Source: Planctomycetaceae bacterium | Lineage (GTDB): Bacteria; Planctomycetota; Planctomycetia; Planctomycetales; Planctomycetaceae | Assembly (NCBI GenBank): GCA_041398725.1 | Contig: JAWKUE010000003.1 | Location: forward strand, 339,263-403,262 | Direction of reading: 5' to 3' | Length of the DNA: 64,000 nt | Shown here: positions 1-64,000 of the stretch, one piece after another | Layout: every line of letters begins with the position of its first letter | How positions within the stretch are numbered: position 1 is the first letter of the stretch | Translations under genes and position numbers: made by a program | Notes under the pieces: generated by a model | Told to the model about the DNA's origin: nothing | Database searches by the model: none | Seen by the model: only the letters and a program-made list of their open reading frames with translations

Positions 1-1020
1 GCAGTACTGTTCGGAATCGGCGCCATGGGCCGGTTCGTTTCGGCACGGATGCTGGCCCGACAAACCGAACAACTCACCACATCGCAATTGACCGGCCACG
101 ATGCTGACCGATCTGTGACAGCAGCTCAAGAATCTTCGGACGACTGTGAATCAGGCACGCCTGACATTATTTCGGCGAAAGACCGATTCGCCGCCGTCCT
201 GCAAGCCCTGAAACAGCCGGGATCCGCTGGAAGACTGGTGTTGTTTCTGATGGCAGTGCAAACCGCCGTTCACGTATCAGGACCTTACTTCACACCCTAC
301 ATGCTCAAAGTTCTGAACCTGTCTTGGGTCCAGTACATGAGTCTGCTGTCGCTCGGCTTTATCGGAAAAATGCTCTCGCTGCCCTGGGCGGGCCGGTTCG
401 CCAATCGCTTCGGCCCGGATCGCCTGCTGTGGGTGGGAAGTATCGGCATCGTGCCGGTGAGTGCGTTGTGGTTCTTTTCGCAAAATATGTGGTGGCTGGC
501 GACGGTCCAGATTCTGAGTGGCCTGGTCTGGGGCTGCTATGAACTTGCGGTGCTTTTGCAGTTCTTTCGGCAGATTCCGGGCGAGCGTCGCGTTGCTGTC
601 CTGACGCTCTACAATCTTGGTAACTCGACCGCTATGGTTCTGGGCACCGTCATCGGCGGATACCTGTTGAATGCACTCGGACGCGGTCCGGACGCATACC
701 TGACAATCTTTGTCGCGTCCGGATGTATGCGATTCCTGGCGCTGCTGGCTATGCCCGACAGACAGAAAGCCGTACATACAACGCGAGGGGTTGTCTCAGA
801 ATGGATGGTGCGCTCGGTGCGCGGTTATGTTCATTCTGCACATTCAATCCGGGCCGTTCAGGAAATCCACATTCAGGTGCCTCAGGCCTGTGCTGTCTCA
901 GAGAGATTGCTGAGCCCGGACGAAGGTTCTTCTGTGACGTCCCGCGTGATTGAGGATGTCGGACCAGGCAAGCGCCGCGATGGATCGGCAGTCTCGCAGA
1001 GCGGATCCATGCGTTCGTAG
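1..1020 (+). CDS. MFS-type transporter, C-terminal part (5' end lies outside the window)
   Basis: Frame 1 is open from nt 1, so the listed ATG at 25 is internal. The product has at least 6 hydrophobic helices (LVLFLMAVQTAV, WVQYMSLLSLGFIG, LLWVGSIGIVPVSALWFF, WWLATVQILSGLVWGCYELAVLL, VAVLTLYNLGNSTAMVLGTVIGGYLL, YLTIFVASGCMRFLALLAM). It also has a GRFANRFG inter-helix loop typical of MFS half repeats. Confidence 0.7.
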   Translation, partial: AVLFGIGAMGRFVSARMLARQTEQLTTSQLTGHDADRSVTAAQESSDDCESGTPDIISAKDRFAAVLQALKQPGSAGRLVLFLMAVQTAVHVSGPYFTPYMLKVLNLSWVQYMSLLSLGFIGKMLSLPWAGRFANRFGPDRLLWVGSIGIVPVSALWFFSQNMWWLATVQILSGLVWGCYELAVLLQFFRQIPGERRVAVLTLYNLGNSTAMVLGTVIGGYLLNALGRGPDAYLTIFVASGCMRFLALLAMPDRQKAVHTTRGVVSEWMVRSVRGYVHSAHSIRAVQEIHIQVPQACAVSERLLSPDEGSSVTSRVIEDVGPGKRRDGSAVSQSGSMRS

Positions 1021-1150
1021 TTCGCTGGCCGGGTGAGATCGTCTACGGGCATTCGGGTGAGCGCGACATGATCAGTACCACATCGTTCCAGGACTGTCTA
1101 TAACACAAATTCATCTGATGACTGATGCACCGTCAACATAAGAATTTAAA

Positions 1151-1218
1151 GTAGTGGACGAGGCGACGAGTCCCGTTCACTCCCTGCAACTGCTGGGACT
1201 TGTGGCCTCGTCCACTAC
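1151..1218. repeat. REP-like palindromic element, copy 1 (opposite orientation to copies 2 and 3)
   Basis: Arms are GTAGTGGACGAGGCGACGAGTCCC (1151-1174) and GGGACTTGTGGCCTCGTCCACTAC (1195-1218), complementary at 22/24 with a 20-nt loop. It lies between convergent genes. The same element occurs at 52464-52530 and 63240-63306. Confidence 0.85.
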
Positions 1219-1302
1219 GATTCATTCCCATTTTAATTTCGACAGAGTACCAGGCCTCGAAAAAAGGGGCAGGAATGCCCTGCAATGAGGCCAGAACGAA
1301 AA

Positions 1303-4300
1303 TCATCGGACATACAGAAATTCGTTCGATGTTAACAAAACCTGGCAAAGATCAATCATTGCCTGTTGCGATTCTGTCAGGCTGGCAGGGATGTGGTCCC
1401 GGTGAATCTGAAGGTACCCGATCTGTTCCGCAAGGAATGCCATGGCGGCCACAAGCTCATCCGTTTCCGGGTAGCGACAGTAGGCAAGTTGCCACGCTTT
1501 GATCACCTGTCCGACAAGGAGCCCCGGTGGCTCCGGCGGTCCGTGAAATCCGGCAGCAGAATCGAATGTGTGAATCGTGCCATCCGCCGCTGTCAGACTG
1601 ATTGTTGCTGCCCAGCCGAACGAATCGGATGTATGATTGCTGAGACAGTCAACGATCAGATCAAGAGTGTCACCCGCTTCCACATGGTGTGCTGCGACCG
1701 GGCAGTCGGTTGTTGTGTTAAAGCAGGTCCATTCTCCCAACAACCCGGTGCCATCGGGCAACAATCGATCGCTGACGATGCGGGCCCGGACACCGTCGCC
1801 ATTCGGACTGCCGTGCTGGAGTGATCCAGAGACGGTCAGTGTTCCGGAAATCGGAGCCACCCAGCGGCGAATCACAGCGCGGCCGGGCTGCTCCGGATGT
1901 CCCCCGGCAGCGTTCAACAGTACGTAGCCCAGCTCCGGATCGGGCAACGTTGCGCTGGCCTGCCACTGTGTTCCGGTAAAGTATGGCAGTGGTGTAAATG
2001 ACTCCGTCTGTTTCGTGGTTTCATTTAATGTACCGTAGCCGTATTGCCACGCTTCGTGAGGCGGTGCCGGGAGAGGTGGCAGGCCAGCCAGTTGCTCTTC
2101 GGGAACGGGAGTTGCTTCCGACCGACAGCGTTCCGCCAGCTTCGCCGCGTGATTCAGAATCGTTCCGGAGTTCATCAACATCAACGATTGCGTAGCCACG
2201 GTCGAAACCGGACGGCGCTCACAATTCACTTCCATCACCGGCGCATCGAAGGCCTGCAACATGGCAACTGGCTGAGACCGGCGCACCTTGATGTACAGGC
2301 TGCGACGTGTCTCATCATCTTTGATGACAACCTGGCCGGCATCGTCCTCTGAAATCGGGGCTGGCGCGCCAAATTTCTGCGGATTCAAACGTCCGGTCAC
2401 AGCCAGCATTCGATCCCGCACGAGTTCAGCATCGAGTCGCATGATCGACTGACGCGAATAGAATCGATTGTCCGGATCCAGGGAATCATGCATTGCATCT
2501 CGTCGTGAAGACTGACGCCATGCCGTCGAGGCAAGTATGAGGCGATGCAGATACTTCACACTCCAGCCCTGCTGCATAAACTGATCGGCCAGCCAGTCCA
2601 GTAATTCCGGGTGCGTCGGAGCCACACCAAGGCGTCCAAAATCGGCGGGTGTTGGAACCAGTCCCTTGCCGAAATGATGCAGCCAGATCCGATTGACTAT
2701 CACCCGCGCTGTCAACGGATTGTCGGGTCCTGTCAGCCATTTTGCGAACGCCAGGCGGCGTCCGGAGGTTGGCAGGTCGGGATCGTCGGCAGCGAATTCG
2801 ACGCGCGCGTCTTCTGAGCAGGCGACCGTCAATGCCGCAGGTGTCACCACGGCAAGGGGCTGCTGAAAATCGCCGCGATGAAACAAACGTGTCTCCGGCA
2901 AATGTCCGGGGGGTTCCGTCAATACACTGAGGAATTCTTCAGGAGGACGTTTTGCATTGACCTCGGCGATCCTTGCGTCGTACTTTTTGAGATCTTCAGC
3001 GGCCTCCGGCAGATACTGATAGAGGACTCCCGGTGAAATATTCACGCTCGGGTTTTTGTCGAGCAGTGCGGCTTGCTCGGGAGTACGCTGTGCGGCTTCG
3101 GTTTGGTACGCCAGCTTTAATGAAGTACGCAACGGCTCTTCATATTTGAGCAATTCTTTTTCCAGAGCCTGAGCCATGTACTCCTTTTCCTTCGCCGCGC
3201 GTTCGGTTGCGATGACACCCGCTTCCGCACTGACTTCCGCCGACTTTTGTCGATCGGCGGCGGTATACAGCGAAACCAGTCGCTGCGACGGAACTTTCCA
3301 GTTCTGCCAGTCCATTGCCGGGGCGAAGACTGCTCGCAGGGCAAAATAGTCGGTCTGCGGTATGGGGTCATACCGATGATCATGGCATTGTGCGCAGCCG
3401 ACACTCAGTCCCATCAATGACGTACTGACGATTTTTATCGTGTCGGCGATCGTCTGATTACGGCCCGTCGGATTGTCTTCACCGCTGCCGGTACCGTCGG
3501 CGGCCATCCGCAGAAATCCCGTTGCGGTCAACAATTCAATCTGTGCTGCAGTGAGGTCGCCCTGCTGCGGCCCGGCAAGTTCGTCACCTGCCAGCTGCTC
3601 CGTGATGAAACGATCAAACGGCTTGTCAGCGTTGAAGGCTCGAATGACATAGTCGCGGTACTTCCACGCCCATGGTCGTTCCGGATCGCTGACAGTGGAA
3701 CCATCCGAGTCCGCATAACCAGCGACATCCAGCCAATGCCGCGCCCACCGTTCTCCGTACTCCGGAGACGCCAGCAGCGTATCCACCATCCGAGGATACC
3801 AGTCTTCGGAAGGCTCGTTCAGCCATTGCTGCACCGCCGCAACGGATGGTGGCAGTCCCGTCAGATCAAAATAAACGCGCTGAATCAGTGTCTGTCGATC
3901 TGCATCGTCGGCAAACGTCAGACCATCTGGCATCGGTGCCAGCAGAAATGTATCGATCGGATTACGGACACGTCCCTGCACGTCTTCACGCACGTGCGGT
4001 TCTGCAGGGCCGCGAATTGGCTGAAAGGACCAGAAGGCCCGTTCTTCCGGCGTCACGCCGAGCCCTGGTGGGATGGATTCAGGTTCAGGGCGAGCCGTCT
4101 TTGCTCCGTCATTGATCCACCGTGTCAGTGTATCGATTTCTTTTGCTGTCAGTTTTGTTTCACCAGGCGGCATTTCTCCCGCACGCACTCGCTCGAACAG
4201 CAGACTTCCACCGGCGTCGCCAGGCACAAGTGCCGCACCGGAGTCGCCCCCCCGCTGCATCAAGCGAACCTGCCGCAGGTCGAGTCCGCCTTCGGGCTGG

Positions 4301-4467
4301 TCCGTGGCCCCATGGCAATCAAAACAATGAGCTCTCAGGATCGGGCGAATATCACGCTCGAACGTCACGTCGTCCGCAGAAATCATGGGACTACAAAACG
4401 ATAGCACCGCGGACGCCATCCAGCTCGCGAAAAATTTGCCAACAGTTAAGTGCATTAATCGGCTCAT
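1303..4467 (-). CDS. PSCyt1 / PSCyt2 (DUF1549) / PSD1 (DUF1553) family protein with an extra C-terminal domain
   Basis: A signal-like MSRLMHLTVGKFFASWMASAVLSF is followed by a CFDCHG cytochrome-c-like motif. It has a DUF1549-like block (NPIDTFLL..RVYFDLTGLPPS), CAQCHDHRYDP, and a DUF1553-like block (WLTGPDNPLTARVIVNRIWLHHFG). I moved the start to ATG 4467; the ORF is open to 4602. Confidence 0.9.
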   Translation of the reverse strand: MSRLMHLTVGKFFASWMASAVLSFCSPMISADDVTFERDIRPILRAHCFDCHGATDQPEGGLDLRQVRLMQRGGDSGAALVPGDAGGSLLFERVRAGEMPPGETKLTAKEIDTLTRWINDGAKTARPEPESIPPGLGVTPEERAFWSFQPIRGPAEPHVREDVQGRVRNPIDTFLLAPMPDGLTFADDADRQTLIQRVYFDLTGLPPSVAAVQQWLNEPSEDWYPRMVDTLLASPEYGERWARHWLDVAGYADSDGSTVSDPERPWAWKYRDYVIRAFNADKPFDRFITEQLAGDELAGPQQGDLTAAQIELLTATGFLRMAADGTGSGEDNPTGRNQTIADTIKIVSTSLMGLSVGCAQCHDHRYDPIPQTDYFALRAVFAPAMDWQNWKVPSQRLVSLYTAADRQKSAEVSAEAGVIATERAAKEKEYMAQALEKELLKYEEPLRTSLKLAYQTEAAQRTPEQAALLDKNPSVNISPGVLYQYLPEAAEDLKKYDARIAEVNAKRPPEEFLSVLTEPPGHLPETRLFHRGDFQQPLAVVTPAALTVACSEDARVEFAADDPDLPTSGRRLAFAKWLTGPDNPLTARVIVNRIWLHHFGKGLVPTPADFGRLGVAPTHPELLDWLADQFMQQGWSVKYLHRLILASTAWRQSSRRDAMHDSLDPDNRFYSRQSIMRLDAELVRDRMLAVTGRLNPQKFGAPAPISEDDAGQVVIKDDETRRSLYIKVRRSQPVAMLQAFDAPVMEVNCERRPVSTVATQSLMLMNSGTILNHAAKLAERCRSEATPVPEEQLAGLPPLPAPPHEAWQYGYGTLNETTKQTESFTPLPYFTGTQWQASATLPDPELGYVLLNAAGGHPEQPGRAVIRRWVAPISGTLTVSGSLQHGSPNGDGVRARIVSDRLLPDGTGLLGEWTCFNTTTDCPVAAHHVEAGDTLDLIVDCLSNHTSDSFGWAATISLTAADGTIHTFDSAAGFHGPPEPPGLLVGQVIKAWQLAYCRYPETDELVAAMAFLAEQIGYLQIHRDHIPASLTESQQAMIDLCQVLLTSNEFLYVR

Positions 4468-4685
4468 CCGGACACTCCACGAATACAATCGCCACAAAAC
4501 TACGCGATGAACGTTCAGGCGGGGTTTATGCGTCGCTTCATTGTATTGTCCAGATTCGGTTGACGGTATCAAATTCAATCTTCTAAGGCGCTCGAATCTC
4601 ATACCAGATACGTGATGGCAAACTTTCGACTTTGGGTTGCTTCAGGTCCGGAAGACGGAATAAAATGCTAGCCCTGGAGGTTGAG

Positions 4686-5135
4686 TCATTCCGCCCCGTC
4701 GGACTCCTGCCTGGCGGCTGTCATCACGCTTTCCAGAGTGACCGGCACGCCTCCGTGACGCTTGCTTTCGTCTGCCGCTTCGATGAAGGCAAAGTTCGCA
4801 ATCGTTTCGGCTTCGCTGATCAGCGGCTGACGTGTCCTGAAGAATTTCACGATCTCAATCACCAGCCCTTCATAATCGGCCGGCAGAGAAATCTGCTGAT
4901 GGCTTTTCGTGCCGAAGATGGATGCCCCGAAGCCAGTCATATTCGATATCGAAGCCAGCCCCCAAAAAGCAATCGCCAGAAACGATGCATACAAATCCCA
5001 CCAGCGAGCGGCAGGGCGTCAGCCCTCCGTGTCCACGCGCCACCTGTCACCCTCGACAATCTTCATCACGGAAACACCAACAGTAAACTCGTCAAGCCCA
5101 CTCTCGTCATGGCATTCGCATGATCGCAACACGTC
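4686..5135 (-). pseudogene. Possible remnant of a Gfo/Idh/MocA-type oxidoreductase (C-terminal part only)
   Basis: The tail IVKFFRTRQPLISEAETIANFAFIEAADESKRHGGVPVTL resembles the C-terminal helix of Gfo/Idh/MocA enzymes. The frame stays open upstream to 5135 except for one in-frame TGA at 5019-5021. There is no room for the N-terminal Rossmann domain before the next gene. Confidence 0.3.
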
Positions 5136-5328
5136 TCAGGAATCGCAACACGGAGGGATGACGCCCAGCCGCTCGCCGAGTGACTGAGAAGAATAACGCG
5201 CATGTTTCGACGTCGCGAAAGGATCAGCTATGATCCGCAAAGTGCGTGATTCCAAATTCGGTACAGTTGGGTCCATCATCCGTCGGTGCTATCCGGCAAT
5301 TCCTGTTCACGATCAGAAATTTGAAACT

Positions 5329-6507
5329 ATGAAGATCGATTCCGTCGATTTTTATTATCTCTCCATGCCTCAGGTCCTGGACATTGGCGATGGCAGCCAG
5401 GATGCGTTGCTCGTCCGAGTCGCTGCTGGTGATTGCGTCGGCTGGGGTGAATGCGAGGCGGCTCCGCTGGTTTCGATTGCCAGCCTGGTTTGTCCCATGT
5501 CACACAGTGCATGCAAACCAGTGATTGCTTCGGTGGTCGGTCAGGAGATTAATCAAGTCAGTGACATTCGCCGCATCGGCAATCTCGTCCGTGCCAACAG
5601 CCTTGATCTGCTGCAGGCAGACCACACATTATCGGGAATCGACATTGCGTTATGGGATCTGCTCGGTCGTCACCTGAACGAACCGGTCTGGAAACTACTC
5701 GGGTACAAGTCCGGTTTTGCAAAAACGCCGTACGCTTCGGTGCTGTTTGGCGATACCGCCGCGGAGACACTCCAGAAGGCGAAATCCATCTCAGCGCTGG
5801 GGTTTCGAGCGGCGAAGTTTGGCTGGGGCCCGTTTGGAATATCGACTGTTGAGGCGGATTGTGATCAGCTAGCCGCAGCCCGCGAAGGGCTGGGCAAAGA
5901 CGGCATTCTGCTGATTGATGCGGGCACCGTCTGGAACACTGATCTGGACGCTGCGCGGGCTCGCCTGAAAATGCTGAAGGAAGTCAACGCCACCTGGCTG
6001 GAAGAGCCCTTCGTCTCCGGTGCCTTGTCAGAGTACCACGCGCTGTCACGGGAGAGCGGCCAGGTCGGAATGGCGGGCGGAGAAGGTTGTCACAACTTCC
6101 ATATGGCCAAACACATGATCGACTATGCCGGCCTGAAATACGTGCAGATCGACGCGGGTCGCATCGGTGGCATTACGATCAGCAAAGACGTGGCAGACTA
6201 TGCAGTTGCCAAAGGAGTAACCTACGTCAATCACACATTCACATCCAACCTTGCCTTGTCCGCATCCCTGCAGCCTTTCGCCGGACTTGAGTCGCATACG
6301 ATTTGTGAATTTCCGACGGAGCTCAAATCACTGGCCAGAGCCATGACGAAGAATCACATTGTTCCGGATAAGGATGGCCTGCTGCATGTTCCTGATGCAC
6401 CCGGGCTTGGGATTGAACCGGACTTCGAGGGCATCGCTCCGTATCTTGTGGACATTGAAATCCGCGTGCGCGGTAAACAGATCTATGCGACACCCGAATT
6501 GCGGTAG
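5329..6507 (+). CDS. Enolase-superfamily enzyme (mandelate racemase / muconate lactonizing enzyme family)
   Basis: The N-terminal capping domain is MKIDSVDFYYLSMP..VRVAAGDCVGWGECEA. Barrel motifs are KFGWGPFG, LLIDAGTVW, WLEEPF, AGGEGC and QIDAGRIGGIT, matching the Asp/Glu/Glu metal-ligand spacing. Start set at ATG 5329. Confidence 0.9.
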   Translation: MKIDSVDFYYLSMPQVLDIGDGSQDALLVRVAAGDCVGWGECEAAPLVSIASLVCPMSHSACKPVIASVVGQEINQVSDIRRIGNLVRANSLDLLQADHTLSGIDIALWDLLGRHLNEPVWKLLGYKSGFAKTPYASVLFGDTAAETLQKAKSISALGFRAAKFGWGPFGISTVEADCDQLAAAREGLGKDGILLIDAGTVWNTDLDAARARLKMLKEVNATWLEEPFVSGALSEYHALSRESGQVGMAGGEGCHNFHMAKHMIDYAGLKYVQIDAGRIGGITISKDVADYAVAKGVTYVNHTFTSNLALSASLQPFAGLESHTICEFPTELKSLARAMTKNHIVPDKDGLLHVPDAPGLGIEPDFEGIAPYLVDIEIRVRGKQIYATPELR

Positions 6508-6645
6508 CCGCCCAAGCCGGACGCCCGTCGGTCCGTCCCATGGCGTGGACTGAAGGCGAAACGTGGCACTTGACGGCTCTGCCGACCCCGCGTCGGTCGA
6601 CCGCCGACTTGCAAGCTACTCCGCGACGCGAAAATAACGCTCCCT

Positions 6646-6709
6646 CACTCCTCTCCGTTTTTTTGCTCGCCTTCGGCGAGGAAAAAAAGGGGAGGAGTGT
6701 TGTGTTTTA
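6646..6709 (+). terminator. Long GC-rich hairpin followed by a T-rich tail; likely intrinsic terminator of the enolase-family gene
   Basis: CACTCCTCTCCG-T7-GCTCGCCTTCGGCGAGG-A7-GGGGAGGAGTG forms a nested stem of roughly 26 bp (6646-6699), followed by TTGTGTTTT. Confidence 0.5.
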
Positions 6710-7383
6710 CGTGGCGTAGTTGTAGCCCACCAGTCTTGCTCCCGCCGACACGGGGTCGGACGGAGAGCTTAAGTCCGCTCCATTGGTCGCTCCATTAATG
6801 GAATTGAGTCCAAACTGAGCCGAGTTCCCTACCTCGGCCGGATGTTCAGGAATGCGTCCGTGGCGCAGGAAACCCACGCATTGCCCCATGGCACTACCAT
6901 TCCTCGCTTCTAAGGTCATGGTGGCACTGGGAGAAGGCTCCGAGATCAGGGAGCGAATAGGTGTCGATTTTGACTTTAGCTCCGACACGAATAAGTCGGT
7001 TCTGAGAAATGAAGTGGCTTTTCTAATTCAAGAGCAGAGTAACCAAAGTCCCCTCTCGCAGGTCGAGGCGCGAGCGTCAGGGTGACGCGTTGGGGATTAG
7101 TTCTAAAGTCGTGACCTGCAGAAAGACCGTCGCTCATCCAGCCTCCGGCCACCTTCTCTCCTTACGAAGCGAAGGGGAGAAGGGGCTTGGTGAAAGCGTC
7201 TTCCTGCTCGTCACTACGTCATTTCATGCCGCGCATAGAATAGATGAGGAGCTGGTGGTTCCATGTCTGCAGCACAGAGAACCACAGCATGTCGTGATTT
7301 GTCTGGCGAATTATCGTTTTGCCGATGACTGAACAGTGCTCTGTACGACTGGAGCAGTCGTTCTGCAACAGAGCGATCGCCGT

Positions 7384-7425
7384 TCATTGCTCATTGCTCA
7401 TTGCTCATTGCTCATTGCTCATTGA
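7384..7425. repeat. Heptanucleotide tandem repeat (TCATTGC) x6
   Basis: Five perfect units and one imperfect unit were read directly. The repeat lies immediately 3' of the truncated amine-oxidase fragment. Confidence 0.95.
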
Positions 7426-7430
7426 ACTGG

Positions 7431-7918
7431 TTATCCCTTCAGCACTTCCGGGTCTTTATCCTGAGCCTGCTTCAGGCGATCAAAGAGCTGTTCGCGAATG
7501 TTCTCAAGATTTTCCGCGGCCTCTTCGTCCAGCGGGTTGCCATTCACATCATAAACGATTGCATTGTCGTAGCGGGTCGCGACTCGTTTGGCCTGAATGC
7601 TGTCCGCGAGGCTGGTGAGCGGGGTGCCTTTGACGCCGTTAATCCACGTGGCCCCGAAATCAGGCAGCAACTCCGGCCAGTGGTTGCTTGTCCTGATACG
7701 CCCACCAGCGCGGTCACGCGTTTCAAGCACGACGACCTCTGGCCCAGAGATCTCAGTTTCTGAGCCGCCGCCAAACCAGATAGCCCGGCTCCGATAATCA
7801 AGGTGCGATCCGTACCATCCGGGCCTTCGGGAGATTTACGCGGTTCGGCTGACTTTACAGAATCCAGTCCGGCGATCGCCAATCGACACATGCCTATGGC
7901 GTGTCGTCGATTCAACAT
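7431..7918 (-). pseudogene. FAD-dependent amine oxidase, N-terminal fragment with a frameshift and 3' truncation
   Basis: A Tat-like MLNRRHAIGMCRLAIAGL is followed by the dinucleotide-binding motif TLIIGAGLSGLAAAQKLRSLG in one frame. The sequence continues as EVVVLETRDRAGGRIRT..FGATWING in another frame, with the shift near 7740-7745. The ORF stops after about 160 aa, whereas such enzymes are expected to be about 450 aa. Confidence 0.7.
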
Positions 7919-7996
7919 AGGGTGCTCACGACCGCAGCTTCCTGTGCAGAGAGCGCAGCACCAGAACCGCGACGAACGTGTTACCGAAAGCGGTAT

Positions 7997-8269
7997 TTAG
8001 CCGACGAACGTTTTTCGCTTGAGTGCCGCGAGGCGGGACTTGGTCCGAGAAGCGGCATTCTTGTGAATCAGCTTCTTTGAAGCGGCCTGATCGAGAGCTT
8101 TCACGACAAGGCTAAATTGCTTGTCAGCGTCTTCCTGCGTCGGTTTTTCAGCGAGGTACGCGCGGAACTTCTTCAGTCGCGTGCGAAGCGAACCTCGCTG
8201 TTGACGATTCCGGTCACGGCGAGTGTTGGACCGACGGAGAGATTTTTCTGCGGACGCTGAATTGGGCAT
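7997..8269 (-). CDS. rpsT: 30S ribosomal protein S20
   Basis: MPNSASAEKSLRRSNTRRDRNRQQRGSLRTRLKKF..ASKKLIHKNAASRTKSRL is a typical S20 sequence. Start set at ATG 8269. Confidence 0.9.
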   Translation of the reverse strand: MPNSASAEKSLRRSNTRRDRNRQQRGSLRTRLKKFRAYLAEKPTQEDADKQFSLVVKALDQAASKKLIHKNAASRTKSRLAALKRKTFVG

Positions 8270-8411
8270 AGCGGAACACTGTGTCGTAAACGAGTTGAAG
8301 ACCGAACAAACGCCGGAAAACGCGATTCCAGCCAATTCACGGATTCAAATTTGAACGCGGAAAGATAATCACTTGTCCTGAAAAATGCCAGCCTGATCGC
8401 TGAAACATGTG

Positions 8412-10361
8412 TTAATTGGTTGTCCCAGCAGTCGATTTTCTGGCTTTGAGAATATCTGCTCGCATTTTTGCAAAGAAATTCCTGATCTCCTTACGGAGAT
8501 TTGCCGGGAGATTGCCGGAAAGAATCGACTGCATGGAAATCGATCCGACTTCTCCCGTGCGTTCCCAGATCTTTACGTCCTGAGGTCGACCGCTCGAACC
8601 ATCCTGCACAATAATGTGAGCCGTCACGTAAAGCACGAGTCGATTCCCGGACCGTTCGAGTTTCATGAGCAACAGCAAGGCGGCTTTGTCGTTACTGATC
8701 AGGCTTTCTTCGATATCAGTCTTCTGAAGAGTTTGTCGGGCTTCGGATCGCACCGCGCTGATCACCGTCTGTTGCGGGTCGTTAAAGGTCAGCGGCAAAA
8801 AGACAATCACCAGCTTACGCAGTTCAGCCAGAAGTTTGTCCCCCTGTGGGGTGCCGGAAGCGTCGTGGATTCCACCGGAACGGGGGTGGCCTTGACCTTC
8901 ATGGTCGTCCATTTCCGGTGCTGACAATGGACTGAGCGGAATCGGGTTATCTTTCAGTTCTGTCATGGCCTGACGGATATCTTCACCGGAAATCCCGAAA
9001 TTCAACGACTGTGCCCCGGCACCGACCAGGGCGAGGGTGTTGATGGCCACAACTTCACCACGCTTCGTAATCAATGGTCCGCCGCTGTTGCCCGGAGAAA
9101 TCGCGGCTGTCGTCTGAACCCATGTTCCGGAATGTCCCGTCAGAGCGATGGATTCTTCGAGTTCTTTCGCCGTGCGCACAGCACTGACAATGCCTTCCGT
9201 GACAGACATATCAAGTCCAAGGGGTGCTCCTATGGCGACGACCGCAATTCCTTTTCGCGGTTGTCCGGATGCCACGGGAATGGAAGCAAGAGGGCTTGAA
9301 CAGCGGGCTGCATCGAACTTCAGAATCGCAATGTCCTTCTTGTGATCAATAAAAAGAAAGCCGTCAACATCGACTCGGTCTTTGTTTGCAAATTCAACCC
9401 ACGCGCGATTCGCTCCCGCGATGACATGGTAATTCGTTACCACGATGCCCGCCGCATCGATCACGAATCCACTCCCGTTTCCGGCTCCTTCACTGGACGC
9501 GACGTTGACACGAACCACAGAGCCTTCGACTCGAGAGAACAGTTCATCAATCGAAAGATCGGTTTCTGACACCGCCAGCACAGTTGAGGGGGCCGCAACA
9601 GCGGTACTGGGCGGAGCCTCTGACGTATCTCCGGCGGCCGTCACCGGTTGCGTGGGAGTCGGCACGACGGACGGCAATGAACCTGCCGCTGCGATCGCGG
9701 CGGCCACGATATCGGACGCCGGTGTGCTTTCAGCGGGATTGCCAGTTTCGGGTTCCGGCTGTTTCCCGCCCGGAGACGAGTCCGAAACGCTGACCGTACC
9801 GGAAGCTGTCCCGTTGGCAAAAGTTGATGAACTTTCTGCCACCGTGTCCGCGGTGGCGAACGGCACGTCAGACCTCTTGGCTTCCGGATCGGCTTCTGCA
9901 GGCTGTGCATCGCTGAGGTCAGACAGTGGTGAAGGTTCCTGCTTCGCCGTCGTTGCCGCGACATCGTCGCTCGAATTCGTGCGACGAACAAGTGACACTA
10001 AAACAATGACACTCAATCCCAATGCGACGACGGCACCGGTGGAAATCAAGATGATTTTCCATGCTGGAGTGCTGGCCTGTGTGTATCGACCAGGATCTTT
10101 TGGTCGGCGGACGGGCGGCTCGGCGTATGCTTCACCGCGGCGACGTGAATCGGACTGTGGGCGCGAAGTTGAATTCGATGGTGTCCGGGCTGTCGACGAT
10201 AGGGGACGGACTGGTTCCTGGCGAACAGGAGTCGTTGGGCGATTTGCTGTCGGTACACTGATGACGCCCTGGCAACCAGGGCAACGAATCCGTTTTCCAG
10301 CATGCATCTCGTCCACGCGAAACTGACCGTTGCAGGCCGAACATTCCACAAGAATTGACAT
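8412..10361 (-). CDS. Membrane-anchored trypsin-like (S1C/HtrA-type) serine protease with an N-terminal zinc ribbon
   Basis: A CSACNGQF..CPGCQG zinc ribbon is followed by a TM helix (ILISTGAVVALGLSVIVLVSLV) and a low-complexity linker. The protease core has GSGFVIDAAGIVVTNYHV and GNSGGPLITKRGEVVAINT. The last 190 aa or so match no domain I recognise. Confidence 0.85.
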   Translation of the reverse strand: MSILVECSACNGQFRVDEMHAGKRIRCPGCQGVISVPTANRPTTPVRQEPVRPLSSTARTPSNSTSRPQSDSRRRGEAYAEPPVRRPKDPGRYTQASTPAWKIILISTGAVVALGLSVIVLVSLVRRTNSSDDVAATTAKQEPSPLSDLSDAQPAEADPEAKRSDVPFATADTVAESSSTFANGTASGTVSVSDSSPGGKQPEPETGNPAESTPASDIVAAAIAAAGSLPSVVPTPTQPVTAAGDTSEAPPSTAVAAPSTVLAVSETDLSIDELFSRVEGSVVRVNVASSEGAGNGSGFVIDAAGIVVTNYHVIAGANRAWVEFANKDRVDVDGFLFIDHKKDIAILKFDAARCSSPLASIPVASGQPRKGIAVVAIGAPLGLDMSVTEGIVSAVRTAKELEESIALTGHSGTWVQTTAAISPGNSGGPLITKRGEVVAINTLALVGAGAQSLNFGISGEDIRQAMTELKDNPIPLSPLSAPEMDDHEGQGHPRSGGIHDASGTPQGDKLLAELRKLVIVFLPLTFNDPQQTVISAVRSEARQTLQKTDIEESLISNDKAALLLLMKLERSGNRLVLYVTAHIIVQDGSSGRPQDVKIWERTGEVGSISMQSILSGNLPANLRKEIRNFFAKMRADILKARKSTAGTTN

Positions 10362-10744
10362 CGATGCAGCCTCGGAGTTGAAAAAGTCGGAAGGACCGGG
10401 TGGGTAGTATACCCCCCTGTCACATGCGTCTCAACGGTTTAATGCCTCAGAAAACGGGCAGAAAGCAATCGCCAAACAGCCCGGAGGTTGCAGCGCACGC
10501 CTCGCGGCCTCCTTTTTTGTGGCCGGCTTCCCATTGTCGAAGAACCCCGAACAAAACCTCCGTGGCCGCGCAGGTGTTGTTAGGGGTTCTAAGTCACTTC
10601 GTCCAAAAATTTGAATTTTCCTCAGGATTTCGGTACAGAACCACGTGTTTTATCGGGACGTGATGGCTGATTCGCGACGAACTGCTACAACTTGAACGGT
10701 GATCAGAAGCTCCGCGACGATCAAGACTGCGTACCGACGTTCAG

Positions 10745-11449
10745 ATGCCTGCGAAAGTGATGACCGTGCAACAAGTTTTATTTTTCGATATCGACGGCAC
10801 CATGTTAAGTACCGGCGGCGCCGGGCAACGCGCGATGGAACTGGCTCTGGTGGAAGAATTCAGAATCAGATTTCCGTTCGAGGGCGTGCTCACGGCAGGT
10901 CGCACCGATCGCGGAATCGCAGACGAAATATTTGCGCGCTACGACCTGGTCGATTCACCCGCAGAACGTGAACGGTTTATGAGAAGCTATCTCGAACGAT
11001 TGCCCGATTGCCTGCAGACTCTTCCGGGTGCATTACTGCCGGGCGTGCGGGATCTGTTGCATCATTTTCAGCAGCACGATAGTGTTCACCTGAGTTTGCT
11101 CACGGGTAACTATGTCGAAGGCGCGTGGATCAAGTTGCGGCACTTCGGGATCGACCATTTTTTTGAAACGGGCGGGTTTGGAGACAATCACGCCCACCGC
11201 AATGACGTCGCCCGCCTGGCGCTGGATACTGTCCGCGTTCATCTGAAGTGTCATGTGTCGGATCGTGCGGCGTGTGTGATCGGCGATACGCCTGCGGATA
11301 TTAGTTGCGCGCGATCGGTCAACGCCCGGGCAGTCGCGGTGGCGACCGGAATGTACTCTTTTGCCGAACTTCAGATCCACCAGCCCGATCATTTGTTTAC
11401 CGACCTCAGCGACACGACAATTGTGGCCCAATGTCTGCTGCAGGCGTGA
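10745..11449 (+). CDS. HAD-superfamily hydrolase (phosphoglycolate-phosphatase-like)
   Basis: It has the DxD nucleophile motif FFDIDGTML, LLTGN, and a late GDTPADI motif. Confidence 0.8.
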   Translation: MPAKVMTVQQVLFFDIDGTMLSTGGAGQRAMELALVEEFRIRFPFEGVLTAGRTDRGIADEIFARYDLVDSPAERERFMRSYLERLPDCLQTLPGALLPGVRDLLHHFQQHDSVHLSLLTGNYVEGAWIKLRHFGIDHFFETGGFGDNHAHRNDVARLALDTVRVHLKCHVSDRAACVIGDTPADISCARSVNARAVAVATGMYSFAELQIHQPDHLFTDLSDTTIVAQCLLQA

Positions 11450-12228
11450 CGGATTCAGGTCCTTTTCGATTACTCGGGAAGTTATACGAAATCAGGAACG
11501 AGTGCGTGCAGTCAGAAAATCCTGCGACCGAATTAAGTCCTTCTGCAGTCCTTGTTCCGAATCCAATCTGGCGCGCATTCCATTGGCCTGGCTGGATTAT
11601 CTGCCGTTTGTGGCTGCGCGTCGGTTGCTCCGGCACGGAGCATATCGACAACACACAGGGCGGGCTGCTGCTCATTAATCATCAAAGTTTTCTGGATCCC
11701 ATTCTTGCCGCTGTCCTGCTGACACGCCCCGTATCTTACCTGGCGCGGGATAATCTTTTTAAGGTGCCACTGCTGGGCTGGCTGCTCCGTCGTACCTATG
11801 TCATTCCAATCAGTCGGGAGGCCGCGCGCGGGGGCAGCATTCGCCTTGCGGTCGATCGTCTGGAACAGGGCTATCTGCTGGGCATATTTCCCGAAGGTAC
11901 GCGATCATCCGGCCCGGAAGTGCTTACTTTTCGACCGGGCTTTCTGGCGATTGTCCGTCGGACGAAGCAGCCCGTTTATCCTGTCGGGATCTTCGGGTCT
12001 GGTCAGGCGATGCCGCGCGGGGCATGGTTTATCCGGCCGAGACGAACGCATATCGTTTACGGGCCTCGATTTACGCCGGAAGAACTCGCCAGTCTGCAAT
12101 CCGGAGATGACACCTCATTCTGCGAACTTGCCCGTCAGCGCGTCTCAGAATGCGTCGCAAAAGCCGCCTTGTCGGCAATCCCTCAATTCTGTGACAATGC
12201 CCACCGTCAGAATGAGGGCATCGAGTAA
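11431..12228 (+). CDS. 1-acyl-sn-glycerol-3-phosphate acyltransferase family protein
   Basis: It has the HX4D motif (LLINHQSFLDP) and the FPEGTRS motif. Start set at ATG 11431, overlapping the HAD gene end. Confidence 0.8.
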   Translation: MSAAGVTDSGPFRLLGKLYEIRNECVQSENPATELSPSAVLVPNPIWRAFHWPGWIICRLWLRVGCSGTEHIDNTQGGLLLINHQSFLDPILAAVLLTRPVSYLARDNLFKVPLLGWLLRRTYVIPISREAARGGSIRLAVDRLEQGYLLGIFPEGTRSSGPEVLTFRPGFLAIVRRTKQPVYPVGIFGSGQAMPRGAWFIRPRRTHIVYGPRFTPEELASLQSGDDTSFCELARQRVSECVAKAALSAIPQFCDNAHRQNEGIE

Positions 12229-12273
12229 TGGACGAATCGATGCCGAGAGCGTCAGGTTTACGGGCGGGCACGG

Positions 12274-14571
12274 ATGCGAACACCATCAGATCAGCTTATT
12301 CAGCTCCTTACAGATCAAAAACTCTGCACTCAGGCGGAATTAGATCATTGCGAACCGCACGTTCGTCGCCTCTGTCAGGACCTGCCGGACTTTGATTCGG
12401 TATGGCTGGATGCTCTCGTTCAGCAAAGATTTCTGACGGCATGGCAGGCCGATCAGTTGCAAACCGATGCCGCGCACACAGTGGTCATCGGTCGCTTCCA
12501 GCGTCAACGCGCGCTCGGCCGATCAACCTGGCTGGCCACCGATGAAAAACGAGTTCAGCAATACGTTTTGCGAGCAGCTCCCGGGGGCAATGCCGAAGAC
12601 GCGGATCGCCAGATTGCAGAATTGTTCGCTGCTGCGGATCGTCTCAGAAGCACACGGCCCGCGGCCCTGACAATGCCCCTCGAAGTGATCGGGTTCCCTT
12701 CAGCAGATCGTCCTGATTCATTCCGAAACGGGACTGAACGGCCCTCGCGTTGGCTGGTTTCCAAATTCATTCCCGGCTGGTCGATGGAGGAACTGTTGAT
12801 TCGTGGCGGAAGACTCCCGTGGGAAGTCGTGGCGGAGATGGGGCGCGAATTGCTTGTGGCGCTCACGTGGCTTGAGTCGGCTCGACTGCTTCACGGAGAT
12901 CTCGTCCTGCGGAACGTGCGTCTGGATTTGCGAGGAGGTATCCATCTCGTCGATCCATTTGCCCGACGCCTCTACAACCCCGTGTTCGCACTTACCGATC
13001 AGTTAACGCTGCGTGACTGCGACGGAGTGGCACCGGAGCAGGTCGGCACCGGGCGCGCCCCGGACGCTCGCAGCGAACTGTATGCACTCGGATGTCTGCT
13101 CTGGCAATTGCTCACAAGCCGCCCGGTTCTGTTGAGTGCTGATCCGGTGACGCGGATGATGAAACAGAAAGATCACGATATCGCTGACGTACGTGGCCCG
13201 GTGCCGGATTGTCCGGAGTGGATGTCGCGGTTAATTCAGTCCATGACGCGCCGCGCGCCCGAACTTCGGCCGGGAAGCAGTGCGGAGGTACTTAAACTCT
13301 GGAAAGCCGCGGCCGGCAACAGCCTGAGTCAATGCCGCACGCTGGCCCGGCGAATGCCTGATCATGCGCTGCGCAGCAATCTGCGACCTCGGATGCCCGC
13401 GCGGCACACGGCAGCATCCTGGTTGTGGCCAACAGCGGCAGCCACAGCGCTGGGAATGCTGGTGGTCCTTGCGGCGCGGGCAGGCGTTTTGCCACAAACA
13501 TTGCGACTGGCCCCTGAGGCTGCTCGCGATGTCGCTTCAGACTCACACAAGCCCGAGGTTGCGTCCAAAGCGGTCGGTCCTGTCGCACTGCCGCCCGTAG
13601 ATGCGAACGGCGTTATTCCGCTGGAACCCGGGAGGACCTATCTGGCTGAACGCCGGGAGTTTCCCGGAACGCTGCGAATTGTCTGCAACGCCGAACCTCC
13701 TGCGGAAGTGATTGTCCCTGCCGGAAAGCAATGGGTATTGCAGGCCCGCTCACTGGAACTCAAAGGCCTTACCGTCGCGCAGCAGTCCGCGGAAGTCGTG
13801 GCCAAAGATATGAACCGGCCCTCCATTTCACAGCTGCTGGCTGTGCAGAGCGGCACTGTCTCAATTGACGCATGTGTGTTTCAGTCTCCTGCCGCCGAAG
13901 ATAATTTCGTGGGCGTTGCCTGGCATCGACTGGCCGGGTCGGAAGGGATGGTTTCGATCCGCAACAGTGTGTTTGCCGGTGGTGGCTACGCGGCGTCCTT
14001 CAATCATCCACCGCGACGGTGTGAACTCGAAAATGTCCTGTTGGCCAATCGCGGCAGTGGTCTGCTGTGCGAGTTCAAGAAAGGTGACGCAGATTCATGG
14101 GATTTATTCTGCACGAACGTCACACAGCGATTCGGCTTCAGCGTGGTGGATGCCGTTGTTCAGTCGGGCGGAATTTCACGACTCAATCTTAACATGACGG
14201 CATCGGAATCGGTTTTCTCACCACAGATGGCTATCGTCCGGATACAACCGCCGCCCGGTTGGCGATCGGATGCAATGCACGTCCGGATTCGCGGGGGAGA
14301 AACCGGGAATCCCGTGGTCGTTCCGCCATCAGCCACAACCGCTGTTTATATCGACAGAGCGCTGGGCCAGCCGGTGAGCCTGCCGGAAGCTCAACTGCAG
14401 AATGACGGTGTGCTGCTGGCAGATTTGTTCTTCGACGATACGAAGTCGGATGCAGTGACCGCATCTGAACCCGGCTCGCCATGGCGGAGTTCGTCGCTGG
14501 TAGATTTCGAAGGTCCGAAGCTCACGACGATGATGCCCGGAATCGTGGTCTCCAGATTGCCAATAAAATGA
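12274..14571 (+). CDS. Ser/Thr protein-kinase-like protein (probably degenerate) with TM segment and large C-terminal domain
   Basis: The kinase-like core has HGDLVLRNVRLD, LVDPF (in place of DFG), GVAPEQ and LYALGCLLWQLLT. A TM helix (WLWPTAAATALGMLVVLAA) follows, then about 370 aa of beta-rich sequence. Confidence 0.7.
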   Translation: MRTPSDQLIQLLTDQKLCTQAELDHCEPHVRRLCQDLPDFDSVWLDALVQQRFLTAWQADQLQTDAAHTVVIGRFQRQRALGRSTWLATDEKRVQQYVLRAAPGGNAEDADRQIAELFAAADRLRSTRPAALTMPLEVIGFPSADRPDSFRNGTERPSRWLVSKFIPGWSMEELLIRGGRLPWEVVAEMGRELLVALTWLESARLLHGDLVLRNVRLDLRGGIHLVDPFARRLYNPVFALTDQLTLRDCDGVAPEQVGTGRAPDARSELYALGCLLWQLLTSRPVLLSADPVTRMMKQKDHDIADVRGPVPDCPEWMSRLIQSMTRRAPELRPGSSAEVLKLWKAAAGNSLSQCRTLARRMPDHALRSNLRPRMPARHTAASWLWPTAAATALGMLVVLAARAGVLPQTLRLAPEAARDVASDSHKPEVASKAVGPVALPPVDANGVIPLEPGRTYLAERREFPGTLRIVCNAEPPAEVIVPAGKQWVLQARSLELKGLTVAQQSAEVVAKDMNRPSISQLLAVQSGTVSIDACVFQSPAAEDNFVGVAWHRLAGSEGMVSIRNSVFAGGGYAASFNHPPRRCELENVLLANRGSGLLCEFKKGDADSWDLFCTNVTQRFGFSVVDAVVQSGGISRLNLNMTASESVFSPQMAIVRIQPPPGWRSDAMHVRIRGGETGNPVVVPPSATTAVYIDRALGQPVSLPEAQLQNDGVLLADLFFDDTKSDAVTASEPGSPWRSSSLVDFEGPKLTTMMPGIVVSRLPIK

Positions 14572-14763
14572 GTCCCATGTCCGGATAATCGGCAGAGCTG
14601 CTTCCCGAATACATCCTGCTGCGGAACAACATGATCTGCGAACCTCCACAAAGATGGCGTATCGGATTGCGGCAGTAGTTTTTTGAAGCGTTGCGAAGTT
14701 GCCACATGTCAACGTCCGGGCGAAAGCAATCAATTGTCCTGAAGCGCGATGCAGGAACCGCAA

Positions 14764-15696
14764 CTACAGAGTCCGAGACAATGTTTTCCGAAGATGACCG
14801 GCATCCAGAGCCAGCCGCTGACGCGCTTCTTCAGGGGAAACGCCTTTGAGTGCCGCCACAATCGCCGTTTTCACTTCGCCACCGCATTGGCTCAACAGCT
14901 GAGCCGCTTCTGCCTGCGGCAAATTGGTGAGTTCTGCGACAATCCGCTGCGAACGATCGCCGAGTTTTTGATTGGTGGCACGCAAATCCACCATAAGATT
15001 CCCGTAGGTTTTACCGATACGGATCATGGCCCCGGTCGTCAGCATATTCAGAATCAGCTTGGTGGCGGTCCCTGCTTTCAGACGCGTCGAGCCTGTAATC
15101 ACCTCCGGACCCACGATGGGAGTGATCATCAGATCGGCCACGTCAGCGAGTGCAGATTGCTCATTGCAGGCGAGTCCGATGGTGAAGGCCCCAATTGATC
15201 TGGCGTATTCGAGCGCACCAAGAACGTACGGAGTGCGACCACTGGTGGCGATTCCCATGACTGTATCGTGACTTGTTGCGCGGAGTTCCTTAAGTTCTGC
15301 CGATGCTGCCTGCGAATCGTCTTCTGCGCCTTCGATGGCCCGAGTCAGCGCTTCACGTCCGCCAGCAATCAATCCGACAACCATTTCCGGAGGTGTACTG
15401 AAGGTTGGCGGGCATTCACTGGCATCCAGGACACCCAATCGCCCGGATGTGCCGGCACCCGCATAAATTAAGCGGCCCCCGCGGCAAAATCGTTCGGCGA
15501 TCACGTCAATCGCGCGGGCAATCGCCAATTCCTCTTTCGCGACAGCATTGATCACACGCTGATCTTCGGCATTCATCAGCCGCACGATTTCGAGCGGCGA
15601 AAAACTGTCGATGGCAGCGGAGGCGGCGTTACGCATTTCGGTGGCACTGACTGGCACAGAAGGTTCAATCACTTCTTGTTCCCGCGATGGTGTCAT
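14764..15696 (-). CDS. murQ: N-acetylmuramic acid 6-phosphate etherase
   Basis: It resembles E. coli MurQ along its whole length ([61 protein letters not shown]). Confidence 0.9.
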
Positions 15697-15714
15697 TGAA
15701 TTTCATTGAATGCT

Positions 15715-17145
15715 TCAGGGATTGAATGCTTCAGGGTCAGTGCAGCGATCAGCTTCACCAGACTCTGCCGCCACTTCTTCCAAACCTGCCAGAAATCCGC
15801 GCAGAAATCGATGTGAATCTGTCGCGTTGATGACGGTGGCATCGGTGCGAAGACTGATCGACAGATCACCGGCGTATTCGCCGATGGACACCGCGGCACG
15901 CGTATTGGGGCGAACCGGTGCCACTCCGGTTAAATGCTTCACGAGGACATTGCCCGCGACCCACCTGCCGGTTCTCAGTGGAAATCGGCCACTGAAGCGA
16001 CGACGAATATCTCCGATATTTGCCAGCACGGCGGTGCTCAGGCATGATTTCAGGCCGAGGAACATTTTCATGCCGCGTGGAAACTTTCGCAGCACTTTGA
16101 AAATCTTCAGACACACGATACCTTCACGATTGAAAACGACATCACTCGTCTGACGGTGAATCGACTGCAGCAGCGTGTGCATGTCGTCGCATTCCTGCTG
16201 ACGTCGAGTCACAAAAGCATAGCTGACGACGTTGGCCGCCGGCATCCGTTCATGGATGCGAGTTCGCATGCTCACGGGAACACTTAGGCGAATCCAGCTT
16301 CTGTCAGGCCCTGGCGTTCGAGTCGAATTCCAGCGCCGTATATGCCTCAGGAATTCTCCGATGAGGAGATCATTCAGTGAAACCTCGTACCGCGCCGCCG
16401 CCGCTCGCAGTCGGCGATGCACTCTTTTGGACATCACGGCCTCCAGAATTGCCGGGCAGGCTGCCGTCAGAGTGTGCGACGACGGCACAACAGCAACAGC
16501 CGACGGAGCCAGCAGGACAGGTTTTCGCAGTAACAGACGCGAGATTTTGCCCGCAGTTTTTCTGAGCGACTTGCGGTGTTTCTGGACTGTGGCATCCCCG
16601 ACATCATAGTTTTCGCGTTCCAGCAGCAACTCTGTTCTGGGTTCGTCAAACACGGGCTGACGTTCACCGGGAGCCGCTGTTTTCTGGCCGTATCGAGCGA
16701 GTAGTTCTCCCAGCAGCTGAATGCCCCCGATACCATCACAACAGACATGATGAATGTACAGGAACAGACGCGCCGTGGTGGGCGATGCCCGGACAACCAC
16801 CTGCAGGCCGGTTTCGGACGTCAAGTCAATGGCACGTACCTGCGGCACAAATTCGGCCACCGCGCTTTCATCGACATCCAGCCAATCAAGGTGAATAGTC
16901 GATCCTGCGGATACAGGCATTGAAGCATCGGCCAGCGGAACCCAACACCAACCGCATCCCGGTATGTCAGCGATTTGGCAATGCAGAAAAGGATGGCACT
17001 CAACGAGCTCCTGGAGTGCCTGCGTCAGAGCGCTTTGCTGAAACGCACCCTCCAGATGTGCGGCCATCACAAACACCATGGGATGTGACGGACGGTCATC
17101 GACCAGCATGTAGTATTCAAAGTCTGACAGCGGCAAGGGAAACAT
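15715..17145 (-). CDS. Condensation-domain (HHxxxDG) acyltransferase family protein
   Basis: It has the catalytic motif HHVCCDGIGG at the expected position, and its length of about 476 aa fits a stand-alone condensation / PapA-like domain. Confidence 0.7.
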   Translation of the reverse strand: MFPLPLSDFEYYMLVDDRPSHPMVFVMAAHLEGAFQQSALTQALQELVECHPFLHCQIADIPGCGWCWVPLADASMPVSAGSTIHLDWLDVDESAVAEFVPQVRAIDLTSETGLQVVVRASPTTARLFLYIHHVCCDGIGGIQLLGELLARYGQKTAAPGERQPVFDEPRTELLLERENYDVGDATVQKHRKSLRKTAGKISRLLLRKPVLLAPSAVAVVPSSHTLTAACPAILEAVMSKRVHRRLRAAAARYEVSLNDLLIGEFLRHIRRWNSTRTPGPDRSWIRLSVPVSMRTRIHERMPAANVVSYAFVTRRQQECDDMHTLLQSIHRQTSDVVFNREGIVCLKIFKVLRKFPRGMKMFLGLKSCLSTAVLANIGDIRRRFSGRFPLRTGRWVAGNVLVKHLTGVAPVRPNTRAAVSIGEYAGDLSISLRTDATVINATDSHRFLRGFLAGLEEVAAESGEADRCTDPEAFNP

Positions 17146-17200
17146 GACTATCGACCGACGCTACAGACTGCAGGACATTTGAAAAACGGATGTACGACAT

Positions 17201-17707
17201 TCATCGTACCGGCGCTTTGCCGAGCAGACGTCGGAGGAAACCAATCTGGCCCGCGTGCAGCATCTCGTGGTGCGAACAAAATAACAATCCGCCGTATTTG
17301 GTAGCGTAGGCGGCATAAGGCATCTCCACCGGTTCGTCGAGCACACGTTCACTGTATGTCGGAAGCTCCTGCATGGTCTGCGCGTAAACGCGGTCGAACA
17401 CGTCACAGATTTCATCGGGCGAAGGGTTCATTGCCGGATCCGGATCCGGGGTGGTCCCCTTGCTGAATTTCTTCCGAAACGCCGATGACATCAGCTCAGG
17501 GTCCACATCGGCCCGACCCCGCATGCGAAACAGACACAGGCCATACTGCGCCATCGCCAGATGACCGACCTGCCATGCGAGGTGAGAAACACCTTCGGCA
17601 GGCTGTCGAAACCAGTCGGACGGCTCGAGGTCAGAGATCAGGGATTGCGTATATTCACGGGCAAATCGGATTTGGCCAATTGCCAGTTCCAGCCGGGATA
17701 CAGTCAT
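17201..17707 (-). CDS. DinB-family (four-helix-bundle) protein
   Basis: It has the pattern LAIGQIRFAREYT..HLAWQVGHLAM..FCSHHEMLHAGQI with the conserved His triad spacing. Start set at ATG 17707. Confidence 0.7.
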   Translation of the reverse strand: MTVSRLELAIGQIRFAREYTQSLISDLEPSDWFRQPAEGVSHLAWQVGHLAMAQYGLCLFRMRGRADVDPELMSSAFRKKFSKGTTPDPDPAMNPSPDEICDVFDRVYAQTMQELPTYSERVLDEPVEMPYAAYATKYGGLLFCSHHEMLHAGQIGFLRRLLGKAPVR

Positions 17708-18170
17708 AAGTTCTGCTTCTAAAGTGCGGAATAAGCGGCATACCTGCCACCTGGATCTGCCTGTGCCAACGATGATCCGGACCGTCATGCTGACAGGAGC
17801 CGCTGACGGAGCCCTGACCGTCGCGGAGGCGGTGATTCCCAAACCTGCAACAGGTTTAACTGCTTATCCTACATGCAATCTCAGACGGCACAAGCAGGCT
17901 GGCGATTTAAGCCGCCCTGAATTCACCTCAGGGCCTGGCAGGGCCGTTGCTCCAGAAAATCACCGGGTTTTCGTAGCGCAAAGGCGCTGTGAATCCACGG
18001 GACGAGCCCGTGGGCGAGTAAATCGACAGCCTGCAAGCTCAGGGGCAGCAGTTGAAGGTGTATCGTTGTTGTGATAACGTCTCGCCTTACGCGTGAAAAT
18101 CCGGGGGGAACCTCATTTTTCACCGCTGTCATCCCGCCCATACGTTCTACGAAAGAAACGAAGAATCGCA

Positions 18171-19346
18171 ATGCACAAGGTAACTTTACTTCCAGGTGAC
18201 GGTGTTGGTCCGGAGATCGCAGAAGCAACACGCAAGTGTGTCGAAGCGACTGGCGTCAGGATTGAGTGGGATGTGCAGGAATGCGGCATCGAAGTCATCG
18301 AAGCAAAGGGCGGAGTGCCAGCCAGCGTACTCGAATCAATTCGCGCCAACGGGGTCGCCCTGAAAGCTCCGATCACGACGCCGATCGGCAAAGGATTTCG
18401 GAGTGTCAATGTCTACCTGAGACAGGAACTGGGACTGTATGCCTGCGTACGCCCCTGCAAAACCTACAAAGGTGTCCGCACGTTTTTTGATGCCTGCAAT
18501 GTCGATCTCGTCATTGTTCGTGAGAATACAGAAGACCTGTACGCCGGTGTGGAATTCAAGGCCGGCGAAGACGTCACCGCCACACTCATCGGTCAGATCA
18601 ATGCTGCTGCGACCGGCAAGAAGATCACAACTGACCTCAGGACAACCGGCATCAGCATCAAGCCGATGTCTGTGGAAGGCACAACACGGATCGCTGATTA
18701 CGCATTCAAGTATGCGGTCGAAAAAAATCGCAAGTCGGTCACCTCGATTTCCAAAGCCAACATCATGAAGTTCACCGATGGCCTGTGGTACGATGTCACA
18801 CGGGCGGTCGCCAATTCTTACAAGGCGAAACATGAATGGGCTGATCTGGCGAAGAATGTTCCGCCTTCACCCACCGCGAATGCCGGTAAACTGGACGCGA
18901 GCGGCATCACCTACATGGAAAGACTCATCGACAATATGTGCATGCAGCTTGTCCAGAAACCTGAGCAGTATGACGTGCTGGTCATGGGCAACCTGTATGG
19001 AGACATTCTGAGTGATCTGTGCGCAGGACTGGTGGGCGGACTCGGCGTCGCCCCGGGCGCCAACATTGGAGTTGATGGTGCCATCTTCGAAGCAACACAT
19101 GGCAGCGCTCCGAAGTACAAAGGACAGAACAAAGTCAATCCGACCGCGTTAATTCTTTCCGCCAAGCTGATGCTGGAGCATCTTGGTGAAGCGAAAGCAG
19201 CCGCAAAGCTGGAACAGGCTGTGGCGGATGTGATTGCGGAAGGCAAAGATGTTACTTATGACATGAAAGCCAATCGTAACGACCCCACGGCAGTTGGCAC
19301 TCAGGAAATGGCCGAAGCGATCTGCCGCCGAATTAAACAACTCTAA
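18171..19346 (+). CDS. icd: Isocitrate dehydrogenase (isocitrate/isopropylmalate dehydrogenase family)
   Basis: [59 protein letters not shown] and [19 protein letters not shown] are collinear with bacterial Icd. Cofactor specificity was not determined. Confidence 0.85.
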
Positions 19347-19371
19347 GATGGTACTTCTGTAAGATCGCGCT

Positions 19372-19851
19372 TCAAAGCCCGGCGTCATTCGTCGGGCTTT
19401 GTCGCGCGCGGAGCTTTGTCAGCAGTCGATCGAGTTGGTTCGCAAAATCCTGTTTGTTGCGAGCGCTGTAAGCGGCCGGGCCACCGGTTTCCATTCCGGA
19501 ACCTCGCAACTCGTCCATCAGATTTCGTGCGGCCAGTCGAGAACCCACATTGTCCGCATTCAGTTCTTCGCCTCGCGGGTCGAGCACAACGGCCCCCCGT
19601 GCAACAGCATTGGCCGCCAGCGGAATATCGGCCGAGATCACAAGGTCTCCCGGATTCAGGAGTTCCACAATGCGACGATCAGCGACGTCAGCCCCCGCTC
19701 TGACCAGTTCAAACTGAATCAGATTCGACCTGGGAACCCACATCATTTGATTGGCGACAAGTGTCACGCGAATCTGCAGACGTTTGCTGACTTTATACAG
19801 AACCTCTTTTGCATCGACGGGACAGGCGTCCGCGTCTACCCAGATCTGCAT
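19372..19851 (-). CDS. yaiI: YaiI/YqxD family protein (UPF0178/DUF188)
   Basis: MQIWVDADACP..VTLVANQ..GADVADRRIVE..GDLVISADIPLAA closely parallels E. coli YaiI. Confidence 0.85.
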   Translation of the reverse strand: MQIWVDADACPVDAKEVLYKVSKRLQIRVTLVANQMMWVPRSNLIQFELVRAGADVADRRIVELLNPGDLVISADIPLAANAVARGAVVLDPRGEELNADNVGSRLAARNLMDELRGSGMETGGPAAYSARNKQDFANQLDRLLTKLRARQSPTNDAGL

Positions 19852-20068
19852 GGAACATCGGCTTTCTGAATCAAAGCGATTCAATCGGGGGGAACGATGA
19901 AATCAGGAAACGACGGACAGCAGGCACGCGCCAAATTCGTGATGGTACTCGCACTCCCGGAAAAACTGCAAATCAATTGGCGCCGAGGCTGATGATTGGG
20001 ATCATGTGGTTGTCTCCGGTGTGATCTCCGGCGACTCGATCGGCCCGCGGCAGCTTGCAGGACATACC

Positions 20069-23000
20069 ATGAATGAACCTGACCGAACCGTCCCGGAAGA
20101 ATCGCTCAGACAGTTCCGCTCACGTTTTCAGTGTCTTGCGGACAGCCTGCCGATATGTTTACTTCAGAAAGACACAGAAGGTCGACCGACGTTTGCCAAT
20201 CAGGCCTATCTGAGATTTCATGGCCAGACGCTTGAGCAGGTTCTTAACCGCGACGCGTCAGGAGTGTTCCCGCAATCCGACGTCGAACAATTTCGCCTGA
20301 GCGATCTGGATGTGATCCGACGCGGGGAGGAGACCCACGAAACCTGTCGGTTTATTGCAGCGGACGGTCGTGAACGCTGGCTGGAGCGGATTAAAGGGCC
20401 GTTGCGGGATGCGGACGGAGCGATTGTTGGGATTCAGATCCTGTTCTGGGATGTGACAGAGCGACACCAGCAGGACAACAACCACAATCATGAGCGATCG
20501 TTGCTGCACACGCTGCTGGATTCCATCCCGGATTCGATCTATTTTAAGGATCGAGAAAGCCGTTTCACGCGAATTAGTCGCAGCCAGGCTCGCTCATTCG
20601 GGCTGCAGGACCCGGTGGAGGCAATCGGGATGTCGGATGCCGATTTCTTCAGTCCGGAACATGCGGCTCGAGCCCGCGCTGATGAACTCAGAATTATGCA
20701 GACCGGCGAAGGCATCATCGGGCAACTCGAAAAACAGGCGCGTCCCGGAAAGCCGACCCGGCTTTGTTCCACGACAAAAATGCCGCTCAGGGACGACACC
20801 GGGCAGATCATTGGTACATTCGGAATTTCCCGCGACATAACATCGTATCTGCAGGCTGAAGAGGCGCTGAATCAGGAACGAGATCGCCTGCAGACGCTTA
20901 TGAATCATTTGCCGGACGTGATTTTCATTAAGGATACGGCCGGTCGGTTTTTGATGGCGAATCCGGCACTTGTCAAGATGTACGGAGCGACGACTCCCGA
21001 GGACCTAATCGGGCGCCGGGACGAAGACTTTATCCCGCAGTCACTTGCCGATCACTTCGTTGAAGACGATCGCCAGGTGATGGAATCCGGAGTTCCCCTG
21101 GTTGATCGGGAAGAATCGAACATTGATGCCGAAGGGAATCCGCTTTGGATGCTGACCAGCAAAATCCCCTTGCGGGATTCTGACGGTAAGCTGATGGGAC
21201 TGGTGGGCATTGGTCGCAACATCACACGTCAGAAAGTGGCCGAACAGCAGGCACGCCGCCAGGCAATGGAAGCCGGACTGCTGCATCGATCCACCACGCT
21301 GGCGCGGGAGACTGATTCGCTGGAGACTCTGCTCAAAGGCTGCATCGGAATTGTCTGTGAGCTGACGTCGTGGTCGATCGGGCATGCGTATCTTCCGCGG
21401 GATGCGGATGGAAATCCGGAACTCGTTCCTACGGGTATCTGGAATTCAGATAACAAACATTCGCTGACCGAACTTCAGAGCGTGACGCAGGAGCATTGGG
21501 TGCGGGACGGTGTTGATATCCCGTCGCTGATTCTTAAGACGAAAAGCCCACAATGGATCAGTAACGTGGATGCAGAAATCCAGGGACACCGCCTGGAGGC
21601 ACTCAGGCATCTTGGAGTTCGCAGTGCCTGCGGATTTCCGGTTGTCATTCGGAACGAACTGGTCGCTGTCCTGGAGTTCTTTGCTTTTGAACGAATGGAC
21701 CGGGATGACGCTCTGCTCGGAATCCTGCGAAGTGTGGGCGAACAGATCGGGCGGGCCATTGAACGGCGTCGTGCCGAAGAAGCGTTACATGCGGCCTGGG
21801 GCGCAGCGAACGCCGCCAATCAGGCGAAAAGTGACTTTCTGGCCAACGTCAGTCATGAAATCCGGACACCGATGAACGGGATTATCGGGATGACTGAACT
21901 GCTGCTGGATACAGAACTAACGCCGGTTCAGCATGAATACCTTAAGGTAGTACAGTTGTCGGGAGAGTCGCTGCTGGAATTGATTAACGACATTCTGGAT
22001 TTTTCGAAAATTGAAGCTGGCCGGATGGAGCTCGACTTAATCCCGTTTGACCTGCGGGATGTGCTGGGCGACACCATGAAGTCACTCAGCCCGCGGGCTC
22101 ACAACAAAGGTCTCGAGATCGCGTTCGCCATAGCGCCCGATATTCCGACCTGCCTGATCGGCGATGCATCGCGCCTGCGTCAGATCGTTGTCAACTTAGT
22201 GGGTAATGCGATCAAATTCACCTCAACCGGCGAAGTCGTACTGACAGCGGAAGCCGGCCAGCGTCTCAATGACCAGCTGATGCTCAATTTTACGGTCTCG
22301 GACACCGGGATCGGGATCCCTGCTGAAAAACTGGATGAAATTTTTAAAGCATTTCATCAGGCGGATACATCCACAACTCGCCGCTTCGGCGGAACCGGCC
22401 TTGGGCTGGCGATTTCACGGCGACTGGTAGAACTGATGGAAGGTGAGATTCACTGTAGCAGCGTGGAGAATCAGGGCAGTGTCTTTCATTTTTCAGCGAG
22501 ATTCAGGATCGGTAGTCAGGACAACTCCAGACAGTCACAGGGCGCCGATGTGATCACGGATGCCCCCGTCCTGATCGTCGATGACAATGCCACCAATCGG
22601 AGAATCCTGTTCAGTATTTTGCATAACTGGGGCATGCAGCCCGTCGTCGCAGAGTCTGCATCTGAGGCGCTGTCGATACTGCGGCAGGCTCAGGCAGGTG
22701 GCCAGCCGTTTCATCTTGTTATCAGCGATGTCAATATGCCGGATGTTGATGGTTTCATGCTCGCGCGACAGATGCGTGATGATGCCGGTCTGCGGCTCAC
22801 TCCGGTCATCATGCTCACCTCCGGTGGTCGTGCAGGGGATGCACTGAAACGCAGAGACTTAATGATTGCTGCCAGCCTGATGAAACCCGTCAAACAGTCT
22901 GAATTGTTCGACGTCATTCTGGGCGTTATCGGTACGGTCAGTCTGCCTGAAAAAAGGATCCAGCCGATCAGCGTGGATCAACCTGATCCTTCAAAACCCC

Positions 23001-23770
23001 TCAAGATTCTTCTGGCTGAAGACAACCTGATGAATCAAAAGCTGGCGACCGGAATTCTTTCAAAACAGGGACATCACATCACGATTGCGAACAATGGTCT
23101 GGAAGCGGTGGAAGCCTGCAGGACAGAATGTTTTGACGTCATCCTGATGGATGTGCAAATGCCGGTCATGGATGGATTTGCGGCGACTGCTGCGATTCGC
23201 ACTTTCGAAGAGAAAGCCGGCGTCCGGACTCCGATCATCGCCATGACCGCGCACGCACTCAAGGGCGATCGAGAACGCTGCCTTGAGGCCGGTATGGATG
23301 AGTATCTTTCGAAACCGATTCGTTCCAGACAACTCACCGAAATTCTGAAATCTGTGGTGCGGGAATGTGTCCAACCCAACACGGCTCCCCTGAGTCACAC
23401 TCCTGAGCCATCTCGGGGCAGCTCGCTGATTGACTGGCGGTCCGCTTTGGAAGGTGTCGATGGTGATCGCGAGCTGCTGAAGAGTGTTGTGGAAGTCTTC
23501 CTCGACGAGTCTCAGCAACTCCTGCAGGAACTGGAACTCGCTGTGCAGAACGGGAACGCGGCGACAGTTCGGGCTCGCGGCCACTCGCTCAAAGGGGCGA
23601 TGCTCGGTGTCGGAGCCTTTTCCACGGCCGATCTCGCTCAGTACGTTGAAACACATGCGGCAGAGCCGATGGAATCACTGCAGACACCACTCAGAAATCT
23701 TCACCTGGAATATCGTCAACTCTCAGCCGAACTGCGTCAATTCCTTAATCAACCGAATGGCACAGAATAG
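20069..23770 (+). CDS. Hybrid sensor histidine kinase (multiple PAS, GAF, HisKA, HATPase, two receiver domains, HPt)
   Basis: It has repeated PAS-like blocks and the H-box SHEIRTPMNGI. The ATPase motifs are NLVGNAIKFT and GGTGLGLAISRRLVELMEG. The receivers are VLIVDDNATN..DVNMPDVDG and ILLAEDNLMN..DVQMPVMDG. The HPt motif is RGHSLKGAMLGVGA. Confidence 0.9.
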   Translation: MNEPDRTVPEESLRQFRSRFQCLADSLPICLLQKDTEGRPTFANQAYLRFHGQTLEQVLNRDASGVFPQSDVEQFRLSDLDVIRRGEETHETCRFIAADGRERWLERIKGPLRDADGAIVGIQILFWDVTERHQQDNNHNHERSLLHTLLDSIPDSIYFKDRESRFTRISRSQARSFGLQDPVEAIGMSDADFFSPEHAARARADELRIMQTGEGIIGQLEKQARPGKPTRLCSTTKMPLRDDTGQIIGTFGISRDITSYLQAEEALNQERDRLQTLMNHLPDVIFIKDTAGRFLMANPALVKMYGATTPEDLIGRRDEDFIPQSLADHFVEDDRQVMESGVPLVDREESNIDAEGNPLWMLTSKIPLRDSDGKLMGLVGIGRNITRQKVAEQQARRQAMEAGLLHRSTTLARETDSLETLLKGCIGIVCELTSWSIGHAYLPRDADGNPELVPTGIWNSDNKHSLTELQSVTQEHWVRDGVDIPSLILKTKSPQWISNVDAEIQGHRLEALRHLGVRSACGFPVVIRNELVAVLEFFAFERMDRDDALLGILRSVGEQIGRAIERRRAEEALHAAWGAANAANQAKSDFLANVSHEIRTPMNGIIGMTELLLDTELTPVQHEYLKVVQLSGESLLELINDILDFSKIEAGRMELDLIPFDLRDVLGDTMKSLSPRAHNKGLEIAFAIAPDIPTCLIGDASRLRQIVVNLVGNAIKFTSTGEVVLTAEAGQRLNDQLMLNFTVSDTGIGIPAEKLDEIFKAFHQADTSTTRRFGGTGLGLAISRRLVELMEGEIHCSSVENQGSVFHFSARFRIGSQDNSRQSQGADVITDAPVLIVDDNATNRRILFSILHNWGMQPVVAESASEALSILRQAQAGGQPFHLVISDVNMPDVDGFMLARQMRDDAGLRLTPVIMLTSGGRAGDALKRRDLMIAASLMKPVKQSELFDVILGVIGTVSLPEKRIQPISVDQPDPSKPLKILLAEDNLMNQKLATGILSKQGHHITIANNGLEAVEACRTECFDVILMDVQMPVMDGFAATAAIRTFEEKAGVRTPIIAMTAHALKGDRERCLEAGMDEYLSKPIRSRQLTEILKSVVRECVQPNTAPLSHTPEPSRGSSLIDWRSALEGVDGDRELLKSVVEVFLDESQQLLQELELAVQNGNAATVRARGHSLKGAMLGVGAFSTADLAQYVETHAAEPMESLQTPLRNLHLEYRQLSAELRQFLNQPNGTE

Positions 23771-23877
23771 AAACAGAACGCGTACCCGTATGGATCGTGA
23801 TTCCGGGAAACCTGCCATCTGCTCCTTCAAAACACTTCCTGCTATCGTCTGGCGCCATGTTCGTTGGGAGGATCCGA

Positions 23878-24365
23878 ATGCCTACGCTTCTTGTTGTTGA
23901 TGATGTTGCGACCGATCGACTCCGAATCGCCGGACTGGCAGCTCGCTGGATGAACAGCACAATCCTGCAGGCTGCCGACGGAGCGACTGCTCTGAGTATG
24001 ATTGAACTTCATCAGCCGGATATCGTGCTCACCGATCTGCACATGCCGGAAATGGATGGGTTGCAACTGGTCGAAGCAATCCGCGATCAACACCCCGGGA
24101 TTCCGGTAATCCTGATGACGGCCGATGGAAGTGAAGAATTGGCGGCTCTTGCCCTGCAAAAGGGCGCTGCCAGCTACGTTCCCAAACGAAATCTGATTCA
24201 ACACCTGGAACGTACGCTGCAGCAGGTTCATGTTACGGCACGCGATGCGAGGATCCAGCCTGAGGTAATGCACCAGATTCAGTCCACGCAGACAGAACTG
24301 ATCCTGTACAACGATCGCAAGCTGATCCGATCCACCGTCGGACTGCTGGTTAATTTCCTGCGTTG
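23878..24365 (+). pseudogene. Response regulator (REC + HATPase_c_2-like) gene, 5' part, interrupted by the mobile element
   Basis: The receiver domain is LLVVDDVATD..VLTDLHMPEMDG..ILMTADG..KGAASYVPK. The ORF ends at a TGA (24364-24366) created at the insertion junction. The 3' part is at 27638-28042. Confidence 0.75.
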
Positions 24366-24385
24366 AACTTAACCGCTTCGTGAGT
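24361..24385. repeat. Left terminal 25-mer of the element (inverted copy at 27568-27592)
   Basis: CGTTGAACTTAACCGCTTCGTGAGT matches the reverse complement of 27568-27592 (CGTTGAACTTTTCCGCTTCGTGAGT) at 23/25. Confidence 0.85.
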
Positions 24386-24439
24386 CGGGATGATTTTCTG
24401 GTGTAGGCGCGATGATGTTTAGAGGGAGCGCACTGGTCG

Positions 24440-24802
24440 ATGACGGCAGAGAGTGAAGCGACATGGATCGGGTACTCGGTGTTTGACACCAGCCAGGAAT
24501 GCTACGAGTACTGTGAGAACGCCTGCTACATTGCTTCGAACACCCAGTCGGCGAAACGTTTTCTGGACACATCCTTTTTTCCTGGTGACTGTGAGATTCA
24601 TTCCGTCTCCTGGGACGACCTGCTGAAAGATTATGGCTGCTCCGGCGGCGAGTATGCCATGGAGGCGGATGTCTTTGCCCGATTCAAGTCGCTGGCTCAG
24701 CAACATGGCGTCAGCTTTGATGCCGAAGTGTTTTACGGGGATGACTCGATCATGGTTGTCGAGATCAATCATCAGTTTTTGATTCGCGGCAATGATGAGT
24801 AG
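24440..24802 (+). CDS. Hypothetical acidic, Cys-rich protein (passenger ORF of the element)
   Basis: This is a 120-aa ATG-initiated ORF inside the element with no recognisable domain. Coding status rests on ORF length only. Confidence 0.45.
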   Translation: MTAESEATWIGYSVFDTSQECYEYCENACYIASNTQSAKRFLDTSFFPGDCEIHSVSWDDLLKDYGCSGGEYAMEADVFARFKSLAQQHGVSFDAEVFYGDDSIMVVEINHQFLIRGNDE

Positions 24803-25065
24803 TTGGTACGTCAGCGACCGACGACTTTTCTTCGTTCATTGCAGCTGAATTCAAACTGCAACCGCCGCTGCCGCGTGTTGCCGTTTTGCAACATATCGAT
24901 TTCATCATCGCAGAGCATCGTCAGTTGACAACTATTTTTGCCAGGGTGGGGTTGTTCTGATTTTAACACTTGCGCCGCCTGCGCCTGTTGTGCATGGTAG
25001 ATCGCGAGTGTCAGCCGTGTTGGTTGATGCCGTTTTCAAACCATTCAGAACAGAAAGTTACTTCC

Positions 25066-26046
<981 letters not shown>

Positions 26047-26057
26047 GAGTCTTTGAA

Positions 26058-27290
26058 TTGCTGCGGCGTTACGCGGCGGACTTTGTGAAACACCATCGTC
26101 CGCAGGCCGTACCGCAGGTGCAGAGCACTTTGGCCAAGCTGGAACTCTGTCGCACGGTCGCCCTGGGCGGTCACCTGTACCGGTGCGATGCGTGCGACAT
26201 TGAGTGCCGAGTCAATAACTCATGCGGCGATCGCCACTGTCCGCAGTGTGCCGGAGCCAAACGTGCCGACTGGCTGGATTCGACGTCGCAACTACTGCTG
26301 CCGGGCATCACCTATTTCCAGGTCGTGTTCACGATCCCTGACAAGCTGTCATCGCTGGCTCTGGGCAATCGCGAAGAGATGTACGATCTGCTGTTTCGCG
26401 CGGCATGGAAGACGCTCAAGGAGGTCATCGCCGACGAACAGCACTTCGAAGCGGCCGCCGCGATGGTGCTGCATACGTGGAATCAGATGCTGGAGGCTCA
26501 TGCCCATTTACACGCGATGGTGCCCGGCGGAGGACCGTCGCTGATCGGTGAACGACGCTGGATCAAAAGCCGTCGTCCGAACGTGAAGCACTGCGACGGA
26601 AACTACCTGTGCGATTCTGAAGAACTCAAATCGACGTTTCGCGAAAACTTCCTGACGGGGCTGCGTCGTCTGCATGCGAGCGGCAAGCTCAAGCTGAACG
26701 GCGAATGGGAATTTCTGCAGAATAAAGTCGCGTTTGACGACTGGCTGAAACCACTGGAATCCATCACGTGGGTCGCGTATATCGAACCGCCACCCTTCGA
26801 AAACTGTCCCCCGGAGCAGATGGCCAAATATCTGGCACGCTATCTCACCGGTGGCCCGATTTCTGATCGCCGCATCGTGTCGCATGAAGATGGTTTTGTG
26901 ACATTTCTTGCGCGAGTCGGCACGAAGATCGGCGGCAGTGATGAGGTCGAACCGATCAAACTTCGCGGTGAAGAATTTGTTCGTCGCTGGTGTTTGCACA
27001 TTCTGCCAAAAGGTTACACAAAGTCACGTCGCTTCGGTGGATACTGGAACTGTCGCCGTGAAAAGTACCTTGCTGAGTGTCGTACGCTACTTGGAGAGAG
27101 TGGTCTCACTGCGTCTGTTGCGTCCGAATCTGCCGCCTCGAGCCTGACACCTCCAGTAACTCCAGAGGACAAAGCGCCTTGCTGTCCGAACTGCCAGGCG
27201 AAGATGTGCTGGATCGGTTTCGTGCCGAAGGAAAGCTGGCGGATCATCATGCACAGCGGACGTCGTCCGCACTGGTATCGAGATGACTGA
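26058..27290 (+). CDS. IS91-family (HUH, Y2) rolling-circle transposase
   Basis: The Zn-binding N-terminal domain is LELCRTVALGGHLYRCDACDIECRVNNSCGDRHCPQC. It also has YFQVVFTIPDKL, the HUH-like HAHLHAMVPGGG and the tyrosine pair YLARYLTGGPIS. There is no ATG or GTG near the conserved N-terminus. TTG 26058 is the nearest candidate start, and the frame is open upstream to 25425. Confidence 0.85.
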   Translation: MLRRYAADFVKHHRPQAVPQVQSTLAKLELCRTVALGGHLYRCDACDIECRVNNSCGDRHCPQCAGAKRADWLDSTSQLLLPGITYFQVVFTIPDKLSSLALGNREEMYDLLFRAAWKTLKEVIADEQHFEAAAAMVLHTWNQMLEAHAHLHAMVPGGGPSLIGERRWIKSRRPNVKHCDGNYLCDSEELKSTFRENFLTGLRRLHASGKLKLNGEWEFLQNKVAFDDWLKPLESITWVAYIEPPPFENCPPEQMAKYLARYLTGGPISDRRIVSHEDGFVTFLARVGTKIGGSDEVEPIKLRGEEFVRRWCLHILPKGYTKSRRFGGYWNCRREKYLAECRTLLGESGLTASVASESAASSLTPPVTPEDKAPCCPNCQAKMCWIGFVPKESWRIIMHSGRRPHWYRDD

Positions 27291-27567
27291 AGCACGTCAC
27301 GACAACATGAGGCATCGTCATTTCGCCGGGCATTTTCGCGCCGGACGATTCTGTTTCAGCTGCGCGTCGCATTGGAATTCGCGCCATTTTCACCGAACAC
27401 TCGCTCACCGGACCTCCGTCGAGCAGTTCCGAGGCGCATACAATCGCTGCGTCTGTATCGACAGGCACGACCACACCTGCCAAAATCCAGGTGACAAGCT
27501 GCCAGCCACCCGATAAACTGTCGGTCATCGCCGAGTGACCTCGATAGATTCTGCAAAGTAGCAGACC

Positions 27568-27632
27568 ACTCACGAAGCGGAAAAGTTCAACGCACGATCT
27601 ATGCGTCGGCTAATCGCCAGCCGCATAGATCG
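27568..27632. repeat. Right subterminal inverted 25-mer plus 11-bp-stem hairpin
   Basis: 27568-27592 is the inverted copy of the left 25-mer. A perfect stem CGATCTATGCG (27595-27605) / CGCATAGATCG (27622-27632) with a 16-nt loop follows, about 5 nt from the junction. Confidence 0.85.
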
Positions 27633-27637
27633 CAATT

Positions 27638-28042
27638 CGTTGCATGCCGCTGGGAGACGAAACCGAGCGAATCAGGACGGGTATTGCGCTCGAAGAAGCC
27701 CTGTTGAATGCTTACTTCCATGGTAATTTCGACGTTAAAAGTGTCGAAGGGGCGACGCCTCAAACCTACGACACAATTGTCGCCAGCCGCGCAGGTGAGC
27801 GGGAATACTGCCTGCGGCGAATCTTCGTCCGAGCAGACGTTTCACGTGCACGCGCCAGTTTTACCATCCGTGATGAAGGCAAAGGATTCGACCCGACACC
27901 ATTCCTGTCATCTCAGACCCCTCTAAACGATCGCCATCGTGGACTTCATCTGATATCCACAATTATGGATGAAGTTGCCTACAACTCGGTCGGGAATGAA
28001 GTGACCATGATTCGCCATGCAATCGGCACACCTGCGGGGTAA
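27638..28042 (+). pseudogene. Response regulator (REC + HATPase_c_2-like) gene, 3' part
   Basis: GDETERIRTGIALEEALLNAYFHGN..FTIRDEGKGFDP..GLHLISTIMDEV resembles RsbW/SpoIIAB-type ATPase domains but lacks the first 40 aa or so. The frame is closed by TAG only 12 nt upstream of 27638. Confidence 0.7.
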
Positions 28043-28236
28043 ATGCCCTGGCGTTGCGGGAAAACCCTCCAGTCGTATGGGGACATGTCCTACGTGGGAA
28101 ATTCCCCTCTGTAAAACATGCAGGCCGCGGATACAACCCTCAACGTCGAACGGCGTTCCGCAGGGTTGCAGCACAATGTTCAGACATTGCAGTTCCTGGA
28201 GAGATTGAATCAGAGCATTGAAGGAGCACGCTCAAC

Positions 28237-28935
28237 ATGCAAACAATCGTGGATCGCCGCCCGGTTTCGCACGAACTTCCACAAAGTCAGACGACAGATG
28301 CGGTGATTGCAGATGATAGTCGTGTCAACGCGGAGTCAATCGCGTGGTGCCTGAAGGCATACGGAGGATTTCGAAATGTCACGGCAGTTTCCAGTTCTCT
28401 GGAACTCCTGCAGACGATTCGCAGTCAGCGGCCGCAGGTCGTTCTGATTGGTGAGCGGCTGATCGTCGCAGGACTGCGGGATGTTTTTACAGACCTCGCC
28501 GTTCGGCTGGGCGAAACTAAAATTGCGGTCTTTGCGGACTCGCTGACCGACCGCCAACTGGACCTCATCGCCAATAATCGTGTCACGGGAATGCTGTCCC
28601 GTAGCGACTCAGTCAAAAAAATCAGCGAACAGCTGAGCCAGGTTGCGGCGGGGACGACGGTGCTTTCGGAACATCTGAATACGCGTCTGCAGTTATCGCG
28701 AGACGGGAGTTTTCGATGCATGGCCAGCGCTCAGATGCAGAAGCTCACTGATCGGCAATGGGACGTCCTGCTCAATATCGCGGAAGGTCGCCGTGTTTCC
28801 GAGGTGGCTGATGCGCTGTCAATTTCGCAAAAAGCCGTGGAAAGTCATAAGTACCGCATTATGCGGGCCATCGGTGCCACCGATCGAGTTGATCTCTGCC
28901 GCTGGGCGATTCGCGAAGGTCTCATCGAAGCCTGA
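28237..28935 (+). CDS. LuxR-family transcription regulator with an atypical receiver-like N-terminal domain
   Basis: The C-terminal HTH is LTDRQWDVLLNIAEGRRVSEVADALSISQKAVESHKYRIMRAIG. The receiver-like region has VVLIGERL where the phospho-acceptor Asp motif is expected. Confidence 0.8.
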   Translation: MQTIVDRRPVSHELPQSQTTDAVIADDSRVNAESIAWCLKAYGGFRNVTAVSSSLELLQTIRSQRPQVVLIGERLIVAGLRDVFTDLAVRLGETKIAVFADSLTDRQLDLIANNRVTGMLSRSDSVKKISEQLSQVAAGTTVLSEHLNTRLQLSRDGSFRCMASAQMQKLTDRQWDVLLNIAEGRRVSEVADALSISQKAVESHKYRIMRAIGATDRVDLCRWAIREGLIEA

Positions 28936-28966
28936 TTTGAAGATATCAAACCAGCGATTCGCGCGT

Positions 28967-30916
28967 TCATCCGCGTTTCGCAGGGGGTGTATACACCGCA
29001 GCGAAGCCAATCTCAGTGGTTAGTTCCTGAGATGCCTCAGAACGCCGTGCTTCGATCCGGATTCCGTAAGGCTGGCGGACGGCAACTTTACAACGGACGG
29101 AGTCATCACTGACCGCCTCACATTCCACTTCCGGCAATCCTGCCAGCGGCGGAGACAGCGGAACGTGGAGATGAGCCCGCTTCTGGCCGACATCAAAAAA
29201 GACGCGGATTGTCCCTTCGATCATTTCCCCGCCATGTTCATCCTTCTGACGTTCCATCTGAATGTCGTTTCGTACCGACGTTCCTGCCGGCGAGGACAGC
29301 AGGGACTCCGTGGTCTCGTCCTGCTCACTTTCTGCTTCGAGTTCCTGTATCCGGCGGTCAAGTTCACGAATGTTGGTTTCTGCAACGCGCGCGGATGAGA
29401 CGGATGCTTGTCGAGTCGGGAGCGATTGAGCATCAGAATCCAACAACGGACGACTTGCCCCAGGTGTTTTGGCCACCGGTGGCGCTGGATCACTCAGCGA
29501 TCTGAACTCAGAGACCGCCGATTTGAGCACATCGTCATAAGTGGCAGCAGAAGCGAGCGGTGCCACCGCGGGAATCGCTCCCAATCCTGACCCCGGGCCG
29601 GTATCAGGCATGCGGGTTGCTGGTCGAGCCGACAATTCCCGGGCGACGGGAGGCACGGGCACCGCGCTGCGGTCAGCGGCCGGCGCCAGAAAGGTGGGAA
29701 CGGGCGGCGGTGATGAAGTCACGGGACGCGAGGCTGGAGGTGTTTGAAATCCCACAGGTTGCGTCGTTCGGCCGCCCGGTTCGGTCAACGGTCGCCGCGC
29801 CACTGGAACAGACGCCGATTTCTCTACCGGTTCCTGCGGAACTGGGACTGCGGTACTGCGGTCCGGGGTCTCAGGAGCGGCTGAGGGAGGCCGATAATTC
29901 GGAGCCCGCGACTCTCGGGGCGCAAAAGCAGAACGAGCGGTCATGGGAGGTCGCGTAAATCCAGAGACGACAGGCTCCACAGGAATCGGTGGCGGCGATT
30001 GAGGTACCGGAGGAGCAATCGCAGGCGAAGACTGATAGCCACGGACCGGCGAGTGCTGCCCTTCCCGAGATTGAGGTAACGCTCGACTCCTGTCAGGCCG
30101 CTGCGAGTCTTCACGGATGTCGCTCTCACGAGGCGAGACATCACGCTGCGTTTCGCGATAAAGAGGTTCGCGCAGCGGCGATTCGCGGAACACTGATTCC
30201 GATCGAGTTTCAGAGCTTCGGGTTCGGCTCTCAGAATAAGTTGACCGACGTGCAGAACCGACCTGACTCATCGATCGCCCCGTCCCATAAAAAGGATCTT
30301 GCCACGGATCCCTTGCAGACCCTTCAGGCGCAGACTTCGGTGGCGCAACCTCAGGACCTGTCAGAGTATAATAACTGCGGGGTACCAGACTCTGCAGGTC
30401 GAGCGTCGGTTCTTCGACATCAAGGACGGAGAGATAACAGTCGGTCAGCGGCTGAAGGTATGATTTACGATCGCGCGGTACGGCAAAGACTTCGGCTGGC
30501 AATGGACTTAGAATGGACAACAATCCGAATACAAAGACGCCAATCGTCAGCCAGCCTCGGAGTGGTGAAGAAGGCGGCATCAGATGATAAGCGATAAAGC
30601 ATGGTGGGATGAGAGTTAAGATCCCGGAAAAAAACAGAGCCGGAGACTCCTCCGCCGATTTTCTTTGCGGAGCAAACAGCAACCAGCCGAAAATGGCCAG
30701 AAACGCCGAGTAGGCAGACAGCAGCAAAGCCGCTGGCTCCCAGGCCTGGATGCGGATGATGTCCTCTTCCTGCCCGTACCACAGCAGCCCGGCCACGATC
30801 ACCAGCGACACCCACGCCATGATCGCGAGCGCACGCCGACCCTGAATTCTGCGGCCATGTGATGTTGTCATAAAAATCGGCCTCCTGCCCGTGGTTGTCA
30901 AAAATTGCTGCGGCAA
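28967..30916 (-). CDS. Hypothetical membrane protein with a long Pro/Ser/Arg-rich low-complexity region
   Basis: It has four predicted N-terminal TM helices, about 300 aa of P/S/R-rich sequence and a structured C-terminal 110 aa or so. The alternative start is 30871. I recognise no family. Confidence 0.6.
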   Translation of the reverse strand: MPQQFLTTTGRRPIFMTTSHGRRIQGRRALAIMAWVSLVIVAGLLWYGQEEDIIRIQAWEPAALLLSAYSAFLAIFGWLLFAPQRKSAEESPALFFSGILTLIPPCFIAYHLMPPSSPLRGWLTIGVFVFGLLSILSPLPAEVFAVPRDRKSYLQPLTDCYLSVLDVEEPTLDLQSLVPRSYYTLTGPEVAPPKSAPEGSARDPWQDPFYGTGRSMSQVGSARRSTYSESRTRSSETRSESVFRESPLREPLYRETQRDVSPRESDIREDSQRPDRSRALPQSREGQHSPVRGYQSSPAIAPPVPQSPPPIPVEPVVSGFTRPPMTARSAFAPRESRAPNYRPPSAAPETPDRSTAVPVPQEPVEKSASVPVARRPLTEPGGRTTQPVGFQTPPASRPVTSSPPPVPTFLAPAADRSAVPVPPVARELSARPATRMPDTGPGSGLGAIPAVAPLASAATYDDVLKSAVSEFRSLSDPAPPVAKTPGASRPLLDSDAQSLPTRQASVSSARVAETNIRELDRRIQELEAESEQDETTESLLSSPAGTSVRNDIQMERQKDEHGGEMIEGTIRVFFDVGQKRAHLHVPLSPPLAGLPEVECEAVSDDSVRCKVAVRQPYGIRIEARRSEASQELTTEIGFAAVYTPPAKRG

Positions 30917-31126
30917 TTTTCCAGACTAAGCAAACCTCCCGGATTAACGCAATCTAATCGGTTTGCCATGAGTTCTGCAAGCCTGAGGCAGCATTGTGAG
31001 TCGGCAATCTCACCGACACTGGCCAGGCAGCAGTGTTGATTGGGACGCAACATCCTATTTCATGGTTCGGTGTGGTTGAGTCAACGTCACACCAGATCGC
31101 GCCCCTTTTTCTATTCAATTCCTGAA

Positions 31127-31214
31127 CCGCTAATTGACGCTAACAGGACGCTAACTGGCACAGATTCGCGATCGAGATTGCGATCATTGGCGTCCCGTTA
31201 GCGTTCATTAGCGG
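31127..31214. repeat. 88-bp palindromic element (25-nt arms, 38-nt spacer)
   Basis: CCGCTAATTGACGCTAACAGGACGC (31127-31151) matches the reverse complement of 31190-31214 (CCGCTAATGAACGCTAACGGGACGC) at 22/25. It directly abuts the truncated GNAT fragment. Confidence 0.85.
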
Positions 31215-31219
31215 TTTAG

Positions 31220-31507
31220 AAAATCAACGTCTCTGCTCCGCTGTTTTTTCGACTCGGCAGACTGGCAGTAAGTCGTCAGTTCCATGGACAGAGGCTGGGC
31301 GGGCAGCTGATACTCGCCGCTGGCCACCGATGCCTGCTTGCCGCCACCGAAGTTGGTGGCGTGGCAGTCCTGATTGACGCCAAGTCGGAACGCGCGGCGA
31401 AATGGTATGCCTCATACGGAGCGGTTGCTCTGTCAGACGCACCTCTCTCGCTGCTCTTGCCGCTCGCAACAATCCATGCCGCACTTGAAGCAAGCGGGAA
31501 GCTCTGA
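31220..31507 (+). pseudogene. GNAT-family (TacT-like) acetyltransferase toxin, 5'-truncated remnant
   Basis: The open frame after TAG 31217-31219 has no start codon. It encodes RLGRLAVSRQFHGQRLGGQLILAAGHRCLLAATEVGGVAVLIDAKSERAAKWYASYGAVALSDAPLSLLLPLATIHAALEASGKL. This resembles the C-terminal 95 aa of DUF1778-associated GNAT toxins. The first 70 aa or so and the antitoxin gene are missing. Confidence 0.6.
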
Positions 31508-31796
31508 TGCGTTTCTGTCAGACGTGAAAGACATCACTTCGGCCATTGCCCGGGTTCAAGACATGGTAAATAAACCCACCCCGTGATGCTCTCGATGTTC
31601 GTGGCATCCCCGGGTCTTAACCGCGCCCGAAATGCGAGTAAAGTAGAAGCTTTTGCGACGCTGGCTAAGAACAGATCCAGAGGGAGTAAACTGTTACGAT
31701 CATCACCAATTTCGAAGCTTTCGCAACGTCGCTTTACCGTCTTTCGTCTCATCGCCGATTTCCGCAGGCGTTTAATCGATGACACTTTTATTGGAG

Positions 31797-33203
31797 TTAT
31801 GAAAACACGAATTCCAGCTTGTGATTCGCCAGCCATGGGATTTTGATGTGGTCTTTGTCGAGCTGAGCCTCTCGCAGAATCGGGTTATGCGAGCGACGAT
31901 CAAGGTACACGACGATGCGGCGACCGGATTCAATTTCGACGGCACCGGATGTCTCCACGAACTTGCGATAGACGGCCTTGGGCTTGCTCAGATCGTAGCC
32001 GTGAAGTTGCCTTGCCAGCCAGCGATAGCAGCCGTTCGCAACCACAGTCAGCACGGTATCAAGATCAACATTCAAACGCACTTCGCTCGATAGACAATCG
32101 AGGTGAAAGAAGTTCACACTGCTCCCCAACGCATCTTCGACACCATTGCGACGAGCGTAGTTTGTGACAAGATCACGGACCGTCACACTGAAGTTGTTTG
32201 TGAGAAACAATGTGGGATGTTTGCGGCCCAGACCAGTGACTGCGATCTGTCGGATTTTGCCGTCGTAACCTGGCAGTTTGATGGATTCGTCGATGTAGCC
32301 AATCCTTTGATGACGACGCTTGGGAATATCGATCACTGCATCATGCCATGCGCTCTTCGGCATGTTCTGAAGACGCTTCAGGATATTGCTGCCACGACGG
32401 CGAATCGTCACAAATGAAACATCTTTCTTCTGTGTGATTTGCGATAACTCTTCGTACGTCGTGAGCTTCGAATCGAAGTACAGCCACTGTGGATTCTTCC
32501 CCATCAGCTTTCGCCAAAACTCGATGAATCTAAGGATTTGGCTGGACTGCTGCTCACGAGTCAGATTTGCGTTTGAGTAGCAAAAAACCTTGCTTTTTTG
32601 TTCAATTGCGAAGAATGTCAGCAGGCCTGGACCAGCCTTTCCACGCATCGGCTGGAAGTGGTTCTCGAGATCTGTTTCCTCGCCGCGATGCCCGATCGCA
32701 TGGAAGTCCAGCGAAAATGAATCAGCATCCGGAAACAACAACGGCGATAACTTTTTCACCCATCGTTCCAGAAGCTGTACTTGATTGTCGCGGATCGTCC
32801 GATACGAATAGTCGGTGGCGAAACTCTTCTTGGGAAGAATGTTGAGTCCTGCAAACAAACCGAGTGCTTCGTCACAGTTAAAGTCATCAATGTGACTCAG
32901 ACGTTCCTTGTCGAGCAGTTTGAGCGTCAACAGACTCAGTATCGCGTTTGCCGCCGGAATCATCTGCGTTCCAGGGTAGCCTGCTGCAGTCACGATCTGA
33001 TCAAATCGCAACTGCGCAAGGAGTGGCAAAAAGAGAAAGATTCCTGCGTGGCGGGTGATCAGTCGTCGGCCTCGTTCCATGGACAGCGCCTGAACATCGG
33101 CGACGGGGATGTCTACGTCAATGCAACCTGCGGTGACCGGTGGTCGTCCTCGTTGGACTTCCGAAAAAAGGGGGGCTCCGCGCTGTTGTCCTGACAGCGG
33201 CAA
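31797..33203 (-). CDS. DDE-type transposase, catalytic part (orfB)
   Basis: This 468-aa ORF has candidate acidic catalytic blocks SLDFHAIGH and WLYFDSKLT, plus NYARRNGVED (a Y-x2-R-x3-E pattern as in the IS4/IS5-type superfamily). The IS family is not assigned. Confidence 0.7.
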   Translation of the reverse strand: MPLSGQQRGAPLFSEVQRGRPPVTAGCIDVDIPVADVQALSMERGRRLITRHAGIFLFLPLLAQLRFDQIVTAAGYPGTQMIPAANAILSLLTLKLLDKERLSHIDDFNCDEALGLFAGLNILPKKSFATDYSYRTIRDNQVQLLERWVKKLSPLLFPDADSFSLDFHAIGHRGEETDLENHFQPMRGKAGPGLLTFFAIEQKSKVFCYSNANLTREQQSSQILRFIEFWRKLMGKNPQWLYFDSKLTTYEELSQITQKKDVSFVTIRRRGSNILKRLQNMPKSAWHDAVIDIPKRRHQRIGYIDESIKLPGYDGKIRQIAVTGLGRKHPTLFLTNNFSVTVRDLVTNYARRNGVEDALGSSVNFFHLDCLSSEVRLNVDLDTVLTVVANGCYRWLARQLHGYDLSKPKAVYRKFVETSGAVEIESGRRIVVYLDRRSHNPILREAQLDKDHIKIPWLANHKLEFVFS

Positions 33204-33367
33204 AACTCACTGACCCAGTTGCGAACCGTTCCGTAACTCACCTCAAAACGAGAGGCCACGTCCTGCATTGATTCGTCTTCAACAAACACAGATCGAAGTA
33301 CTTCGTATCGTCGATGATTCGGTTGTCGTGGCTGTAAAAAGTAAGCCGCTCGATTGTTCACGTCCAT
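33113..33367 (-). CDS. Transposase N-terminal HTH part (orfA)
   Basis: It has the helix-turn-helix-like sequence SMQDVASRFEVSYGTVRNWVSEF. It overlaps orfB by 91 nt, and the overlap contains the run CCCCCCTTTTTT (33175-33164 on the minus strand), with orfB in the -1 frame. Confidence 0.65.
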   Translation of the reverse strand: MDVNNRAAYFLQPRQPNHRRYEVLRSVFVEDESMQDVASRFEVSYGTVRNWVSEFCRCQDNSAEPPFFRKSNEDDHRSPQVALT

Positions 33368-33653
33368 GTTTCCCTCCCTGTGAAATTGTCATCGATTTAT
33401 TCCCTCCGGAAGGCCACATTATGACTCTCAGATTTGGACCCCACAAAACACAAAATCGCATTTGCACCTGAGAAAACCCTGCCCAAACCCGCTTGCACGT
33501 TTCGGAGACACCAAATTTAGAAACCGCAGAATCGCGAATTCACGCCGATAAATCGATGACAGAATCGCCGCAAAAACACAGAATTCACAGCGTTTTCTCA
33601 ACAGACCGCCGCAAATTTGTCATCGACTTTAGCCCTGCGGAAATCGGCGTTGA

Positions 33654-34694
33654 ACAAAGTCCCGAAATCGAAGGGGGAAGTAATTAGGAGAATAGCGTCG
33701 GGCGGACTCCTTACAGCGATTGCTCTGTCCAATTTTTCAAAAGCGGACAACCATTGGGCTGAAATCTGCGGGTGGACACTGTTTGCATCGGGTGCGCTGG
33801 CTGTCGCTGAACGAAAGCAACTAAGTGACGCAGAATTCCAGAGATCAATTGATCTTGCGTGTCGTTTCATAATGAGCTCCCTTCAGCGATTGTGCGACGA
33901 ACTAAAGGCCCGCACTACATTGTTGGAAGGCAATTGCTTTTACGACGCTCCGTATCGAGTTCTCAACGTCCGCATTACTTACCTCTGCGGCTTGATGGCG
34001 TGGTTTTGGCTCTGGCGAAGGCAAGAGGGTATTTTGAAAGATGCGACAGACAACTTCATTATTTCGTTCGTCCGTGACAACAAAATAAAGCCGTATCTTT
34101 GGGGAGAAGGCGCTGTACCTTTCTTTCTTGCAGTGTTTTATTTGCTGCGAATGACCGACGCAACGAAAAATCCGGATGAGTTTCTTGCATCAATGCTGCG
34201 TCAAGTCGTACGCCAAAACCCATCTCGGTCACCCATACCATTGGCTCAGCCATTCATTTCAGCTGAGGAGGTCTTGGCAAGGAACTTTGGTGTCAGCGAC
34301 GAGGTCATGCCTTTGGGGGCTCAAGGAAGTTCGTACACTGCCGAAACATTACTCCATTGTCTTGTGCGTCGAAACAGGAAACAGTCTGTGGCTTTGCTCT
34401 GGCCTGAATTCAGCAAGATTTGTTCTCAAGAGTTCATTCCAGATACTGGTTGGGAATTGCTTCGATGGCGAAACCTTGAGAGTGGTGCGATCAGTACTAA
34501 ATGCCACCCCCCCAGAGAAAAGCTGGGCAGACTTAAGACGGGAATCGAACGAAATCAACATCGAAGTTCCCGGCCGCCTCAAGCAACAAGGCTGGTTCAC
34601 TCTGTTATTTACGATGGTCCTGCCACACCGCCTGTGCCCTTCGATTGGTTTAGCCATCGACAATTGCTGGTCAAAAACCGATGACTCGCGGTAA
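33654..34694 (+). pseudogene. Hypothetical helical protein gene, apparently 5'-truncated by the IS and frameshifted at a C7 run
   Basis: The listed start at 33617 lies inside the IS inverted repeat. The plausible protein sequence (..EGNCFYDAPYRVLNVRITYLCGLMAWFWLWRRQEG..) changes frame at CCCCCCC 34507-34513. After it, the +1 frame looks more protein-like (SWADLRRESNEINIEVPGRLKQQGWFTLLF..). Confidence 0.4.
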
Positions 34695-34887
34695 GAAAAC
34701 GAAATCGAGTGGCCTCTTTTTGTCTCGTCCGAGTAAAACTTCCAACCATGGTTACTGTTTGAAACTGCGCGGATCGCCGGAGTCCTTCAGGCTATCCTCT
34801 AAATTTAGCGAGATCCGTAGCCGAGGTCATTAGATAGCTTCCGTGCCATCTTGGCCATCCGTTTCATTATTCCTTAGGAAAAGCCAT

Positions 34888-35871
34888 ATGCACCGCCGTC
34901 ACTTTCTTCAAAAATCTGCCGCGGCAGTCGCAGCCGCAGCTTTGCCATTTTCTTCCATTCAGGCAGCAGCGGTTCGCGAACCGCGCTATCAACTGGCTCT
35001 GGGACAGTGGACCTTCAATCGGGCGTTTCGAGGTGTCGAAGGGGTGGCGCGGCGGGATGCGCTGGAGTTTCCAACGATGGCGGGGGAACTGGGGTTTGGA
35101 GGAGTTGATTACAGTGGTATTTTGCTCGGCGAACATCATGCGAATCCTAAGTCGCTGACGGAATTGAATCGGCGTGCGTCGGATGCGGGGGTAAAGAATG
35201 TGCTGATCCTGATCGACCTGCATGATGCACTCGGTGCGAAGGATGTAGCGGTGCGGCAGGAGAATGTGGAAAAGTACAAACCATGGCTTGAGGCAGCCGC
35301 GACGCTGGGATGTATCGGCGTGCGGGTTAATCCGATCAGCGATGGTTCGCTGCCTGCGGATGAGCAGGCGAAGTTGCTGGCGGACGGGTTGACGCGGCTG
35401 CTGAAGTTCAGTGTACCCATGAAACTTGATGTGATGATCGAAAATCACGGTGAAGGTCTGCAGACCGATGGGGCATGGCTGGCATCGGTTGCGAAGCTGG
35501 TTGATGATTCTCACTGCGGCACGCTGCCGGACTTTGGTAATTTTCAGAAGAACCGTGCGACCGGTGAATATCACGATCGCTATGCCGGTGTCGCCGCGAT
35601 GTTGCCGTTTGCCAAATGCGTGTGTGCCAAGTCACTGGATTTCGATGTTAACGGCGACGAATGCTATTCGGACTACGCCAGACTGCTGAAGCAGGTCGCC
35701 GATTCGGGCTATCGCGGCTGGATTGAAGTCGAATATGAAGGCCCTGGACATGCAGGCGGACCGAAAGCCGAACGCACACCTGAGAAACCGCTCTCTGAGA
35801 CCGAAGGCTGCCTCGCCACAGAGCAACTTCTGGAGAAAGTGCTGGGAGCGGAGTTGGCCACGAAACCCTGA
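34888..35871 (+). CDS. Sugar phosphate isomerase/epimerase (xylose-isomerase-like TIM barrel) with a Tat signal
   Basis: The twin-arginine signal is MHRRHFLQKSAAAVAAAALPFSSIQA. Barrel motifs are GFGGVDY, VLILIDLHD, GCIGVRVNP, VMIENHGE and WIEVEYEG. Confidence 0.8.
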   Translation: MHRRHFLQKSAAAVAAAALPFSSIQAAAVREPRYQLALGQWTFNRAFRGVEGVARRDALEFPTMAGELGFGGVDYSGILLGEHHANPKSLTELNRRASDAGVKNVLILIDLHDALGAKDVAVRQENVEKYKPWLEAAATLGCIGVRVNPISDGSLPADEQAKLLADGLTRLLKFSVPMKLDVMIENHGEGLQTDGAWLASVAKLVDDSHCGTLPDFGNFQKNRATGEYHDRYAGVAAMLPFAKCVCAKSLDFDVNGDECYSDYARLLKQVADSGYRGWIEVEYEGPGHAGGPKAERTPEKPLSETEGCLATEQLLEKVLGAELATKP

Positions 35872-35956
35872 GATTTGTCGGAAAGAGCAGGGCATCTCGG
35901 GGCCACCTGTGTGCCTGATCGTTGCTTTCTGCAAACAAAGCGACGTCACAGAATGC

Positions 35957-36307
35957 TCAATCAATTCTCACGAATGTGCCGCGTAGATAATGTTCGTCAG
36001 AAAAATACAACGCGCGAATCTGGCACGGTTTCTCGACGATCTCTGCAACAAGACGTCTTTTGCCCGTTGGCCTGGGATCACCCGGATGAGCGACTCCCAC
36101 CTGAAACTCGCGATAGACACACCCGTCATCCAATCGCGGCAATGGACTTCCAATCCCTTCGAGCGGCAGATTATTGTTGTTGAAGATGCGAGGCAGGTGA
36201 CCAGCACGCAACTGCTCCTTTAGCTGAGCGATCGCTATCCGGACATCCTGTGGCAACGTTTGCGAAGACCGAACAGGAACCTGTGATTTGGCGATTTTTC
36301 CACTCAC
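35957..36307 (-). CDS. Barnase / RNase Sa (microbial N1/T1) family ribonuclease
   Basis: It is collinear with RNase Sa: LPQDVRIAIAQL (LPPEATDTLNLI), FNNNNLPLE (FQNRESVLP), YREFQVGVAHPGDPRPTGKRRLV (YHEYTVITPGARTRGTRRII) and YFSDEHY..TFVRI (YYTGDHYATFSLI). The listed start is GTG at 36307, and there is no signal peptide. Confidence 0.7.
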   Translation of the reverse strand: MSGKIAKSQVPVRSSQTLPQDVRIAIAQLKEQLRAGHLPRIFNNNNLPLEGIGSPLPRLDDGCVYREFQVGVAHPGDPRPTGKRRLVAEIVEKPCQIRALYFSDEHYLRGTFVRID

Positions 36308-36336
36308 GATATGTCTCCTGCCAAAGGAAATCCGCG

Positions 36337-36396
36337 GACCATTCTCGTCCAGACCATTCTCGTCCAGACCATTCTCGTCCAGACCATTCTCGTCCG
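36337..36396. repeat. Tandem 15-bp repeat (GACCATTCTCGTCCA) x4
   Basis: Four head-to-tail units, the last ending in G. They lie 30 nt upstream of the RNase start and in frame with it, reading LDENG x4 on the minus strand. Confidence 0.95.
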
Positions 36397-36430
36397 GATC
36401 AAGGGTTCACAAAGTGAATGCCACACGCAC

Positions 36431-37708
36431 TCACGTGACACCCTTGAGAAGAATCTCTTCGAACCGCGCAATGTCTGCTTCCGTATTATAAAGATGCACG
36501 CTCAGTCGGAAATCAACTCCATCGATATTAACGCCGCGTACCAGAACCTTGTTCTGAGTAAACTGCTCTTTCAACTTCTCGTGCCGGTCACGATCATCGA
36601 CACTGAAGCAAACCAGTTGTGACGCCATGGAACTTCCGGGGGGCGGACTTCTGGGAGTCACATGAGGCGTTTTCTCCAGAACGCTGTATAGCATATTGCG
36701 CAGACTCATCAAGCGGTCAAATACCGCACTGCGTCCGATTTGCCGGGTCCAGTCAAGCACAGCGCCCAGTCCGATTACCTCCGGCATGCTGCTCGTGCCT
36801 CGAATCGCCGTATAAAAACCCAAACCGTCATCAAGCTGCATCGGTGTAATCTGATCCCGCGCCTGCTCATTGATATACAGAATTCCGGTTCCCTTTGGCC
36901 CCAGCAGAAACTTGTGTCCGCTGGATGCATACGCATCACACCCCAGTTCCTTCACATTGACCGCTACACCACCGGACGCCTGGGCGCCATCAACGACCAT
37001 CAGACACCCGTGTTGATGAGCCAGTTCAGACAAACGCGCGATCGGTGTTCTAAGGCCGTTACTGAAATGAACATAGCTGCACATGATCACGCGTGTCTTC
37101 GGCTGAATCACCTTTCGGAAGGAATCGACGACTTCGTCTTCGCTCTGCGGTGGTGAATGAATCTCCGCCACATCGATTTCCACGCCGCGCGTCTTCTTCA
37201 GAAACTGAAAGGCTCTTAATCCGCCTGGATGTTCATGGTTACTTACTAAAACACGTTGTCCCGCCTGCAGATTGATTCCTTCGGCAATGAAGTTCATGCC
37301 TTCCGTCGTATTGCGCGTGACTGTGGCTTCCTTCGCGCTGCAGCCGATCAGGTCTGCAATCTTTGGAATGACGGCTTCCGCTTCCTGGAGGATCGATCCG
37401 AATCCTTCACCGGCTGGATTCGACTCGAGACGCTGACCAAGCGCGCAACGCGCTTCCACCACCGATTTCGGCGTTGCCCCCAGGGTGCCCGTATTTAGAT
37501 ACAGCAGACTCCTGTCCATCAGGAACTCCTGTGCAATCTTATCCCAATTGATGGTTGTCGTGCTGTCCGTCGCCGCTCCGGCTAACGTTCCTGTCAGTGC
37601 CGACGCGATGCCGCTCATCGCCAGCAAAGACGCGCGACGCGAGAACACATGACTCGAATGGCGAAGATTTGATGGCATGAATGGTCTCTCTGTTTTCAAG
37701 GGTTCCAT
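36431..37708 (-). CDS. Class-V aminotransferase / cysteine-desulfurase-like PLP enzyme with a Tat-type signal
   Basis: It has SRRASLLAMSGIASALTGTLAGAA and the PLP-lysine motif SSGHKFLLGPKGTGILY, plus DGAQASGGVAVNVKELGCDAY. The start is ATG 37708 or 37678. Confidence 0.8.
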   Translation of the reverse strand: MEPLKTERPFMPSNLRHSSHVFSRRASLLAMSGIASALTGTLAGAATDSTTTINWDKIAQEFLMDRSLLYLNTGTLGATPKSVVEARCALGQRLESNPAGEGFGSILQEAEAVIPKIADLIGCSAKEATVTRNTTEGMNFIAEGINLQAGQRVLVSNHEHPGGLRAFQFLKKTRGVEIDVAEIHSPPQSEDEVVDSFRKVIQPKTRVIMCSYVHFSNGLRTPIARLSELAHQHGCLMVVDGAQASGGVAVNVKELGCDAYASSGHKFLLGPKGTGILYINEQARDQITPMQLDDGLGFYTAIRGTSSMPEVIGLGAVLDWTRQIGRSAVFDRLMSLRNMLYSVLEKTPHVTPRSPPPGSSMASQLVCFSVDDRDRHEKLKEQFTQNKVLVRGVNIDGVDFRLSVHLYNTEADIARFEEILLKGVT

Positions 37709-38029
37709 AGAACGCCGTGCGTAAGACCGCTGCGACTGGGCAATCGGTGATACACGCGAAACGCGGATCTTAGACTGGCATCGACGAACGACACGTTCCG
37801 CTGCTCGAACATGGCCCGCAGCACACCGGAATCTATTGCATTTCAAGGCAGGAAGCGAGTGTCGCAAAATGCAGAGTAGGGCAGGGGAGCAGTCGCGAAT
37901 TTCGGTAGGTCCAGCCTGCCGGGCTGGACTTTCGCCGTCAGGCGAACCACAAGAGCGGACGTCCGCTCAACATCGACGTGTTGCCGTTCGAGAAATACGG
38001 ATCAGGTCGCAGGTTGCAGCAAGCTGCAA

Positions 38030-38089
38030 AGTCCTTTCCGGCAGAAAAGGACCTACAAAACACAGTCCTTTCCGGCAGAAAGGACCTAC
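38030..38089. repeat. Two tandem copies of a 26-27-nt hairpin unit
   Basis: AGTCCTTTCCGGCAGAAA(A)GGACCTAC occurs at 38030-38056 and 38064-38089. Each forms a GTCCTTT/AAAGGAC stem. They lie in a divergent intergenic region. Confidence 0.85.
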
Positions 38090-38438
38090 TTTGACAACCG
38101 TCCGCGACTGCACTCGCAGGGCAGGGCAGGGCGACACGTTGCATCGGATACAAAAGCATACGAATCGCGAGCGTCAGGGCATCAGTCCTCCGATACCCGG
38201 GCACGCGAATTTCTGAAGAAGTGCGATGCCGTGTCGCAGTCCCCCCGGTCCAGTAGCATGTGGCTGTGTGGCTGGATAGAATCTAAAGACAACGCCGCTT
38301 GACGTTCCAGGATCGCAATTCCGGGCGATTTTTACCGAGACGCAGGTGGGTGCGGACTGCTGTAGTTTCAGATAGAACGAACATCGCCGCAGAAATCTGT
38401 CGACAGATTTTTTTTGCGGTTGGCTGTGGAGAATAAGA

Positions 38439-39032
38439 ATGGCTGAAGCATCCGATGATCTGAATGACCGGCTGACGCGTGAATTTGCCAGACGCGAAAA
38501 GAAGACGAAGCAAGTCTCGGTTCAGTCAAATGCTGAATTGATGATCAGGGATTCCGGTGAACCAGCGCCTGCGTCAGGCACATCGACTCCGACACCATCG
38601 GCCAGTGACGTGGAACGCGATCAGATGGGAATGATCAACCGCCTGCGTCTGCGAAATGCTGAGTCTGCTCATCAGCTCGAACGAGCTCGACTGGCATACC
38701 GCACAGAAATGCAGTTGATCACACATCAGTCCGATGCGGCGATCCGCGAGAGTCGCGCTTTCTGGGATGCCAAGTCCGTTGAAGTCGCAGAAACCATCAA
38801 GACCTACGTGCAAGCCACAGTCCGGGCACTGGAAATCGATCGGCTGGATTCCCGAAACGCTGATATTCAGCGTGCCTACGAAGTTGCAGCCGCCGCCCTT
38901 GAAAACGCCAGGACAGCAAAACTTCCGGAAGTGCTGAAGGATCGATTGATACAGGATGTGCTCGACAACTTCGAAAGAACATTGTCGCGGATTCAGAATG
39001 ATACCATCGTTTCAAAATATGACCTGGATTAA
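38439..39032 (+). CDS. Hypothetical coiled-coil protein
   Basis: This 197-aa ATG ORF is charged and heptad-like over the last 130 aa or so. I recognise no family. Confidence 0.5.
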   Translation: MAEASDDLNDRLTREFARREKKTKQVSVQSNAELMIRDSGEPAPASGTSTPTPSASDVERDQMGMINRLRLRNAESAHQLERARLAYRTEMQLITHQSDAAIRESRAFWDAKSVEVAETIKTYVQATVRALEIDRLDSRNADIQRAYEVAAAALENARTAKLPEVLKDRLIQDVLDNFERTLSRIQNDTIVSKYDLD

Positions 39033-39147
39033 ATTCCGGTTGCACGTCTGTTTCCAGACGACCGCAGCGGCTGGTCGCTCCACCTGATATTTCCGCGGCT
39101 CAACGGCATGCACGACAGCCCCGAGGCTTCCTTCTTTTCTGTCAGAT

Positions 39148-39972
39148 ATGGTTCAGGAACCCAAAACCACAGATCATGAGACTGACGATGAATCACCGAA
39201 CGGAGTGATTCTCGTGGTGGTCGGTTTGTTCCTGTTTATTGCCGGCGTGGTTGTCGGCGCGATGTTGTATGCCTTTGGCCTGGCCGGGAGAAAATTCGAC
39301 GTTTCGCTGCTGCAAAGTGGCCTGGTGACGTTTGGCATTATCGCACTGGTTGTGGCTCTCGGTGTGACGGTGATGACGGCACTGATCAAATTGCTGTCGG
39401 TTGTCTGGCCTGGATCACTGAAGATCTGGTCTGAAGTCCGCCTGCTGCGCAGCGCAAAAAAGAACACACTGTCGCTCCTTGCGCGTCGGCACGAACTGCA
39501 GGAGGAACGCGCGCGGTTGACTGCCAAAATGCAGGCAACCTATGTGATGGAAAAAGAATCGGCAAAGGTCGCCAACCAGCAGGCGCTGCAGGAACTTCGC
39601 GGAGCCCTTCAGATTTCGATGGTTCGCAGCTGCGAAATTGTATTCGAACATTTGAATCGCACGTTGAATCAATATCATGAGTTAATTGCTGAAATTGAAG
39701 CATCGCCGCTGTCGGCCGTCGAGAAAAAACAATTGCTCGACGCACTGAGTCAAAAACTGAATGCCGAATCGCTTGAGCAGAAAAAACAATCAGCTCAGCA
39801 ACTGATGGAATCGGCCATTTGGGAGATTCGCTTCAATAAAGCTCGCATGCTGGCAAAGCGAAAAACAAGTGCCGCGATCGACTACCTTCGAAAAATTCGT
39901 CAGCGCACTGAAAGCCATCGAATTCTGCTCAAGATCGACGCCCTCATCCACGAACTGACAACGCCCGTATAA
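39148..39972 (+). CDS. Hypothetical membrane protein (2 TM) with a long coiled-coil tail
   Basis: Two TM helices (VILVVVGLFLFIAGVVVGAMLYAF and LVTFGIIALVVALGVTVMTALIKLL) precede about 180 aa of coiled-coil-like sequence. It is on the same strand as, and 115 nt after, the previous ORF. Confidence 0.5.
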   Translation: MVQEPKTTDHETDDESPNGVILVVVGLFLFIAGVVVGAMLYAFGLAGRKFDVSLLQSGLVTFGIIALVVALGVTVMTALIKLLSVVWPGSLKIWSEVRLLRSAKKNTLSLLARRHELQEERARLTAKMQATYVMEKESAKVANQQALQELRGALQISMVRSCEIVFEHLNRTLNQYHELIAEIEASPLSAVEKKQLLDALSQKLNAESLEQKKQSAQQLMESAIWEIRFNKARMLAKRKTSAAIDYLRKIRQRTESHRILLKIDALIHELTTPV

Positions 39973-40172
39973 CACCGATACAATACAGCAATTGCAGATT
40001 AGAGGTGCCATGCACTGAGATGACACGCCAAACAGACACGTGTGACAAAAGTAGTCATCACTCTCTGAGTGATGAATTGCGATTGAGAATGGCCGCATTT
40101 TCCGAATCCGTCATGCTGAAATTGAGGGTGACATGGACTTTTGTCGCACGTGTCCAAACAACAAGGATTGCA

Positions 40173-40724
40173 CTACGCCTCACTTCTGAGCTGCTGCAAT
40201 AAGTCGAAGGTACCGTGTTTAATGGTCCAGAGAGTCATGTATTCCCAATCGAGCTTCGCAAGCTGCACTTGAAGAACTTTTCTTGCGTCGTCGATGTCCT
40301 TTTCGCGATGCCATCTGAGCTTTTGGATGATGACATCTTCCGGGGACGGAACTACCACTGTGACTTTGAGTTCAGGAAGCACAACACTCCGGCGTCGAAG
40401 AAAACGTTCCCGGTGATGTTCGTCACTTCCTAAACGAAACAACACTATGTCAAACTTGGTCGGTACATGCGTGAGTATGTTTCTGATTGTTCCCGTCAGA
40501 GTTTCGAAAGTCATCTGCATGTCGATTCGGAATTCCTCGTCGAGACTCTGTCGAATTCGTTTGAGATCTCCTTCGGAATACGCAATTTCAATATCGGCAT
40601 CTTTGGTGGCGCGAGGATAACTGTAGAAATTGCTCGAAAACGAGCCGACGAGCATGTACGGAATCTCCAACGTCTGGAGTGCCTGCTGAACGCTCGCCAG
40701 CGCTTCGAAACTATTTTTCGACAT
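40173..40724 (-). CDS. Pol-beta-superfamily nucleotidyltransferase-fold protein (toxin-like)
   Basis: It has the minimal NTase motif LVGSFSSNFYSYPRATKDADIEI (G-S..D-x-D). The C-terminal helical part has EDVIIQKLRWHREKDIDDARKVL. Start set at ATG 40724. Confidence 0.6.
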   Translation of the reverse strand: MSKNSFEALASVQQALQTLEIPYMLVGSFSSNFYSYPRATKDADIEIAYSEGDLKRIRQSLDEEFRIDMQMTFETLTGTIRNILTHVPTKFDIVLFRLGSDEHHRERFLRRRSVVLPELKVTVVVPSPEDVIIQKLRWHREKDIDDARKVLQVQLAKLDWEYMTLWTIKHGTFDLLQQLRSEA

Positions 40725-40989
40725 CAGTCTCCGCCATACCGCAATTCCTGTAGAGCCCATGGTCGTCGATTCGACGAACAATCTCTTTGCGTCGTTCGAT
40801 TTCTGCGTCAATTTGCTCCACAGAAAAATCCGGGTTTTCAGCGCGAATTGCCATCGTTAGCCATCGCATACCTTCGTCATACAAATCAGCACCGCCGCGT
40901 AATCGCTCCACATCGGTCAGCGATTGGCTGCGATCAATTTTCGATCTGGCGATCGAGTCTTGTAATGCACGTGTGGTGTGGTCAATCAT
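40711..40989 (-). CDS. Small hypothetical protein, putative partner of the NTase
   Basis: This 92-aa ORF has its stop overlapping the NTase start by 14 nt, an arrangement typical of two-gene toxin-antitoxin-like cassettes. Confidence 0.45.
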   Translation of the reverse strand: MIDHTTRALQDSIARSKIDRSQSLTDVERLRGGADLYDEGMRWLTMAIRAENPDFSVEQIDAEIERRKEIVRRIDDHGLYRNCGMAETDVEK

Positions 40990-41157
40990 TTAAGAGAGCT
41001 GTTGCGTTTCGATTAGTTTTACGAAAGTGTGCCAACAATCTTCCGACATACTTTTCGCGCGTAGAATTTCCAGACAAAAATCTTTGACAGCGCGTTGTGT
41101 TTTGGGAGTATAGCAAAGAACCAACACGTGTTGAACTGCGCACCGCTATGGAACATT

Positions 41158-41346
41158 TCGCACCAGCTTTTGCTGCATTCATTTAAACGCTTGCGGCCTG
41201 AGCCTGGCGTTAACAGCCAGAATACAACGCATTGTCCGCCCGAAGGTGGAGCTACGAACCGAAATCATTGCTTCGTTGTCTGGACATATGAATCGCCGCC
41301 GAGTCTGAATACCATGCAGAAATCCCCTGCGATTTTGTGTCTCTTC
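41158..41346 (+). repeat. 189-bp non-coding repeat, copy A (direct repeat of 42477-42666)
   Basis: It aligns end to end with copy B with scattered substitutions (roughly 85-90 percent identity by eye). The substitutions fall at all codon positions of every frame, which argues against coding. Confidence 0.85.
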
Positions 41347-41634
41347 GTGTTTTTCGTGGCCAGCAAAACTCAAGCGGCGCGTGGCAGGTTTTCCAGCCAC
41401 AAAGACACTCAAGAAGGCACAAAGGGGACGTTGTATTGCTTGACAGGGTGTCGAATTCGAATTGCAACCGTTTAATTCATCGCCCGTAAATCGCGCCCTT
41501 TGGCACAAATTTTGACCGAGTCCCGGAGCGACCAACGCAGTCGACTCAGCAAAGACTATCGTTCCGGAGAAATCAATGCCATTCGTTACAATGTTCGCTA
41601 CAATCGCTCCGGATATTTCGCTTAGGAGCCATCC

Positions 41635-42405
41635 ATGCCGCTACACGACTGGTCTCGGGTTGAATCCGGAGTTTTTCACGATTTCCACACTGTCTGGATT
41701 GCAGAAATCCGGAACCGGCTCAATGCAGGACTATTGCCCGAGAACTACTATGCGTTGGCTGAGCAGCATGCCGGAGAGTACATCGCTGACGTACTCGCGC
41801 TGCACGTCCCGCCGAGAGCGGACGAACAGAGTCGCTTCGACGAATCGAATGACGAATCGGGCGGAGGAACAGCGCTCGCAGAAGCGCCGCCGAAAGTGGC
41901 TCAGCATGAAACGATTGAACTGGATATCGTCGAGATACAGCGATTCCTGTCGATTCGACATCTCAGTTCACATCGAGTGGTCGCGTTGCTGGAGATTGTT
42001 TCGCCGGGAAATAAGAATAATCAGGCTCGCTATGATGCATTCGTACATAAGACTGTCGCTGCGGTTCGTCGCCGAGTGAACGTGTTACTCGTCGATGTGC
42101 ATAAGACGGGCAAATTTGATCAGGATGGAATCAACGCCTGTATTCGAAATATTCTGTCACCACATTCGAAGCCAATTATCGACAAACCCCGTCATTCAAC
42201 ATTGGCCTCCTATTGTCCTGACCCGCCGCGATCGCTGGATATCTACCTTGAACATGTTGCTCCCGATATGCCGCTGCCCGACATGCCGATCTTTCTGAAC
42301 CCGGACCGTTATGTCAACGTACCGCTTGAGGCCACGTATCTGGAAGCATGGAACGGGATGCCCGACTTCTGGAGGAACGTCGTGCTGGGAAAACCGCTAC
42401 CATGA
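41635..42405 (+). CDS. DUF4058-like protein
   Basis: The N-terminus MPLHDWSRVESGVFHDFHTVWIAEIRNRLNAGLLPENYYALAEQ follows the DUF4058 pattern (W..FH..LI..I...L...LP..YYA..E). Length is 256 aa. Confidence 0.6.
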   Translation: MPLHDWSRVESGVFHDFHTVWIAEIRNRLNAGLLPENYYALAEQHAGEYIADVLALHVPPRADEQSRFDESNDESGGGTALAEAPPKVAQHETIELDIVEIQRFLSIRHLSSHRVVALLEIVSPGNKNNQARYDAFVHKTVAAVRRRVNVLLVDVHKTGKFDQDGINACIRNILSPHSKPIIDKPRHSTLASYCPDPPRSLDIYLEHVAPDMPLPDMPIFLNPDRYVNVPLEATYLEAWNGMPDFWRNVVLGKPLP

Positions 42406-42476
42406 ACCGTGCAGATTTCGATTCGGACTCTGCACCACATCCCGTCAAATAAATGAAACCATCGCCAGCGTTTTTG

Positions 42477-42666
42477 TCGCATCAGCTTTTGCTGCACTCA
42501 TTTAAACGCTTGCGGCCTGAGCCGGGCGTTCACAGCCAAAATACAAAGCATTGTCCGTCCAAAGGTGGAACTACGAACCGAAATCCATGCTTCGTTGTCT
42601 GGACATATCAATCGCCGCCGAGTCTGGACACCATGCAGCAATGACCTGCGATTTTGGTGTCTCTTC
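42477..42666 (+). repeat. 190-bp non-coding repeat, copy B
   Basis: See copy A. It has the same orientation and lies 71 nt after the DUF4058 stop. Confidence 0.85.
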
Positions 42667-42695
42667 TGGGGATCCACGGAGCCATGCACCGAAAT

Positions 42696-43223
42696 TTATG
42701 TGCGTCTGGCTGGTCGAAACTTTCGGATGCGGCGGCGTTCTTCGCGGTTCAACGGGATGTCAAAGACGGAGGGGTCGAACTCGGTTGCGTGACGCACCGA
42801 TTTGCCGTGCTTTTCACGCAGCTCACGATAGTGAGATTTCAAACGTTCTGCGTAGGCTTTGTCTCGTACCACCATGTCAGCCCAGAAATCCAGGAGCTCT
42901 GCAGCATAGGATGACTGCGTGTGGAATGGGTCCAGAAAAGGATTGGCAAATTCTTCGTTCGTCATGCGCCAGACTTCGTCCGCGCCAGAATTCCATGTGT
43001 AACTGATGGTGGCGACTTCACGCGGATGCTGATCAGATTCGGACTTTGCGTGCAGGACTTTGATGATCACTCGCTCGCAATTGCAACTCAGGTCCGTGCA
43101 AAAGTATTCCATGAACAGGAACGCTCCCACGGGTATGGTTTCGCCACCTTCTGGAAGTATGGCCGTTCGCAGTTCCGTTTTCGTCTTCCGGGGAAACGCT
43201 TCGAAGTATCCAATGACTGACAT
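42696..43223 (-). CDS. Hypothetical protein
   Basis: This 175-aa ORF starts at ATG 43223 (MSVIGYFEAFPRK..) and has a CTDLSCNCERV motif. I recognise no family. Confidence 0.5.
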   Translation of the reverse strand: MSVIGYFEAFPRKTKTELRTAILPEGGETIPVGAFLFMEYFCTDLSCNCERVIIKVLHAKSESDQHPREVATISYTWNSGADEVWRMTNEEFANPFLDPFHTQSSYAAELLDFWADMVVRDKAYAERLKSHYRELREKHGKSVRHATEFDPSVFDIPLNREERRRIRKFRPARRT

Positions 43224-43239
43224 CTTATTAAAGTCCTTT

Positions 43240-43422
43240 TCAGTAAGCACAAGTAAGCGCCAAATTGCTTTCAATCGTTTCGCCATGGTGCTTTTCGGCG
43301 ATGATGTGATCTACTTGACACCCGTAGAACGTATCCGATTCACTGATACGGCAATACTCGCATCTACCTGCAGCGCGTTCGATCACCAGGCGGCGAAGAT
43401 CAGTCGAAATTTAAGACGTCAT
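43240..43422 (-). pseudogene. HNH endonuclease, disrupted
   Basis: Its ATG overlaps the upstream stop (ATGA), but codon 4 is TAA. The rest reads ISTDLRRLVIERAAGRCEYCRISESDTFYGCQVDHIIAEKHHGETIESNLALTCAY-stop. That is an HNH core (C.YC...DHI....G....NLAL.C) ending just before the expected CN..K. Confidence 0.55.
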
Positions 43423-43652
43423 TCGGAGACAAGTTTCCGAGCTTTGGCCTTTGCCAATCTCATGATGTGCTCAACCTGCAAGAAGTGATCAAGCTCAGAG
43501 CGTTCTTCCACAGTAAGCTCGGAAGCTTTCTCACGGGCGATCAAGTCAGCCACGCGGTCTTTTGATTCCGGTGAGGGGCAAAACAATGCAACGGTCTGCG
43601 GAGTTGTCCCAGATGCAATGAAGTCTACGATGTCAGAGTATGCTCGGCTCAT
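43419..43652 (-). CDS. Small antitoxin-like protein
   Basis: This 77-aa ORF (..LTVEERSELDHFLQVEHIMRLAKAKARKLVSE) resembles small addiction-module-component-type proteins. It is translationally coupled to the HNH remnant. Confidence 0.5.
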   Translation of the reverse strand: MSRAYSDIVDFIASGTTPQTVALFCPSPESKDRVADLIAREKASELTVEERSELDHFLQVEHIMRLAKAKARKLVSE

Positions 43653-43789
43653 GATCGTATTTTACGGTAAATCAGAAGAAAAGCAAACAGCGTCATATCG
43701 AGCGGGATAACGACCGCCATCAGCGGATGGCTGGCGAAAAGTGTCCATGTCAAAACCGAAACGACCGCCATTCCGCTGCACGGAATTGT

Positions 43790-43936
43790 TCAAGTAAGCC
43801 GCTGTCGCGGCGGGGGTTGTCTGTGCTGAATGATACGGCGAAGTTGTAGCGTTTGGCAATGGGGACTGGTCATTCTGTCTGCTGTTGGGGCGTCACTGGA
43901 TGCTCCGTTTGTGGTTTCTGACAGAAAGACTTTCAC
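43790..43936 (-). pseudogene. Truncated paralogue of the Gly-rich protein gene at 46090-46560
   Basis: The GTG-initiated 48-codon ORF VKVFLSETTNGASSDAPTADRMTSPHCQTLQLRR.. shares its first 33 codons or so, and its upstream DNA (43840-43940 vs 46464-46565), with the 156-aa gene, then diverges and stops. Confidence 0.55.
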
Positions 43937-44420
43937 ATGGCCCCTTCTCACAACGACTCACGAAACAATAATGGCGACGATCGCAATCGCAATGCCCGAC
44001 GACGAAAGATTGAACCAGCGCACAAGGAACTGTCGGTCGCGTGGCGATACATTATTGCCTGCGATTCAGGCCCGGCGGGCCGACAAACCCAATGCCGGTG
44101 TGCGTGAGCCACCGGTCAAAAGGAGAAAGTCAGCGTTCAAGGCCCGGAGGGCCGACACATTGACCCGATCATGATGACTAATGGCCTCGCTGCTGCCTGG
44201 ACCTGTATCGCTCGGGGCGATTTGTGAACCTTCCGTCGGCCTCGTGCCGGCCGGAGGTACAACTGGCAGCTACAGAAAGATCCAACAGACTTGGGCTCTC
44301 CGTCCGGTTTACCCGGGCGGAAGCAACGTCGAACGCGTCACAAATCAGTAATTCTGAATCGTGGTGCCTGCGACGAGGTCCTGAACGGCACGAACTCCAA
44401 ACGGAGAAGAGTCGTACATG

Positions 44421-44514
44421 GCGGTAGAAAAATTTTACGGTAAAAAGATTTGACGTTCGGCATCTCTCGCAATTTTTCTACCGCGAAATTTTTCTACCGC
44501 GAAATTTTTCTACC
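44421..44514. promoter_or_regulatory. Iteron-like cluster: three direct 16-bp repeats plus one inverted copy
   Basis: CGCAATTTTTCTACC (44468-44482) and GCGAAATTTTTCTACC (44483-44498 and 44499-44514) are head to tail. The inverted copy GCGGTAGAAAAATTTT is at 44421-44436. Confidence 0.7.
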
Positions 44515-45299
44515 CTGCTCCTCATTCCTGATGGAGAAGTACACTTCATAGCGGCGTCAGAATAGCGTCGCGGGAATTGTGTCGTGGTGCATGGCACCAT
44601 GACCGTAGAGTGCATCGCATTGTGACTATATATGGATCGGTCTACGGTTGTCGTGGTCCGCGTCAGTATAGTTCAGCACAGTGAGGTTTTAGTAACGATC
44701 GACGTTGTATTGCTCATTACCGTCGTCGCTCGCCAGGATCTCACTCCGATTCGTGCGTACATCTTTCGGAAAGCGAACAACGAGAGCGGCTAATGTCCAC
44801 GAGCCGGTGGGCTCCTTCGGGTCAAGGGCTTTCAGCCCTTGTTAGGATTGTCGGGCATACTCGTTCGATCATGACTAGTGTGTCCTGTTTCGAACAAGAA
44901 CCACAGGGTCTCACTGGTTGCCTTGATGACATGATATATAGCGCGAGCGGCGAGCGACTCCGGGTCTTCTTCACAGCTGGCCGTATCGCGGCGAGAGATA
45001 TTGCCTTCCAGCGTTGAACAAACCCTGGGCAGAATCCAACAGATACAAAATTTCGGAGCTCATGTCGTTCACCGCCGGAAGGCCACTCCCGGTCGATTCA
45101 CCCTCACTACCTTTCTGTGTACGCTTCAACGAAAAATTTCGGTTACGTCGCCAGCATTACGGCTTCACGTATCCTTATAGTCTCGCTGCAACACTCGATA
45201 CGGAGCCTCCGGCTAAGAGTTACTCCGGCGGGTGTCACACCCGCTTGTCATCAAACCATTTCCAGTCCGCACGTTCACGGTTTTGTTCTGCCGCATTCA

Positions 45300-45650
45300 T
45301 CATGTGTGGCCGAATCGAACCTGCGTTTCTGTGACAACGACAAAAGCGCCTGCAATCTGATCTTGGTATCCGTCAAGAAGTTTCTCAATCGCGTCGATCT
45401 TTGATACTGCTCGTTCGTCTTGAAGCCTAAGGAAAATCACGCCGTGATGTGGGCGCTTGTCACGATAGACCTTTTCGCCAAAATCCTTATCGTTCGTGAT
45501 TATAATCCAGCGTTCCGAATATGCCTTGTCGAGAATGTCATCATCGGTCGTGGCCCTCGCTTCTTCGTAGACGGAAAAGACCTCGTGGGACTGATCCCGC
45601 AGCCAATGAGCCACGGCGGGACCCGTGCATTCATCGACAAGGAATCGCAT
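45300..45650 (-). CDS. DUF5615-family PIN-like (Mut7-C-type) putative toxin
   Basis: MRFLVDECTGPAVAHWLRDQSHEV..WIIITNDKDFGE matches the DUF5615 pattern. It starts immediately after the DUF433 stop. Confidence 0.7.
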   Translation of the reverse strand: MRFLVDECTGPAVAHWLRDQSHEVFSVYEEARATTDDDILDKAYSERWIIITNDKDFGEKVYRDKRPHHGVIFLRLQDERAVSKIDAIEKLLDGYQDQIAGAFVVVTETQVRFGHT

Positions 45651-45899
45651 TTAGCCCGACTCCGCGACCAGCGGCATGAATGATGTGCTGGACAACGATT
45701 GCGACGCAAAGAGCAGACATGCCTGTATATCTTCTGTGGTCAATCCGTCATATTCGTCGATGATGTTGGCAGCGGATGAACCGTGGGCCAGAAGATTCAG
45801 GATGAATTCGACCGTCAATCGCGTACCCTTGATCACTGGCTTGCCAACCATGACCCCTGGATCACACGTGATTCGTTCGAGCAGTTGTTGATCGTTCAT
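45651..45899 (-). CDS. DUF433-family putative antitoxin
   Basis: ITCDPGVMVGKPVIKGTRLTVEFILNLLAHGSS..IIDEYDGLTTEDIQACLLFA is the typical DUF433 core. Start set at ATG 45899. Confidence 0.7.
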   Translation of the reverse strand: MNDQQLLERITCDPGVMVGKPVIKGTRLTVEFILNLLAHGSSAANIIDEYDGLTTEDIQACLLFASQSLSSTSFMPLVAESG

Positions 45900-46089
45900 G
45901 AATTGCCTCACTCTGATGGTATTCGTTGCGGGACGCGCTGACAAGTCGAGCAACCCGACCCATGCGCGGGTGCCTGGATTGAGTGGCAGAACGTTACGGT
46001 TCAGCGGGCGGCGGCGAACGACGCGCAAGCAGACGGAAAAACTAGCCACCGCCGCTCCATTTCAACCGATGGTTCGTCGTATTCAGTGG

Positions 46090-46560
46090 TTAGTTGAGGA
46101 GTGTTGCAACACCCTCTGCGGTCAATTTGATGCGCAACTTCTTCTTTGAGATTGGGAATTGTTGTCCGTCGACAACCACCGCTCTCCCGTCGTTCTTAAT
46201 TTCCACCGTATGCTTCCCGACACGAAGTGTTGGAACATCATTTACATACTCCAAAGTCGCAGACAAGAAGGAGAACCCGCCACCGCCAAAGCTGAAGCCA
46301 CCGCCACCACCACTCGTCGTCGAAAAGCCATCTTCAACGGCGGATGGCCTGGAAACCACTATTGACCCTCCGCCGCCCCCTCCACCGGAATCTGGTGCAC
46401 GGACGTCATCAAATATGATTGTCGCACGCTCCAGGTCTAGATATTCGAGTTGAATGGTACGTTGAAGTTGTAGCGTTTGGCAATGGGGATTGGTCAATCT
46501 GTCTGTCGGTGGAGCATCACTGGATGCTCCGTTCATCGTTTCTGACAGAAAGAGATTCAC
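46090..46560 (-). CDS. Hypothetical Gly-rich protein
   Basis: This 156-aa ORF has a GTG start and contains G7 and GGGGGFSFGGGGFSF tracts. Coding status is uncertain. Confidence 0.4.
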   Translation of the reverse strand: MNLFLSETMNGASSDAPPTDRLTNPHCQTLQLQRTIQLEYLDLERATIIFDDVRAPDSGGGGGGGSIVVSRPSAVEDGFSTTSGGGGGFSFGGGGFSFLSATLEYVNDVPTLRVGKHTVEIKNDGRAVVVDGQQFPISKKKLRIKLTAEGVATLLN

Positions 46561-46753
46561 ATGACCAGTTCCAACAACAACTCATCACACAACAACGACG
46601 ACGACAACAAGAACCGCCGCGGAGCGAACGCTAAACGCCGAAAGATTGAGCCTCTTCGTAAGGCACCGGACAGCGAACGAGGGCTCACACATTCACCGTA
46701 TTTCAACGGCACGCTGTACGAACGCATGAGCCAGGATCTGCATTGATGGCTGC

Positions 46754-47394
46754 GTAGCCATCTCGCTCCGCCGAGATGAGCCTACAAGATGGCGTTTGGC
46801 TCAACAGACAAGGGCGGCCTCTCAAACAACATTCATTGACGAATCTATTGACCAGCCGACCGGGCTTACCATATTCACATGTGAGAGTCCGGGCTCATCA
46901 CAGCGGAGTGTGATGGCTACATAAGCAGAGCACTCCGCTCAGAGCTGTCTGATCGGCAAACACCGGATCCAGAGAACTGCCATCGAAATACTCATGCTGA
47001 ATGACGCCCAGGCACTACGTTTGCGAGTGCAATAGACTTGATTTCACCCGAAACGCTTCCTGACACCTTAAAGTGCTCAAAGTAGCCATCTCGCTCCGCC
47101 GAGATGAGCCCACAAGATGGCATTTGGCTCAACAGACAAGGGCGGCCTCTCAAACAACATTCATTGACAAATCTATTGACCAGCCGACCGGGCTTGCCAT
47201 ATTCACATGTGAGAGACCGGGCTCATCACAGCGGAGTGTGATGGCTACATAAGCCAGAGCACTCCGCTCAGAGCTGTCTGATCGGCAAACATCGGATCCA
47301 GAGAACTGCCATTGAAATATTCATGCTGAATGATGCCCAGGCACTACGTTTGCGAGTGCAATAGACTTGATTTCACCCGAAACGCGTCCTGAAG
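46754..47394 (+). repeat. Two tandem copies of a roughly 312-bp unit (period 328 bp), ORF-free
   Basis: 46754-47065 aligns with 47082-47394 with about 10 substitutions, mostly transitions, and one 1-nt indel. No ORF of 60 aa or more exists in any frame between 46747 and 47546. Confidence 0.9.
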
Positions 47395-47456
47395 TTCCAG
47401 GATTCAGTGTTCCCCGGCGAACAACGCCCACATTCTTTTCGGGGGGGACGGCACAG

Positions 47457-47546
47457 ATGCAGAATCATGCTCAATTCTTCGTGGGTCTGGGGACACTTTC
47501 ACTGATCAACTCTGGCTTGGCACAGTCAAAGGGTCGCAGCGGATAA
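47457..47546 (+). pseudogene. Truncated copy of the small membrane-protein gene at 51338-51535
   Basis: MQNHAQFFVGLGTLSLINSGLAQSKGRSG-stop aligns with MHNQTQFFVGLGTLSLINAGLAQSKRRCGLLWW.. in the full copy. TTA has become TAA at 47544. DNA similarity continues to about 47562. Confidence 0.7.
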
Positions 47547-47571
47547 TTGTGGTGGCTGTCCTCAAATTCCT

Positions 47572-48333
47572 CTAAAGACATCGCTCACTCAGTCGGAGTC
47601 TCACCAACAGATCGTTCAATGCGGCTGCCCCACTGGGGGTCTCCGGCAACGAGCTTTCCTCAAATGCTCTTTCAAGTTCAGTCCGCAGTCTTGCGTACTC
47701 CCGTTCATGGAACCCAAGGTCGGCTTGTTCAAGAGTTCCTTTCTCGGTGCCACTAACTTTGCGTTCAATCAGTTCGGGAATGTACGGAAGTTTGAAAGTC
47801 TCGTTCAATAAAATAAGGTTCGCTTCAATTTCACCAGCACGCATCAGATGAATTCCGGTGATCAATACTCGGTAGACGTACAGCAGCGGTTTAACTCGTG
47901 GTGGATCTTCTTTTTGGAACAGCTTCCACTGCGTGGCTGCGAAGCCGAGGTAGTGGTGAGCATGATGTTTCGTCAGACAATCGGGAGCAATGGCCTTGAG
48001 TTCTTCATGCTCCGGCGTGGTGTGGACGATCAGCGGCGAAAGTACCTGCTCCATGACGTAACCGTTCTTCTTCAGCATCAGCCCGAAGAACTTCTTAGCG
48101 TCATGGGACACGAGATCGATTTCCATGCCGTCATAGATGCCTGACTTTTCAACGGTTTCACGCCCTTCCTGAAGCCCGACAACATCCTTCAGCGGCAGCA
48201 AATGCACGCCTCGCAGGTCGAAGTCCGAATCCGGCGATGGGAAACCGTACAGGTGCGCTCCGCTGATCGTGGCGAATAGCAATGGGTAGGGATGGTCGTT
48301 GATCTGGTTATACAATCGGGGATCAATGTTCAT
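47572..48333 (-). CDS. Pol-beta-type nucleotidyltransferase (PF10127/RlaP-like), paralogue B
   Basis: It has the motif ATISGAHLYGFPSPDSDFDLRGVHLLP. Its start ATG overlaps the stop of the upstream paralogue (ATGA at 48330-48333). Confidence 0.7.
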   Translation of the reverse strand: MNIDPRLYNQINDHPYPLLFATISGAHLYGFPSPDSDFDLRGVHLLPLKDVVGLQEGRETVEKSGIYDGMEIDLVSHDAKKFFGLMLKKNGYVMEQVLSPLIVHTTPEHEELKAIAPDCLTKHHAHHYLGFAATQWKLFQKEDPPRVKPLLYVYRVLITGIHLMRAGEIEANLILLNETFKLPYIPELIERKVSGTEKGTLEQADLGFHEREYARLRTELERAFEESSLPETPSGAAALNDLLVRLRLSERCL

Positions 48334-49280
48334 GGGAGTTTCTCTGTAAGTGCGGCTCTCCGAGCCTTGAGGAGATACGCATTCGCCTTCTCGTAGTCAG
48401 GTCGTTCCGGGAGTGTGGTTTGTTCAAGTGCTTTATCAAATTCATGGTGCAGGCTGAGTCGCCATTTTTCTGTCTCGTCCCACGGTATGTCACCTCTTTT
48501 AATCGCCAAAAGTTGTTCTCGATGATTGTCAACTCGAACCGGCACGAATCCTTCTCGCAGTACGTTGATGCCTGATATCAACAGGCGAATCAGGTGCATG
48601 ACGTGCTTCCACTTGACCTGTCCCTGATTGCGAATGTCCGCCTGCATCTTTTTGAACTGCGACATGACGTACCCGTTGTACGTCTGGTAGACGAGCCGGG
48701 AGAGGAAGATGTCACGTATTCCAAGTAACTCTTCCGCCAGCGGAGTCGCTTTCTCCACCAACGGAGAATAGAGGCACTCCAGTACATTCGGGTTCGCTTT
48801 CAAAGCCAGCACGAGGAACTTCTGGATTTCCCAATAGCCTTCCTGCGTTTCATAACATTCCAGTTGCTCAGGGACTCCGTAGAGCGACCAGTGCAGGTCG
48901 GCAGGTGGCAAATAGAATCCACGGCGGTCGATGTCAGATGCGTCATCCGCCAGACCGTATGCCTGCGACCCAATGATACACTGGAAGATCACCCGCTCGA
49001 ACATCTCGCTTCCCTTAGCGGTGATGCTGGTGTCGCCGATTTTTCCTTCTTTGAATTTGGCCAGCGTCGTCAAGTCACTGGACTTGATGGCCTCTTCAAC
49101 GCCATCTGGAAAGCGAATCCGATAGGAATGGTCGAGATCGCTTGGTGCCTTAACGACAACCCCCACCGCACCTCGTGGATGCAGTGTGCGACCATTCGGG
49201 CCGACGACATCCCTGAGTGTCACGATCTGCGTGCCAGCCGCAAAGATCAAGTTGGGTTGGTAGTGGACTCGTTTAGTCAT
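48330..49280 (-). CDS. Pol-beta-type nucleotidyltransferase (PF10127/RlaP-like), paralogue A
   Basis: It has the motif CIIGSQAYGLADDASDIDRRGFYLPP and NPNVLECLYSPLV. Start set at ATG 49280, overlapping the HEAT gene stop by 8 nt. Confidence 0.7.
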   Translation of the reverse strand: MTKRVHYQPNLIFAAGTQIVTLRDVVGPNGRTLHPRGAVGVVVKAPSDLDHSYRIRFPDGVEEAIKSSDLTTLAKFKEGKIGDTSITAKGSEMFERVIFQCIIGSQAYGLADDASDIDRRGFYLPPADLHWSLYGVPEQLECYETQEGYWEIQKFLVLALKANPNVLECLYSPLVEKATPLAEELLGIRDIFLSRLVYQTYNGYVMSQFKKMQADIRNQGQVKWKHVMHLIRLLISGINVLREGFVPVRVDNHREQLLAIKRGDIPWDETEKWRLSLHHEFDKALEQTTLPERPDYEKANAYLLKARRAALTEKLP

Positions 49281-49788
49281 TGGGACCGTCTTCGCCTTTT
49301 TCGAGTTGAGACTCCCCAAGCGTCTTCAACGCACACTGGAGAGCCATGACAACATTAGAGTCATCATTGCGATGGCGTTCATACAGAGATTTCAGGTACG
49401 GCAATGCCGAACGGTCGTTGAGATACGCCAGGGCAAAGCCAGCCGCTCGGCGTACCATCATGTCAGGATCATCGACCATTTGAAGGAGATGTTCCGTGGC
49501 TGAGTAATCACCAGAATGCCCAAGAACCCCACACGCCACTTCTTGGACAAAGGAATCTGCGGATGCAAGAAGACTAACCATTTTGGGGACTAAATCTGCG
49601 TCCCGTCGATTCAGCAACGATCTCTCTGCCTTGGCTCCCAGTCCTTCGTGGGACCAGTTCTGAAGAATATCAACCAAGAGATTGAGAGGGATGTCATTTG
49701 CTCTGTCCAAAAGACCTTGCGCAGCACGAAACCTTACAACCCGATTTTGGCTGGCATACATTCGAATCCAATCGTGAATATCAGGCAT
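49273..49788 (-). CDS. HEAT-repeat protein
   Basis: It has repeated helical-hairpin units with the HEAT/PBS-lyase pattern (RFRAAQGLL.., VQEVACGVLGHSGD, MVRRAAGFALAYLND). It is the first gene of a three-gene overlapping operon. Confidence 0.6.
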   Translation of the reverse strand: MPDIHDWIRMYASQNRVVRFRAAQGLLDRANDIPLNLLVDILQNWSHEGLGAKAERSLLNRRDADLVPKMVSLLASADSFVQEVACGVLGHSGDYSATEHLLQMVDDPDMMVRRAAGFALAYLNDRSALPYLKSLYERHRNDDSNVVMALQCALKTLGESQLEKGEDGPND

Positions 49789-49948
49789 CGTGTGACGTAC
49801 CCATCACGTTCGCTCCTTTCAGACAAATCCTCTTCTCGCAGTAATGTAGCAAATAGAAAAGGCCCACACGGCTGCCTCGAACCGTATGGGCCTTCGATTT
49901 CTTTCAGAGACATTCAGTCCCTGAAAGAAGTAATCCCGGTTCACGCCG

Positions 49949-50116
49949 TCAAAAGCAGCCATTCTTGAGACAGCACTTTTTGAAGCGTTTTCCGGAACCG
50001 CAGGGGCAGAGATCGTTTCTGCCGAGCTTTTCCTCAAACACTTTGTCGCCGTGGACAATCCGTTCGCCACGCTTCACCTGCGTTTCGGACGGGAATCCCT
50101 TACGGCGTTTGCTCAT
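49949..50116 (-). CDS. Small SEC-C-motif protein
   Basis: It has the C-terminal metal-binding motif [13 protein letters not shown]. Start set at ATG 50116 (55 aa). Confidence 0.55.
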
Positions 50117-50361
50117 GGTCTCAAAAAAATGACAATTCATCGAAGTTTTCGTGATTCTGGTTTCGCATTGGACACCTCCCGTTTTGATTGAGTTGTCGGG
50201 AGTGGACACCGACTGTCTGGAAAGGTTCACAACAAACTTCTAAGAACTGAACCCATCTTCGATTGGAGTTTCAACATGGGGCTCTTATGCCTGACAAACG
50301 GGTGATAGAATGACGGCCTGTTCTTCATTCGCCTCGTAGAACTCAATTGGGCATCCCCTTC

Positions 50362-51084
50362 ATGAACGTTGTCTCTCATCATCGGAGAACTTTCTTTGCC
50401 GTCGTCTTCGCTGCACTCTTCGTCGCCGTTTCGTTTACGGCAGTTCGTGCCGACGCGGCTGTCTGGAAGTCGATCCTCGGCTGGATTGCAATAGACACGC
50501 TCTTGCTGAGCATCGCATATTTCATCAACTGGCCGGGCGTTTATGGGAAATCGGCAGTCGGTTCAATACGATGGCCAATAGTATTGTTGATGACTCCAGT
50601 CTTGCTATTCGTTCGAATCGTATGGCAGCTCCAAAACATCGCCACACGTACGCCGCTTTACAGCGAGATCGCCCCCGATTTGTTCGTCGGGAGATTGTGT
50701 AACTTCGAATCACTGCCAGAGGGCGTGTCGGTGGTCGTTGATCTCACCGCCGAGTTTCAAACTCCTCACTCGCTCCGATCGAGAGTTCAAACCATCTGCC
50801 TGCCCACACTTGATGGTTGTTCTCCGGACTGGAAGAAATGCCAGCAGGCGTTTGCGTCGATCGGAAACAACCATCATCGCATCTATGCCTGTTGTGCAAA
50901 TGGTCACGGTCGAAGTGTAACGTTCATGGCAGCATGGCTTGGTTACCACGGTAGTTGTCAATCTGCCGCTGGGGCAGTAAAGCTCATTCAAGTCGCTCGC
51001 CCTACAGCGGCACCAAATTCGGATCAGATGCGTTTTCTTACGCAAATCTTTGATACATTGCCTCAAAAGTGCGAGGAAGAATAG
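50362..51084 (+). CDS. Membrane-anchored dual-specificity / tyrosine phosphatase-like protein
   Basis: Three or four N-terminal TM helices precede the Cx5R P-loop in YACCANGHGRSVTF. Confidence 0.6.
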   Translation: MNVVSHHRRTFFAVVFAALFVAVSFTAVRADAAVWKSILGWIAIDTLLLSIAYFINWPGVYGKSAVGSIRWPIVLLMTPVLLFVRIVWQLQNIATRTPLYSEIAPDLFVGRLCNFESLPEGVSVVVDLTAEFQTPHSLRSRVQTICLPTLDGCSPDWKKCQQAFASIGNNHHRIYACCANGHGRSVTFMAAWLGYHGSCQSAAGAVKLIQVARPTAAPNSDQMRFLTQIFDTLPQKCEEE

Positions 51085-51337
51085 AATTGTGGCACTGGTG
51101 TCATAGATCGATTCCGCCACTTCGGAATGGACGTCTGACTATGAATTGCCGAAAACCATTACTATCGCTGGTTCTTTATCCAGCGTTGACCGTTGCTGGT
51201 TGCAATATTCTGCTTACCGGATCTCCAGTACCGTTCTGGCATAATTGAGTCACTTAACAATCCAGTTGCTGTTCGTTCGATCTCTCAAACGTATTTTGAA
51301 CTTGAAGATGGTCGGACGGTCCCTCTGCGTACCTCAA

Positions 51338-51535
51338 ATGCACAATCAAACTCAATTCTTCGTGGGTCTGGGGACACTGTCACTGATCAACGCTGGCTTG
51401 GCCCAGTCAAAGCGTCGCTGCGGATTATTGTGGTGGCTGTTATTGCTGTTCCTGGGACCAATTGCCACATTTTTGATCGTCGTGCTACCGCCGATCCCCA
51501 GGGCGAAACTGCCGTCATCCTGGATTCGGCTGTAA
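51338..51535 (+). CDS. Small membrane protein (PLDc_N-like motif)
   Basis: This 65-aa protein has two hydrophobic segments and WWLLLLFLGPIATFLIVVL. A truncated copy lies at 47457-47546. Confidence 0.5.
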   Translation: MHNQTQFFVGLGTLSLINAGLAQSKRRCGLLWWLLLLFLGPIATFLIVVLPPIPRAKLPSSWIRL

Positions 51536-51964
51536 CCCAATAAGAATCGTTGTTTCCAGTTTTGACGGGTCTTCACAGTGGTGCCCGTAGATTTCCAATG
51601 ACGGCGAACTGATGGTCTCGCCGCGACCAGCGAGTGCAGACTTCAGGGAAGCCCACTTGGCTGGCAACGCCTGATATGGGCCAACGTGGACGTGTTTCAA
51701 ATGGCGCTTCAAGTCAAACTCCATCGGCTCCAAGTGTTGAGGAGATCGTGCGTCCTGCAACAACTCAACGCCAACGAACATCCGATTGTCCGGCAGATAA
51801 ACCCAGTGATTAATTCCTGAATTCGCAGTATTTGACTCCTTCACGATTTTCCACATCTCGTTCATCAACTTCATGCCAACTTCGCCGAAGTTGTTGTTCG
51901 AAACTACGGAGGATAAGCCGTGAAGATGAAATCGGATCGGTGTTTCAATGATTTCGATTTCCAT
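51515..51964 (-). CDS. GyrI-like small-molecule-binding domain protein
   Basis: This 149-aa protein has the duplicated beta-alpha-beta-beta pattern and endings (..GPYQALPAKW..LEIYGH) seen in GyrI/SbmC-like effector-binding domains. The call is by resemblance. Confidence 0.55.
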   Translation of the reverse strand: MEIEIIETPIRFHLHGLSSVVSNNNFGEVGMKLMNEMWKIVKESNTANSGINHWVYLPDNRMFVGVELLQDARSPQHLEPMEFDLKRHLKHVHVGPYQALPAKWASLKSALAGRGETISSPSLEIYGHHCEDPSKLETTILIGLQPNPG

Positions 51965-52003
51965 AGAATCCTCCCTCCAACGCCTTTTAAATGCTGAACT
52001 GGT

Positions 52004-52240
52004 CTACGCTTTCTTCTTCAGTTTTACACGTTTCGCCTCAGCCTTCTCATTGTCCTGTTTGACTCGCAACCGAACGATGCGTTTGATCAGGTTAAATGGG
52101 ATCGGCTTATCCAGCGGAATTTGAAGGTTTCCTTTCGGGCCTGCGTAACGGGCCGCTGCCTTTTCAATCGCCTCATCGCCCAAGATCGGCGGGTAGAATC
52201 CGATGTGTTCTTTCCACGCAGCGAAGTAACCGAGAGCCAA
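52004..52240 (-). pseudogene. DUF1801 (YdhG-like) protein, C-terminal fragment
   Basis: YFAAWKEHIGFYPP..KGNLQIPLDKPIPFNLIKRIVRLRV matches the C-terminal half of DUF1801 proteins. The frame is closed by TAA 12 nt upstream of the TTG start, so the first 50 aa or so are missing. Confidence 0.55.
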
Positions 52241-52463
52241 CAGTGTTTACGGTTCAGATCTTAAACGAAGCAGCTTTGATGCCCGATATTCCCACTGATC
52301 CCTGACGAATACTTCTTGTCATGCGAGACCATCGCACCCGATCACGATGAAAAAGATCAAGACGTCTACTGGCTCGACAGCAGACACGGCAGTCTGCCTG
52401 GTTCGCCAGTAATGACATTGGCCCATTAGCAGCAGTGGGCGTTCAACAGGAAAAGGCGTAATT

Positions 52464-52530
52464 GTAGTGGACGAGGCCACGAGTCCCTGCCGTTTCAGGG
52501 CCGACCGGGACTCGTCGCCTTGTCCACTAC
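52464..52530. repeat. REP-like palindromic element, copy 2
   Basis: Arms are GTAGTGGACGAGGCCACGAGTCCC (52464-52487) and GGGACTCGTCGCCTTGTCCACTAC (52507-52530). The loop is TGCCGTTTCAGGGCCGACC. Confidence 0.85.
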
Positions 52531-52762
52531 CGCAAATTTTTATTTTGACGGAGCACCAGTCCTTCCTGTGCCCGTGTAGGCGCTTTGTCACCGTGTCTGC
52601 TTATTTTGCAAGTCAATGTCTGGCCAAATTGTGCACCCCAAATGCAATGCTGTGGGATCATCGCCAAAGGCAAAAGTGCCTTTGAACCCCATTAATTTAC
52701 GCGAATCCCATGAAAAAAGCCCACTTGCGATTTCTCACAAGTCGGCTCATTTCGAAAGAAAG

Positions 52763-53115
52763 TGGAGGCGGGGGGAATTGAACCCCCGTCCTGTTGTCCC
52801 ACAACCAAAGCCTCTACGTGCGTAGTTTGTTGATTATGTCGCAATGGAGAGGTTCAGCAAACAAAACCATCCATCACCAGTTCATCACAAATCTCGCATC
52901 AGCCGTAATGAACGGTTGGACTGATGCCAGCCCAAATTTGCAACCGACGGTCAGCTCCTTAGGCGGGGATCCTTAGGTCGGCACAGCTTATTTCTAAGCT
53001 GCGAGAGAGAACTGCGGTTTTGCAGTTATTGGTGATCAGCTTTTTACGAGGCCAACTGATCAACCTCGGCACGCCACCCTGATTGCCAGTAACCCAGTCA
53101 AATCCGATCGCCCCC
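52763..53115 (-). ncRNA. ssrA: tmRNA (transfer-messenger RNA)
   Basis: The 5' GGGGGCGAUCGGAUUUGAC pairs with the 3' CGCCUCCA acceptor strand, including a G3:U pair. The T-arm is GGACGGGGGUUCAAUUCCCCC. The conserved GCCGAGG..UUGGCCUCGUAAAAAGC block is followed by a tag reading frame GCA AAA CCG CAG TTC TCT CTC GCA GCT TAG (53023-52994), giving AKPQFSLAA. CCA is not encoded. Confidence 0.9.
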
Positions 53116-53231
53116 CGGGTTCGCTGATTCAGGTTCAGCATCTGTTACAGTCGGCATTCTACCCGAATGTCTTCACAGATACAGGGCGAACATCAGAAAA
53201 ATCACCGGAAGCTGAGGCGGGACTGCAAAAT

Positions 53232-53717
53232 CTATTCTCGGGGCATCATCATTGTGCGTTCATCGGCCGTCTTCAGTGCTTCGGCCTGCTTCGCGCGCAA
53301 TTCATTAATTGCCTCCTGCAGCGCCTGACGCGTCTGGCGATTTTTGCGCAATGTCTGACTCATGTGCACGCGACTTGCCACCGCGTCTCCAAGTGCGAGA
53401 AGCACCAGCCACATGGAGAGCAAAAGCAACCCCATGACGTATGCCGCCGCGAATCCTGGTGATGTTCGGAACTGCGGAAGATAGTCGCACATCGAGATCA
53501 GGGCGCCCAGTGTAATTGTCAACGCGGAAGTCTGCATGCGACGGCGATACTGCTGCTCAAGGAATTTTAGTTCCGTGGGTGAAACGTCAAGGTCGTTCAG
53601 GAAACGGCGACGGCGCCATACGTGCCAGGTAACCATCGCAATCCCAAAGAACCAGACAAAGGCGCCGACTCCGATAAATAAATAACTTGTTGCCATTTGC
53701 TCTGCCTCTTCGTTCAA
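53232..53717 (-). CDS. Hypothetical membrane protein
   Basis: It has four predicted TM helices and a C-terminal amphipathic helix. The alternative start is 53696. I recognise no family. Confidence 0.5.
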   Translation of the reverse strand: MNEEAEQMATSYLFIGVGAFVWFFGIAMVTWHVWRRRRFLNDLDVSPTELKFLEQQYRRRMQTSALTITLGALISMCDYLPQFRTSPGFAAAYVMGLLLLSMWLVLLALGDAVASRVHMSQTLRKNRQTRQALQEAINELRAKQAEALKTADERTMMMPRE

Positions 53718-54035
53718 CTTTCCGGCATCGTCAGGACTGCACTATGGTTCTTGCCTGAACACATTCCGCGATATTTTGCGGCAAGTCCTGTTCCGATTCA
53801 AGTCAGCCCCGTCAATTCCACAATGCAAATTGTTGGCAGTTATGGAGTTACGAAGAATGAATTGTTTCCTCCTGATAGACCGCATTATGCCCGGGACTCA
53901 AAATGACGCAGCAACTGTTCGACATTGCTCCGATTGGCCAGCGCAAGGGTCGGCAGCAGTCCGGATGGGTGTTAAACTGCGATCGGTTGTTCTGGCTGCA
54001 AATTTCCTCGTTTTTGTCTTCGCCGAGTTTCCTTC

Positions 54036-57035
54036 ATGTGGACATTTCAAAGACAGTTCGCGTTTTTGCTTGCGACACTCGCGCTGACGGTTTCTGCGAA
54101 AACGCCGGGCGACGAGATATTTCGCGAGCAAGTCGCGCCATTGCTGGAACGTCGCTGCCTCTCTTGCCATAACGACGGCGATCGAAAAGGTGACTTTTCG
54201 CTGCAGACGCAGCGCCAGTTGGAGGATTCCGGATTTGTTGTGCCGGGAAATGCGGACGAAAGTCAATTGCTTAATGTTGTAACTTCGCATGGGCCGGGAG
54301 ACGAACGCCCCGCGATGCCCAAAGACGGTCGTCCGTTGACGGCAGCGGAAGTCGATCTCCTTCGGCAATGGATCGCGGCGGGCGCGGTTTGGCCAACGGA
54401 TTTTCGTCTCAGGGAGCCGACTGTTGAAAATTTTGACTGGTGGTCGTTGCGTCCTCTGGAACTCCCGACACCGCCGGTATTTGAGGATGCGACGGCCCTG
54501 AGCTGGCTGAAGACCCCGATTGACGCGTTCGTGCTTCAAACGCTGCGGGACCACGCGCTCCAGCCATCTCCGGAAACAGACCGGCTTCGATTGATTCGGC
54601 GCGTCACCTTTGATCTGACAGGCTTACCTCCAACGCCGGAAGAAATTAAAGCCTATATCGATGACGCGGAGCCGTACGCGTATGAACGTGTCGTCGACCG
54701 ATTGCTGGACTCGCCACACTATGGTGAACGGTGGGCTCGTCACTGGCTGGACGTTGTCCGTTACGCCGACACCTGCGGCTACGATAAAGACAAACTACGA
54801 CCAAACGCGTGGCCATACCGGGACTACGTGATTCGCGCGTTCAACACGGATAAACCCTATGCACGGTTTGTTCAGGAACAGATTGCCGGCGATGTGTTGT
54901 TTCCTGGTGAGCCGGATGGGATTTTGGGGCTGGGCTTTATTGCCGCAGGCCCTTGGGACTTTATCGGACACGTGGAAGTCTCGGAAAGTAAAATCGACGG
55001 ATTGGTGGCTCGGAATCTGGATCGCGACGACATGGTCACGGGAGCCCTGAATACATTTTGCAGCACCACGATCCAGTGCGCACGCTGCCACAATCACAAA
55101 TTTGATCCATTTACACAGCAGCATTATTACAGTTTGCAATCGGTCTTTGCGGCCGTTGATCGCGCTGAACGAATCTACGACACGGACCCTGCAGTCGAAA
55201 CAAAGCGGCGGGAACTGGTTGCCCGGAAATCGCAGGTTGAACGGCAGCTGGAAGAGCTGGAGAAGTCCATTCGGGCGGAGGGAGGTCAACGCCTCGTGAT
55301 GCTGGAGGAAACGCTGACGCGGCTGCGGCCGCTGGCAGAGCCGACCACGAAGCGACCCGAGTTTGGTTATCACAGCGAAATTTCCACCGCAGCCGACAAC
55401 GAGAAATGGGTCGAGATTGATTTGGGGAGGGATGTTGAATTAACGTCGATCGTGCTGCATGCTTGTCACGACGAGTTTGCCGGGATTGGATCTGGCTTTG
55501 GATTTCCCCGACGCTATCGAATCGAAGTGACACCCGCCTCACAACGTGCTGCCGGTCGGCCTGCAGTCGTTGTGCGGGACGCAACCGCTGCAAGCGTCGC
55601 TAATCCCGGGCTGACTCCGGTCAAGATTCCCTGTGTCGAAACAGCTCGATATATTCGGGTTGTCGCGACACAGCTGGCGGCGCGGCAGAACGATTTTATT
55701 CTGGCGCTGGGCGAGGTTGAGGCGTTCGATTCTGACGGAAAGAACGTGGCCGCTCACGCACCTGTCACGGCCCTTGATTCGATTGAATCGCCTGTACGAT
55801 GGAGCAGGGGCAACCTGACAGACACCATCTGGCCAGTGGCTGCTGACCACGACGCGGCATTGGCGCTTCGTGAAGCGAGTCAGGCGCGAGACGCATTGCT
55901 GGAAAACCTGAACTCTGCGGACCGCAGACAGAAGCGAGAGACACTGATCCTGCAACTGGCTGGGCTGGAAAAACAGGTCAGTGAGTTACCACGCGGACGT
56001 GTGGTGTATGCGGCGGCAACACATTTTGCGAGGCAGGGAAATTTTCATCCCACGGAAGGCAGGCCCCGCCCCGTGAAAGTCCTGCACCGCGGTAATGAGA
56101 CTCAGCCCGGTGACGATGTGCGGCCCGGAACAATTCCACTCCGTGCGGACGATGCATGGCAGTTTCAGTTGCCTATGGATCATGCAGAGTCCGATCGTCG
56201 AGCGGCACTTGCGCGCTGGATGACGCGGCCTGATCATCCTCTGACCTGGCGGTCGATCGTCAATCGCGTATGGCAGTATCATTTTGGTCGAGGGATCGCG
56301 GACTCGCCCAACGATTTTGGCCGAATGGGACAGTTGCCAACTCATGCGGCACTTTTGGACTGGCTCGCAATCCAGTTCCGTGACAATGGTCAGTCCTTCA
56401 GGAAACTGCATCGTTTGATCGTTACCAGCGCCGTGTATCGTCAGGCATCTGCCGACAATCCCGCAGCTGAGCTGATCGATGCCGAAAACAGATTTCTGTG
56501 GCGTATGAATCGCCGGCGGCTGGAAGCAGAAGAGATTCGAGACGCAATCCTGGCGGTCAGCGGAAAACTGAATCTCGAATCAGGAGGACCTGGGTTTTAT
56601 CTGTTTGAACTGGAAAAGCCCGAGCATTCACCACACTATGAATACAACAAGTTCGATCCGGAAGATGTTCAATCTCATCGCCGCAGCATTTATCGTTTCA
56701 TTGTGCGATCCCAGCCGGATCCGTTTATGACAACGCTTGATTGTGCAGATTCATCACAAAGCACTCCACGCCGCCATGAAACACAAACCGCGCTGCAGGC
56801 GCTGTCGCTGCTCAATAATCGGTTTACACTGTCGATGGCTCGTCATCTGGCGCAACGTCTGGATTCGACGGAAGATTCAACAGATGAAAAGATTGAGCTT
56901 GCTTTTCGGTTGCTAACCGGGCGGGCACCTGATCAGGAGGAACGACGTCAAATGATCGTCTACGCCGACAAACACGGACTGGCGGCGTTGTGCCGATTGC
57001 TGTTTAATCTGAATGAGTTTGTCTTTGTCGAATAG
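54036..57035 (+). CDS. PSCyt1 / DUF1549 / DUF1553 family protein with an inserted discoidin (F5/8 type C)-like domain
   Basis: A signal peptide precedes CLSCHNDGDRKGDFSL. It has a DUF1549 block (PIDAFVL..VTFDLTGLPPT), CARCHNHKFDP and a discoidin-like segment (WVEIDLGRDVELTSIVLH..ARYIRVVATQ). The DUF1553 block is WMTRPDHPLTWRSIVNRVWQYHFG. Confidence 0.9.
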   Translation: MWTFQRQFAFLLATLALTVSAKTPGDEIFREQVAPLLERRCLSCHNDGDRKGDFSLQTQRQLEDSGFVVPGNADESQLLNVVTSHGPGDERPAMPKDGRPLTAAEVDLLRQWIAAGAVWPTDFRLREPTVENFDWWSLRPLELPTPPVFEDATALSWLKTPIDAFVLQTLRDHALQPSPETDRLRLIRRVTFDLTGLPPTPEEIKAYIDDAEPYAYERVVDRLLDSPHYGERWARHWLDVVRYADTCGYDKDKLRPNAWPYRDYVIRAFNTDKPYARFVQEQIAGDVLFPGEPDGILGLGFIAAGPWDFIGHVEVSESKIDGLVARNLDRDDMVTGALNTFCSTTIQCARCHNHKFDPFTQQHYYSLQSVFAAVDRAERIYDTDPAVETKRRELVARKSQVERQLEELEKSIRAEGGQRLVMLEETLTRLRPLAEPTTKRPEFGYHSEISTAADNEKWVEIDLGRDVELTSIVLHACHDEFAGIGSGFGFPRRYRIEVTPASQRAAGRPAVVVRDATAASVANPGLTPVKIPCVETARYIRVVATQLAARQNDFILALGEVEAFDSDGKNVAAHAPVTALDSIESPVRWSRGNLTDTIWPVAADHDAALALREASQARDALLENLNSADRRQKRETLILQLAGLEKQVSELPRGRVVYAAATHFARQGNFHPTEGRPRPVKVLHRGNETQPGDDVRPGTIPLRADDAWQFQLPMDHAESDRRAALARWMTRPDHPLTWRSIVNRVWQYHFGRGIADSPNDFGRMGQLPTHAALLDWLAIQFRDNGQSFRKLHRLIVTSAVYRQASADNPAAELIDAENRFLWRMNRRRLEAEEIRDAILAVSGKLNLESGGPGFYLFELEKPEHSPHYEYNKFDPEDVQSHRRSIYRFIVRSQPDPFMTTLDCADSSQSTPRRHETQTALQALSLLNNRFTLSMARHLAQRLDSTEDSTDEKIELAFRLLTGRAPDQEERRQMIVYADKHGLAALCRLLFNLNEFVFVE

Positions 57036-57483
57036 GTTTGTGCTACACTCCGAAAGAGTGCTCCTTCTCGGGCGATTCCCCCAACAAAGTCCTTGCGGAC
57101 TCCGTCGGTCGTTTCCCCAGGGGAAGGAGCAGCTCAGCCAATTGAGCGGCGACGTAAACAGCAGGCGAATTCCTGCCGCCATTTGTTGACTCGCACGCTC
57201 ATAAGACGAGTCTTATGCGGATATCTCACACAACTGCATGTATATCGATTGTTCGCAATGGAAACTTCCGCACATCTTGAGGTGACGAACTCAACATACG
57301 CGGATATCTTTGCTGCAGAATGTGGCGAACGTCACTTCGAAGATACAGCAAAAGAATACGGTTGAGCATCTTTGTCAGGAATGAAATAATCCAAGCGGAT
57401 TTCTATTCGGGTTTTCCCCCACGACGCATGTTGTAGACGTAATAGTGTTACGGTCCGGATCGTGCGAACAGATACGATTACCT

Positions 57484-58596
57484 ATGAAGCCCGTGCTTGC
57501 AATAACTGCCGGAGATATCGCAGGGATTGGCCCCGAGGTGATTCTGCGGGCGCTCGCGCTCGCAGAAACATCGAACGTGTGTCATCCGGTGTTGATCGGC
57601 CATCCGGAGATTTTTTATCGAGCCGCTGCGATCTTTGGGTTGACGAATTCACTGCAGGAAATAAACCCTGAAGTGCTGTCGCCGGAAAGATTTCGCAATG
57701 CTGTGAGTGCGGCAGCGGGACAAAAAATTGTGTTATGTGTGAATCCTGCCGGAGACGACGTGCTGTCGGCATTGCCGGGCTGCGTGAGTCGCGCCGCAGG
57801 CGACGCAGCCTTTCGCTATCTGGATGCCGCGATCGATTTAGCCAAACGGACCGCGGTCGATGCCATTGCGACGGCACCGCTCAACAAAGAATCGCTGCAC
57901 ATGGCCGGGCATCTGTATCCCGGTCACACCGAGGTTCTTGCAGAGCGGTGTGGTGTCGCTGAATATGCGATGATGCTGCATTTGCCGGAATCCGCAATGA
58001 CAACCTGGCGTCAGCTGATCCGCCCGTTTTCCCGAGGCGATCATGCCGTCAACGAGACTGCTCCGTTGTGTGGGCTCAGTATTGCCCACGTGACGTTGCA
58101 TACGGCCATCAGCCGTGTGCCGGGAATGCTTACGCAGTCATCGATTGTGGAAAAGATTCGCCTGATGGATCGATTTCTCGAGCGGATTCACTGTCAGCGG
58201 CGTGCCATTGCGGTGTGTGCATTGAATCCGCATGGCGGGGAAAATGGTTTGTTTGGCGATGAGGAGTCTCGTTACATTCGACCGGCAATAGACTCTTGTG
58301 TGGCCGATGTAAAGAATGTCACAGGTCCCCTGCCTGTCGATACTCTGATTCGTCGTGCAGTGAGCGGCGAGTTTGATGGTGTTATCGCCATGTACCATGA
58401 TCAGGGCCACATCCCGGTAAAACTGATCGGATTCGACGCGGCGGTCAATATCACACTTGGATTGCCGATCGTGCGCACCAGTCCGACTCACGGCACTGCA
58501 TTCGACCGCGCATGGAATCCGAAATCTCCAGCTGATTGTTCCGGGATGGTGGAAGCCATCAGGATCGCGGCAGAGCTTGCGCAACACGACTGGTAA
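57484..58596 (+). CDS. pdxA: 4-hydroxythreonine-4-phosphate dehydrogenase
   Basis: MKPVLAITAGDIAGIGPEV, TAPLNKESL..GHTE, ALNPHGGENGLFG, AMYHDQGHIPVK and VRTSPTHGTAFD are collinear with PdxA. Confidence 0.9.
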   Translation: MKPVLAITAGDIAGIGPEVILRALALAETSNVCHPVLIGHPEIFYRAAAIFGLTNSLQEINPEVLSPERFRNAVSAAAGQKIVLCVNPAGDDVLSALPGCVSRAAGDAAFRYLDAAIDLAKRTAVDAIATAPLNKESLHMAGHLYPGHTEVLAERCGVAEYAMMLHLPESAMTTWRQLIRPFSRGDHAVNETAPLCGLSIAHVTLHTAISRVPGMLTQSSIVEKIRLMDRFLERIHCQRRAIAVCALNPHGGENGLFGDEESRYIRPAIDSCVADVKNVTGPLPVDTLIRRAVSGEFDGVIAMYHDQGHIPVKLIGFDAAVNITLGLPIVRTSPTHGTAFDRAWNPKSPADCSGMVEAIRIAAELAQHDW

Positions 58597-58670
58597 TTCC
58601 GCGTTCTTGTCCAGCCGGTTGCAAGATCGCTGCGTCTGCGAATGACACCGCAGGCCTCAACGACAAAACG

Positions 58671-59336
58671 TTACAACCCGGGAGGCCAGTCGCCTTCGGG
58701 GGAACTGAAACCCGAAGGGCCGTTTTCTTCATCTGCGGGTGGTGGCGGTGGCGGATTTCTCAGTCGTTCCTGGAACTGCTGAAACGAATGGTTCATTGAA
58801 TCCAGGAGTCGCTGGGCATTGGCAGACGCCATGAACACCCGCTGAGAAACAGACGAGCGGGGAAAGAAAGTCGTGATGAAGTCGAAAGAGAATTCGGTCG
58901 GCGAATGTCCAATCATTACGGCATTCGCGTACGTACCCGATTGTACGTCGTCGCTGATTTTCAGGGTCTCATAGAGATCCTGAGCCGACTGACGCGATTG
59001 CTGATTCTGGTTAGGAATCGTCGGCATATGAATCGGACCGAAGCGATCTTCATAACGATGAATATTCTCCTGAAGCGCCAGAATAAACTGATGTACCACG
59101 GCTGGTGGCATGACGATTCGGGCAACGACCTGCTGTGGCTGCTGCATGCGGAGCAGAAAATCCAGGATGAACTCATGCTGCCCCTGCAACACAACAGCAC
59201 CAGTTGTGAAAACACCGCGGGCCACATGCGATGGTACGAGAGCACCGATATGTGAGTGACGGATCTCCTGGCTTTGGGGGCCATCATTCTGTGATGATTC
59301 TTCTGAGGGGTCGTCCGGGTTCGGCGGATCTATCAT
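58671..59336 (-). CDS. Protein with two DUF3467-like repeats
   Basis: It has two copies of the pattern (T)GAVVLQGQHEFILDF..VVARIVMPP / YANAVMIGHSPTEFSFDF..SQRVFMAS. Start set at ATG 59336. Confidence 0.65.
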   Translation of the reverse strand: MIDPPNPDDPSEESSQNDGPQSQEIRHSHIGALVPSHVARGVFTTGAVVLQGQHEFILDFLLRMQQPQQVVARIVMPPAVVHQFILALQENIHRYEDRFGPIHMPTIPNQNQQSRQSAQDLYETLKISDDVQSGTYANAVMIGHSPTEFSFDFITTFFPRSSVSQRVFMASANAQRLLDSMNHSFQQFQERLRNPPPPPPADEENGPSGFSSPEGDWPPGL

Positions 59337-59465
59337 TGTGATTGCGTCTTCGATTTTATCTCGGGAGCCTGAATTTTGGCATGGCAGTGTTTGCCCCAGC
59401 AAAAAGGCTTAGCGTCGCGAGGACGCTAAGCCTTCCGCATTGTATCGAAACCCGGCGGCAAATTG

Positions 59466-59825
59466 CTAGGAATTTGGCTGGCCTTTCACACGCTTGCGAA
59501 CGTCCGTCTCAAGAACGCCGAACGCCTGTTCATGCCGCTGAAGTGCCATCGACAACGCACTCCACAAACGCTTTGCTGTAAAGTGATTCAGAATAATTCG
59601 CTGAGTTACCTTCACTTCGACCTTACCCGTCGCATACGGCGTTGGGTTCAGACCAAGGTCCAGAATCAGTTCTTCAGGAGTGCTGGACACTCGACAGAAA
59701 TTTGCGTACCCGGCATTCGCATGGGCGTCCGTCACGACAACTTCCTGAGTCTGCTGTGCTTCTGCTCCCCGACCTGGTTCAGCATCCGGTCCGTTATCAC
59801 TATCGCTCACGTTCGTATTCTCCAA
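59466..59825 (-). CDS. DUF3467-family protein
   Basis: YANFCRVSSTPEELILDLGLNP..VKVTQRIILNHFTAKRL..AL..H..AFG matches the DUF3467 pattern. Confidence 0.65.
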   Translation of the reverse strand: MENTNVSDSDNGPDAEPGRGAEAQQTQEVVVTDAHANAGYANFCRVSSTPEELILDLGLNPTPYATGKVEVKVTQRIILNHFTAKRLWSALSMALQRHEQAFGVLETDVRKRVKGQPNS

Positions 59826-60022
59826 AATTGAGTCACTTAATTACCGTTCGAACCCTGAAGTCCGAACACAAGGTTCTACAGGTCGAAGACTTATAACAAT
59901 GCCACGAGCTTGCCGGTACAACGACGAGGTACCGGAGCGCTTCACGCGACTGCGCTCGCCAGATACAGCATCGGCCGCGAAGGATGGAGCATCGAGCCAA
60001 TATCCCGAGGAAAATAGCGGCG

Positions 60023-61654
60023 TTATTTCTTTTGGGGGGCCGAATAAGGCGACTTATCAAAAGTTGCACAGTCACCCGTGACACGGGGATCGCCGGAATC
60101 CTTTAAGATTTTCATGAGTCGCTCTGAGAGTTCGCCGCGGATCGCAGCATATTCGGCGTTATCGGCTACGTTGTGGACCTGATCGGGATCAGCCTTGATG
60201 TCGTAGAGTTCTTCCTCAGGCCTCCGTGAAAAGCCCATATCGATGAAATTTTGATAACGCGGATCAGCCAGGCCTTCGGTGAGCAGCCAGGCCTTGGCTG
60301 GGCTCGCGTCCATATCCGCAAAAGCTGCGTATGTAGTGTTGGTCAGTTCGTTGGACGCGGGCATTGGACCATCGGGCAGGCCAAAGCCCGGCGCCAAGCC
60401 CATCGGCCAGCGATCAGGTTTGAAATTTCGCACATAGAGGTAATCAGCCGTTCGAATTGCCCGCTGTGGATACGGCAAAAAATCGTGTCGTGCGTGCGAC
60501 ACATGCCGCTCGCGTCCAGTGACAACATGGTCGCGGCGCGGATCGATTAATCCATTTTCTGAAGATTCAAGAACCATGCTCAGGCTGCGGGCGGTCATCA
60601 CTTCGGGCACGGGGACATGTCCGAATTCCAGCAAAGTAGGCGCGAGATCAGGGACACATACGAAATCGTCAACAACGCGGCCGAGCGGAATGTGGCCGGG
60701 CCAGCTGATTGCCAGTGCGACGGCGGTGCCTGAATCGTACAAATTGCATTTGCCCCGCGGCACACCTGGCATTCCATGATCTCCGGAAATGACGATGAGC
60801 GTATTCGCCGCAAGGCCGGTTGATTCAAGTTCTTCCAGCAACACACCAAGTCCGGCGTCGACGGCCTGTACTTCGCCGAGATAGTCGGCAACGTCTTCAC
60901 GTACCACAGGAACATCGGGTAACCACTTCGGAAGTTTACCGATAAGATGATCGGGATCGATCCCCCACAACTGTTTGCCGGATCCCTGAACCCATTTGCG
61001 ATGTGTGTTGGTAGGTCCCCACCAATACAGAAAGGGCGAATCATCCTTCCTTGTTTCTAAGAAGGATATAAAGTTGCCGCGAACTTCATCCAGCAATTCC
61101 CGTTTCCCCTGCTCGGGTGCCGCTGCTTCCGACACGTGCTGTGAGAACCTGTTGAATTTATTTCCATGTCTGTTAAAGGCCGTGGACTGAGCGCCGATCG
61201 GGGCATTGGCGGGCGTCCCGGGGCTCCAAACCTTTCCGGAGTGCCCAATCTGATAGCCGGATTGCTGCAGCAATAATGGAAACGCAGGAATAGCCGGATC
61301 CCATATGGCGCCGTGCAGAATAGCGCCCAGTCCGGTTCGCCAGAAATACTGTCCGGACAGCAAAGAACTTCGACAGGGGGTGCAGGACGGACTGTTTACA
61401 AATGCGCGCGTGAACAAGACTCCCTGAGCCGCAACACGATCAAAATTCGGCGTCTTGACGACAGCGTTCAGGCCGTCTGGTTCAGAAAATCCGTAGGCAC
61501 TGGCGTAGCGTCCCCAGTCGTCGGCAAAGACAACGAGCATATTCGGTCGGTCCGCAGCGTCAGCGCTGTCCACCTCGAATCCACCCGCCAGCAGTCCACA
61601 CAGAATCAATAATGAACGCACGCACGATCGATGGCGACTGCATTTCTCAGTCAT
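60023..61654 (-). CDS. Sulfatase (formylglycine-dependent, Cys-type)
   Basis: A signal peptide precedes [12 protein letters not shown] and the C-x-P-x-R motif [12 protein letters not shown], with GDHGMPG downstream. Start set at ATG 61654. Confidence 0.85.
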
Positions 61655-61839
61655 CGATCCTGATTTGACTCGATATGAGCCCGTCGCTGCCGGATTCGAA
61701 TGGCGTGCCTTCAACTTGAATTTCATGCTCATGATATCTTTCGCCATCTGCTGATGTTATTTGCCAACCGACTTCAGATAAGGAGGCCTCAGAAAAGTAG
61801 TCAGGAACCAACAGTGCACAGGACCATCGGACCATGTGG

Positions 61840-62820
61840 TTATTGGTATCTGACCCCTGTCCTGAGGTCAACAAATCCATCCCCGTCCTCTAACGGATAT
61901 CCATTAACGAACGAACGACCATCGACTGCTTTTCGACCTTCTGGCTGGAGTTTCAAAATTTCCAGCCAGCCATCACCGGTGCTGACAAGCATTTTTCCCT
62001 GATGTGCCTGAACTCGACCGGGCGCGTCCGCTGTTGGTAACGAGCCGAGATCAGGTGTTGCGACCTGTAACACGATACACCGTAACGGAGTCTGTCCCCG
62101 TCGCTGCAATACGGAAGATGCCTTTGGCCACGGTTGCATCGCCCGGATATGGCAATCAATCGAATGGGACGATGCTGACCAGTCGATAACACCGCTGTCC
62201 CGCGGAATTTTTGGGGCAAGCGTTACCAACGCTGCATCCTGAGGTTCAAATACCGCAACCCCCGCTTCCAGTTTCTGTACCGACTCAAGAACCAGAGGTA
62301 CACAGAGGTCTGCGAGACGCAACATAAGTTCTCCCGAAGTTTCTGTGGCACCGACTTCGGTTTTAACAACACCGATCATTGGACCGGAGTCCAGCGATGG
62401 TTCTATTTTAAAAATTGTCACGCCGGTGACCGAATCGCCGCGCCAGATCGAATATTGAACAGGGGCCGCACCACGGTGCCGGGGCAGCAGCGAGCCATGC
62501 AGATTGAATGCGCCGAGTCGTGGAATGGCCAGAAGTTCCGGTTTCAGAATCTGGCCGTAGGCAGCAACGATGAACACGTCTGAATTCAGCGATGTCAGTG
62601 TCTCCAGCATTTCCGGACGATTGACACGCTCAGGCTGGAACACGGGGACTGACGCCGCAGCTGCAAGTTCCTTAACCGGATTGATATGTTGATGATGCCC
62701 GCGCCCCGTTTTGTCGGGTTGTGTCAGCACGCCGACGATCTGATGTTCCGAATTTATGAGCGCACGAAAGGCCGGAACGGCAAATTCTCCGGTTCCCATC
62801 AAAACGATTCTCAACGACAT
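61840..62820 (-). CDS. fmt: Methionyl-tRNA formyltransferase
   Basis: MSLRIVLMGTGEFAVP, VLTQPDK, NLHGSLLPRHRGAAPVQYSIW.GD..TGVTIF and a C-terminal tRNA-binding domain are present. Confidence 0.9.
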   Translation of the reverse strand: MSLRIVLMGTGEFAVPAFRALINSEHQIVGVLTQPDKTGRGHHQHINPVKELAAAASVPVFQPERVNRPEMLETLTSLNSDVFIVAAYGQILKPELLAIPRLGAFNLHGSLLPRHRGAAPVQYSIWRGDSVTGVTIFKIEPSLDSGPMIGVVKTEVGATETSGELMLRLADLCVPLVLESVQKLEAGVAVFEPQDAALVTLAPKIPRDSGVIDWSASSHSIDCHIRAMQPWPKASSVLQRRGQTPLRCIVLQVATPDLGSLPTADAPGRVQAHQGKMLVSTGDGWLEILKLQPEGRKAVDGRSFVNGYPLEDGDGFVDLRTGVRYQ

Positions 62821-63239
62821 TGTGCGGAACTCTGACTTACAGGCATTTCGTGGTTAACACTCGTACGGTACAGGCAGATCAACGATGTGTTTGTGAAAAG
62901 GCTCCGGCGCCCGCTGGTCAATGACACACCGGCTTTTGCACTTCAAACAAGGGGGCAGGAACCGATTGTGTGCAGCACCCTTCGGACGATTGGGCAATTA
63001 ATTCCAGGTCCCTGTTCTGAGACGCAACAGATCACTTGATACAGAATGATGTTCATATTACGTCAAACAGTATTGGGGGCGATGGAATGTCGCAAGCGCC
63101 AGCGGAATACTCGGGATAATTTGCAGCGATTCCATAGCAGCCTTGCGCGATACGGGGAAAATGGGAATCCACTGAGTCGATCGAGTTGTGTTCTGACTCC
63201 CATGGAAGGCTTCGTTGAAATCAAAAGAGGGGATGAATT

Positions 63240-63306
63240 GTCGTGGACGAGGCCACGAGTCTCTGCCGTTGCAGGTCTGACCGGGACTCGTCGCCGCGTC
63301 CACTAC
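63240..63306. repeat. REP-like palindromic element, copy 3
   Basis: Arms are GTCGTGGACGAGGCCACGAGTCTC (63240-63263) and GGGACTCGTCGCCGCGTCCACTAC (63283-63306). The loop is nearly identical to that of copy 2. Confidence 0.85.
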
Positions 63307-63471
63307 CTCCAAAATTTTTTAATGGGGCATCAGGTCGCCGCGATTAACGCATTTGCAGGACACAGATTTCTGCAATTTGAATTCCTCAGCAATCACTGTT
63401 AAGCTCAACAACGCACGTCAGTGCTGCTGACGCACCCCCGTCCTACGGTCCTTCCCACATCGAACTTTCCA

Positions 63472-64000
63472 ATGTCCGCATCAGAGCCCGAACTACCTCC
63501 CCGCTTGTTGTCGATTGACCAGCTTCGAGGGTATGCGATATTCGGCATGATCCTCGTCAATGCGAAAGGTATGTTCGGTGTAAAAATCGACCAGTTGAGT
63601 CACCATCAGAACTATTTTACGTATGCGGATACGGTCGCCCCGATATTCATGTTTGTGGTAGGGCTCAGTATGCGATTGTCCTGGCTGCGGCGGAGTAAGG
63701 TCGCTGGCGCAGTGGCTACGCGGAAGGCTATGGCCAGGCGTTTTTCGATTTTGGTTCTGATTGCCTTCGCGCTTTACATGGGGTGGCTCTGGGACGCTCT
63801 CATGGACATTGGTCTGGCCGGGCTTTTGGCTGTTGCGTTTATCGACAAATCGGCCATCGTAAGAGCTGGTGCCGCGAGCTGTATGGCGCTGGCCTATCAG
63901 GCACTCGTCAGCTTTACGGTTTATGGGCCGTGGGTCATGCGGACGACAAAGCTCACCGAGGAAAATATCCCGTATCTTTTCAAATGGATTCCGTATCGTT
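63472..64000 (+). CDS. DUF1624/DUF5009-type (heparan-alpha-glucosaminide N-acetyltransferase-like) membrane protein, 5' part (runs off the window)
   Basis: It is absent from the ORF track because no stop is reached. The ATG is at 63472, and the frame stays open to 64000. The N-terminal motif RLLSIDQLRGYAIFGMILVN and successive TM helices are typical of this acyltransferase-3-like family. Confidence 0.6.
   Translation, partial: MSASEPELPPRLLSIDQLRGYAIFGMILVNAKGMFGVKIDQLSHHQNYFTYADTVAPIFMFVVGLSMRLSWLRRSKVAGAVATRKAMARRFSILVLIAFALYMGWLWDALMDIGLAGLLAVAFIDKSAIVRAGAASCMALAYQALVSFTVYGPWVMRTTKLTEENIPYLFKWIPYR

Follow-up and report, generated by a model that had tools for sequence, protein, structure and literature searches.

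Patchwork accessory DNA beside the 3' end of ssrA in an uncultured freshwater planctomycete

Genomic islands at the 3' end of ssrA, the tmRNA gene, are represented by Islander-type tyrosine-integrase islands and by the ssrA islands of Dehalococcoides (PMC3146451; see also the tmRNA database paper, PMC11915505). In the 6-Mb genome of an uncultured freshwater planctomycete (G000, a MAG with 73% completeness), ssrA borders a tract that an earlier note had proposed to be an island (38220-52762), with the caveat that it might be old or decayed, or bounded elsewhere. Is this tract such an island, and where does it end? We addressed this in a window of 64,000 nt, the whole stretch of DNA analysed, and in 53 genomes of the genus.

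Composition and extent of the tract

ARAGORN and Rfam placed ssrA on the minus strand with its 3' end facing the tract, as previously described (Table 1). On the right, the atypical DNA stopped sharply at this end (52763). In keeping with the proposal, composition was unusual in both GC and k-mers. The GC content of 38220-52762 was 51.4%, compared with 54.7%, and was lower in only 0.9% of equal-sized genome windows, while tetranucleotide distance over 38-50 kb ranked at the 88th-96th percentile. The GC shift is mild (3 points), and the 35% of the tract that is non-coding accounts for part of it. ORF cover was 64.5% against a median of 88.6%, with only 0.3% of windows lower, and at least nine repeat families were present, which bears out the description of an unusually gene-poor, repeat-rich stretch. 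GC3 varied from gene to gene: HEAT ranked at the 0th percentile and the antitoxin gene at the 1st, whereas RlaP and SEC-C were host-like.

Depressed GC extended from ~30.7 kb to 53 kb, and the 5-kb windows of the tract ranked at GC percentiles 1-7, the lowest end; values were genome-typical again from the first 5-kb window past ssrA. Leftwards, low GC and genes unique to G000 continued to ~31 kb. Besides an IS, the second low-GC patch found there carries a xylose-isomerase-like gene, a 116-aa RNase-like ORF, a class V aminotransferase gene and a 355-aa gene detected in 0 of the 53 genus genomes. The coiled-coil genes had been counted as accessory. The pair is indeed present but, judged by sequence comparison, is conserved in the genus: its first gene is single-copy in 27/53 genomes (74-90% aa identity), mostly those of the subclade closest to G000 by a core gene. 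The two genes stay linked in G010, G003 and G045; in G059, DNA matches show them together as well. The strictly accessory part begins at the MITE-like element.

Gene content was asymmetric about ssrA, with core genes on the 5' side and accessory genes on the 3' side. Genes within 40-52.7 kb were mostly missing from relatives, one RlaP being the sole item found in at least four of five well-assembled ones. To the right of ssrA (53.2-64 kb), each gene had a DNA-level match in at least four of these five, and the gene nearest ssrA had a protein match in 40/53 genus genomes.

Table 1. Features of the tract and its flanks (window coordinates)
Feature	Position	Strand	Evidence or remark
Second low-GC patch, left of the start first proposed	31749-38216		GC, BLAST against own genome
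IS in left patch	31749-33653		96% copy at C6:362.5 kb
~230-nt repeat	37883-38116		~35 genome copies
Two genes without family assignment, putative coiled-coil	38439-39972	+	197 aa; 274 aa with N-terminal membrane helices
MITE-like element	40032-40156		~19-bp inverted ends, ~27 genome copies; -30.2 kcal/mol, z -5.8
DUF6036 nucleotidyltransferase	40173-40811	-	Pfam, E 4e-6
Rv0078B-related antitoxin-like gene	40711-40989	-	Pfam, 27.3 bits vs cut-off 27.1
DUF4058	41635-42405	+	Pfam PF13267
196-aa protein	42696-43286	-	patchy in genus
HNH remnant, 56 codons, stop-to-stop, no start codon	43243-43410	-	PF01844, E 2.5e-8, 34.4 bits
77-aa ORF	43419-43652	-	directly upstream of HNH remnant
Stack of dispersed short repeats	43707-44634		16-nt triplet; inverted copy at 44421-44515
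Group II intron fragment, domains 1-4, without reverse transcriptase	44720-45297	-	RF02005, 79.8 bits, 44948-45237
DUF5615/PIN-like	45300-45650	-	PF18480, E 2e-21; PF18478
DUF433	45651-46049	-	PF04255, E 1e-22
Gly-rich ORF, 156 aa, doubtful	46090-46560	-	overlaps repeat tract; no Pfam match
Dispersed element	46442-46743		multi-copy repeat
Tandem 328-nt duplication	46754-47063 + 47082-47392		multi-copy in genome
RlaP2	47572-48333	-	Pfam PF10127
RlaP1	48330-49319	-	Pfam PF10127
HEAT	49273-49788	-	Pfam PF13646
Small SEC-C-motif protein	49949-50230	-	PF02810
Phosphatase-like membrane protein (DSP/PTP-type)	50347-51084	+	PF00782, 27.7 bits, under Pfam cut-off 33.5
GyrI-like small-molecule-binding protein, predicted	51515-51964	-	PF06445, E 7e-8
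78-aa ORF, possibly truncated gene	52004-52240	-	ORF
REP-like hairpin repeat	52450-52560		>100 genome copies (own-genome BLAST); -27.7 kcal/mol, z -4.55
ssrA terminator hairpin and immediate flank	52704-52761	-	sequence reading; relatives' matches begin q16704-16714
ssrA (tmRNA)	52762-53115	-	ARAGORN, tag AKPQFSLAA; Rfam RF00023, 160.9 bits

Genes and repeats within the tract

Most of the earlier gene assignments were upheld by profile searches. The nucleotidyltransferase with a small protein (40173-40989) was matched by Pfam as a DUF6036 protein with an Rv0078B-like antitoxin, and may be a MenAT-like toxin-antitoxin pair. In MenAT1 of Mycobacterium tuberculosis, Rv0078B is the antitoxin and Rv0078A (MenT1) the nucleotidyltransferase toxin (PMC10435456, PMC7450476). 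As in MenAT1, a small upstream Rv0078B-family gene overlaps the downstream nucleotidyltransferase gene in the tract; unlike in MenAT1, the nucleotidyltransferase matches DUF6036 and not DUF1814, and the antitoxin match lies right at the cut-off. Close nucleotidyltransferase homologues (>=45% identity) occurred in ~10/53 genus genomes, and no sequence match to solved structures was detectable. The DUF433/DUF5615 pair, also recovered with Pfam, is a putative type II toxin-antitoxin pair that resembles known DUF433/DUF5615 (PIN-like) pairs without notable difference: the genes abut, are co-oriented and give strong profile matches. At the DNA level, this pair was not found in five relatives.

The reported HEAT-nucleotidyltransferase-nucleotidyltransferase operon proved to be HEAT-RlaP1-RlaP2 (47572-49788, minus strand), with tight gene overlaps and profile matches (PF13646 and PF10127) at E 2e-42 and 2.5e-53. 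RlaP nucleotidyltransferases are known from bacterial Pnkp-Hen1 RNA repair operons (RlaP: PMC12776372), and an orthologous pair lies inside the Hen1 clusters of G041 (Hen1-RlaP-RlaP-HEAT-Pnkp, intact) and G016 (Hen1-RlaP). In contrast to these clusters, Hen1 and Pnkp left no trace in either the window or the assembled genome, the upstream HEAT gene of the tract is different and shorter, and its downstream side consists of repeats. The RlaP pair is what remains of a Pnkp-Hen1 type RNA-repair operon. The SEC-C gene is found 3' of ssrA and co-oriented with it in G010 (14 kb off) and G045 (17 kb off), and is linked to the two RlaP genes in G001, G016 and G041; a SEC-C/RlaP block recurs in five relatives. 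Parts of the tract, namely the coiled-coil pair and the SEC-C/RlaP block, are thus shared or recurring within the genus, an observation that speaks against a single island.

The DUF4058 gene, one of at least eight paralogues in the genome, is bracketed as described by direct repeats (41158-41337 and 42477-42656, 91% identity, ~190 nt each; whole unit 41158-42666), and the HNH remnant with its small partner was likewise recovered. The membrane phosphatase gave a DSP-type match, but one below the Pfam cut-off; the gene occurs in 3/53 genus genomes, in none of them both full-length and close. The DUF1801 label given to the 78-aa ORF went unconfirmed, as no Pfam match appeared at E<=0.05. For the 196-aa protein there was no Pfam, NCBIfam or PADLOC match, and DNA matches were limited to G010, G040 and G041. 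The GyrI-like gene had weak DNA matches in two of five relatives.

Because at least nine of its repeat families are multi-copy throughout the genome (own-genome BLAST), the tract belongs to the G000 lineage and is no contaminant. The repeats at 46442-47392, which hold no convincing genes, recur in the genome at 82-97% identity. Copies of the group II intron fragment occupy two further sites in G000 and are found across the genus, and an intact intron with its reverse transcriptase lies at G000:C7:392036-393477. These elements resemble MITE/REP repeats and ORF-less group II intron fragments, being short, hairpin- or TIR-bounded and present in tens to hundreds of copies, or matching domains 1-4 of RF02005; unlike named MITE/REP families, those of the tract are confined to this uncultured genus of Planctomycetaceae.

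The ssrA junction in the genus

In every pairwise comparison within the genus, DNA similarity between species ended at the tmRNA 3' end, exact to the base. The terminator hairpin with its immediate flank was the only stretch past ssrA common to some relatives (G039, G017, G034 and G064; also in the L203 and L204 comparison). A tyrosine integrase gene lies directly at this end in G010, G013, G063 and L143, with its reading frame extending into the tmRNA gene in G010 and G063. The same junction sequence follows ssrA in G010, G013, G063, G008 and G037, and G010 carries, on the ssrA 3' side only, ~39 kb of genes for which G000 has few homologues. About a dozen MAG contigs terminate <=850 nt from the ssrA 3' end. 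Given the tyrosine integrases of these four relatives, ssrA is an active hot spot of integration in this genus.

As the earlier note had stated, the tract itself holds no integrase: the sole integrase match in the window (25390-25872) is part of an IS91-type element, and no recombinase was found within 31-53 kb. Nor was there a copy of the ssrA 3' end (20-25 nt, <=3 mismatches), and no short signature of the tmRNA end recurs. Integration at ssrA is demonstrated in the relatives, whereas for G000 we infer it, because neither an integrase remnant nor an att repeat was found in its genome and no relative examined had an empty ssrA site.

Gene order next to ssrA, which had been set as the refuting check, was scrambled on both sides throughout the genus and so speaks neither for nor against an island. 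In the closest relatives, the PSCyt and membrane-protein genes stay together without ssrA beside them, and the 5' neighbours of ssrA are orthologues of genes at G000 C11:143.6-146.3 kb. The adjacency of ssrA and the tract could thus be secondary, because the 5' side of ssrA in G000 is also a rearrangement joint.

Origin of the tract

We favour the reading, at a probability of about 0.58, that ~39973-52762 (~12.8 kb) and a second stretch at ~31.7-38.2 kb consist of accessory DNA that is flexible but not mobile, lying at the integration site of the genus, not one island and without collective function. Against this reading weigh the missing integrase and att repeat, the rearrangement joint on the 5' side of ssrA, the mildness of the GC shift, and the blocks shared or recurring within the genus. 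What survives of the island proposal is a composition that is atypical as far as the ssrA 3' end, the absence of most genes from relatives, and ssrA as an integration site. A single island at 38220-52762 does not: integrase, att and empty site were not found, the left 1.8 kb is conserved, SEC-C/RlaP is recurrent and low GC reaches ~31 kb. The caveat about decay or another boundary was apt, given this extension and the signs of decay, namely the HNH stub and RlaP genes without the Hen1/Pnkp seen beside them in G041 and G016. Like ssrA islands, the tract begins as atypical accessory DNA at the tmRNA 3' end, where relatives carry an integrase; unlike them, it has no integrase, duplicated ssrA 3' end or definable distal boundary. 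Its mosaic make-up, with genes conserved across the genus among its contents, leaves it a decayed remnant of such an island at most.

Under the favoured reading, tyrosine-integrase elements would have inserted at the tmRNA 3' end, as in the relatives, and the integrase and distal att site would later have been lost by deletion and rearrangement. The surviving cargo would be self-retaining or neutral (including the MenAT-like pair, DUF433/PIN-like, DUF4058, the truncated HNH gene and HEAT-RlaP-RlaP). The emptied DNA may then have been filled by dispersed repeats of the genome itself, by IS elements and by a fragment of a group II intron, all of which could also serve as substrates for the rearrangements that scramble both ssrA flanks.

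The tract might instead be an ordinary planctomycete mosaic, one low-GC, repeat-rich junkyard among many, made through homologous recombination of dispersed repeats and IS elements, which came to lie beside ssrA by rearrangement, unrelated to ssrA-targeted integration. Both ssrA flanks in G000 are non-ancestral, synteny is scrambled throughout the genus, the same repeat families are stacked elsewhere (C10:366.5-373.2 kb, C6:293.4-295.2 kb, C9:0.1-2.7 kb), several other tracts of the genome have equally low GC, and integrase and att site are missing. We nevertheless find this possible rather than probable, as it leaves aside the compositional edge and base-exact loss of similarity at the tmRNA 3' end, the asymmetry of core and accessory genes, the integrases at the very same position in four relatives, and SEC-C on the ssrA 3' side in three species.

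It is very improbable that the tract is a still-mobile integrative element or cassette array (integron- or CALIN-like, or with an unrecognised recombinase) missed by standard hallmarks. Its many small self-contained genes and toxin-antitoxin pairs split by repeats, the DUF4058 gene within direct repeats, and an integron-like recombinase/IS91 element ~25 kb away would suit such an element, but the genes face both directions, at least nine unrelated genome-wide repeat families stand in place of one junction type, the tmRNA-end signature does not recur, 31-53 kb lacks a recombinase, and Rfam matched only the tmRNA and the intron fragment. A chimeric contig fusing foreign DNA to ssrA, through assembly or binning, is less credible still. 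The genome is an incomplete MAG, and assemblies in the genus often break at the ssrA flanks; against this, host-specific repeats with 25 to >100 copies elsewhere are interspersed throughout the tract, the coiled-coil pair, RlaP and SEC-C lie within it as genes conserved in the genus, and the contig spans 603 kb.

The patchwork beside ssrA is thus real but not mobile. It is best interpreted as eroded remains at a known integration hot spot, a finding of an ordinary kind.

Composition and content of the tract beside ssrA

The genome under study (G000) comprises 5.99 Mb in 35 contigs and is 73% complete. An origin in an uncultured freshwater lineage of the Planctomycetaceae is indicated by the gene content of the window, which includes a PSCyt/DUF1553 protein and xylose-isomerase-like proteins with a TAT signal. 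The closest public records indicate the same: they are MAGs from lakes, assigned to Planctomycetaceae or Planctomycetota, whose tmRNAs are 89-94% identical. Its GTDB genus contains at least 53 other species (G and a number; contigs C, extracted loci L), the closest sharing ~82-90% protein identity with G000 in conserved single-copy genes. A contig search with the 29-mer of the tmRNA 3' end recovered four same-genus lake MAGs; most 29-mer matches were irrelevant, because this 29-mer is conserved across phyla.

An earlier note had described positions 38220-52762 (the tract), at the 3' side of the tmRNA gene ssrA, as a mosaic accessory stretch and a possible island, and had proposed a check of GC and k-mer profiles. 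The tract was indeed atypical. Its GC content was 51.4%, with 0.9% of same-size genome windows lower, against 54.7% for the genome (SD 1.5% in 5-kb windows). Each 5-kb window of 30.7-53 kb lay within the lowest 1-7 GC percentiles, and between 38 and 50 kb the tetranucleotide distance reached the 88th-96th percentile. ORFs of at least 100 aa covered 64.5% of the tract, compared with a median of 88.6% (0.3% of windows lower). GC and ORF density shifted at 52762/52763, that is, at the tmRNA 3' end, and genome-typical GC resumed with the first 5-kb window past ssrA. GC3 was mosaic gene by gene: low (0th-6th percentile) in the HEAT, antitoxin, NTase and DUF5615 genes, and host-like in RlaP1, RlaP2, SEC-C and the GyrI-like gene.

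Using Pfam, we recovered almost every gene named in the earlier note: a DUF6036 NTase with an Rv0078B-related antitoxin, a DUF433/DUF5615 pair, an HNH remnant with a small partner (an HNH stub of 56 codons that follows a 77-aa ORF), and HEAT-RlaP-RlaP genes, listed there as HEAT-NTase-NTase. The DUF4058 gene lies, as described, between direct repeats, which are 91% identical by repeat comparison. Genes for a SEC-C and a GyrI-like protein were also found. The supposed membrane phosphatase is a membrane protein, but its DSP phosphatase match was sub-threshold. A DUF1801 label was not reproduced, and ten small ORFs of the ORF-poor parts had no Pfam match.

The ORF-free, repeat-rich DNA noticed there was confirmed as well: the ORF-poor DNA of the tract is filled with the genome's own dispersed repeats (see table). 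The tract therefore belongs to the lineage and is not a contaminant, and the repeats supply ample recombination substrates. All five relatives examined carry short repeats related to the ~230-nt, MITE and REP-like families. The families at 43.7-47.4 kb are also stacked at C10:366500-374500, C6:293400-295300, C9:80-2700 and C17:25700-27600 of G000; some of these stacks adjoin integrase or IS91 fragments and look like repeat 'junkyards'. Neither a reverse transcriptase nor domain 5 was detected in the group II intron fragment. An intact group II intron lies at C7:392036-393477. Many genus genomes carry copies of the fragment (~450 nt, 80-91% identity), as does G000 at C6:100.7 kb and C10:368.3 kb. 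Outside the tract, the IS91-type element and the 1.9-kb IS bracket a short core segment. The latter has a 96% copy at C6:362.5 kb and a decayed copy at C8:377 kb; its weak IS1380 hint was the sole contribution of the NCBIfam search.

Features of the window and of related loci in other genomes of the genus
Feature	Position	Strand	Details
IS91-type element with tyrosine recombinase	24440-27640		copy at C6:288.6-291.7 kb
IS, 1.9 kb	31749-33653		weak IS1380-like match (NCBIfam)
355-aa gene	33617-34684		matches in 0/53 genus genomes (protein search)
Dispersed repeat, ~230 nt, multi-hairpin	37883-38116		~35 copies in genome; unnamed family
MITE, inverted ends ~19 bp	40032-40156		~27 copies in genome; folds; unnamed family
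Dispersed repeat	41275-41423
Dispersed repeat	43707-44179
Dispersed repeat	44201-44498
Group II intron fragment, domains 1-4	44720-45297	minus	RF02005, 79.8 bits
Dispersed repeat	46442-46743
Tandemly duplicated 328-nt unit	46754-47392		~40 related copies in genome
REP-like hairpin repeat	52450-52560		>100 copies in genome; unnamed family
ssrA	52762-53115	minus
Control membrane protein	53232-53717		matches in 40/53 genus genomes (protein search)
Phosphatase			matches in 3/53 genus genomes (protein search)
NTase			matches in 31/53 genus genomes, ~10 at >=45% identity (protein search)
Tyrosine integrase at tmRNA 3' end, G010	L036:380-1471		PF00589, E 8e-18
Tyrosine integrase at tmRNA 3' end, G063	L080:12076-13425		PF00589, E 8e-17
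Tyrosine integrase at tmRNA 3' end, L143			PF00589, E 9e-9
Tyrosine integrase at tmRNA 3' end, G013			94% DNA identity to G010
RNA-repair cluster, complete, G041	L071:6205-14495 (G041:C289)		SEC-C, Hen1, small 23S-IVP protein, RlaP1, IS200 insertion, RlaP2, HEAT, Pnkp
Cluster, G016			SEC-C, Hen1, RlaP
Cluster, G001			SEC-C, 322-aa protein, RlaP1, RlaP2, ADP-ribosylglycohydrolase

Integration and gene order at ssrA in the genus

In all pairwise comparisons among seven species, DNA similarity ended at the tmRNA 3' end, even between G012 and G014, whose tmRNAs are 97% identical. Tyrosine integrases lie at this end in relatives (see table); in G010 and G063 the integrase frame enters the tmRNA gene, and its final 23 codons correspond to the reverse-complemented 3' end of the tmRNA. 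The junction following ssrA, a terminator hairpin and then GTGTCACAAAGTGAC, is common to G010, G013, G063, G008 and G037, which represent both subclades. On the 3' side of ssrA in G010 (~39 kb), only 8 of 49 ORFs had homologues in G000, compared with 14 of the 18 ORFs 5' of the gene, and ~12 MAG contigs break off no more than 850 nt from the 3' end of ssrA. Together, these observations establish ssrA as an active hot spot for integration in this Planctomycetaceae genus.

The earlier note had seen neither an integrase nor a duplicate of the ssrA 3' end in the tract, and our searches agreed. When the genome was searched in six frames with PF00589, no match fell in 27-53 kb. In tblastn with the relatives' ssrA-adjacent integrases, the IS91 recombinase and the overlap with the tmRNA gene were the sole matches in G000. 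An integrase at 25.4 kb was rejected as an island integrase, since it is part of the IS91-type element, which has a second copy. The 3' end of ssrA did not recur when as many as 3 mismatches were allowed over 20-25 nt, blastn-short yielded only chance 9-11-mers, and no 7-12-mer signature of the tmRNA end recurred. The motif GTGTCACAAAGTGAC was not found in G000, whose ssrA terminator differs; this terminator is common to G039, G017, G034 and G064, after which similarity stops again. G017 has two tmRNA genes (contigs C665 and C110), which may stem from heterogeneous strains, from contamination (5%) or from duplication of ssrA.

Gene conservation was assessed in five well-assembled relatives at the DNA level and in 53 genus genomes at the protein level. 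Every gene of 53.2-64 kb was present in at least four of the five relatives, and 40-52.7 kb gave scattered pieces only; most tract genes were absent from relatives. The earlier view of the region as accessory did not hold for a pair of genes labelled coiled-coil (38439-39972, plus strand). The first of these is single-copy in 27 of the 53 genomes (74-90% identity), its top-scoring genomes are largely those of the control gene, and the pair is kept together in G010, G003, G045 and, on DNA matches, G059; it is therefore inherited vertically and is not accessory. Strictly accessory DNA abutting ssrA spans about 39973-52762. A second patch at 31.7-38.2 kb starts with the 1.9-kb IS. One xylose-isomerase-like TIM-barrel gene (34843-35871, plus strand; TAT signal) is 85% identical in DNA to G045:C150 and had no match in the remaining four of the relatives searched, which suggests recent transfer.

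Synteny, a check proposed in the earlier note, was compared over flanks of 20-40 kb to either side of ssrA in G010, G012, G008, G020 and G025, and over flanks that were shorter or on one side only in G005, G013, G014, G045, G059, G046, G063, G037, G064, G017 and L160. It was rejected as a discriminating test, because no 3' neighbour of ssrA was common to the species examined, with one exception, and 5' neighbours differed between subclades. The exception is a small SEC-C gene 3' of ssrA in the same orientation, 2.5 kb away in G000, 14 kb in G010 and 17 kb in G045. As gene order is scrambled, synteny-based tests fail in this genus, and because ssrA flanks are non-syntenic in the ~15 species examined, no empty site is definable. 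One type of 5' neighbourhood, a DUF1570 protein and a 179-aa protein, occurs in G010, G045, G059 and L143 (L096 keeps the first). Another, a sulfatase and two genes orthologous to C11:143.6-146.3 kb of G000, occurs in G046, G063 and L160, and G037 keeps the sulfatase on a short contig. G000 has neither type beside ssrA, and in its closest relatives the PSCyt and membrane-protein genes stay together and are followed by other genes, not ssrA; its ssrA therefore lies at rearrangement joints on both sides. The 5' joint falls at 53116-53231, with the ssrA promoter on one side and the membrane-protein gene on the other. Both types of 5' neighbour in the relatives are ancestral, and ssrA of G000 has become separated from them; their orthologues lie at C11:143600-146300 and C3:475100-476700 in G000, the latter 83 kb off on the same contig.

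RlaP genes and a candidate toxin-antitoxin pair

RlaP enzymes add 1-2 nucleotides to RNA 3' ends, with RNA ligases as usual companions (PMC12776372). The tract has two such genes (PF10127), and orthologues of both (81-93% amino acid identity) occur together in G001, G011, G016, G041 and G044. Horizontal transfer of the pair (83-87% nucleotide identity) was considered and not adopted, because in these relatives the proteins of conserved single-copy genes show 82-90% identity. The neighbour of the pair differs by species: Hen1, an unknown 322-aa protein, an ADP-ribosylglycohydrolase or HEAT. A Pnkp-Hen1 system combines Pnkp (kinase-phosphatase-ligase), the Hen1 methyltransferase and associated RlaP nucleotidyltransferases. 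G000 keeps two of the last, but tblastn with Pnkp of G041 and Hen1 of G041 and G016 found neither protein in the window or the assembled, 73% complete genome. Upstream of RlaP1 it has an unrelated and shorter HEAT gene, and the HEAT-Pnkp position after RlaP2 is occupied by the repeat tract at 46.4-47.6 kb. The operon is a remnant of an RNA-repair cluster.

The candidate antitoxin gene upstream of the NTase, which it overlaps, matches the Rv0078B (MenA1) family (PF18993, E 3.6e-6, 27.3 bits against a cut-off of 27.1). In MenAT, the toxin stops growth by tRNA 3'-end extension and the antitoxin neutralises it. The MenAT toxin is of the DUF1814-type MenT/AbiEii, and the NTase of the tract matches DUF6036 only (Pfam). 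Searches of PDB sequences yielded nothing usable for the NTase or either RlaP protein. A defence-system scan, also proposed earlier, found no known system among ten proteins (PADLOC-DB 2.0); the sole match was generic HEAT-ARM.

Origin of the tract

Islands of the tyrosine-integrase type at ssrA start at the tmRNA 3' end and are atypical in composition, as is the tract; they also carry an integrase at the tmRNA-proximal end and a distal attR copy of the ssrA 3' end, both of which the tract lacks. The island reading of the earlier note thus stands in part: atypical DNA does begin at an integration site of the genus, but there is no integrase or attR, and conserved genes lie inside. In the reading that we favour, at a probability of roughly 0.6, the tract is a flexible region at a hot spot for integration, decayed and non-mobile. 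More than one event would have built it, toxin-antitoxin pairs would have stabilised it in part, and erosion and colonisation by repeats would have followed. The main rival, an ordinary repeat-rich mosaic moved next to ssrA by rearrangement, draws on the joints on both sides of ssrA in G000 and seems about half as probable, despite the shift in composition at the tmRNA 3' end.

A more specific proposal is speculative: that the tract is eroded cargo of genus-specific elements targeting ssrA, with the integrase frame ending inside the tmRNA gene (its final 23 codons running antisense to the 3' end of the tmRNA), and that SEC-C/HEAT/RlaP/RlaP survives as a ligase-independent RNA 3'-end-modifying module working without Hen1 and Pnkp. 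A cassette array or an element that is cryptic but active is very improbable. An integron cassette array or CALIN would have attC sites between co-oriented cassettes; tract genes lie in both orientations and the repeats come from many dispersed families. Least credible is an assembly chimera, given repeats that tie the tract to this genome.

A decayed flexible region would matter mostly for annotation: 40-52.8 kb and 31.7-38.2 kb belong to the flexible genome, not the core, and several pseudogenes and repeat families are flagged. Island finders based on hallmarks would overlook this decayed copy. With Hen1 and Pnkp gone, the RlaP pair offers a small natural experiment on whether RlaP can act without a ligase.

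What the first reader, a model, noticed from the sequence alone, without database searches (positions are those of the whole stretch)
47572..49788. Overlapping three-gene operon: HEAT-repeat protein plus two paralogous Pol-beta nucleotidyltransferases
The three minus-strand genes are translationally coupled, with an 8-nt overlap at 49273-49280 and an ATGA overlap at 48330-48333. The two downstream products both carry the G-[SG]-x-YG...D-x-D nucleotidyltransferase signature (IIGSQAYGLADDASDIDRRG and ISGAHLYGFPSPDSDFDLRG). They otherwise resemble the PF10127/RlaP-type predicted NTases, which comparative-genomics work has linked to RNA repair or conflict systems (from memory).

A HEAT-repeat partner could act as a sensor or scaffold. 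The operon sits inside the ssrA-adjacent accessory stretch, next to a SEC-C protein and a membrane phosphatase. That context is compatible with a defence or stress module whose function I cannot name.
Basis: partly seen in the sequence, partly recalled or inferred. Interest (0 to 1): 0.62.

Follow-up and report, generated by a model that had tools for sequence, protein, structure and literature searches.

The report
RlaP RNA-repair enzyme pair plus HEAT
Three coupled genes encode a small HEAT-repeat adaptor and two paralogous RlaP enzymes of the kind that add nucleotides to broken RNA ends; related bacteria carry the same trio inside the Pnkp/Hen1 RNA-repair operon, but here the ligase and methyltransferase genes are missing.

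Summary
Three intact minus-strand genes overlap by 8 nt and by ATGA. The first is a HEAT-repeat protein; the other two are PF10127 (RlaP) nucleotidyltransferases, both with conserved catalytic motifs.

It is not an unnamed defence module. The long (316 aa) and short (253 aa) RlaP proteins form an orthologous pair found across Planctomycetota. The two genes are adjacent in 79 of 83 loci examined. In 27 of 48 loci with enough flanking DNA, the pair lies beside known RNA-repair genes (Hen1, Pnkp, Pnkp1/Rnl, Thg1-like).

In other lineages the two paralogues are fused into one protein in the same order, which argues that they act as one unit. The long form has an extra N-terminal domain that is probably Tudor-like.

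The HEAT protein belongs to a tiny family (27 other clusters). Five other genomes carry it as Hen1–HEAT–RlaP–RlaP–Pnkp.

The window keeps only the middle three genes. No Pnkp, Hen1 or RNA ligase occurs anywhere in its 64 kb. I found no support for an ssrA island, and PADLOC gives no hit for either enzyme.

Most likely function: a two-subunit enzyme that rebuilds RNA 3' ends. This is a new variant of a known kind and of moderate interest.

The parts
49273..49788 (-). HEAT-repeat protein, 171 aa: ten helices, about five HEAT repeats. Likely adaptor or scaffold.
   Evidence: Pfam HEAT_2 E 4.9e-15. AF2 pLDDT 94.6, all-helical. Best PDB matches are alphaRep HEAT-like binder scaffolds, TM about 0.72. 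The family has only 27 other clusters. Five other contexts read Hen1-HEAT-RlaPa-RlaPb-(x)-Pnkp.
48330..49280 (-). RlaPa: long-form RlaP nucleotidyltransferase, 316 aa. NTase plus helical domain at aa 96-310, preceded by an extra N-terminal domain.
   Evidence: Pfam RlaP E 1.8e-42 over aa 96-304. Orthologues are 66-93% identical in Planctomycetota, and 449 matching stretches were confirmed in the one-genome-per-species collection. AF2 gives pLDDT 85-97 for aa 91-310.
48996..49280 (-). N-terminal domain of RlaPa (aa 1-95), probably a Tudor/SH3-like beta-barrel. RlaPb lacks it.
   Evidence: Residues are conserved across orthologues (G16, P35, G37, G40, D48, Y53, R54, F57, D59, G60, E62). A profile of the domain hits only Tudor domains: LBR 2l8d E 3.5e-4 and KDM4A/B/C 0.13-1.4. 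Pfam Tudor_5 scores E 0.034. AF2 confidence is low here.
48927..48971 (-). RlaPa catalytic motif, G104-S105 ... D116-x-D118.
   Evidence: G104, S105, D116 and D118 are at least 97% conserved in 70 orthologues. E141, E147 and E151 are conserved acidic residues on the next two strands.
47572..48333 (-). RlaPb: short-form RlaP nucleotidyltransferase, 253 aa.
   Evidence: Pfam RlaP E 2.5e-53, full length. The best 120 homologues are 78-93% identical. It sits directly downstream of RlaPa in 79 of 83 loci.
48217..48261 (-). RlaPb catalytic motif, G25-A26 ... D37-x-D39.
   Evidence: G25, D37 and D39 are at least 97% conserved in 68 orthologues. E62, E71, D73 and D78 are conserved acidic residues.
49273..49280 (-). 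8-nt overlap between the HEAT stop and the RlaPa start (ATGACTAA).
   Evidence: Read directly. Overlapping or abutting HEAT/RlaPa junctions also occur in L085, L089 and L090.
48330..48333 (-). ATGA overlap between the RlaPa stop and the RlaPb start.
   Evidence: Read directly. The 4-nt overlap is kept in 35 of 60 loci: 29 ATGA, 4 GTGA, 2 TTGA.
49858..49895 (-). Terminator-like hairpin (16-bp stem plus T-rich tail) between the SEC-C gene and the HEAT gene. Probable upstream boundary of the three-gene unit.
   Evidence: Consensus scan only. It coincides with a sub-threshold Rfam ctRNA match.
49949..50230 (-). Small SEC-C-motif protein, 93 aa. A recurrent upstream neighbour of the RlaP/Hen1 cluster, probably not co-transcribed here.
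   Evidence: Pfam SEC-C E 2.6e-9. A homologue lies within 10 kb of the RlaP pair in 23 of 83 loci, usually just upstream of Hen1.

Best explanation
The two enzymes are the long (RlaPa) and short (RlaPb) members of a conserved pair of RlaP nucleotidyltransferases. [quoted passage not shown] That would restore the length of the RNA so that it can be resealed. The small HEAT-repeat protein is an accessory adaptor that, in relatives, belongs to the Hen1/Pnkp RNA-repair operon.

In this genome the three genes form a stand-alone unit. The healing and sealing enzyme (Pnkp) and the methyltransferase (Hen1) are not next to it. They must either be encoded elsewhere, or the pair works with another ligase or on its own.

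Shown here: gene structure and coupling, family membership, conserved catalytic residues in both paralogues, pair conservation, association with repair genes in orthologous loci, and natural fusions.

Taken from the literature: the 3'-end nucleotide-adding activity, measured on distant Pseudomonas RlaPs in a preprint.

Inferred: the heteromer, the in vivo substrate and the adaptor role of HEAT.
For: Family and active sites:
- Both proteins score far above the Pfam RlaP threshold.
- G-[SA]...D-x-D and further acidic residues are at least 95% conserved in 68-70 orthologues of each paralogue.
- The AF2 model of RlaPa shows an NTase domain plus a helical domain at high confidence.

Pair behaviour:
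- RlaPb follows RlaPa on the same strand in 79 of 83 loci. Two of the four exceptions are contig ends.
- The 4-nt overlap is kept in 35 of 60 loci.
- Six cluster representatives are single polypeptides with an RlaPa-like half followed by an RlaPb-like half. Both halves carry intact motifs and two Pfam RlaP stretches.
- Three of these clusters are seen in several independent assemblies.

RNA-repair link:
- Polystyrenella longa and two MAGs have the pair inside Hen1...Pnkp operons.
- 27 of 48 well-flanked loci carry Hen1, Pnkp, RNA ligase PF09414, an HD-kinase or Thg1-like within 8 kb.
- HEAT homologues lie between Hen1 and RlaPa in L085, L089, L090, L076 and L035.

Biochemistry of the family:
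- PfRlaP and PaRlaP add 1-2 NMP to RNA 3'-OH ends, prefer Mn2+, and partly restore aminoacylation of a repaired tRNA that lacked one nucleotide (bioRxiv 10.64898/2025.12.29.696909).

Expression:
- Exact metatranscriptome contigs lie inside both RlaP genes. This is weak evidence.
Against: - No Pnkp, Hen1, RNA ligase, Thg1 or HD-kinase is encoded anywhere in the 64-kb window. No remnants flank the triad.
- 21 of 48 well-flanked loci are likewise stand-alone, so a ligase-independent role is possible.
- The measured activity comes from single-copy Pseudomonas RlaPs in RtcB operons, reported in a preprint. I could not align them to these proteins, and their in vivo role is itself unproven.
- The heteromer is inferred.
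- Which acidic residue is the third catalytic carboxylate is not settled.
- The HEAT protein is rare and also occurs without RlaP, so its role with the pair is uncertain.
Confidence: 0.65

Rival explanations
1. Housekeeping RNA 3'-end enzyme. The pair is a lineage-wide planctomycete enzyme that tails or mends RNA 3' ends (for example tRNA or rRNA ends, or tagging for decay) without any dedicated ligase. Its frequent position next to repair genes would then reflect a shared substrate and not an obligate pathway.
For: Conservation is very high across the phylum: 66-93% identity, with 449 matching stretches confirmed in the species-genome collection. 21 of 48 well-flanked loci, and the window itself, have no repair partner nearby. 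GC content around the triad is unremarkable and no mobility genes flank it.
Against: More than half of well-flanked loci place the pair inside or beside Hen1/Pnkp or Pnkp1-Rnl clusters, often with overlapping genes. The neighbourhood varies in a cassette-like way, with ARH, SIR2, PTH2, R2K and Thg1. That is typical of conflict-response systems rather than housekeeping operons.
Confidence: 0.15
2. Decaying remnant. The triad is what is left of a Hen1-HEAT-RlaP-RlaP-Pnkp operon after both end genes were lost, and it no longer has a function.
For: Homology to the five-gene operons stops exactly at the edges of the triad, about 47620-49640. Multi-copy repeat elements occupy the place where Pnkp lies in relatives. 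One metagenome contig shows a 1756-bp deletion within the triad.
Against: All three ORFs are intact, keep their coupling and keep every conserved catalytic residue. Stand-alone intact pairs are common. Transcript contigs match both RlaP genes.
Confidence: 0.1
3. Anti-phage defence or toxin module. The NTases would make a nucleotide signal (as Hailong HalB or CD-NTases do) or modify tRNA as toxins (as MenT/AbiEii do), with HEAT acting as a sensor.
For: The best solved structural neighbours of the RlaPa model are Hailong HalB chains, E 2.5e-4. The surrounding stretch holds a DUF433/PIN-like pair and other small accessory genes.
Against: The structural match is weak and generic: TM 0.31-0.45, 12-14% identity, and equal to aminoglycoside NTases. 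PADLOC gives no hit for either NTase. No effector or antitoxin-like partner is co-conserved. The recurrent neighbours are RNA-healing and RNA-sealing enzymes. Phage relatives are at most 31% identical.
Confidence: 0.07

Closest known systems
PfRlaP / PaRlaP, the Pseudomonas RlaP enzymes of the RtcB-RtcA operon (bioRxiv 10.64898/2025.12.29.696909)
   Same: Same Pfam family, PF10127. Same two-domain build (NTase plus C-terminal helical domain) and the same conserved aspartates. The same predicted job: adding 1-2 nucleotides to RNA 3'-OH ends before ligation.
   Different: Those are single-copy genes next to the 3'-phosphate ligase RtcB. Here there are two diverged paralogues (about 27% identical) that always travel together. 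One has an extra Tudor-like domain, and in relatives the pair is linked to 5'-phosphate ligase systems (Pnkp, Rnl). No sequence or structure of PfRlaP was available to compare; the PDB copy holds none.
Bacterial Pnkp/Hen1 and Pnkp1-Rnl-Hen1 RNA-repair systems (PMC4411300)
   Same: In orthologous loci the RlaP pair and the HEAT protein are embedded between Hen1 and Pnkp, or lie beside Rnl plus the HD-kinase. Genes often overlap.
   Different: The window has neither Pnkp, Hen1 nor Rnl. As far as I could read, the described systems do not include RlaP pairs or a HEAT protein as components.
Phage RlaP-family NTases (T4 NrdC.11, jumbo-phage RlaPs; PMC7824862)
   Same: Same family, with the same predicted role of restoring nucleotides lost from cleaved tRNA before ligation.
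   Different: Phage relatives are at most 31% identical to RlaPb. They are single genes and have no HEAT partner.
Kanamycin nucleotidyltransferase ANT(4') and Hailong HalB (structural neighbours)
   Same: An NTase domain followed by a helical domain. From my own knowledge, both work as oligomers, and ANT(4') builds its active sites across the dimer interface. That makes a paired RlaP enzyme plausible.
   Different: The likeness is remote: TM 0.3-0.45, 12-14% identity. Substrates and gene contexts differ, and there is no HalA-type effector or resistance context here.

Membership tests
RlaP (Pfam PF10127) | The sequence matches the family profile above the curated threshold. | tested here: met
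   146.2 and 181.8 bits against a 23-bit cut-off.
RlaP (Pfam PF10127) | Pol-beta NTase catalytic residues: G-[SG/A], D-x-D and a third carboxylate. | tested here: met
   G104-S105 and D116/D118 in RlaPa, and G25 and D37/D39 in RlaPb, are at least 97% conserved. Conserved acidic residues follow on the next strands (E141/E147/E151; E62/E71/D73). Which of these is the third ligand is not settled.
RlaP (Pfam PF10127) | N-terminal NTase domain plus C-terminal helical domain forming a cleft. | tested here: met
   AF2 model of RlaPa, aa 91-310, pLDDT 85-97. RlaPb was not modelled.
RlaP (Pfam PF10127) | The gene lies next to an RNA ligase gene, the origin of the name 'RNA ligase-associating'. | tested here: not met
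   No ligase in the 64-kb window. The feature is met in orthologous loci: 27 of 48 have a repair partner within 8 kb.
RlaP (Pfam PF10127) | Adds 1-2 NMP to the 3'-OH of RNA. | not testable with these tools
   Needs an enzyme assay. Known only for PfRlaP and PaRlaP.
Pnkp/Hen1 RNA-repair operon | Pnkp (kinase-phosphatase-ligase) is present. | tested here: not met
   tblastn with three Pnkp proteins finds nothing in the window. A sensitive search of the flanks finds only noise.
Pnkp/Hen1 RNA-repair operon | The Hen1 methyltransferase is present. | tested here: not met
   As for Pnkp. It could lie elsewhere in the genome, which could not be searched.
Known anti-phage defence systems (PADLOC 2.0) | The proteins match a defence-system model. 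| tested here: not met
   No hit for either NTase. HEAT gives only a generic HEAT/ARM match.
Hailong (HalB NTase plus HalA effector) | HalB-like NTase with an adjacent membrane effector. | tested here: not met
   The fold match is weak, TM 0.31-0.45. The co-conserved neighbours are repair enzymes, not a channel.
ssrA-integrated genomic island | A direct repeat of the tmRNA 3' end and an integrase bounding the island. | tested here: not met
   No second copy of the 21- or 30-nt tmRNA 3' end in the window. None of the larger flanking ORFs scanned against Pfam is an integrase.
HEAT-repeat proteins (PF13646) | Profile match and an alpha-solenoid fold. | tested here: met
   56 bits against a 27.7-bit cut-off. 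Ten-helix solenoid at pLDDT 94.6, TM about 0.72 to alphaRep.
Tudor/SH3-like barrel (RlaPa N-terminus) | Profile match to Tudor domains and a beta-barrel fold. | tested here: inconclusive
   The profile hits only Tudor domains, but weakly (best E 3.5e-4). Pfam is sub-threshold. AF2 confidence is low for aa 1-90.

The most novel reading that the evidence does not exclude
RlaPa and RlaPb form an obligate two-subunit enzyme, a single chain where the genes are fused, with two non-equivalent active sites and a Tudor-like targeting domain. It rebuilds trimmed RNA 3' ends. In about half of planctomycete genomes, this one included, it works without a dedicated neighbouring ligase. A small family of HEAT adaptors plugs it into different partners. 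That would make it a distinct, phylum-wide form of RNA end repair and not just an accessory of Pnkp/Hen1.
Probability: 0.3. Interest if true: 0.6.

Novelty: new variant of a known kind. Interest (0 to 1): 0.42.

Why it matters
RlaP enzymes were predicted in 2016 to restore nucleotides lost from RNAs cut by ribotoxins. They have only just been assayed, as single proteins from Pseudomonas.

This locus, with its relatives, shows a second form of the family:
- two diverged paralogues that stay together across a whole phylum and are fused elsewhere;
- an extra putative Tudor-like domain on one of them;
- a dedicated small HEAT partner in some genomes.

If the pair is a heteromer with two different active sites, it could explain how the number or identity of added nucleotides is controlled. 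The published work leaves that question open. The stand-alone version here also asks whether end rebuilding can be useful without a linked ligase.

The practical value is modest. It gives clear, cheap experiments for groups that already work on bacterial RNA repair.

Tried and rejected
- **Pnkp/Hen1 in the window.** tblastn with proteins from three, then six, related operons found nothing, and a sensitive search of the flanks gave only noise.
- **Other repair families in the window.** None found.
- **ssrA island.** No att-like repeat of the tmRNA 3' end and no integrase.
- **Defence and NCBI family libraries.** PADLOC and NCBIfam gave no hit for the NTases.
- **Solved structures by sequence.** None for either NTase; the only hits were spurious PPR-repeat matches.
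- **Downstream repeat as an operon RNA.** I asked whether the 328-nt tandem repeat could be, for example, Y-RNA-like. Rfam found nothing. It folds equally well on both strands. It is multi-copy in metagenomes and absent from all related loci. I rejected it as a MITE-like element.
- **L035 'fusion'.** The 501-aa ORF is an out-of-frame artefact. P0407 and P0285 were discounted as frameshifted.
- **Source literature.** The Burroughs & Aravind 2016 paper that named RlaP is not held in the library. I could not check whether it already noted RlaP pairs. The preprint's supplement is not held either.
- **The window's own contig.** The look-up by the HEAT protein failed.
Full report
**1. The observation**

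- 49273-49788: 171 aa.
- 48330-49280: 316 aa from the ATG at 49280.
- 47572-48333: 253 aa.

The sequence shows the 8-nt overlap ATGACTAA at 49273-49280 and the ATGA overlap at 48330-48333.

Pfam assigns the first protein to HEAT_2 (E 4.9e-15). It assigns both others to RlaP PF10127 (E 1.8e-42 over aa 96-304, and E 2.5e-53 over the full length). PADLOC and NCBIfam have nothing for the two NTases.

A 16-bp terminator-like hairpin at 49895-49858 separates the upstream SEC-C gene from the HEAT gene. The three genes therefore look like a transcription unit of their own (a consensus scan only).

**2. The two NTases are a conserved long/short pair**

The two proteins are only about 27% identical to each other. 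Each has close orthologues throughout Planctomycetota:
- The best 120 database clusters are 78-93% identical for the short form and 75-93% for the long form.
- A scan of one genome per species confirmed 449 stretches that encode a relative of the long form. The best 80 are nearly all labelled Planctomycetota.

In those loci plus three others, the short gene lies directly downstream of the long gene on the same strand in 79 of 83 cases. Two of the four exceptions are contig ends. The 4-nt start/stop overlap is kept in 35 of 60 loci where both genes are complete. In the rest, a short gap or one small extra gene lies between them.

Both paralogues keep the nucleotidyltransferase signature. G104-S105 and D116-x-D118 in the long form, and G25 and D37-x-D39 in the short form, are at least 97% conserved. 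Both have conserved acidic residues on the following strands. Neither looks like a dead subunit.

**3. Natural fusions**

An exhaustive search of 1.84 billion cluster representatives found 6385 relatives of the long form at E <= 1e-3.

Six representatives are single polypeptides of 483-687 aa: P0283, P0284, P0331, P0380, P0389 and P0403. In each, the first half is most similar to RlaPa (33-52% identity) and the second half to RlaPb (34-58%). Each half carries the G-[SA]...D-x-D motif, and Pfam reports two RlaP stretches per protein.

Three of these clusters are seen in several independent assemblies, so they are not one-off sequencing errors. The order of the halves equals the gene order in the window. 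This is classical Rosetta-stone evidence that the two proteins act as one unit.

Two further candidates (P0407, P0285) contain frameshift-like segments and were discounted. An apparent fusion in L035 is an out-of-frame ORF.

**4. Structure**

An AlphaFold2 model of RlaPa has mean pLDDT 79. The NTase and helical domains (aa 91-310) score 85-97, and the first 90 residues are poorly modelled.

Its best solved structural neighbours are Hailong HalB and kanamycin nucleotidyltransferase ANT(4'). The likeness is remote: TM 0.3-0.45 and 12-14% identity. No RlaP structure is in the PDB copy.

The extra N-terminal 95 residues of RlaPa are well conserved. A profile of them hits only Tudor domains: lamin-B receptor E 3.5e-4 and KDM4A/B/C 0.13-1.4. 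Pfam Tudor_5 is sub-threshold. A Tudor/SH3-like barrel is likely but not proven.

**5. Genomic context in relatives**

In Polystyrenella longa and two MAGs, the pair lies inside a Hen1 ... Pnkp operon.

I clustered all neighbouring ORFs of 81 loci and annotated the recurrent families with Pfam. They are:
- Hen1 and Pnkp;
- an RNA ligase (PF09414) together with an HD+AAA_33 kinase, which is the Pnkp1-Rnl-Hen1 type of repair complex (PMC4411300);
- Thg1-like 3'-5' polymerases;
- an AAA_33 kinase and a NIF phosphatase;
- ADP-ribosylglycohydrolase, SIR2, PTH2 and an R2K ATP-grasp;
- a second, unrelated HEAT family;
- several families without annotation.

Of 48 loci with at least 5 kb on both sides, 27 have at least one core repair partner within 8 kb. 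The other 21 are stand-alone pairs.

The family's link to RNA ligases and its predicted role are in the literature (PMC7824862, PMC6514570). That role is to restore nucleotides removed from cleaved tRNA before sealing.

A 2025 preprint shows that two Pseudomonas RlaPs add one or two NMPs to RNA 3'-OH ends. They prefer Mn2+ and act on RNA, not DNA or protein. They partly rescue aminoacylation of a repaired tRNA that had lost one nucleotide (10.64898/2025.12.29.696909). That study does not mention pairs or dimers.

**6. The HEAT protein**

The HEAT family is tiny: 27 other clusters among 5.8 billion proteins, the nearest at 65% identity. I examined nine other contexts:
- Five read Hen1-HEAT-RlaPa-RlaPb-(x)-Pnkp: L085, L089, L090, L076 and L035.
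- Two are repair clusters without any RlaP: L087 (Thg1-ARH-Hen1-...-HEAT-Pnkp) and L091 (kinase-Thg1-HEAT).
- Two are unrelated or unclear.

So the triad is co-conserved, but only in a few genomes, and there it is always flanked by Hen1 and Pnkp. The HEAT protein is better described as an accessory of the Hen1/Pnkp repair cluster than as a specific partner of RlaP.

Its model is very confident: pLDDT 94.6 and ten helices. It resembles the alphaRep family of HEAT-like protein binders at TM about 0.72. That fits an adaptor and gives no hint of catalysis.

It shares only generic repeat similarity with the second HEAT family, which lies downstream of RlaPb in other loci.

**7. What is special in the window**

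Only the middle of the five-gene arrangement is present.
- No Pnkp, Hen1, RNA ligase, Thg1 or HD-kinase is detectable anywhere in the 64 kb.
- DNA homology to the five-gene operons covers only about 47620-49640.
- The flanks hold no credible remnants.

Upstream lies the SEC-C gene, which in relatives sits just upstream of Hen1 (23 of 83 loci). Downstream, where Pnkp lies in relatives, there is a 328-nt tandem duplication with hairpin-forming inverted repeats. It is multi-copy in metagenomes and absent from all related loci. I take it to be a MITE-like element.

The locus occurs in wastewater and bioreactor metagenomes. Exact metatranscriptome contigs lie in both RlaP genes, which is weak evidence of transcription.

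The 'ssrA island' idea finds no support. There is no repeat of the tmRNA 3' end and no integrase, and GC content is unremarkable.

**8. Interpretation**

The best-supported reading is a two-subunit RlaP enzyme that rebuilds RNA 3' ends, with a HEAT adaptor. It derives from, or is interchangeable with, the Hen1/Pnkp repair operon and stands alone here.

Rivals, in order of weight:
- a ligase-independent housekeeping role;
- a functionless remnant;
- a defence-signalling or toxin NTase.

The heteromer, the substrate and the HEAT role are inferences.

The RlaP family and its repair context are known. The obligate long/short pair, its fusions, the Tudor-like domain and the HEAT accessory family are, as far as I could check, not described. 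I could not read the 2016 paper that named the family.

Noticed in passing
window 46754-47409: Tandem duplication of a 328-nt unit (97% identical). Each unit holds 30-nt inverted arms about 107 nt apart that fold into a long stem (z about -5 on both strands). It has 3-5x higher depth and many divergent continuations in metagenome contigs, and it is absent from 88 related loci. Probably a multi-copy MITE-like element sitting where Pnkp lies in relatives.
   Followed up: partly
window 44948-45237 (-): Rfam group II intron D1-D4 match (RF02005, 79.8 bits, E 1.9e-21). No domain V/VI match and no reverse-transcriptase ORF within 41000-45400. Likely an intron fragment.
   Followed up: partly
window 45300-46049 (-): Adjacent DUF433 (132 aa) and DUF5615/PIN-like (116 aa) genes that abut end to start. 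This is a toxin-antitoxin-like pair.
   Followed up: no
window 46090-46560 (-): A 156-aa ORF with long glycine runs (GGGGGGG, GGGGGFSFGGGGF) and no Pfam match. A metatranscriptome contig overlaps it.
   Followed up: no
window 50347-51084 (+); L029 about 5010: Membrane-anchored dual-specificity-type phosphatase, with sub-threshold Pfam DSPc-type matches. A 55%-identical homologue lies directly after the RlaP pair in one Schlesneria MAG (L029). This may be coincidence or a loose link.
   Followed up: partly
window 49949-50230 (-): Small SEC-C-motif protein. Homologues lie within 10 kb of the RlaP pair in 23 of 83 loci, typically just upstream of Hen1. Function unknown.
   Followed up: partly
window 47906 to 49663: One metagenome contig (run X3, depth 6) joins these two points. 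It skips 1756 bp (part of RlaPb, all of RlaPa, most of HEAT) and is out of frame. Either a rare deletion variant or an assembly artefact.
   Followed up: no
L005, L007, L010, L019 (gene just upstream of RlaPa); L010, L032, L061, L068: Two unannotated protein families recur next to the pair. F18 (about 322 aa) occupies the slot that HEAT or Hen1 occupies elsewhere. F21 (about 438 aa) lies downstream of RlaPb in three loci and upstream of RlaPa in L061. Neither has a Pfam match.
   Followed up: partly
window 40173-40811 (-) and 41635-42405 (+): A DUF6036 nucleotidyltransferase-like protein and a DUF4058 protein lie in a stretch of small, poorly annotated genes with slightly lower GC (0.48-0.49).
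   Followed up: no
window 49846-49935 (-): Sub-threshold Rfam match to ctRNA_pGA1 (27.5 bits, gathering score 45). It coincides with the terminator-like hairpin between SEC-C and HEAT and is probably just the hairpin.
   Followed up: no
protein P0290 (659 aa, from the representative search): An RlaPa-type protein, with its Tudor-like domain, preceded by about 340 residues that look to me (no search run) like an NAD-binding dehydrogenase. Either an unusual fusion or a gene-calling artefact.
   Followed up: no
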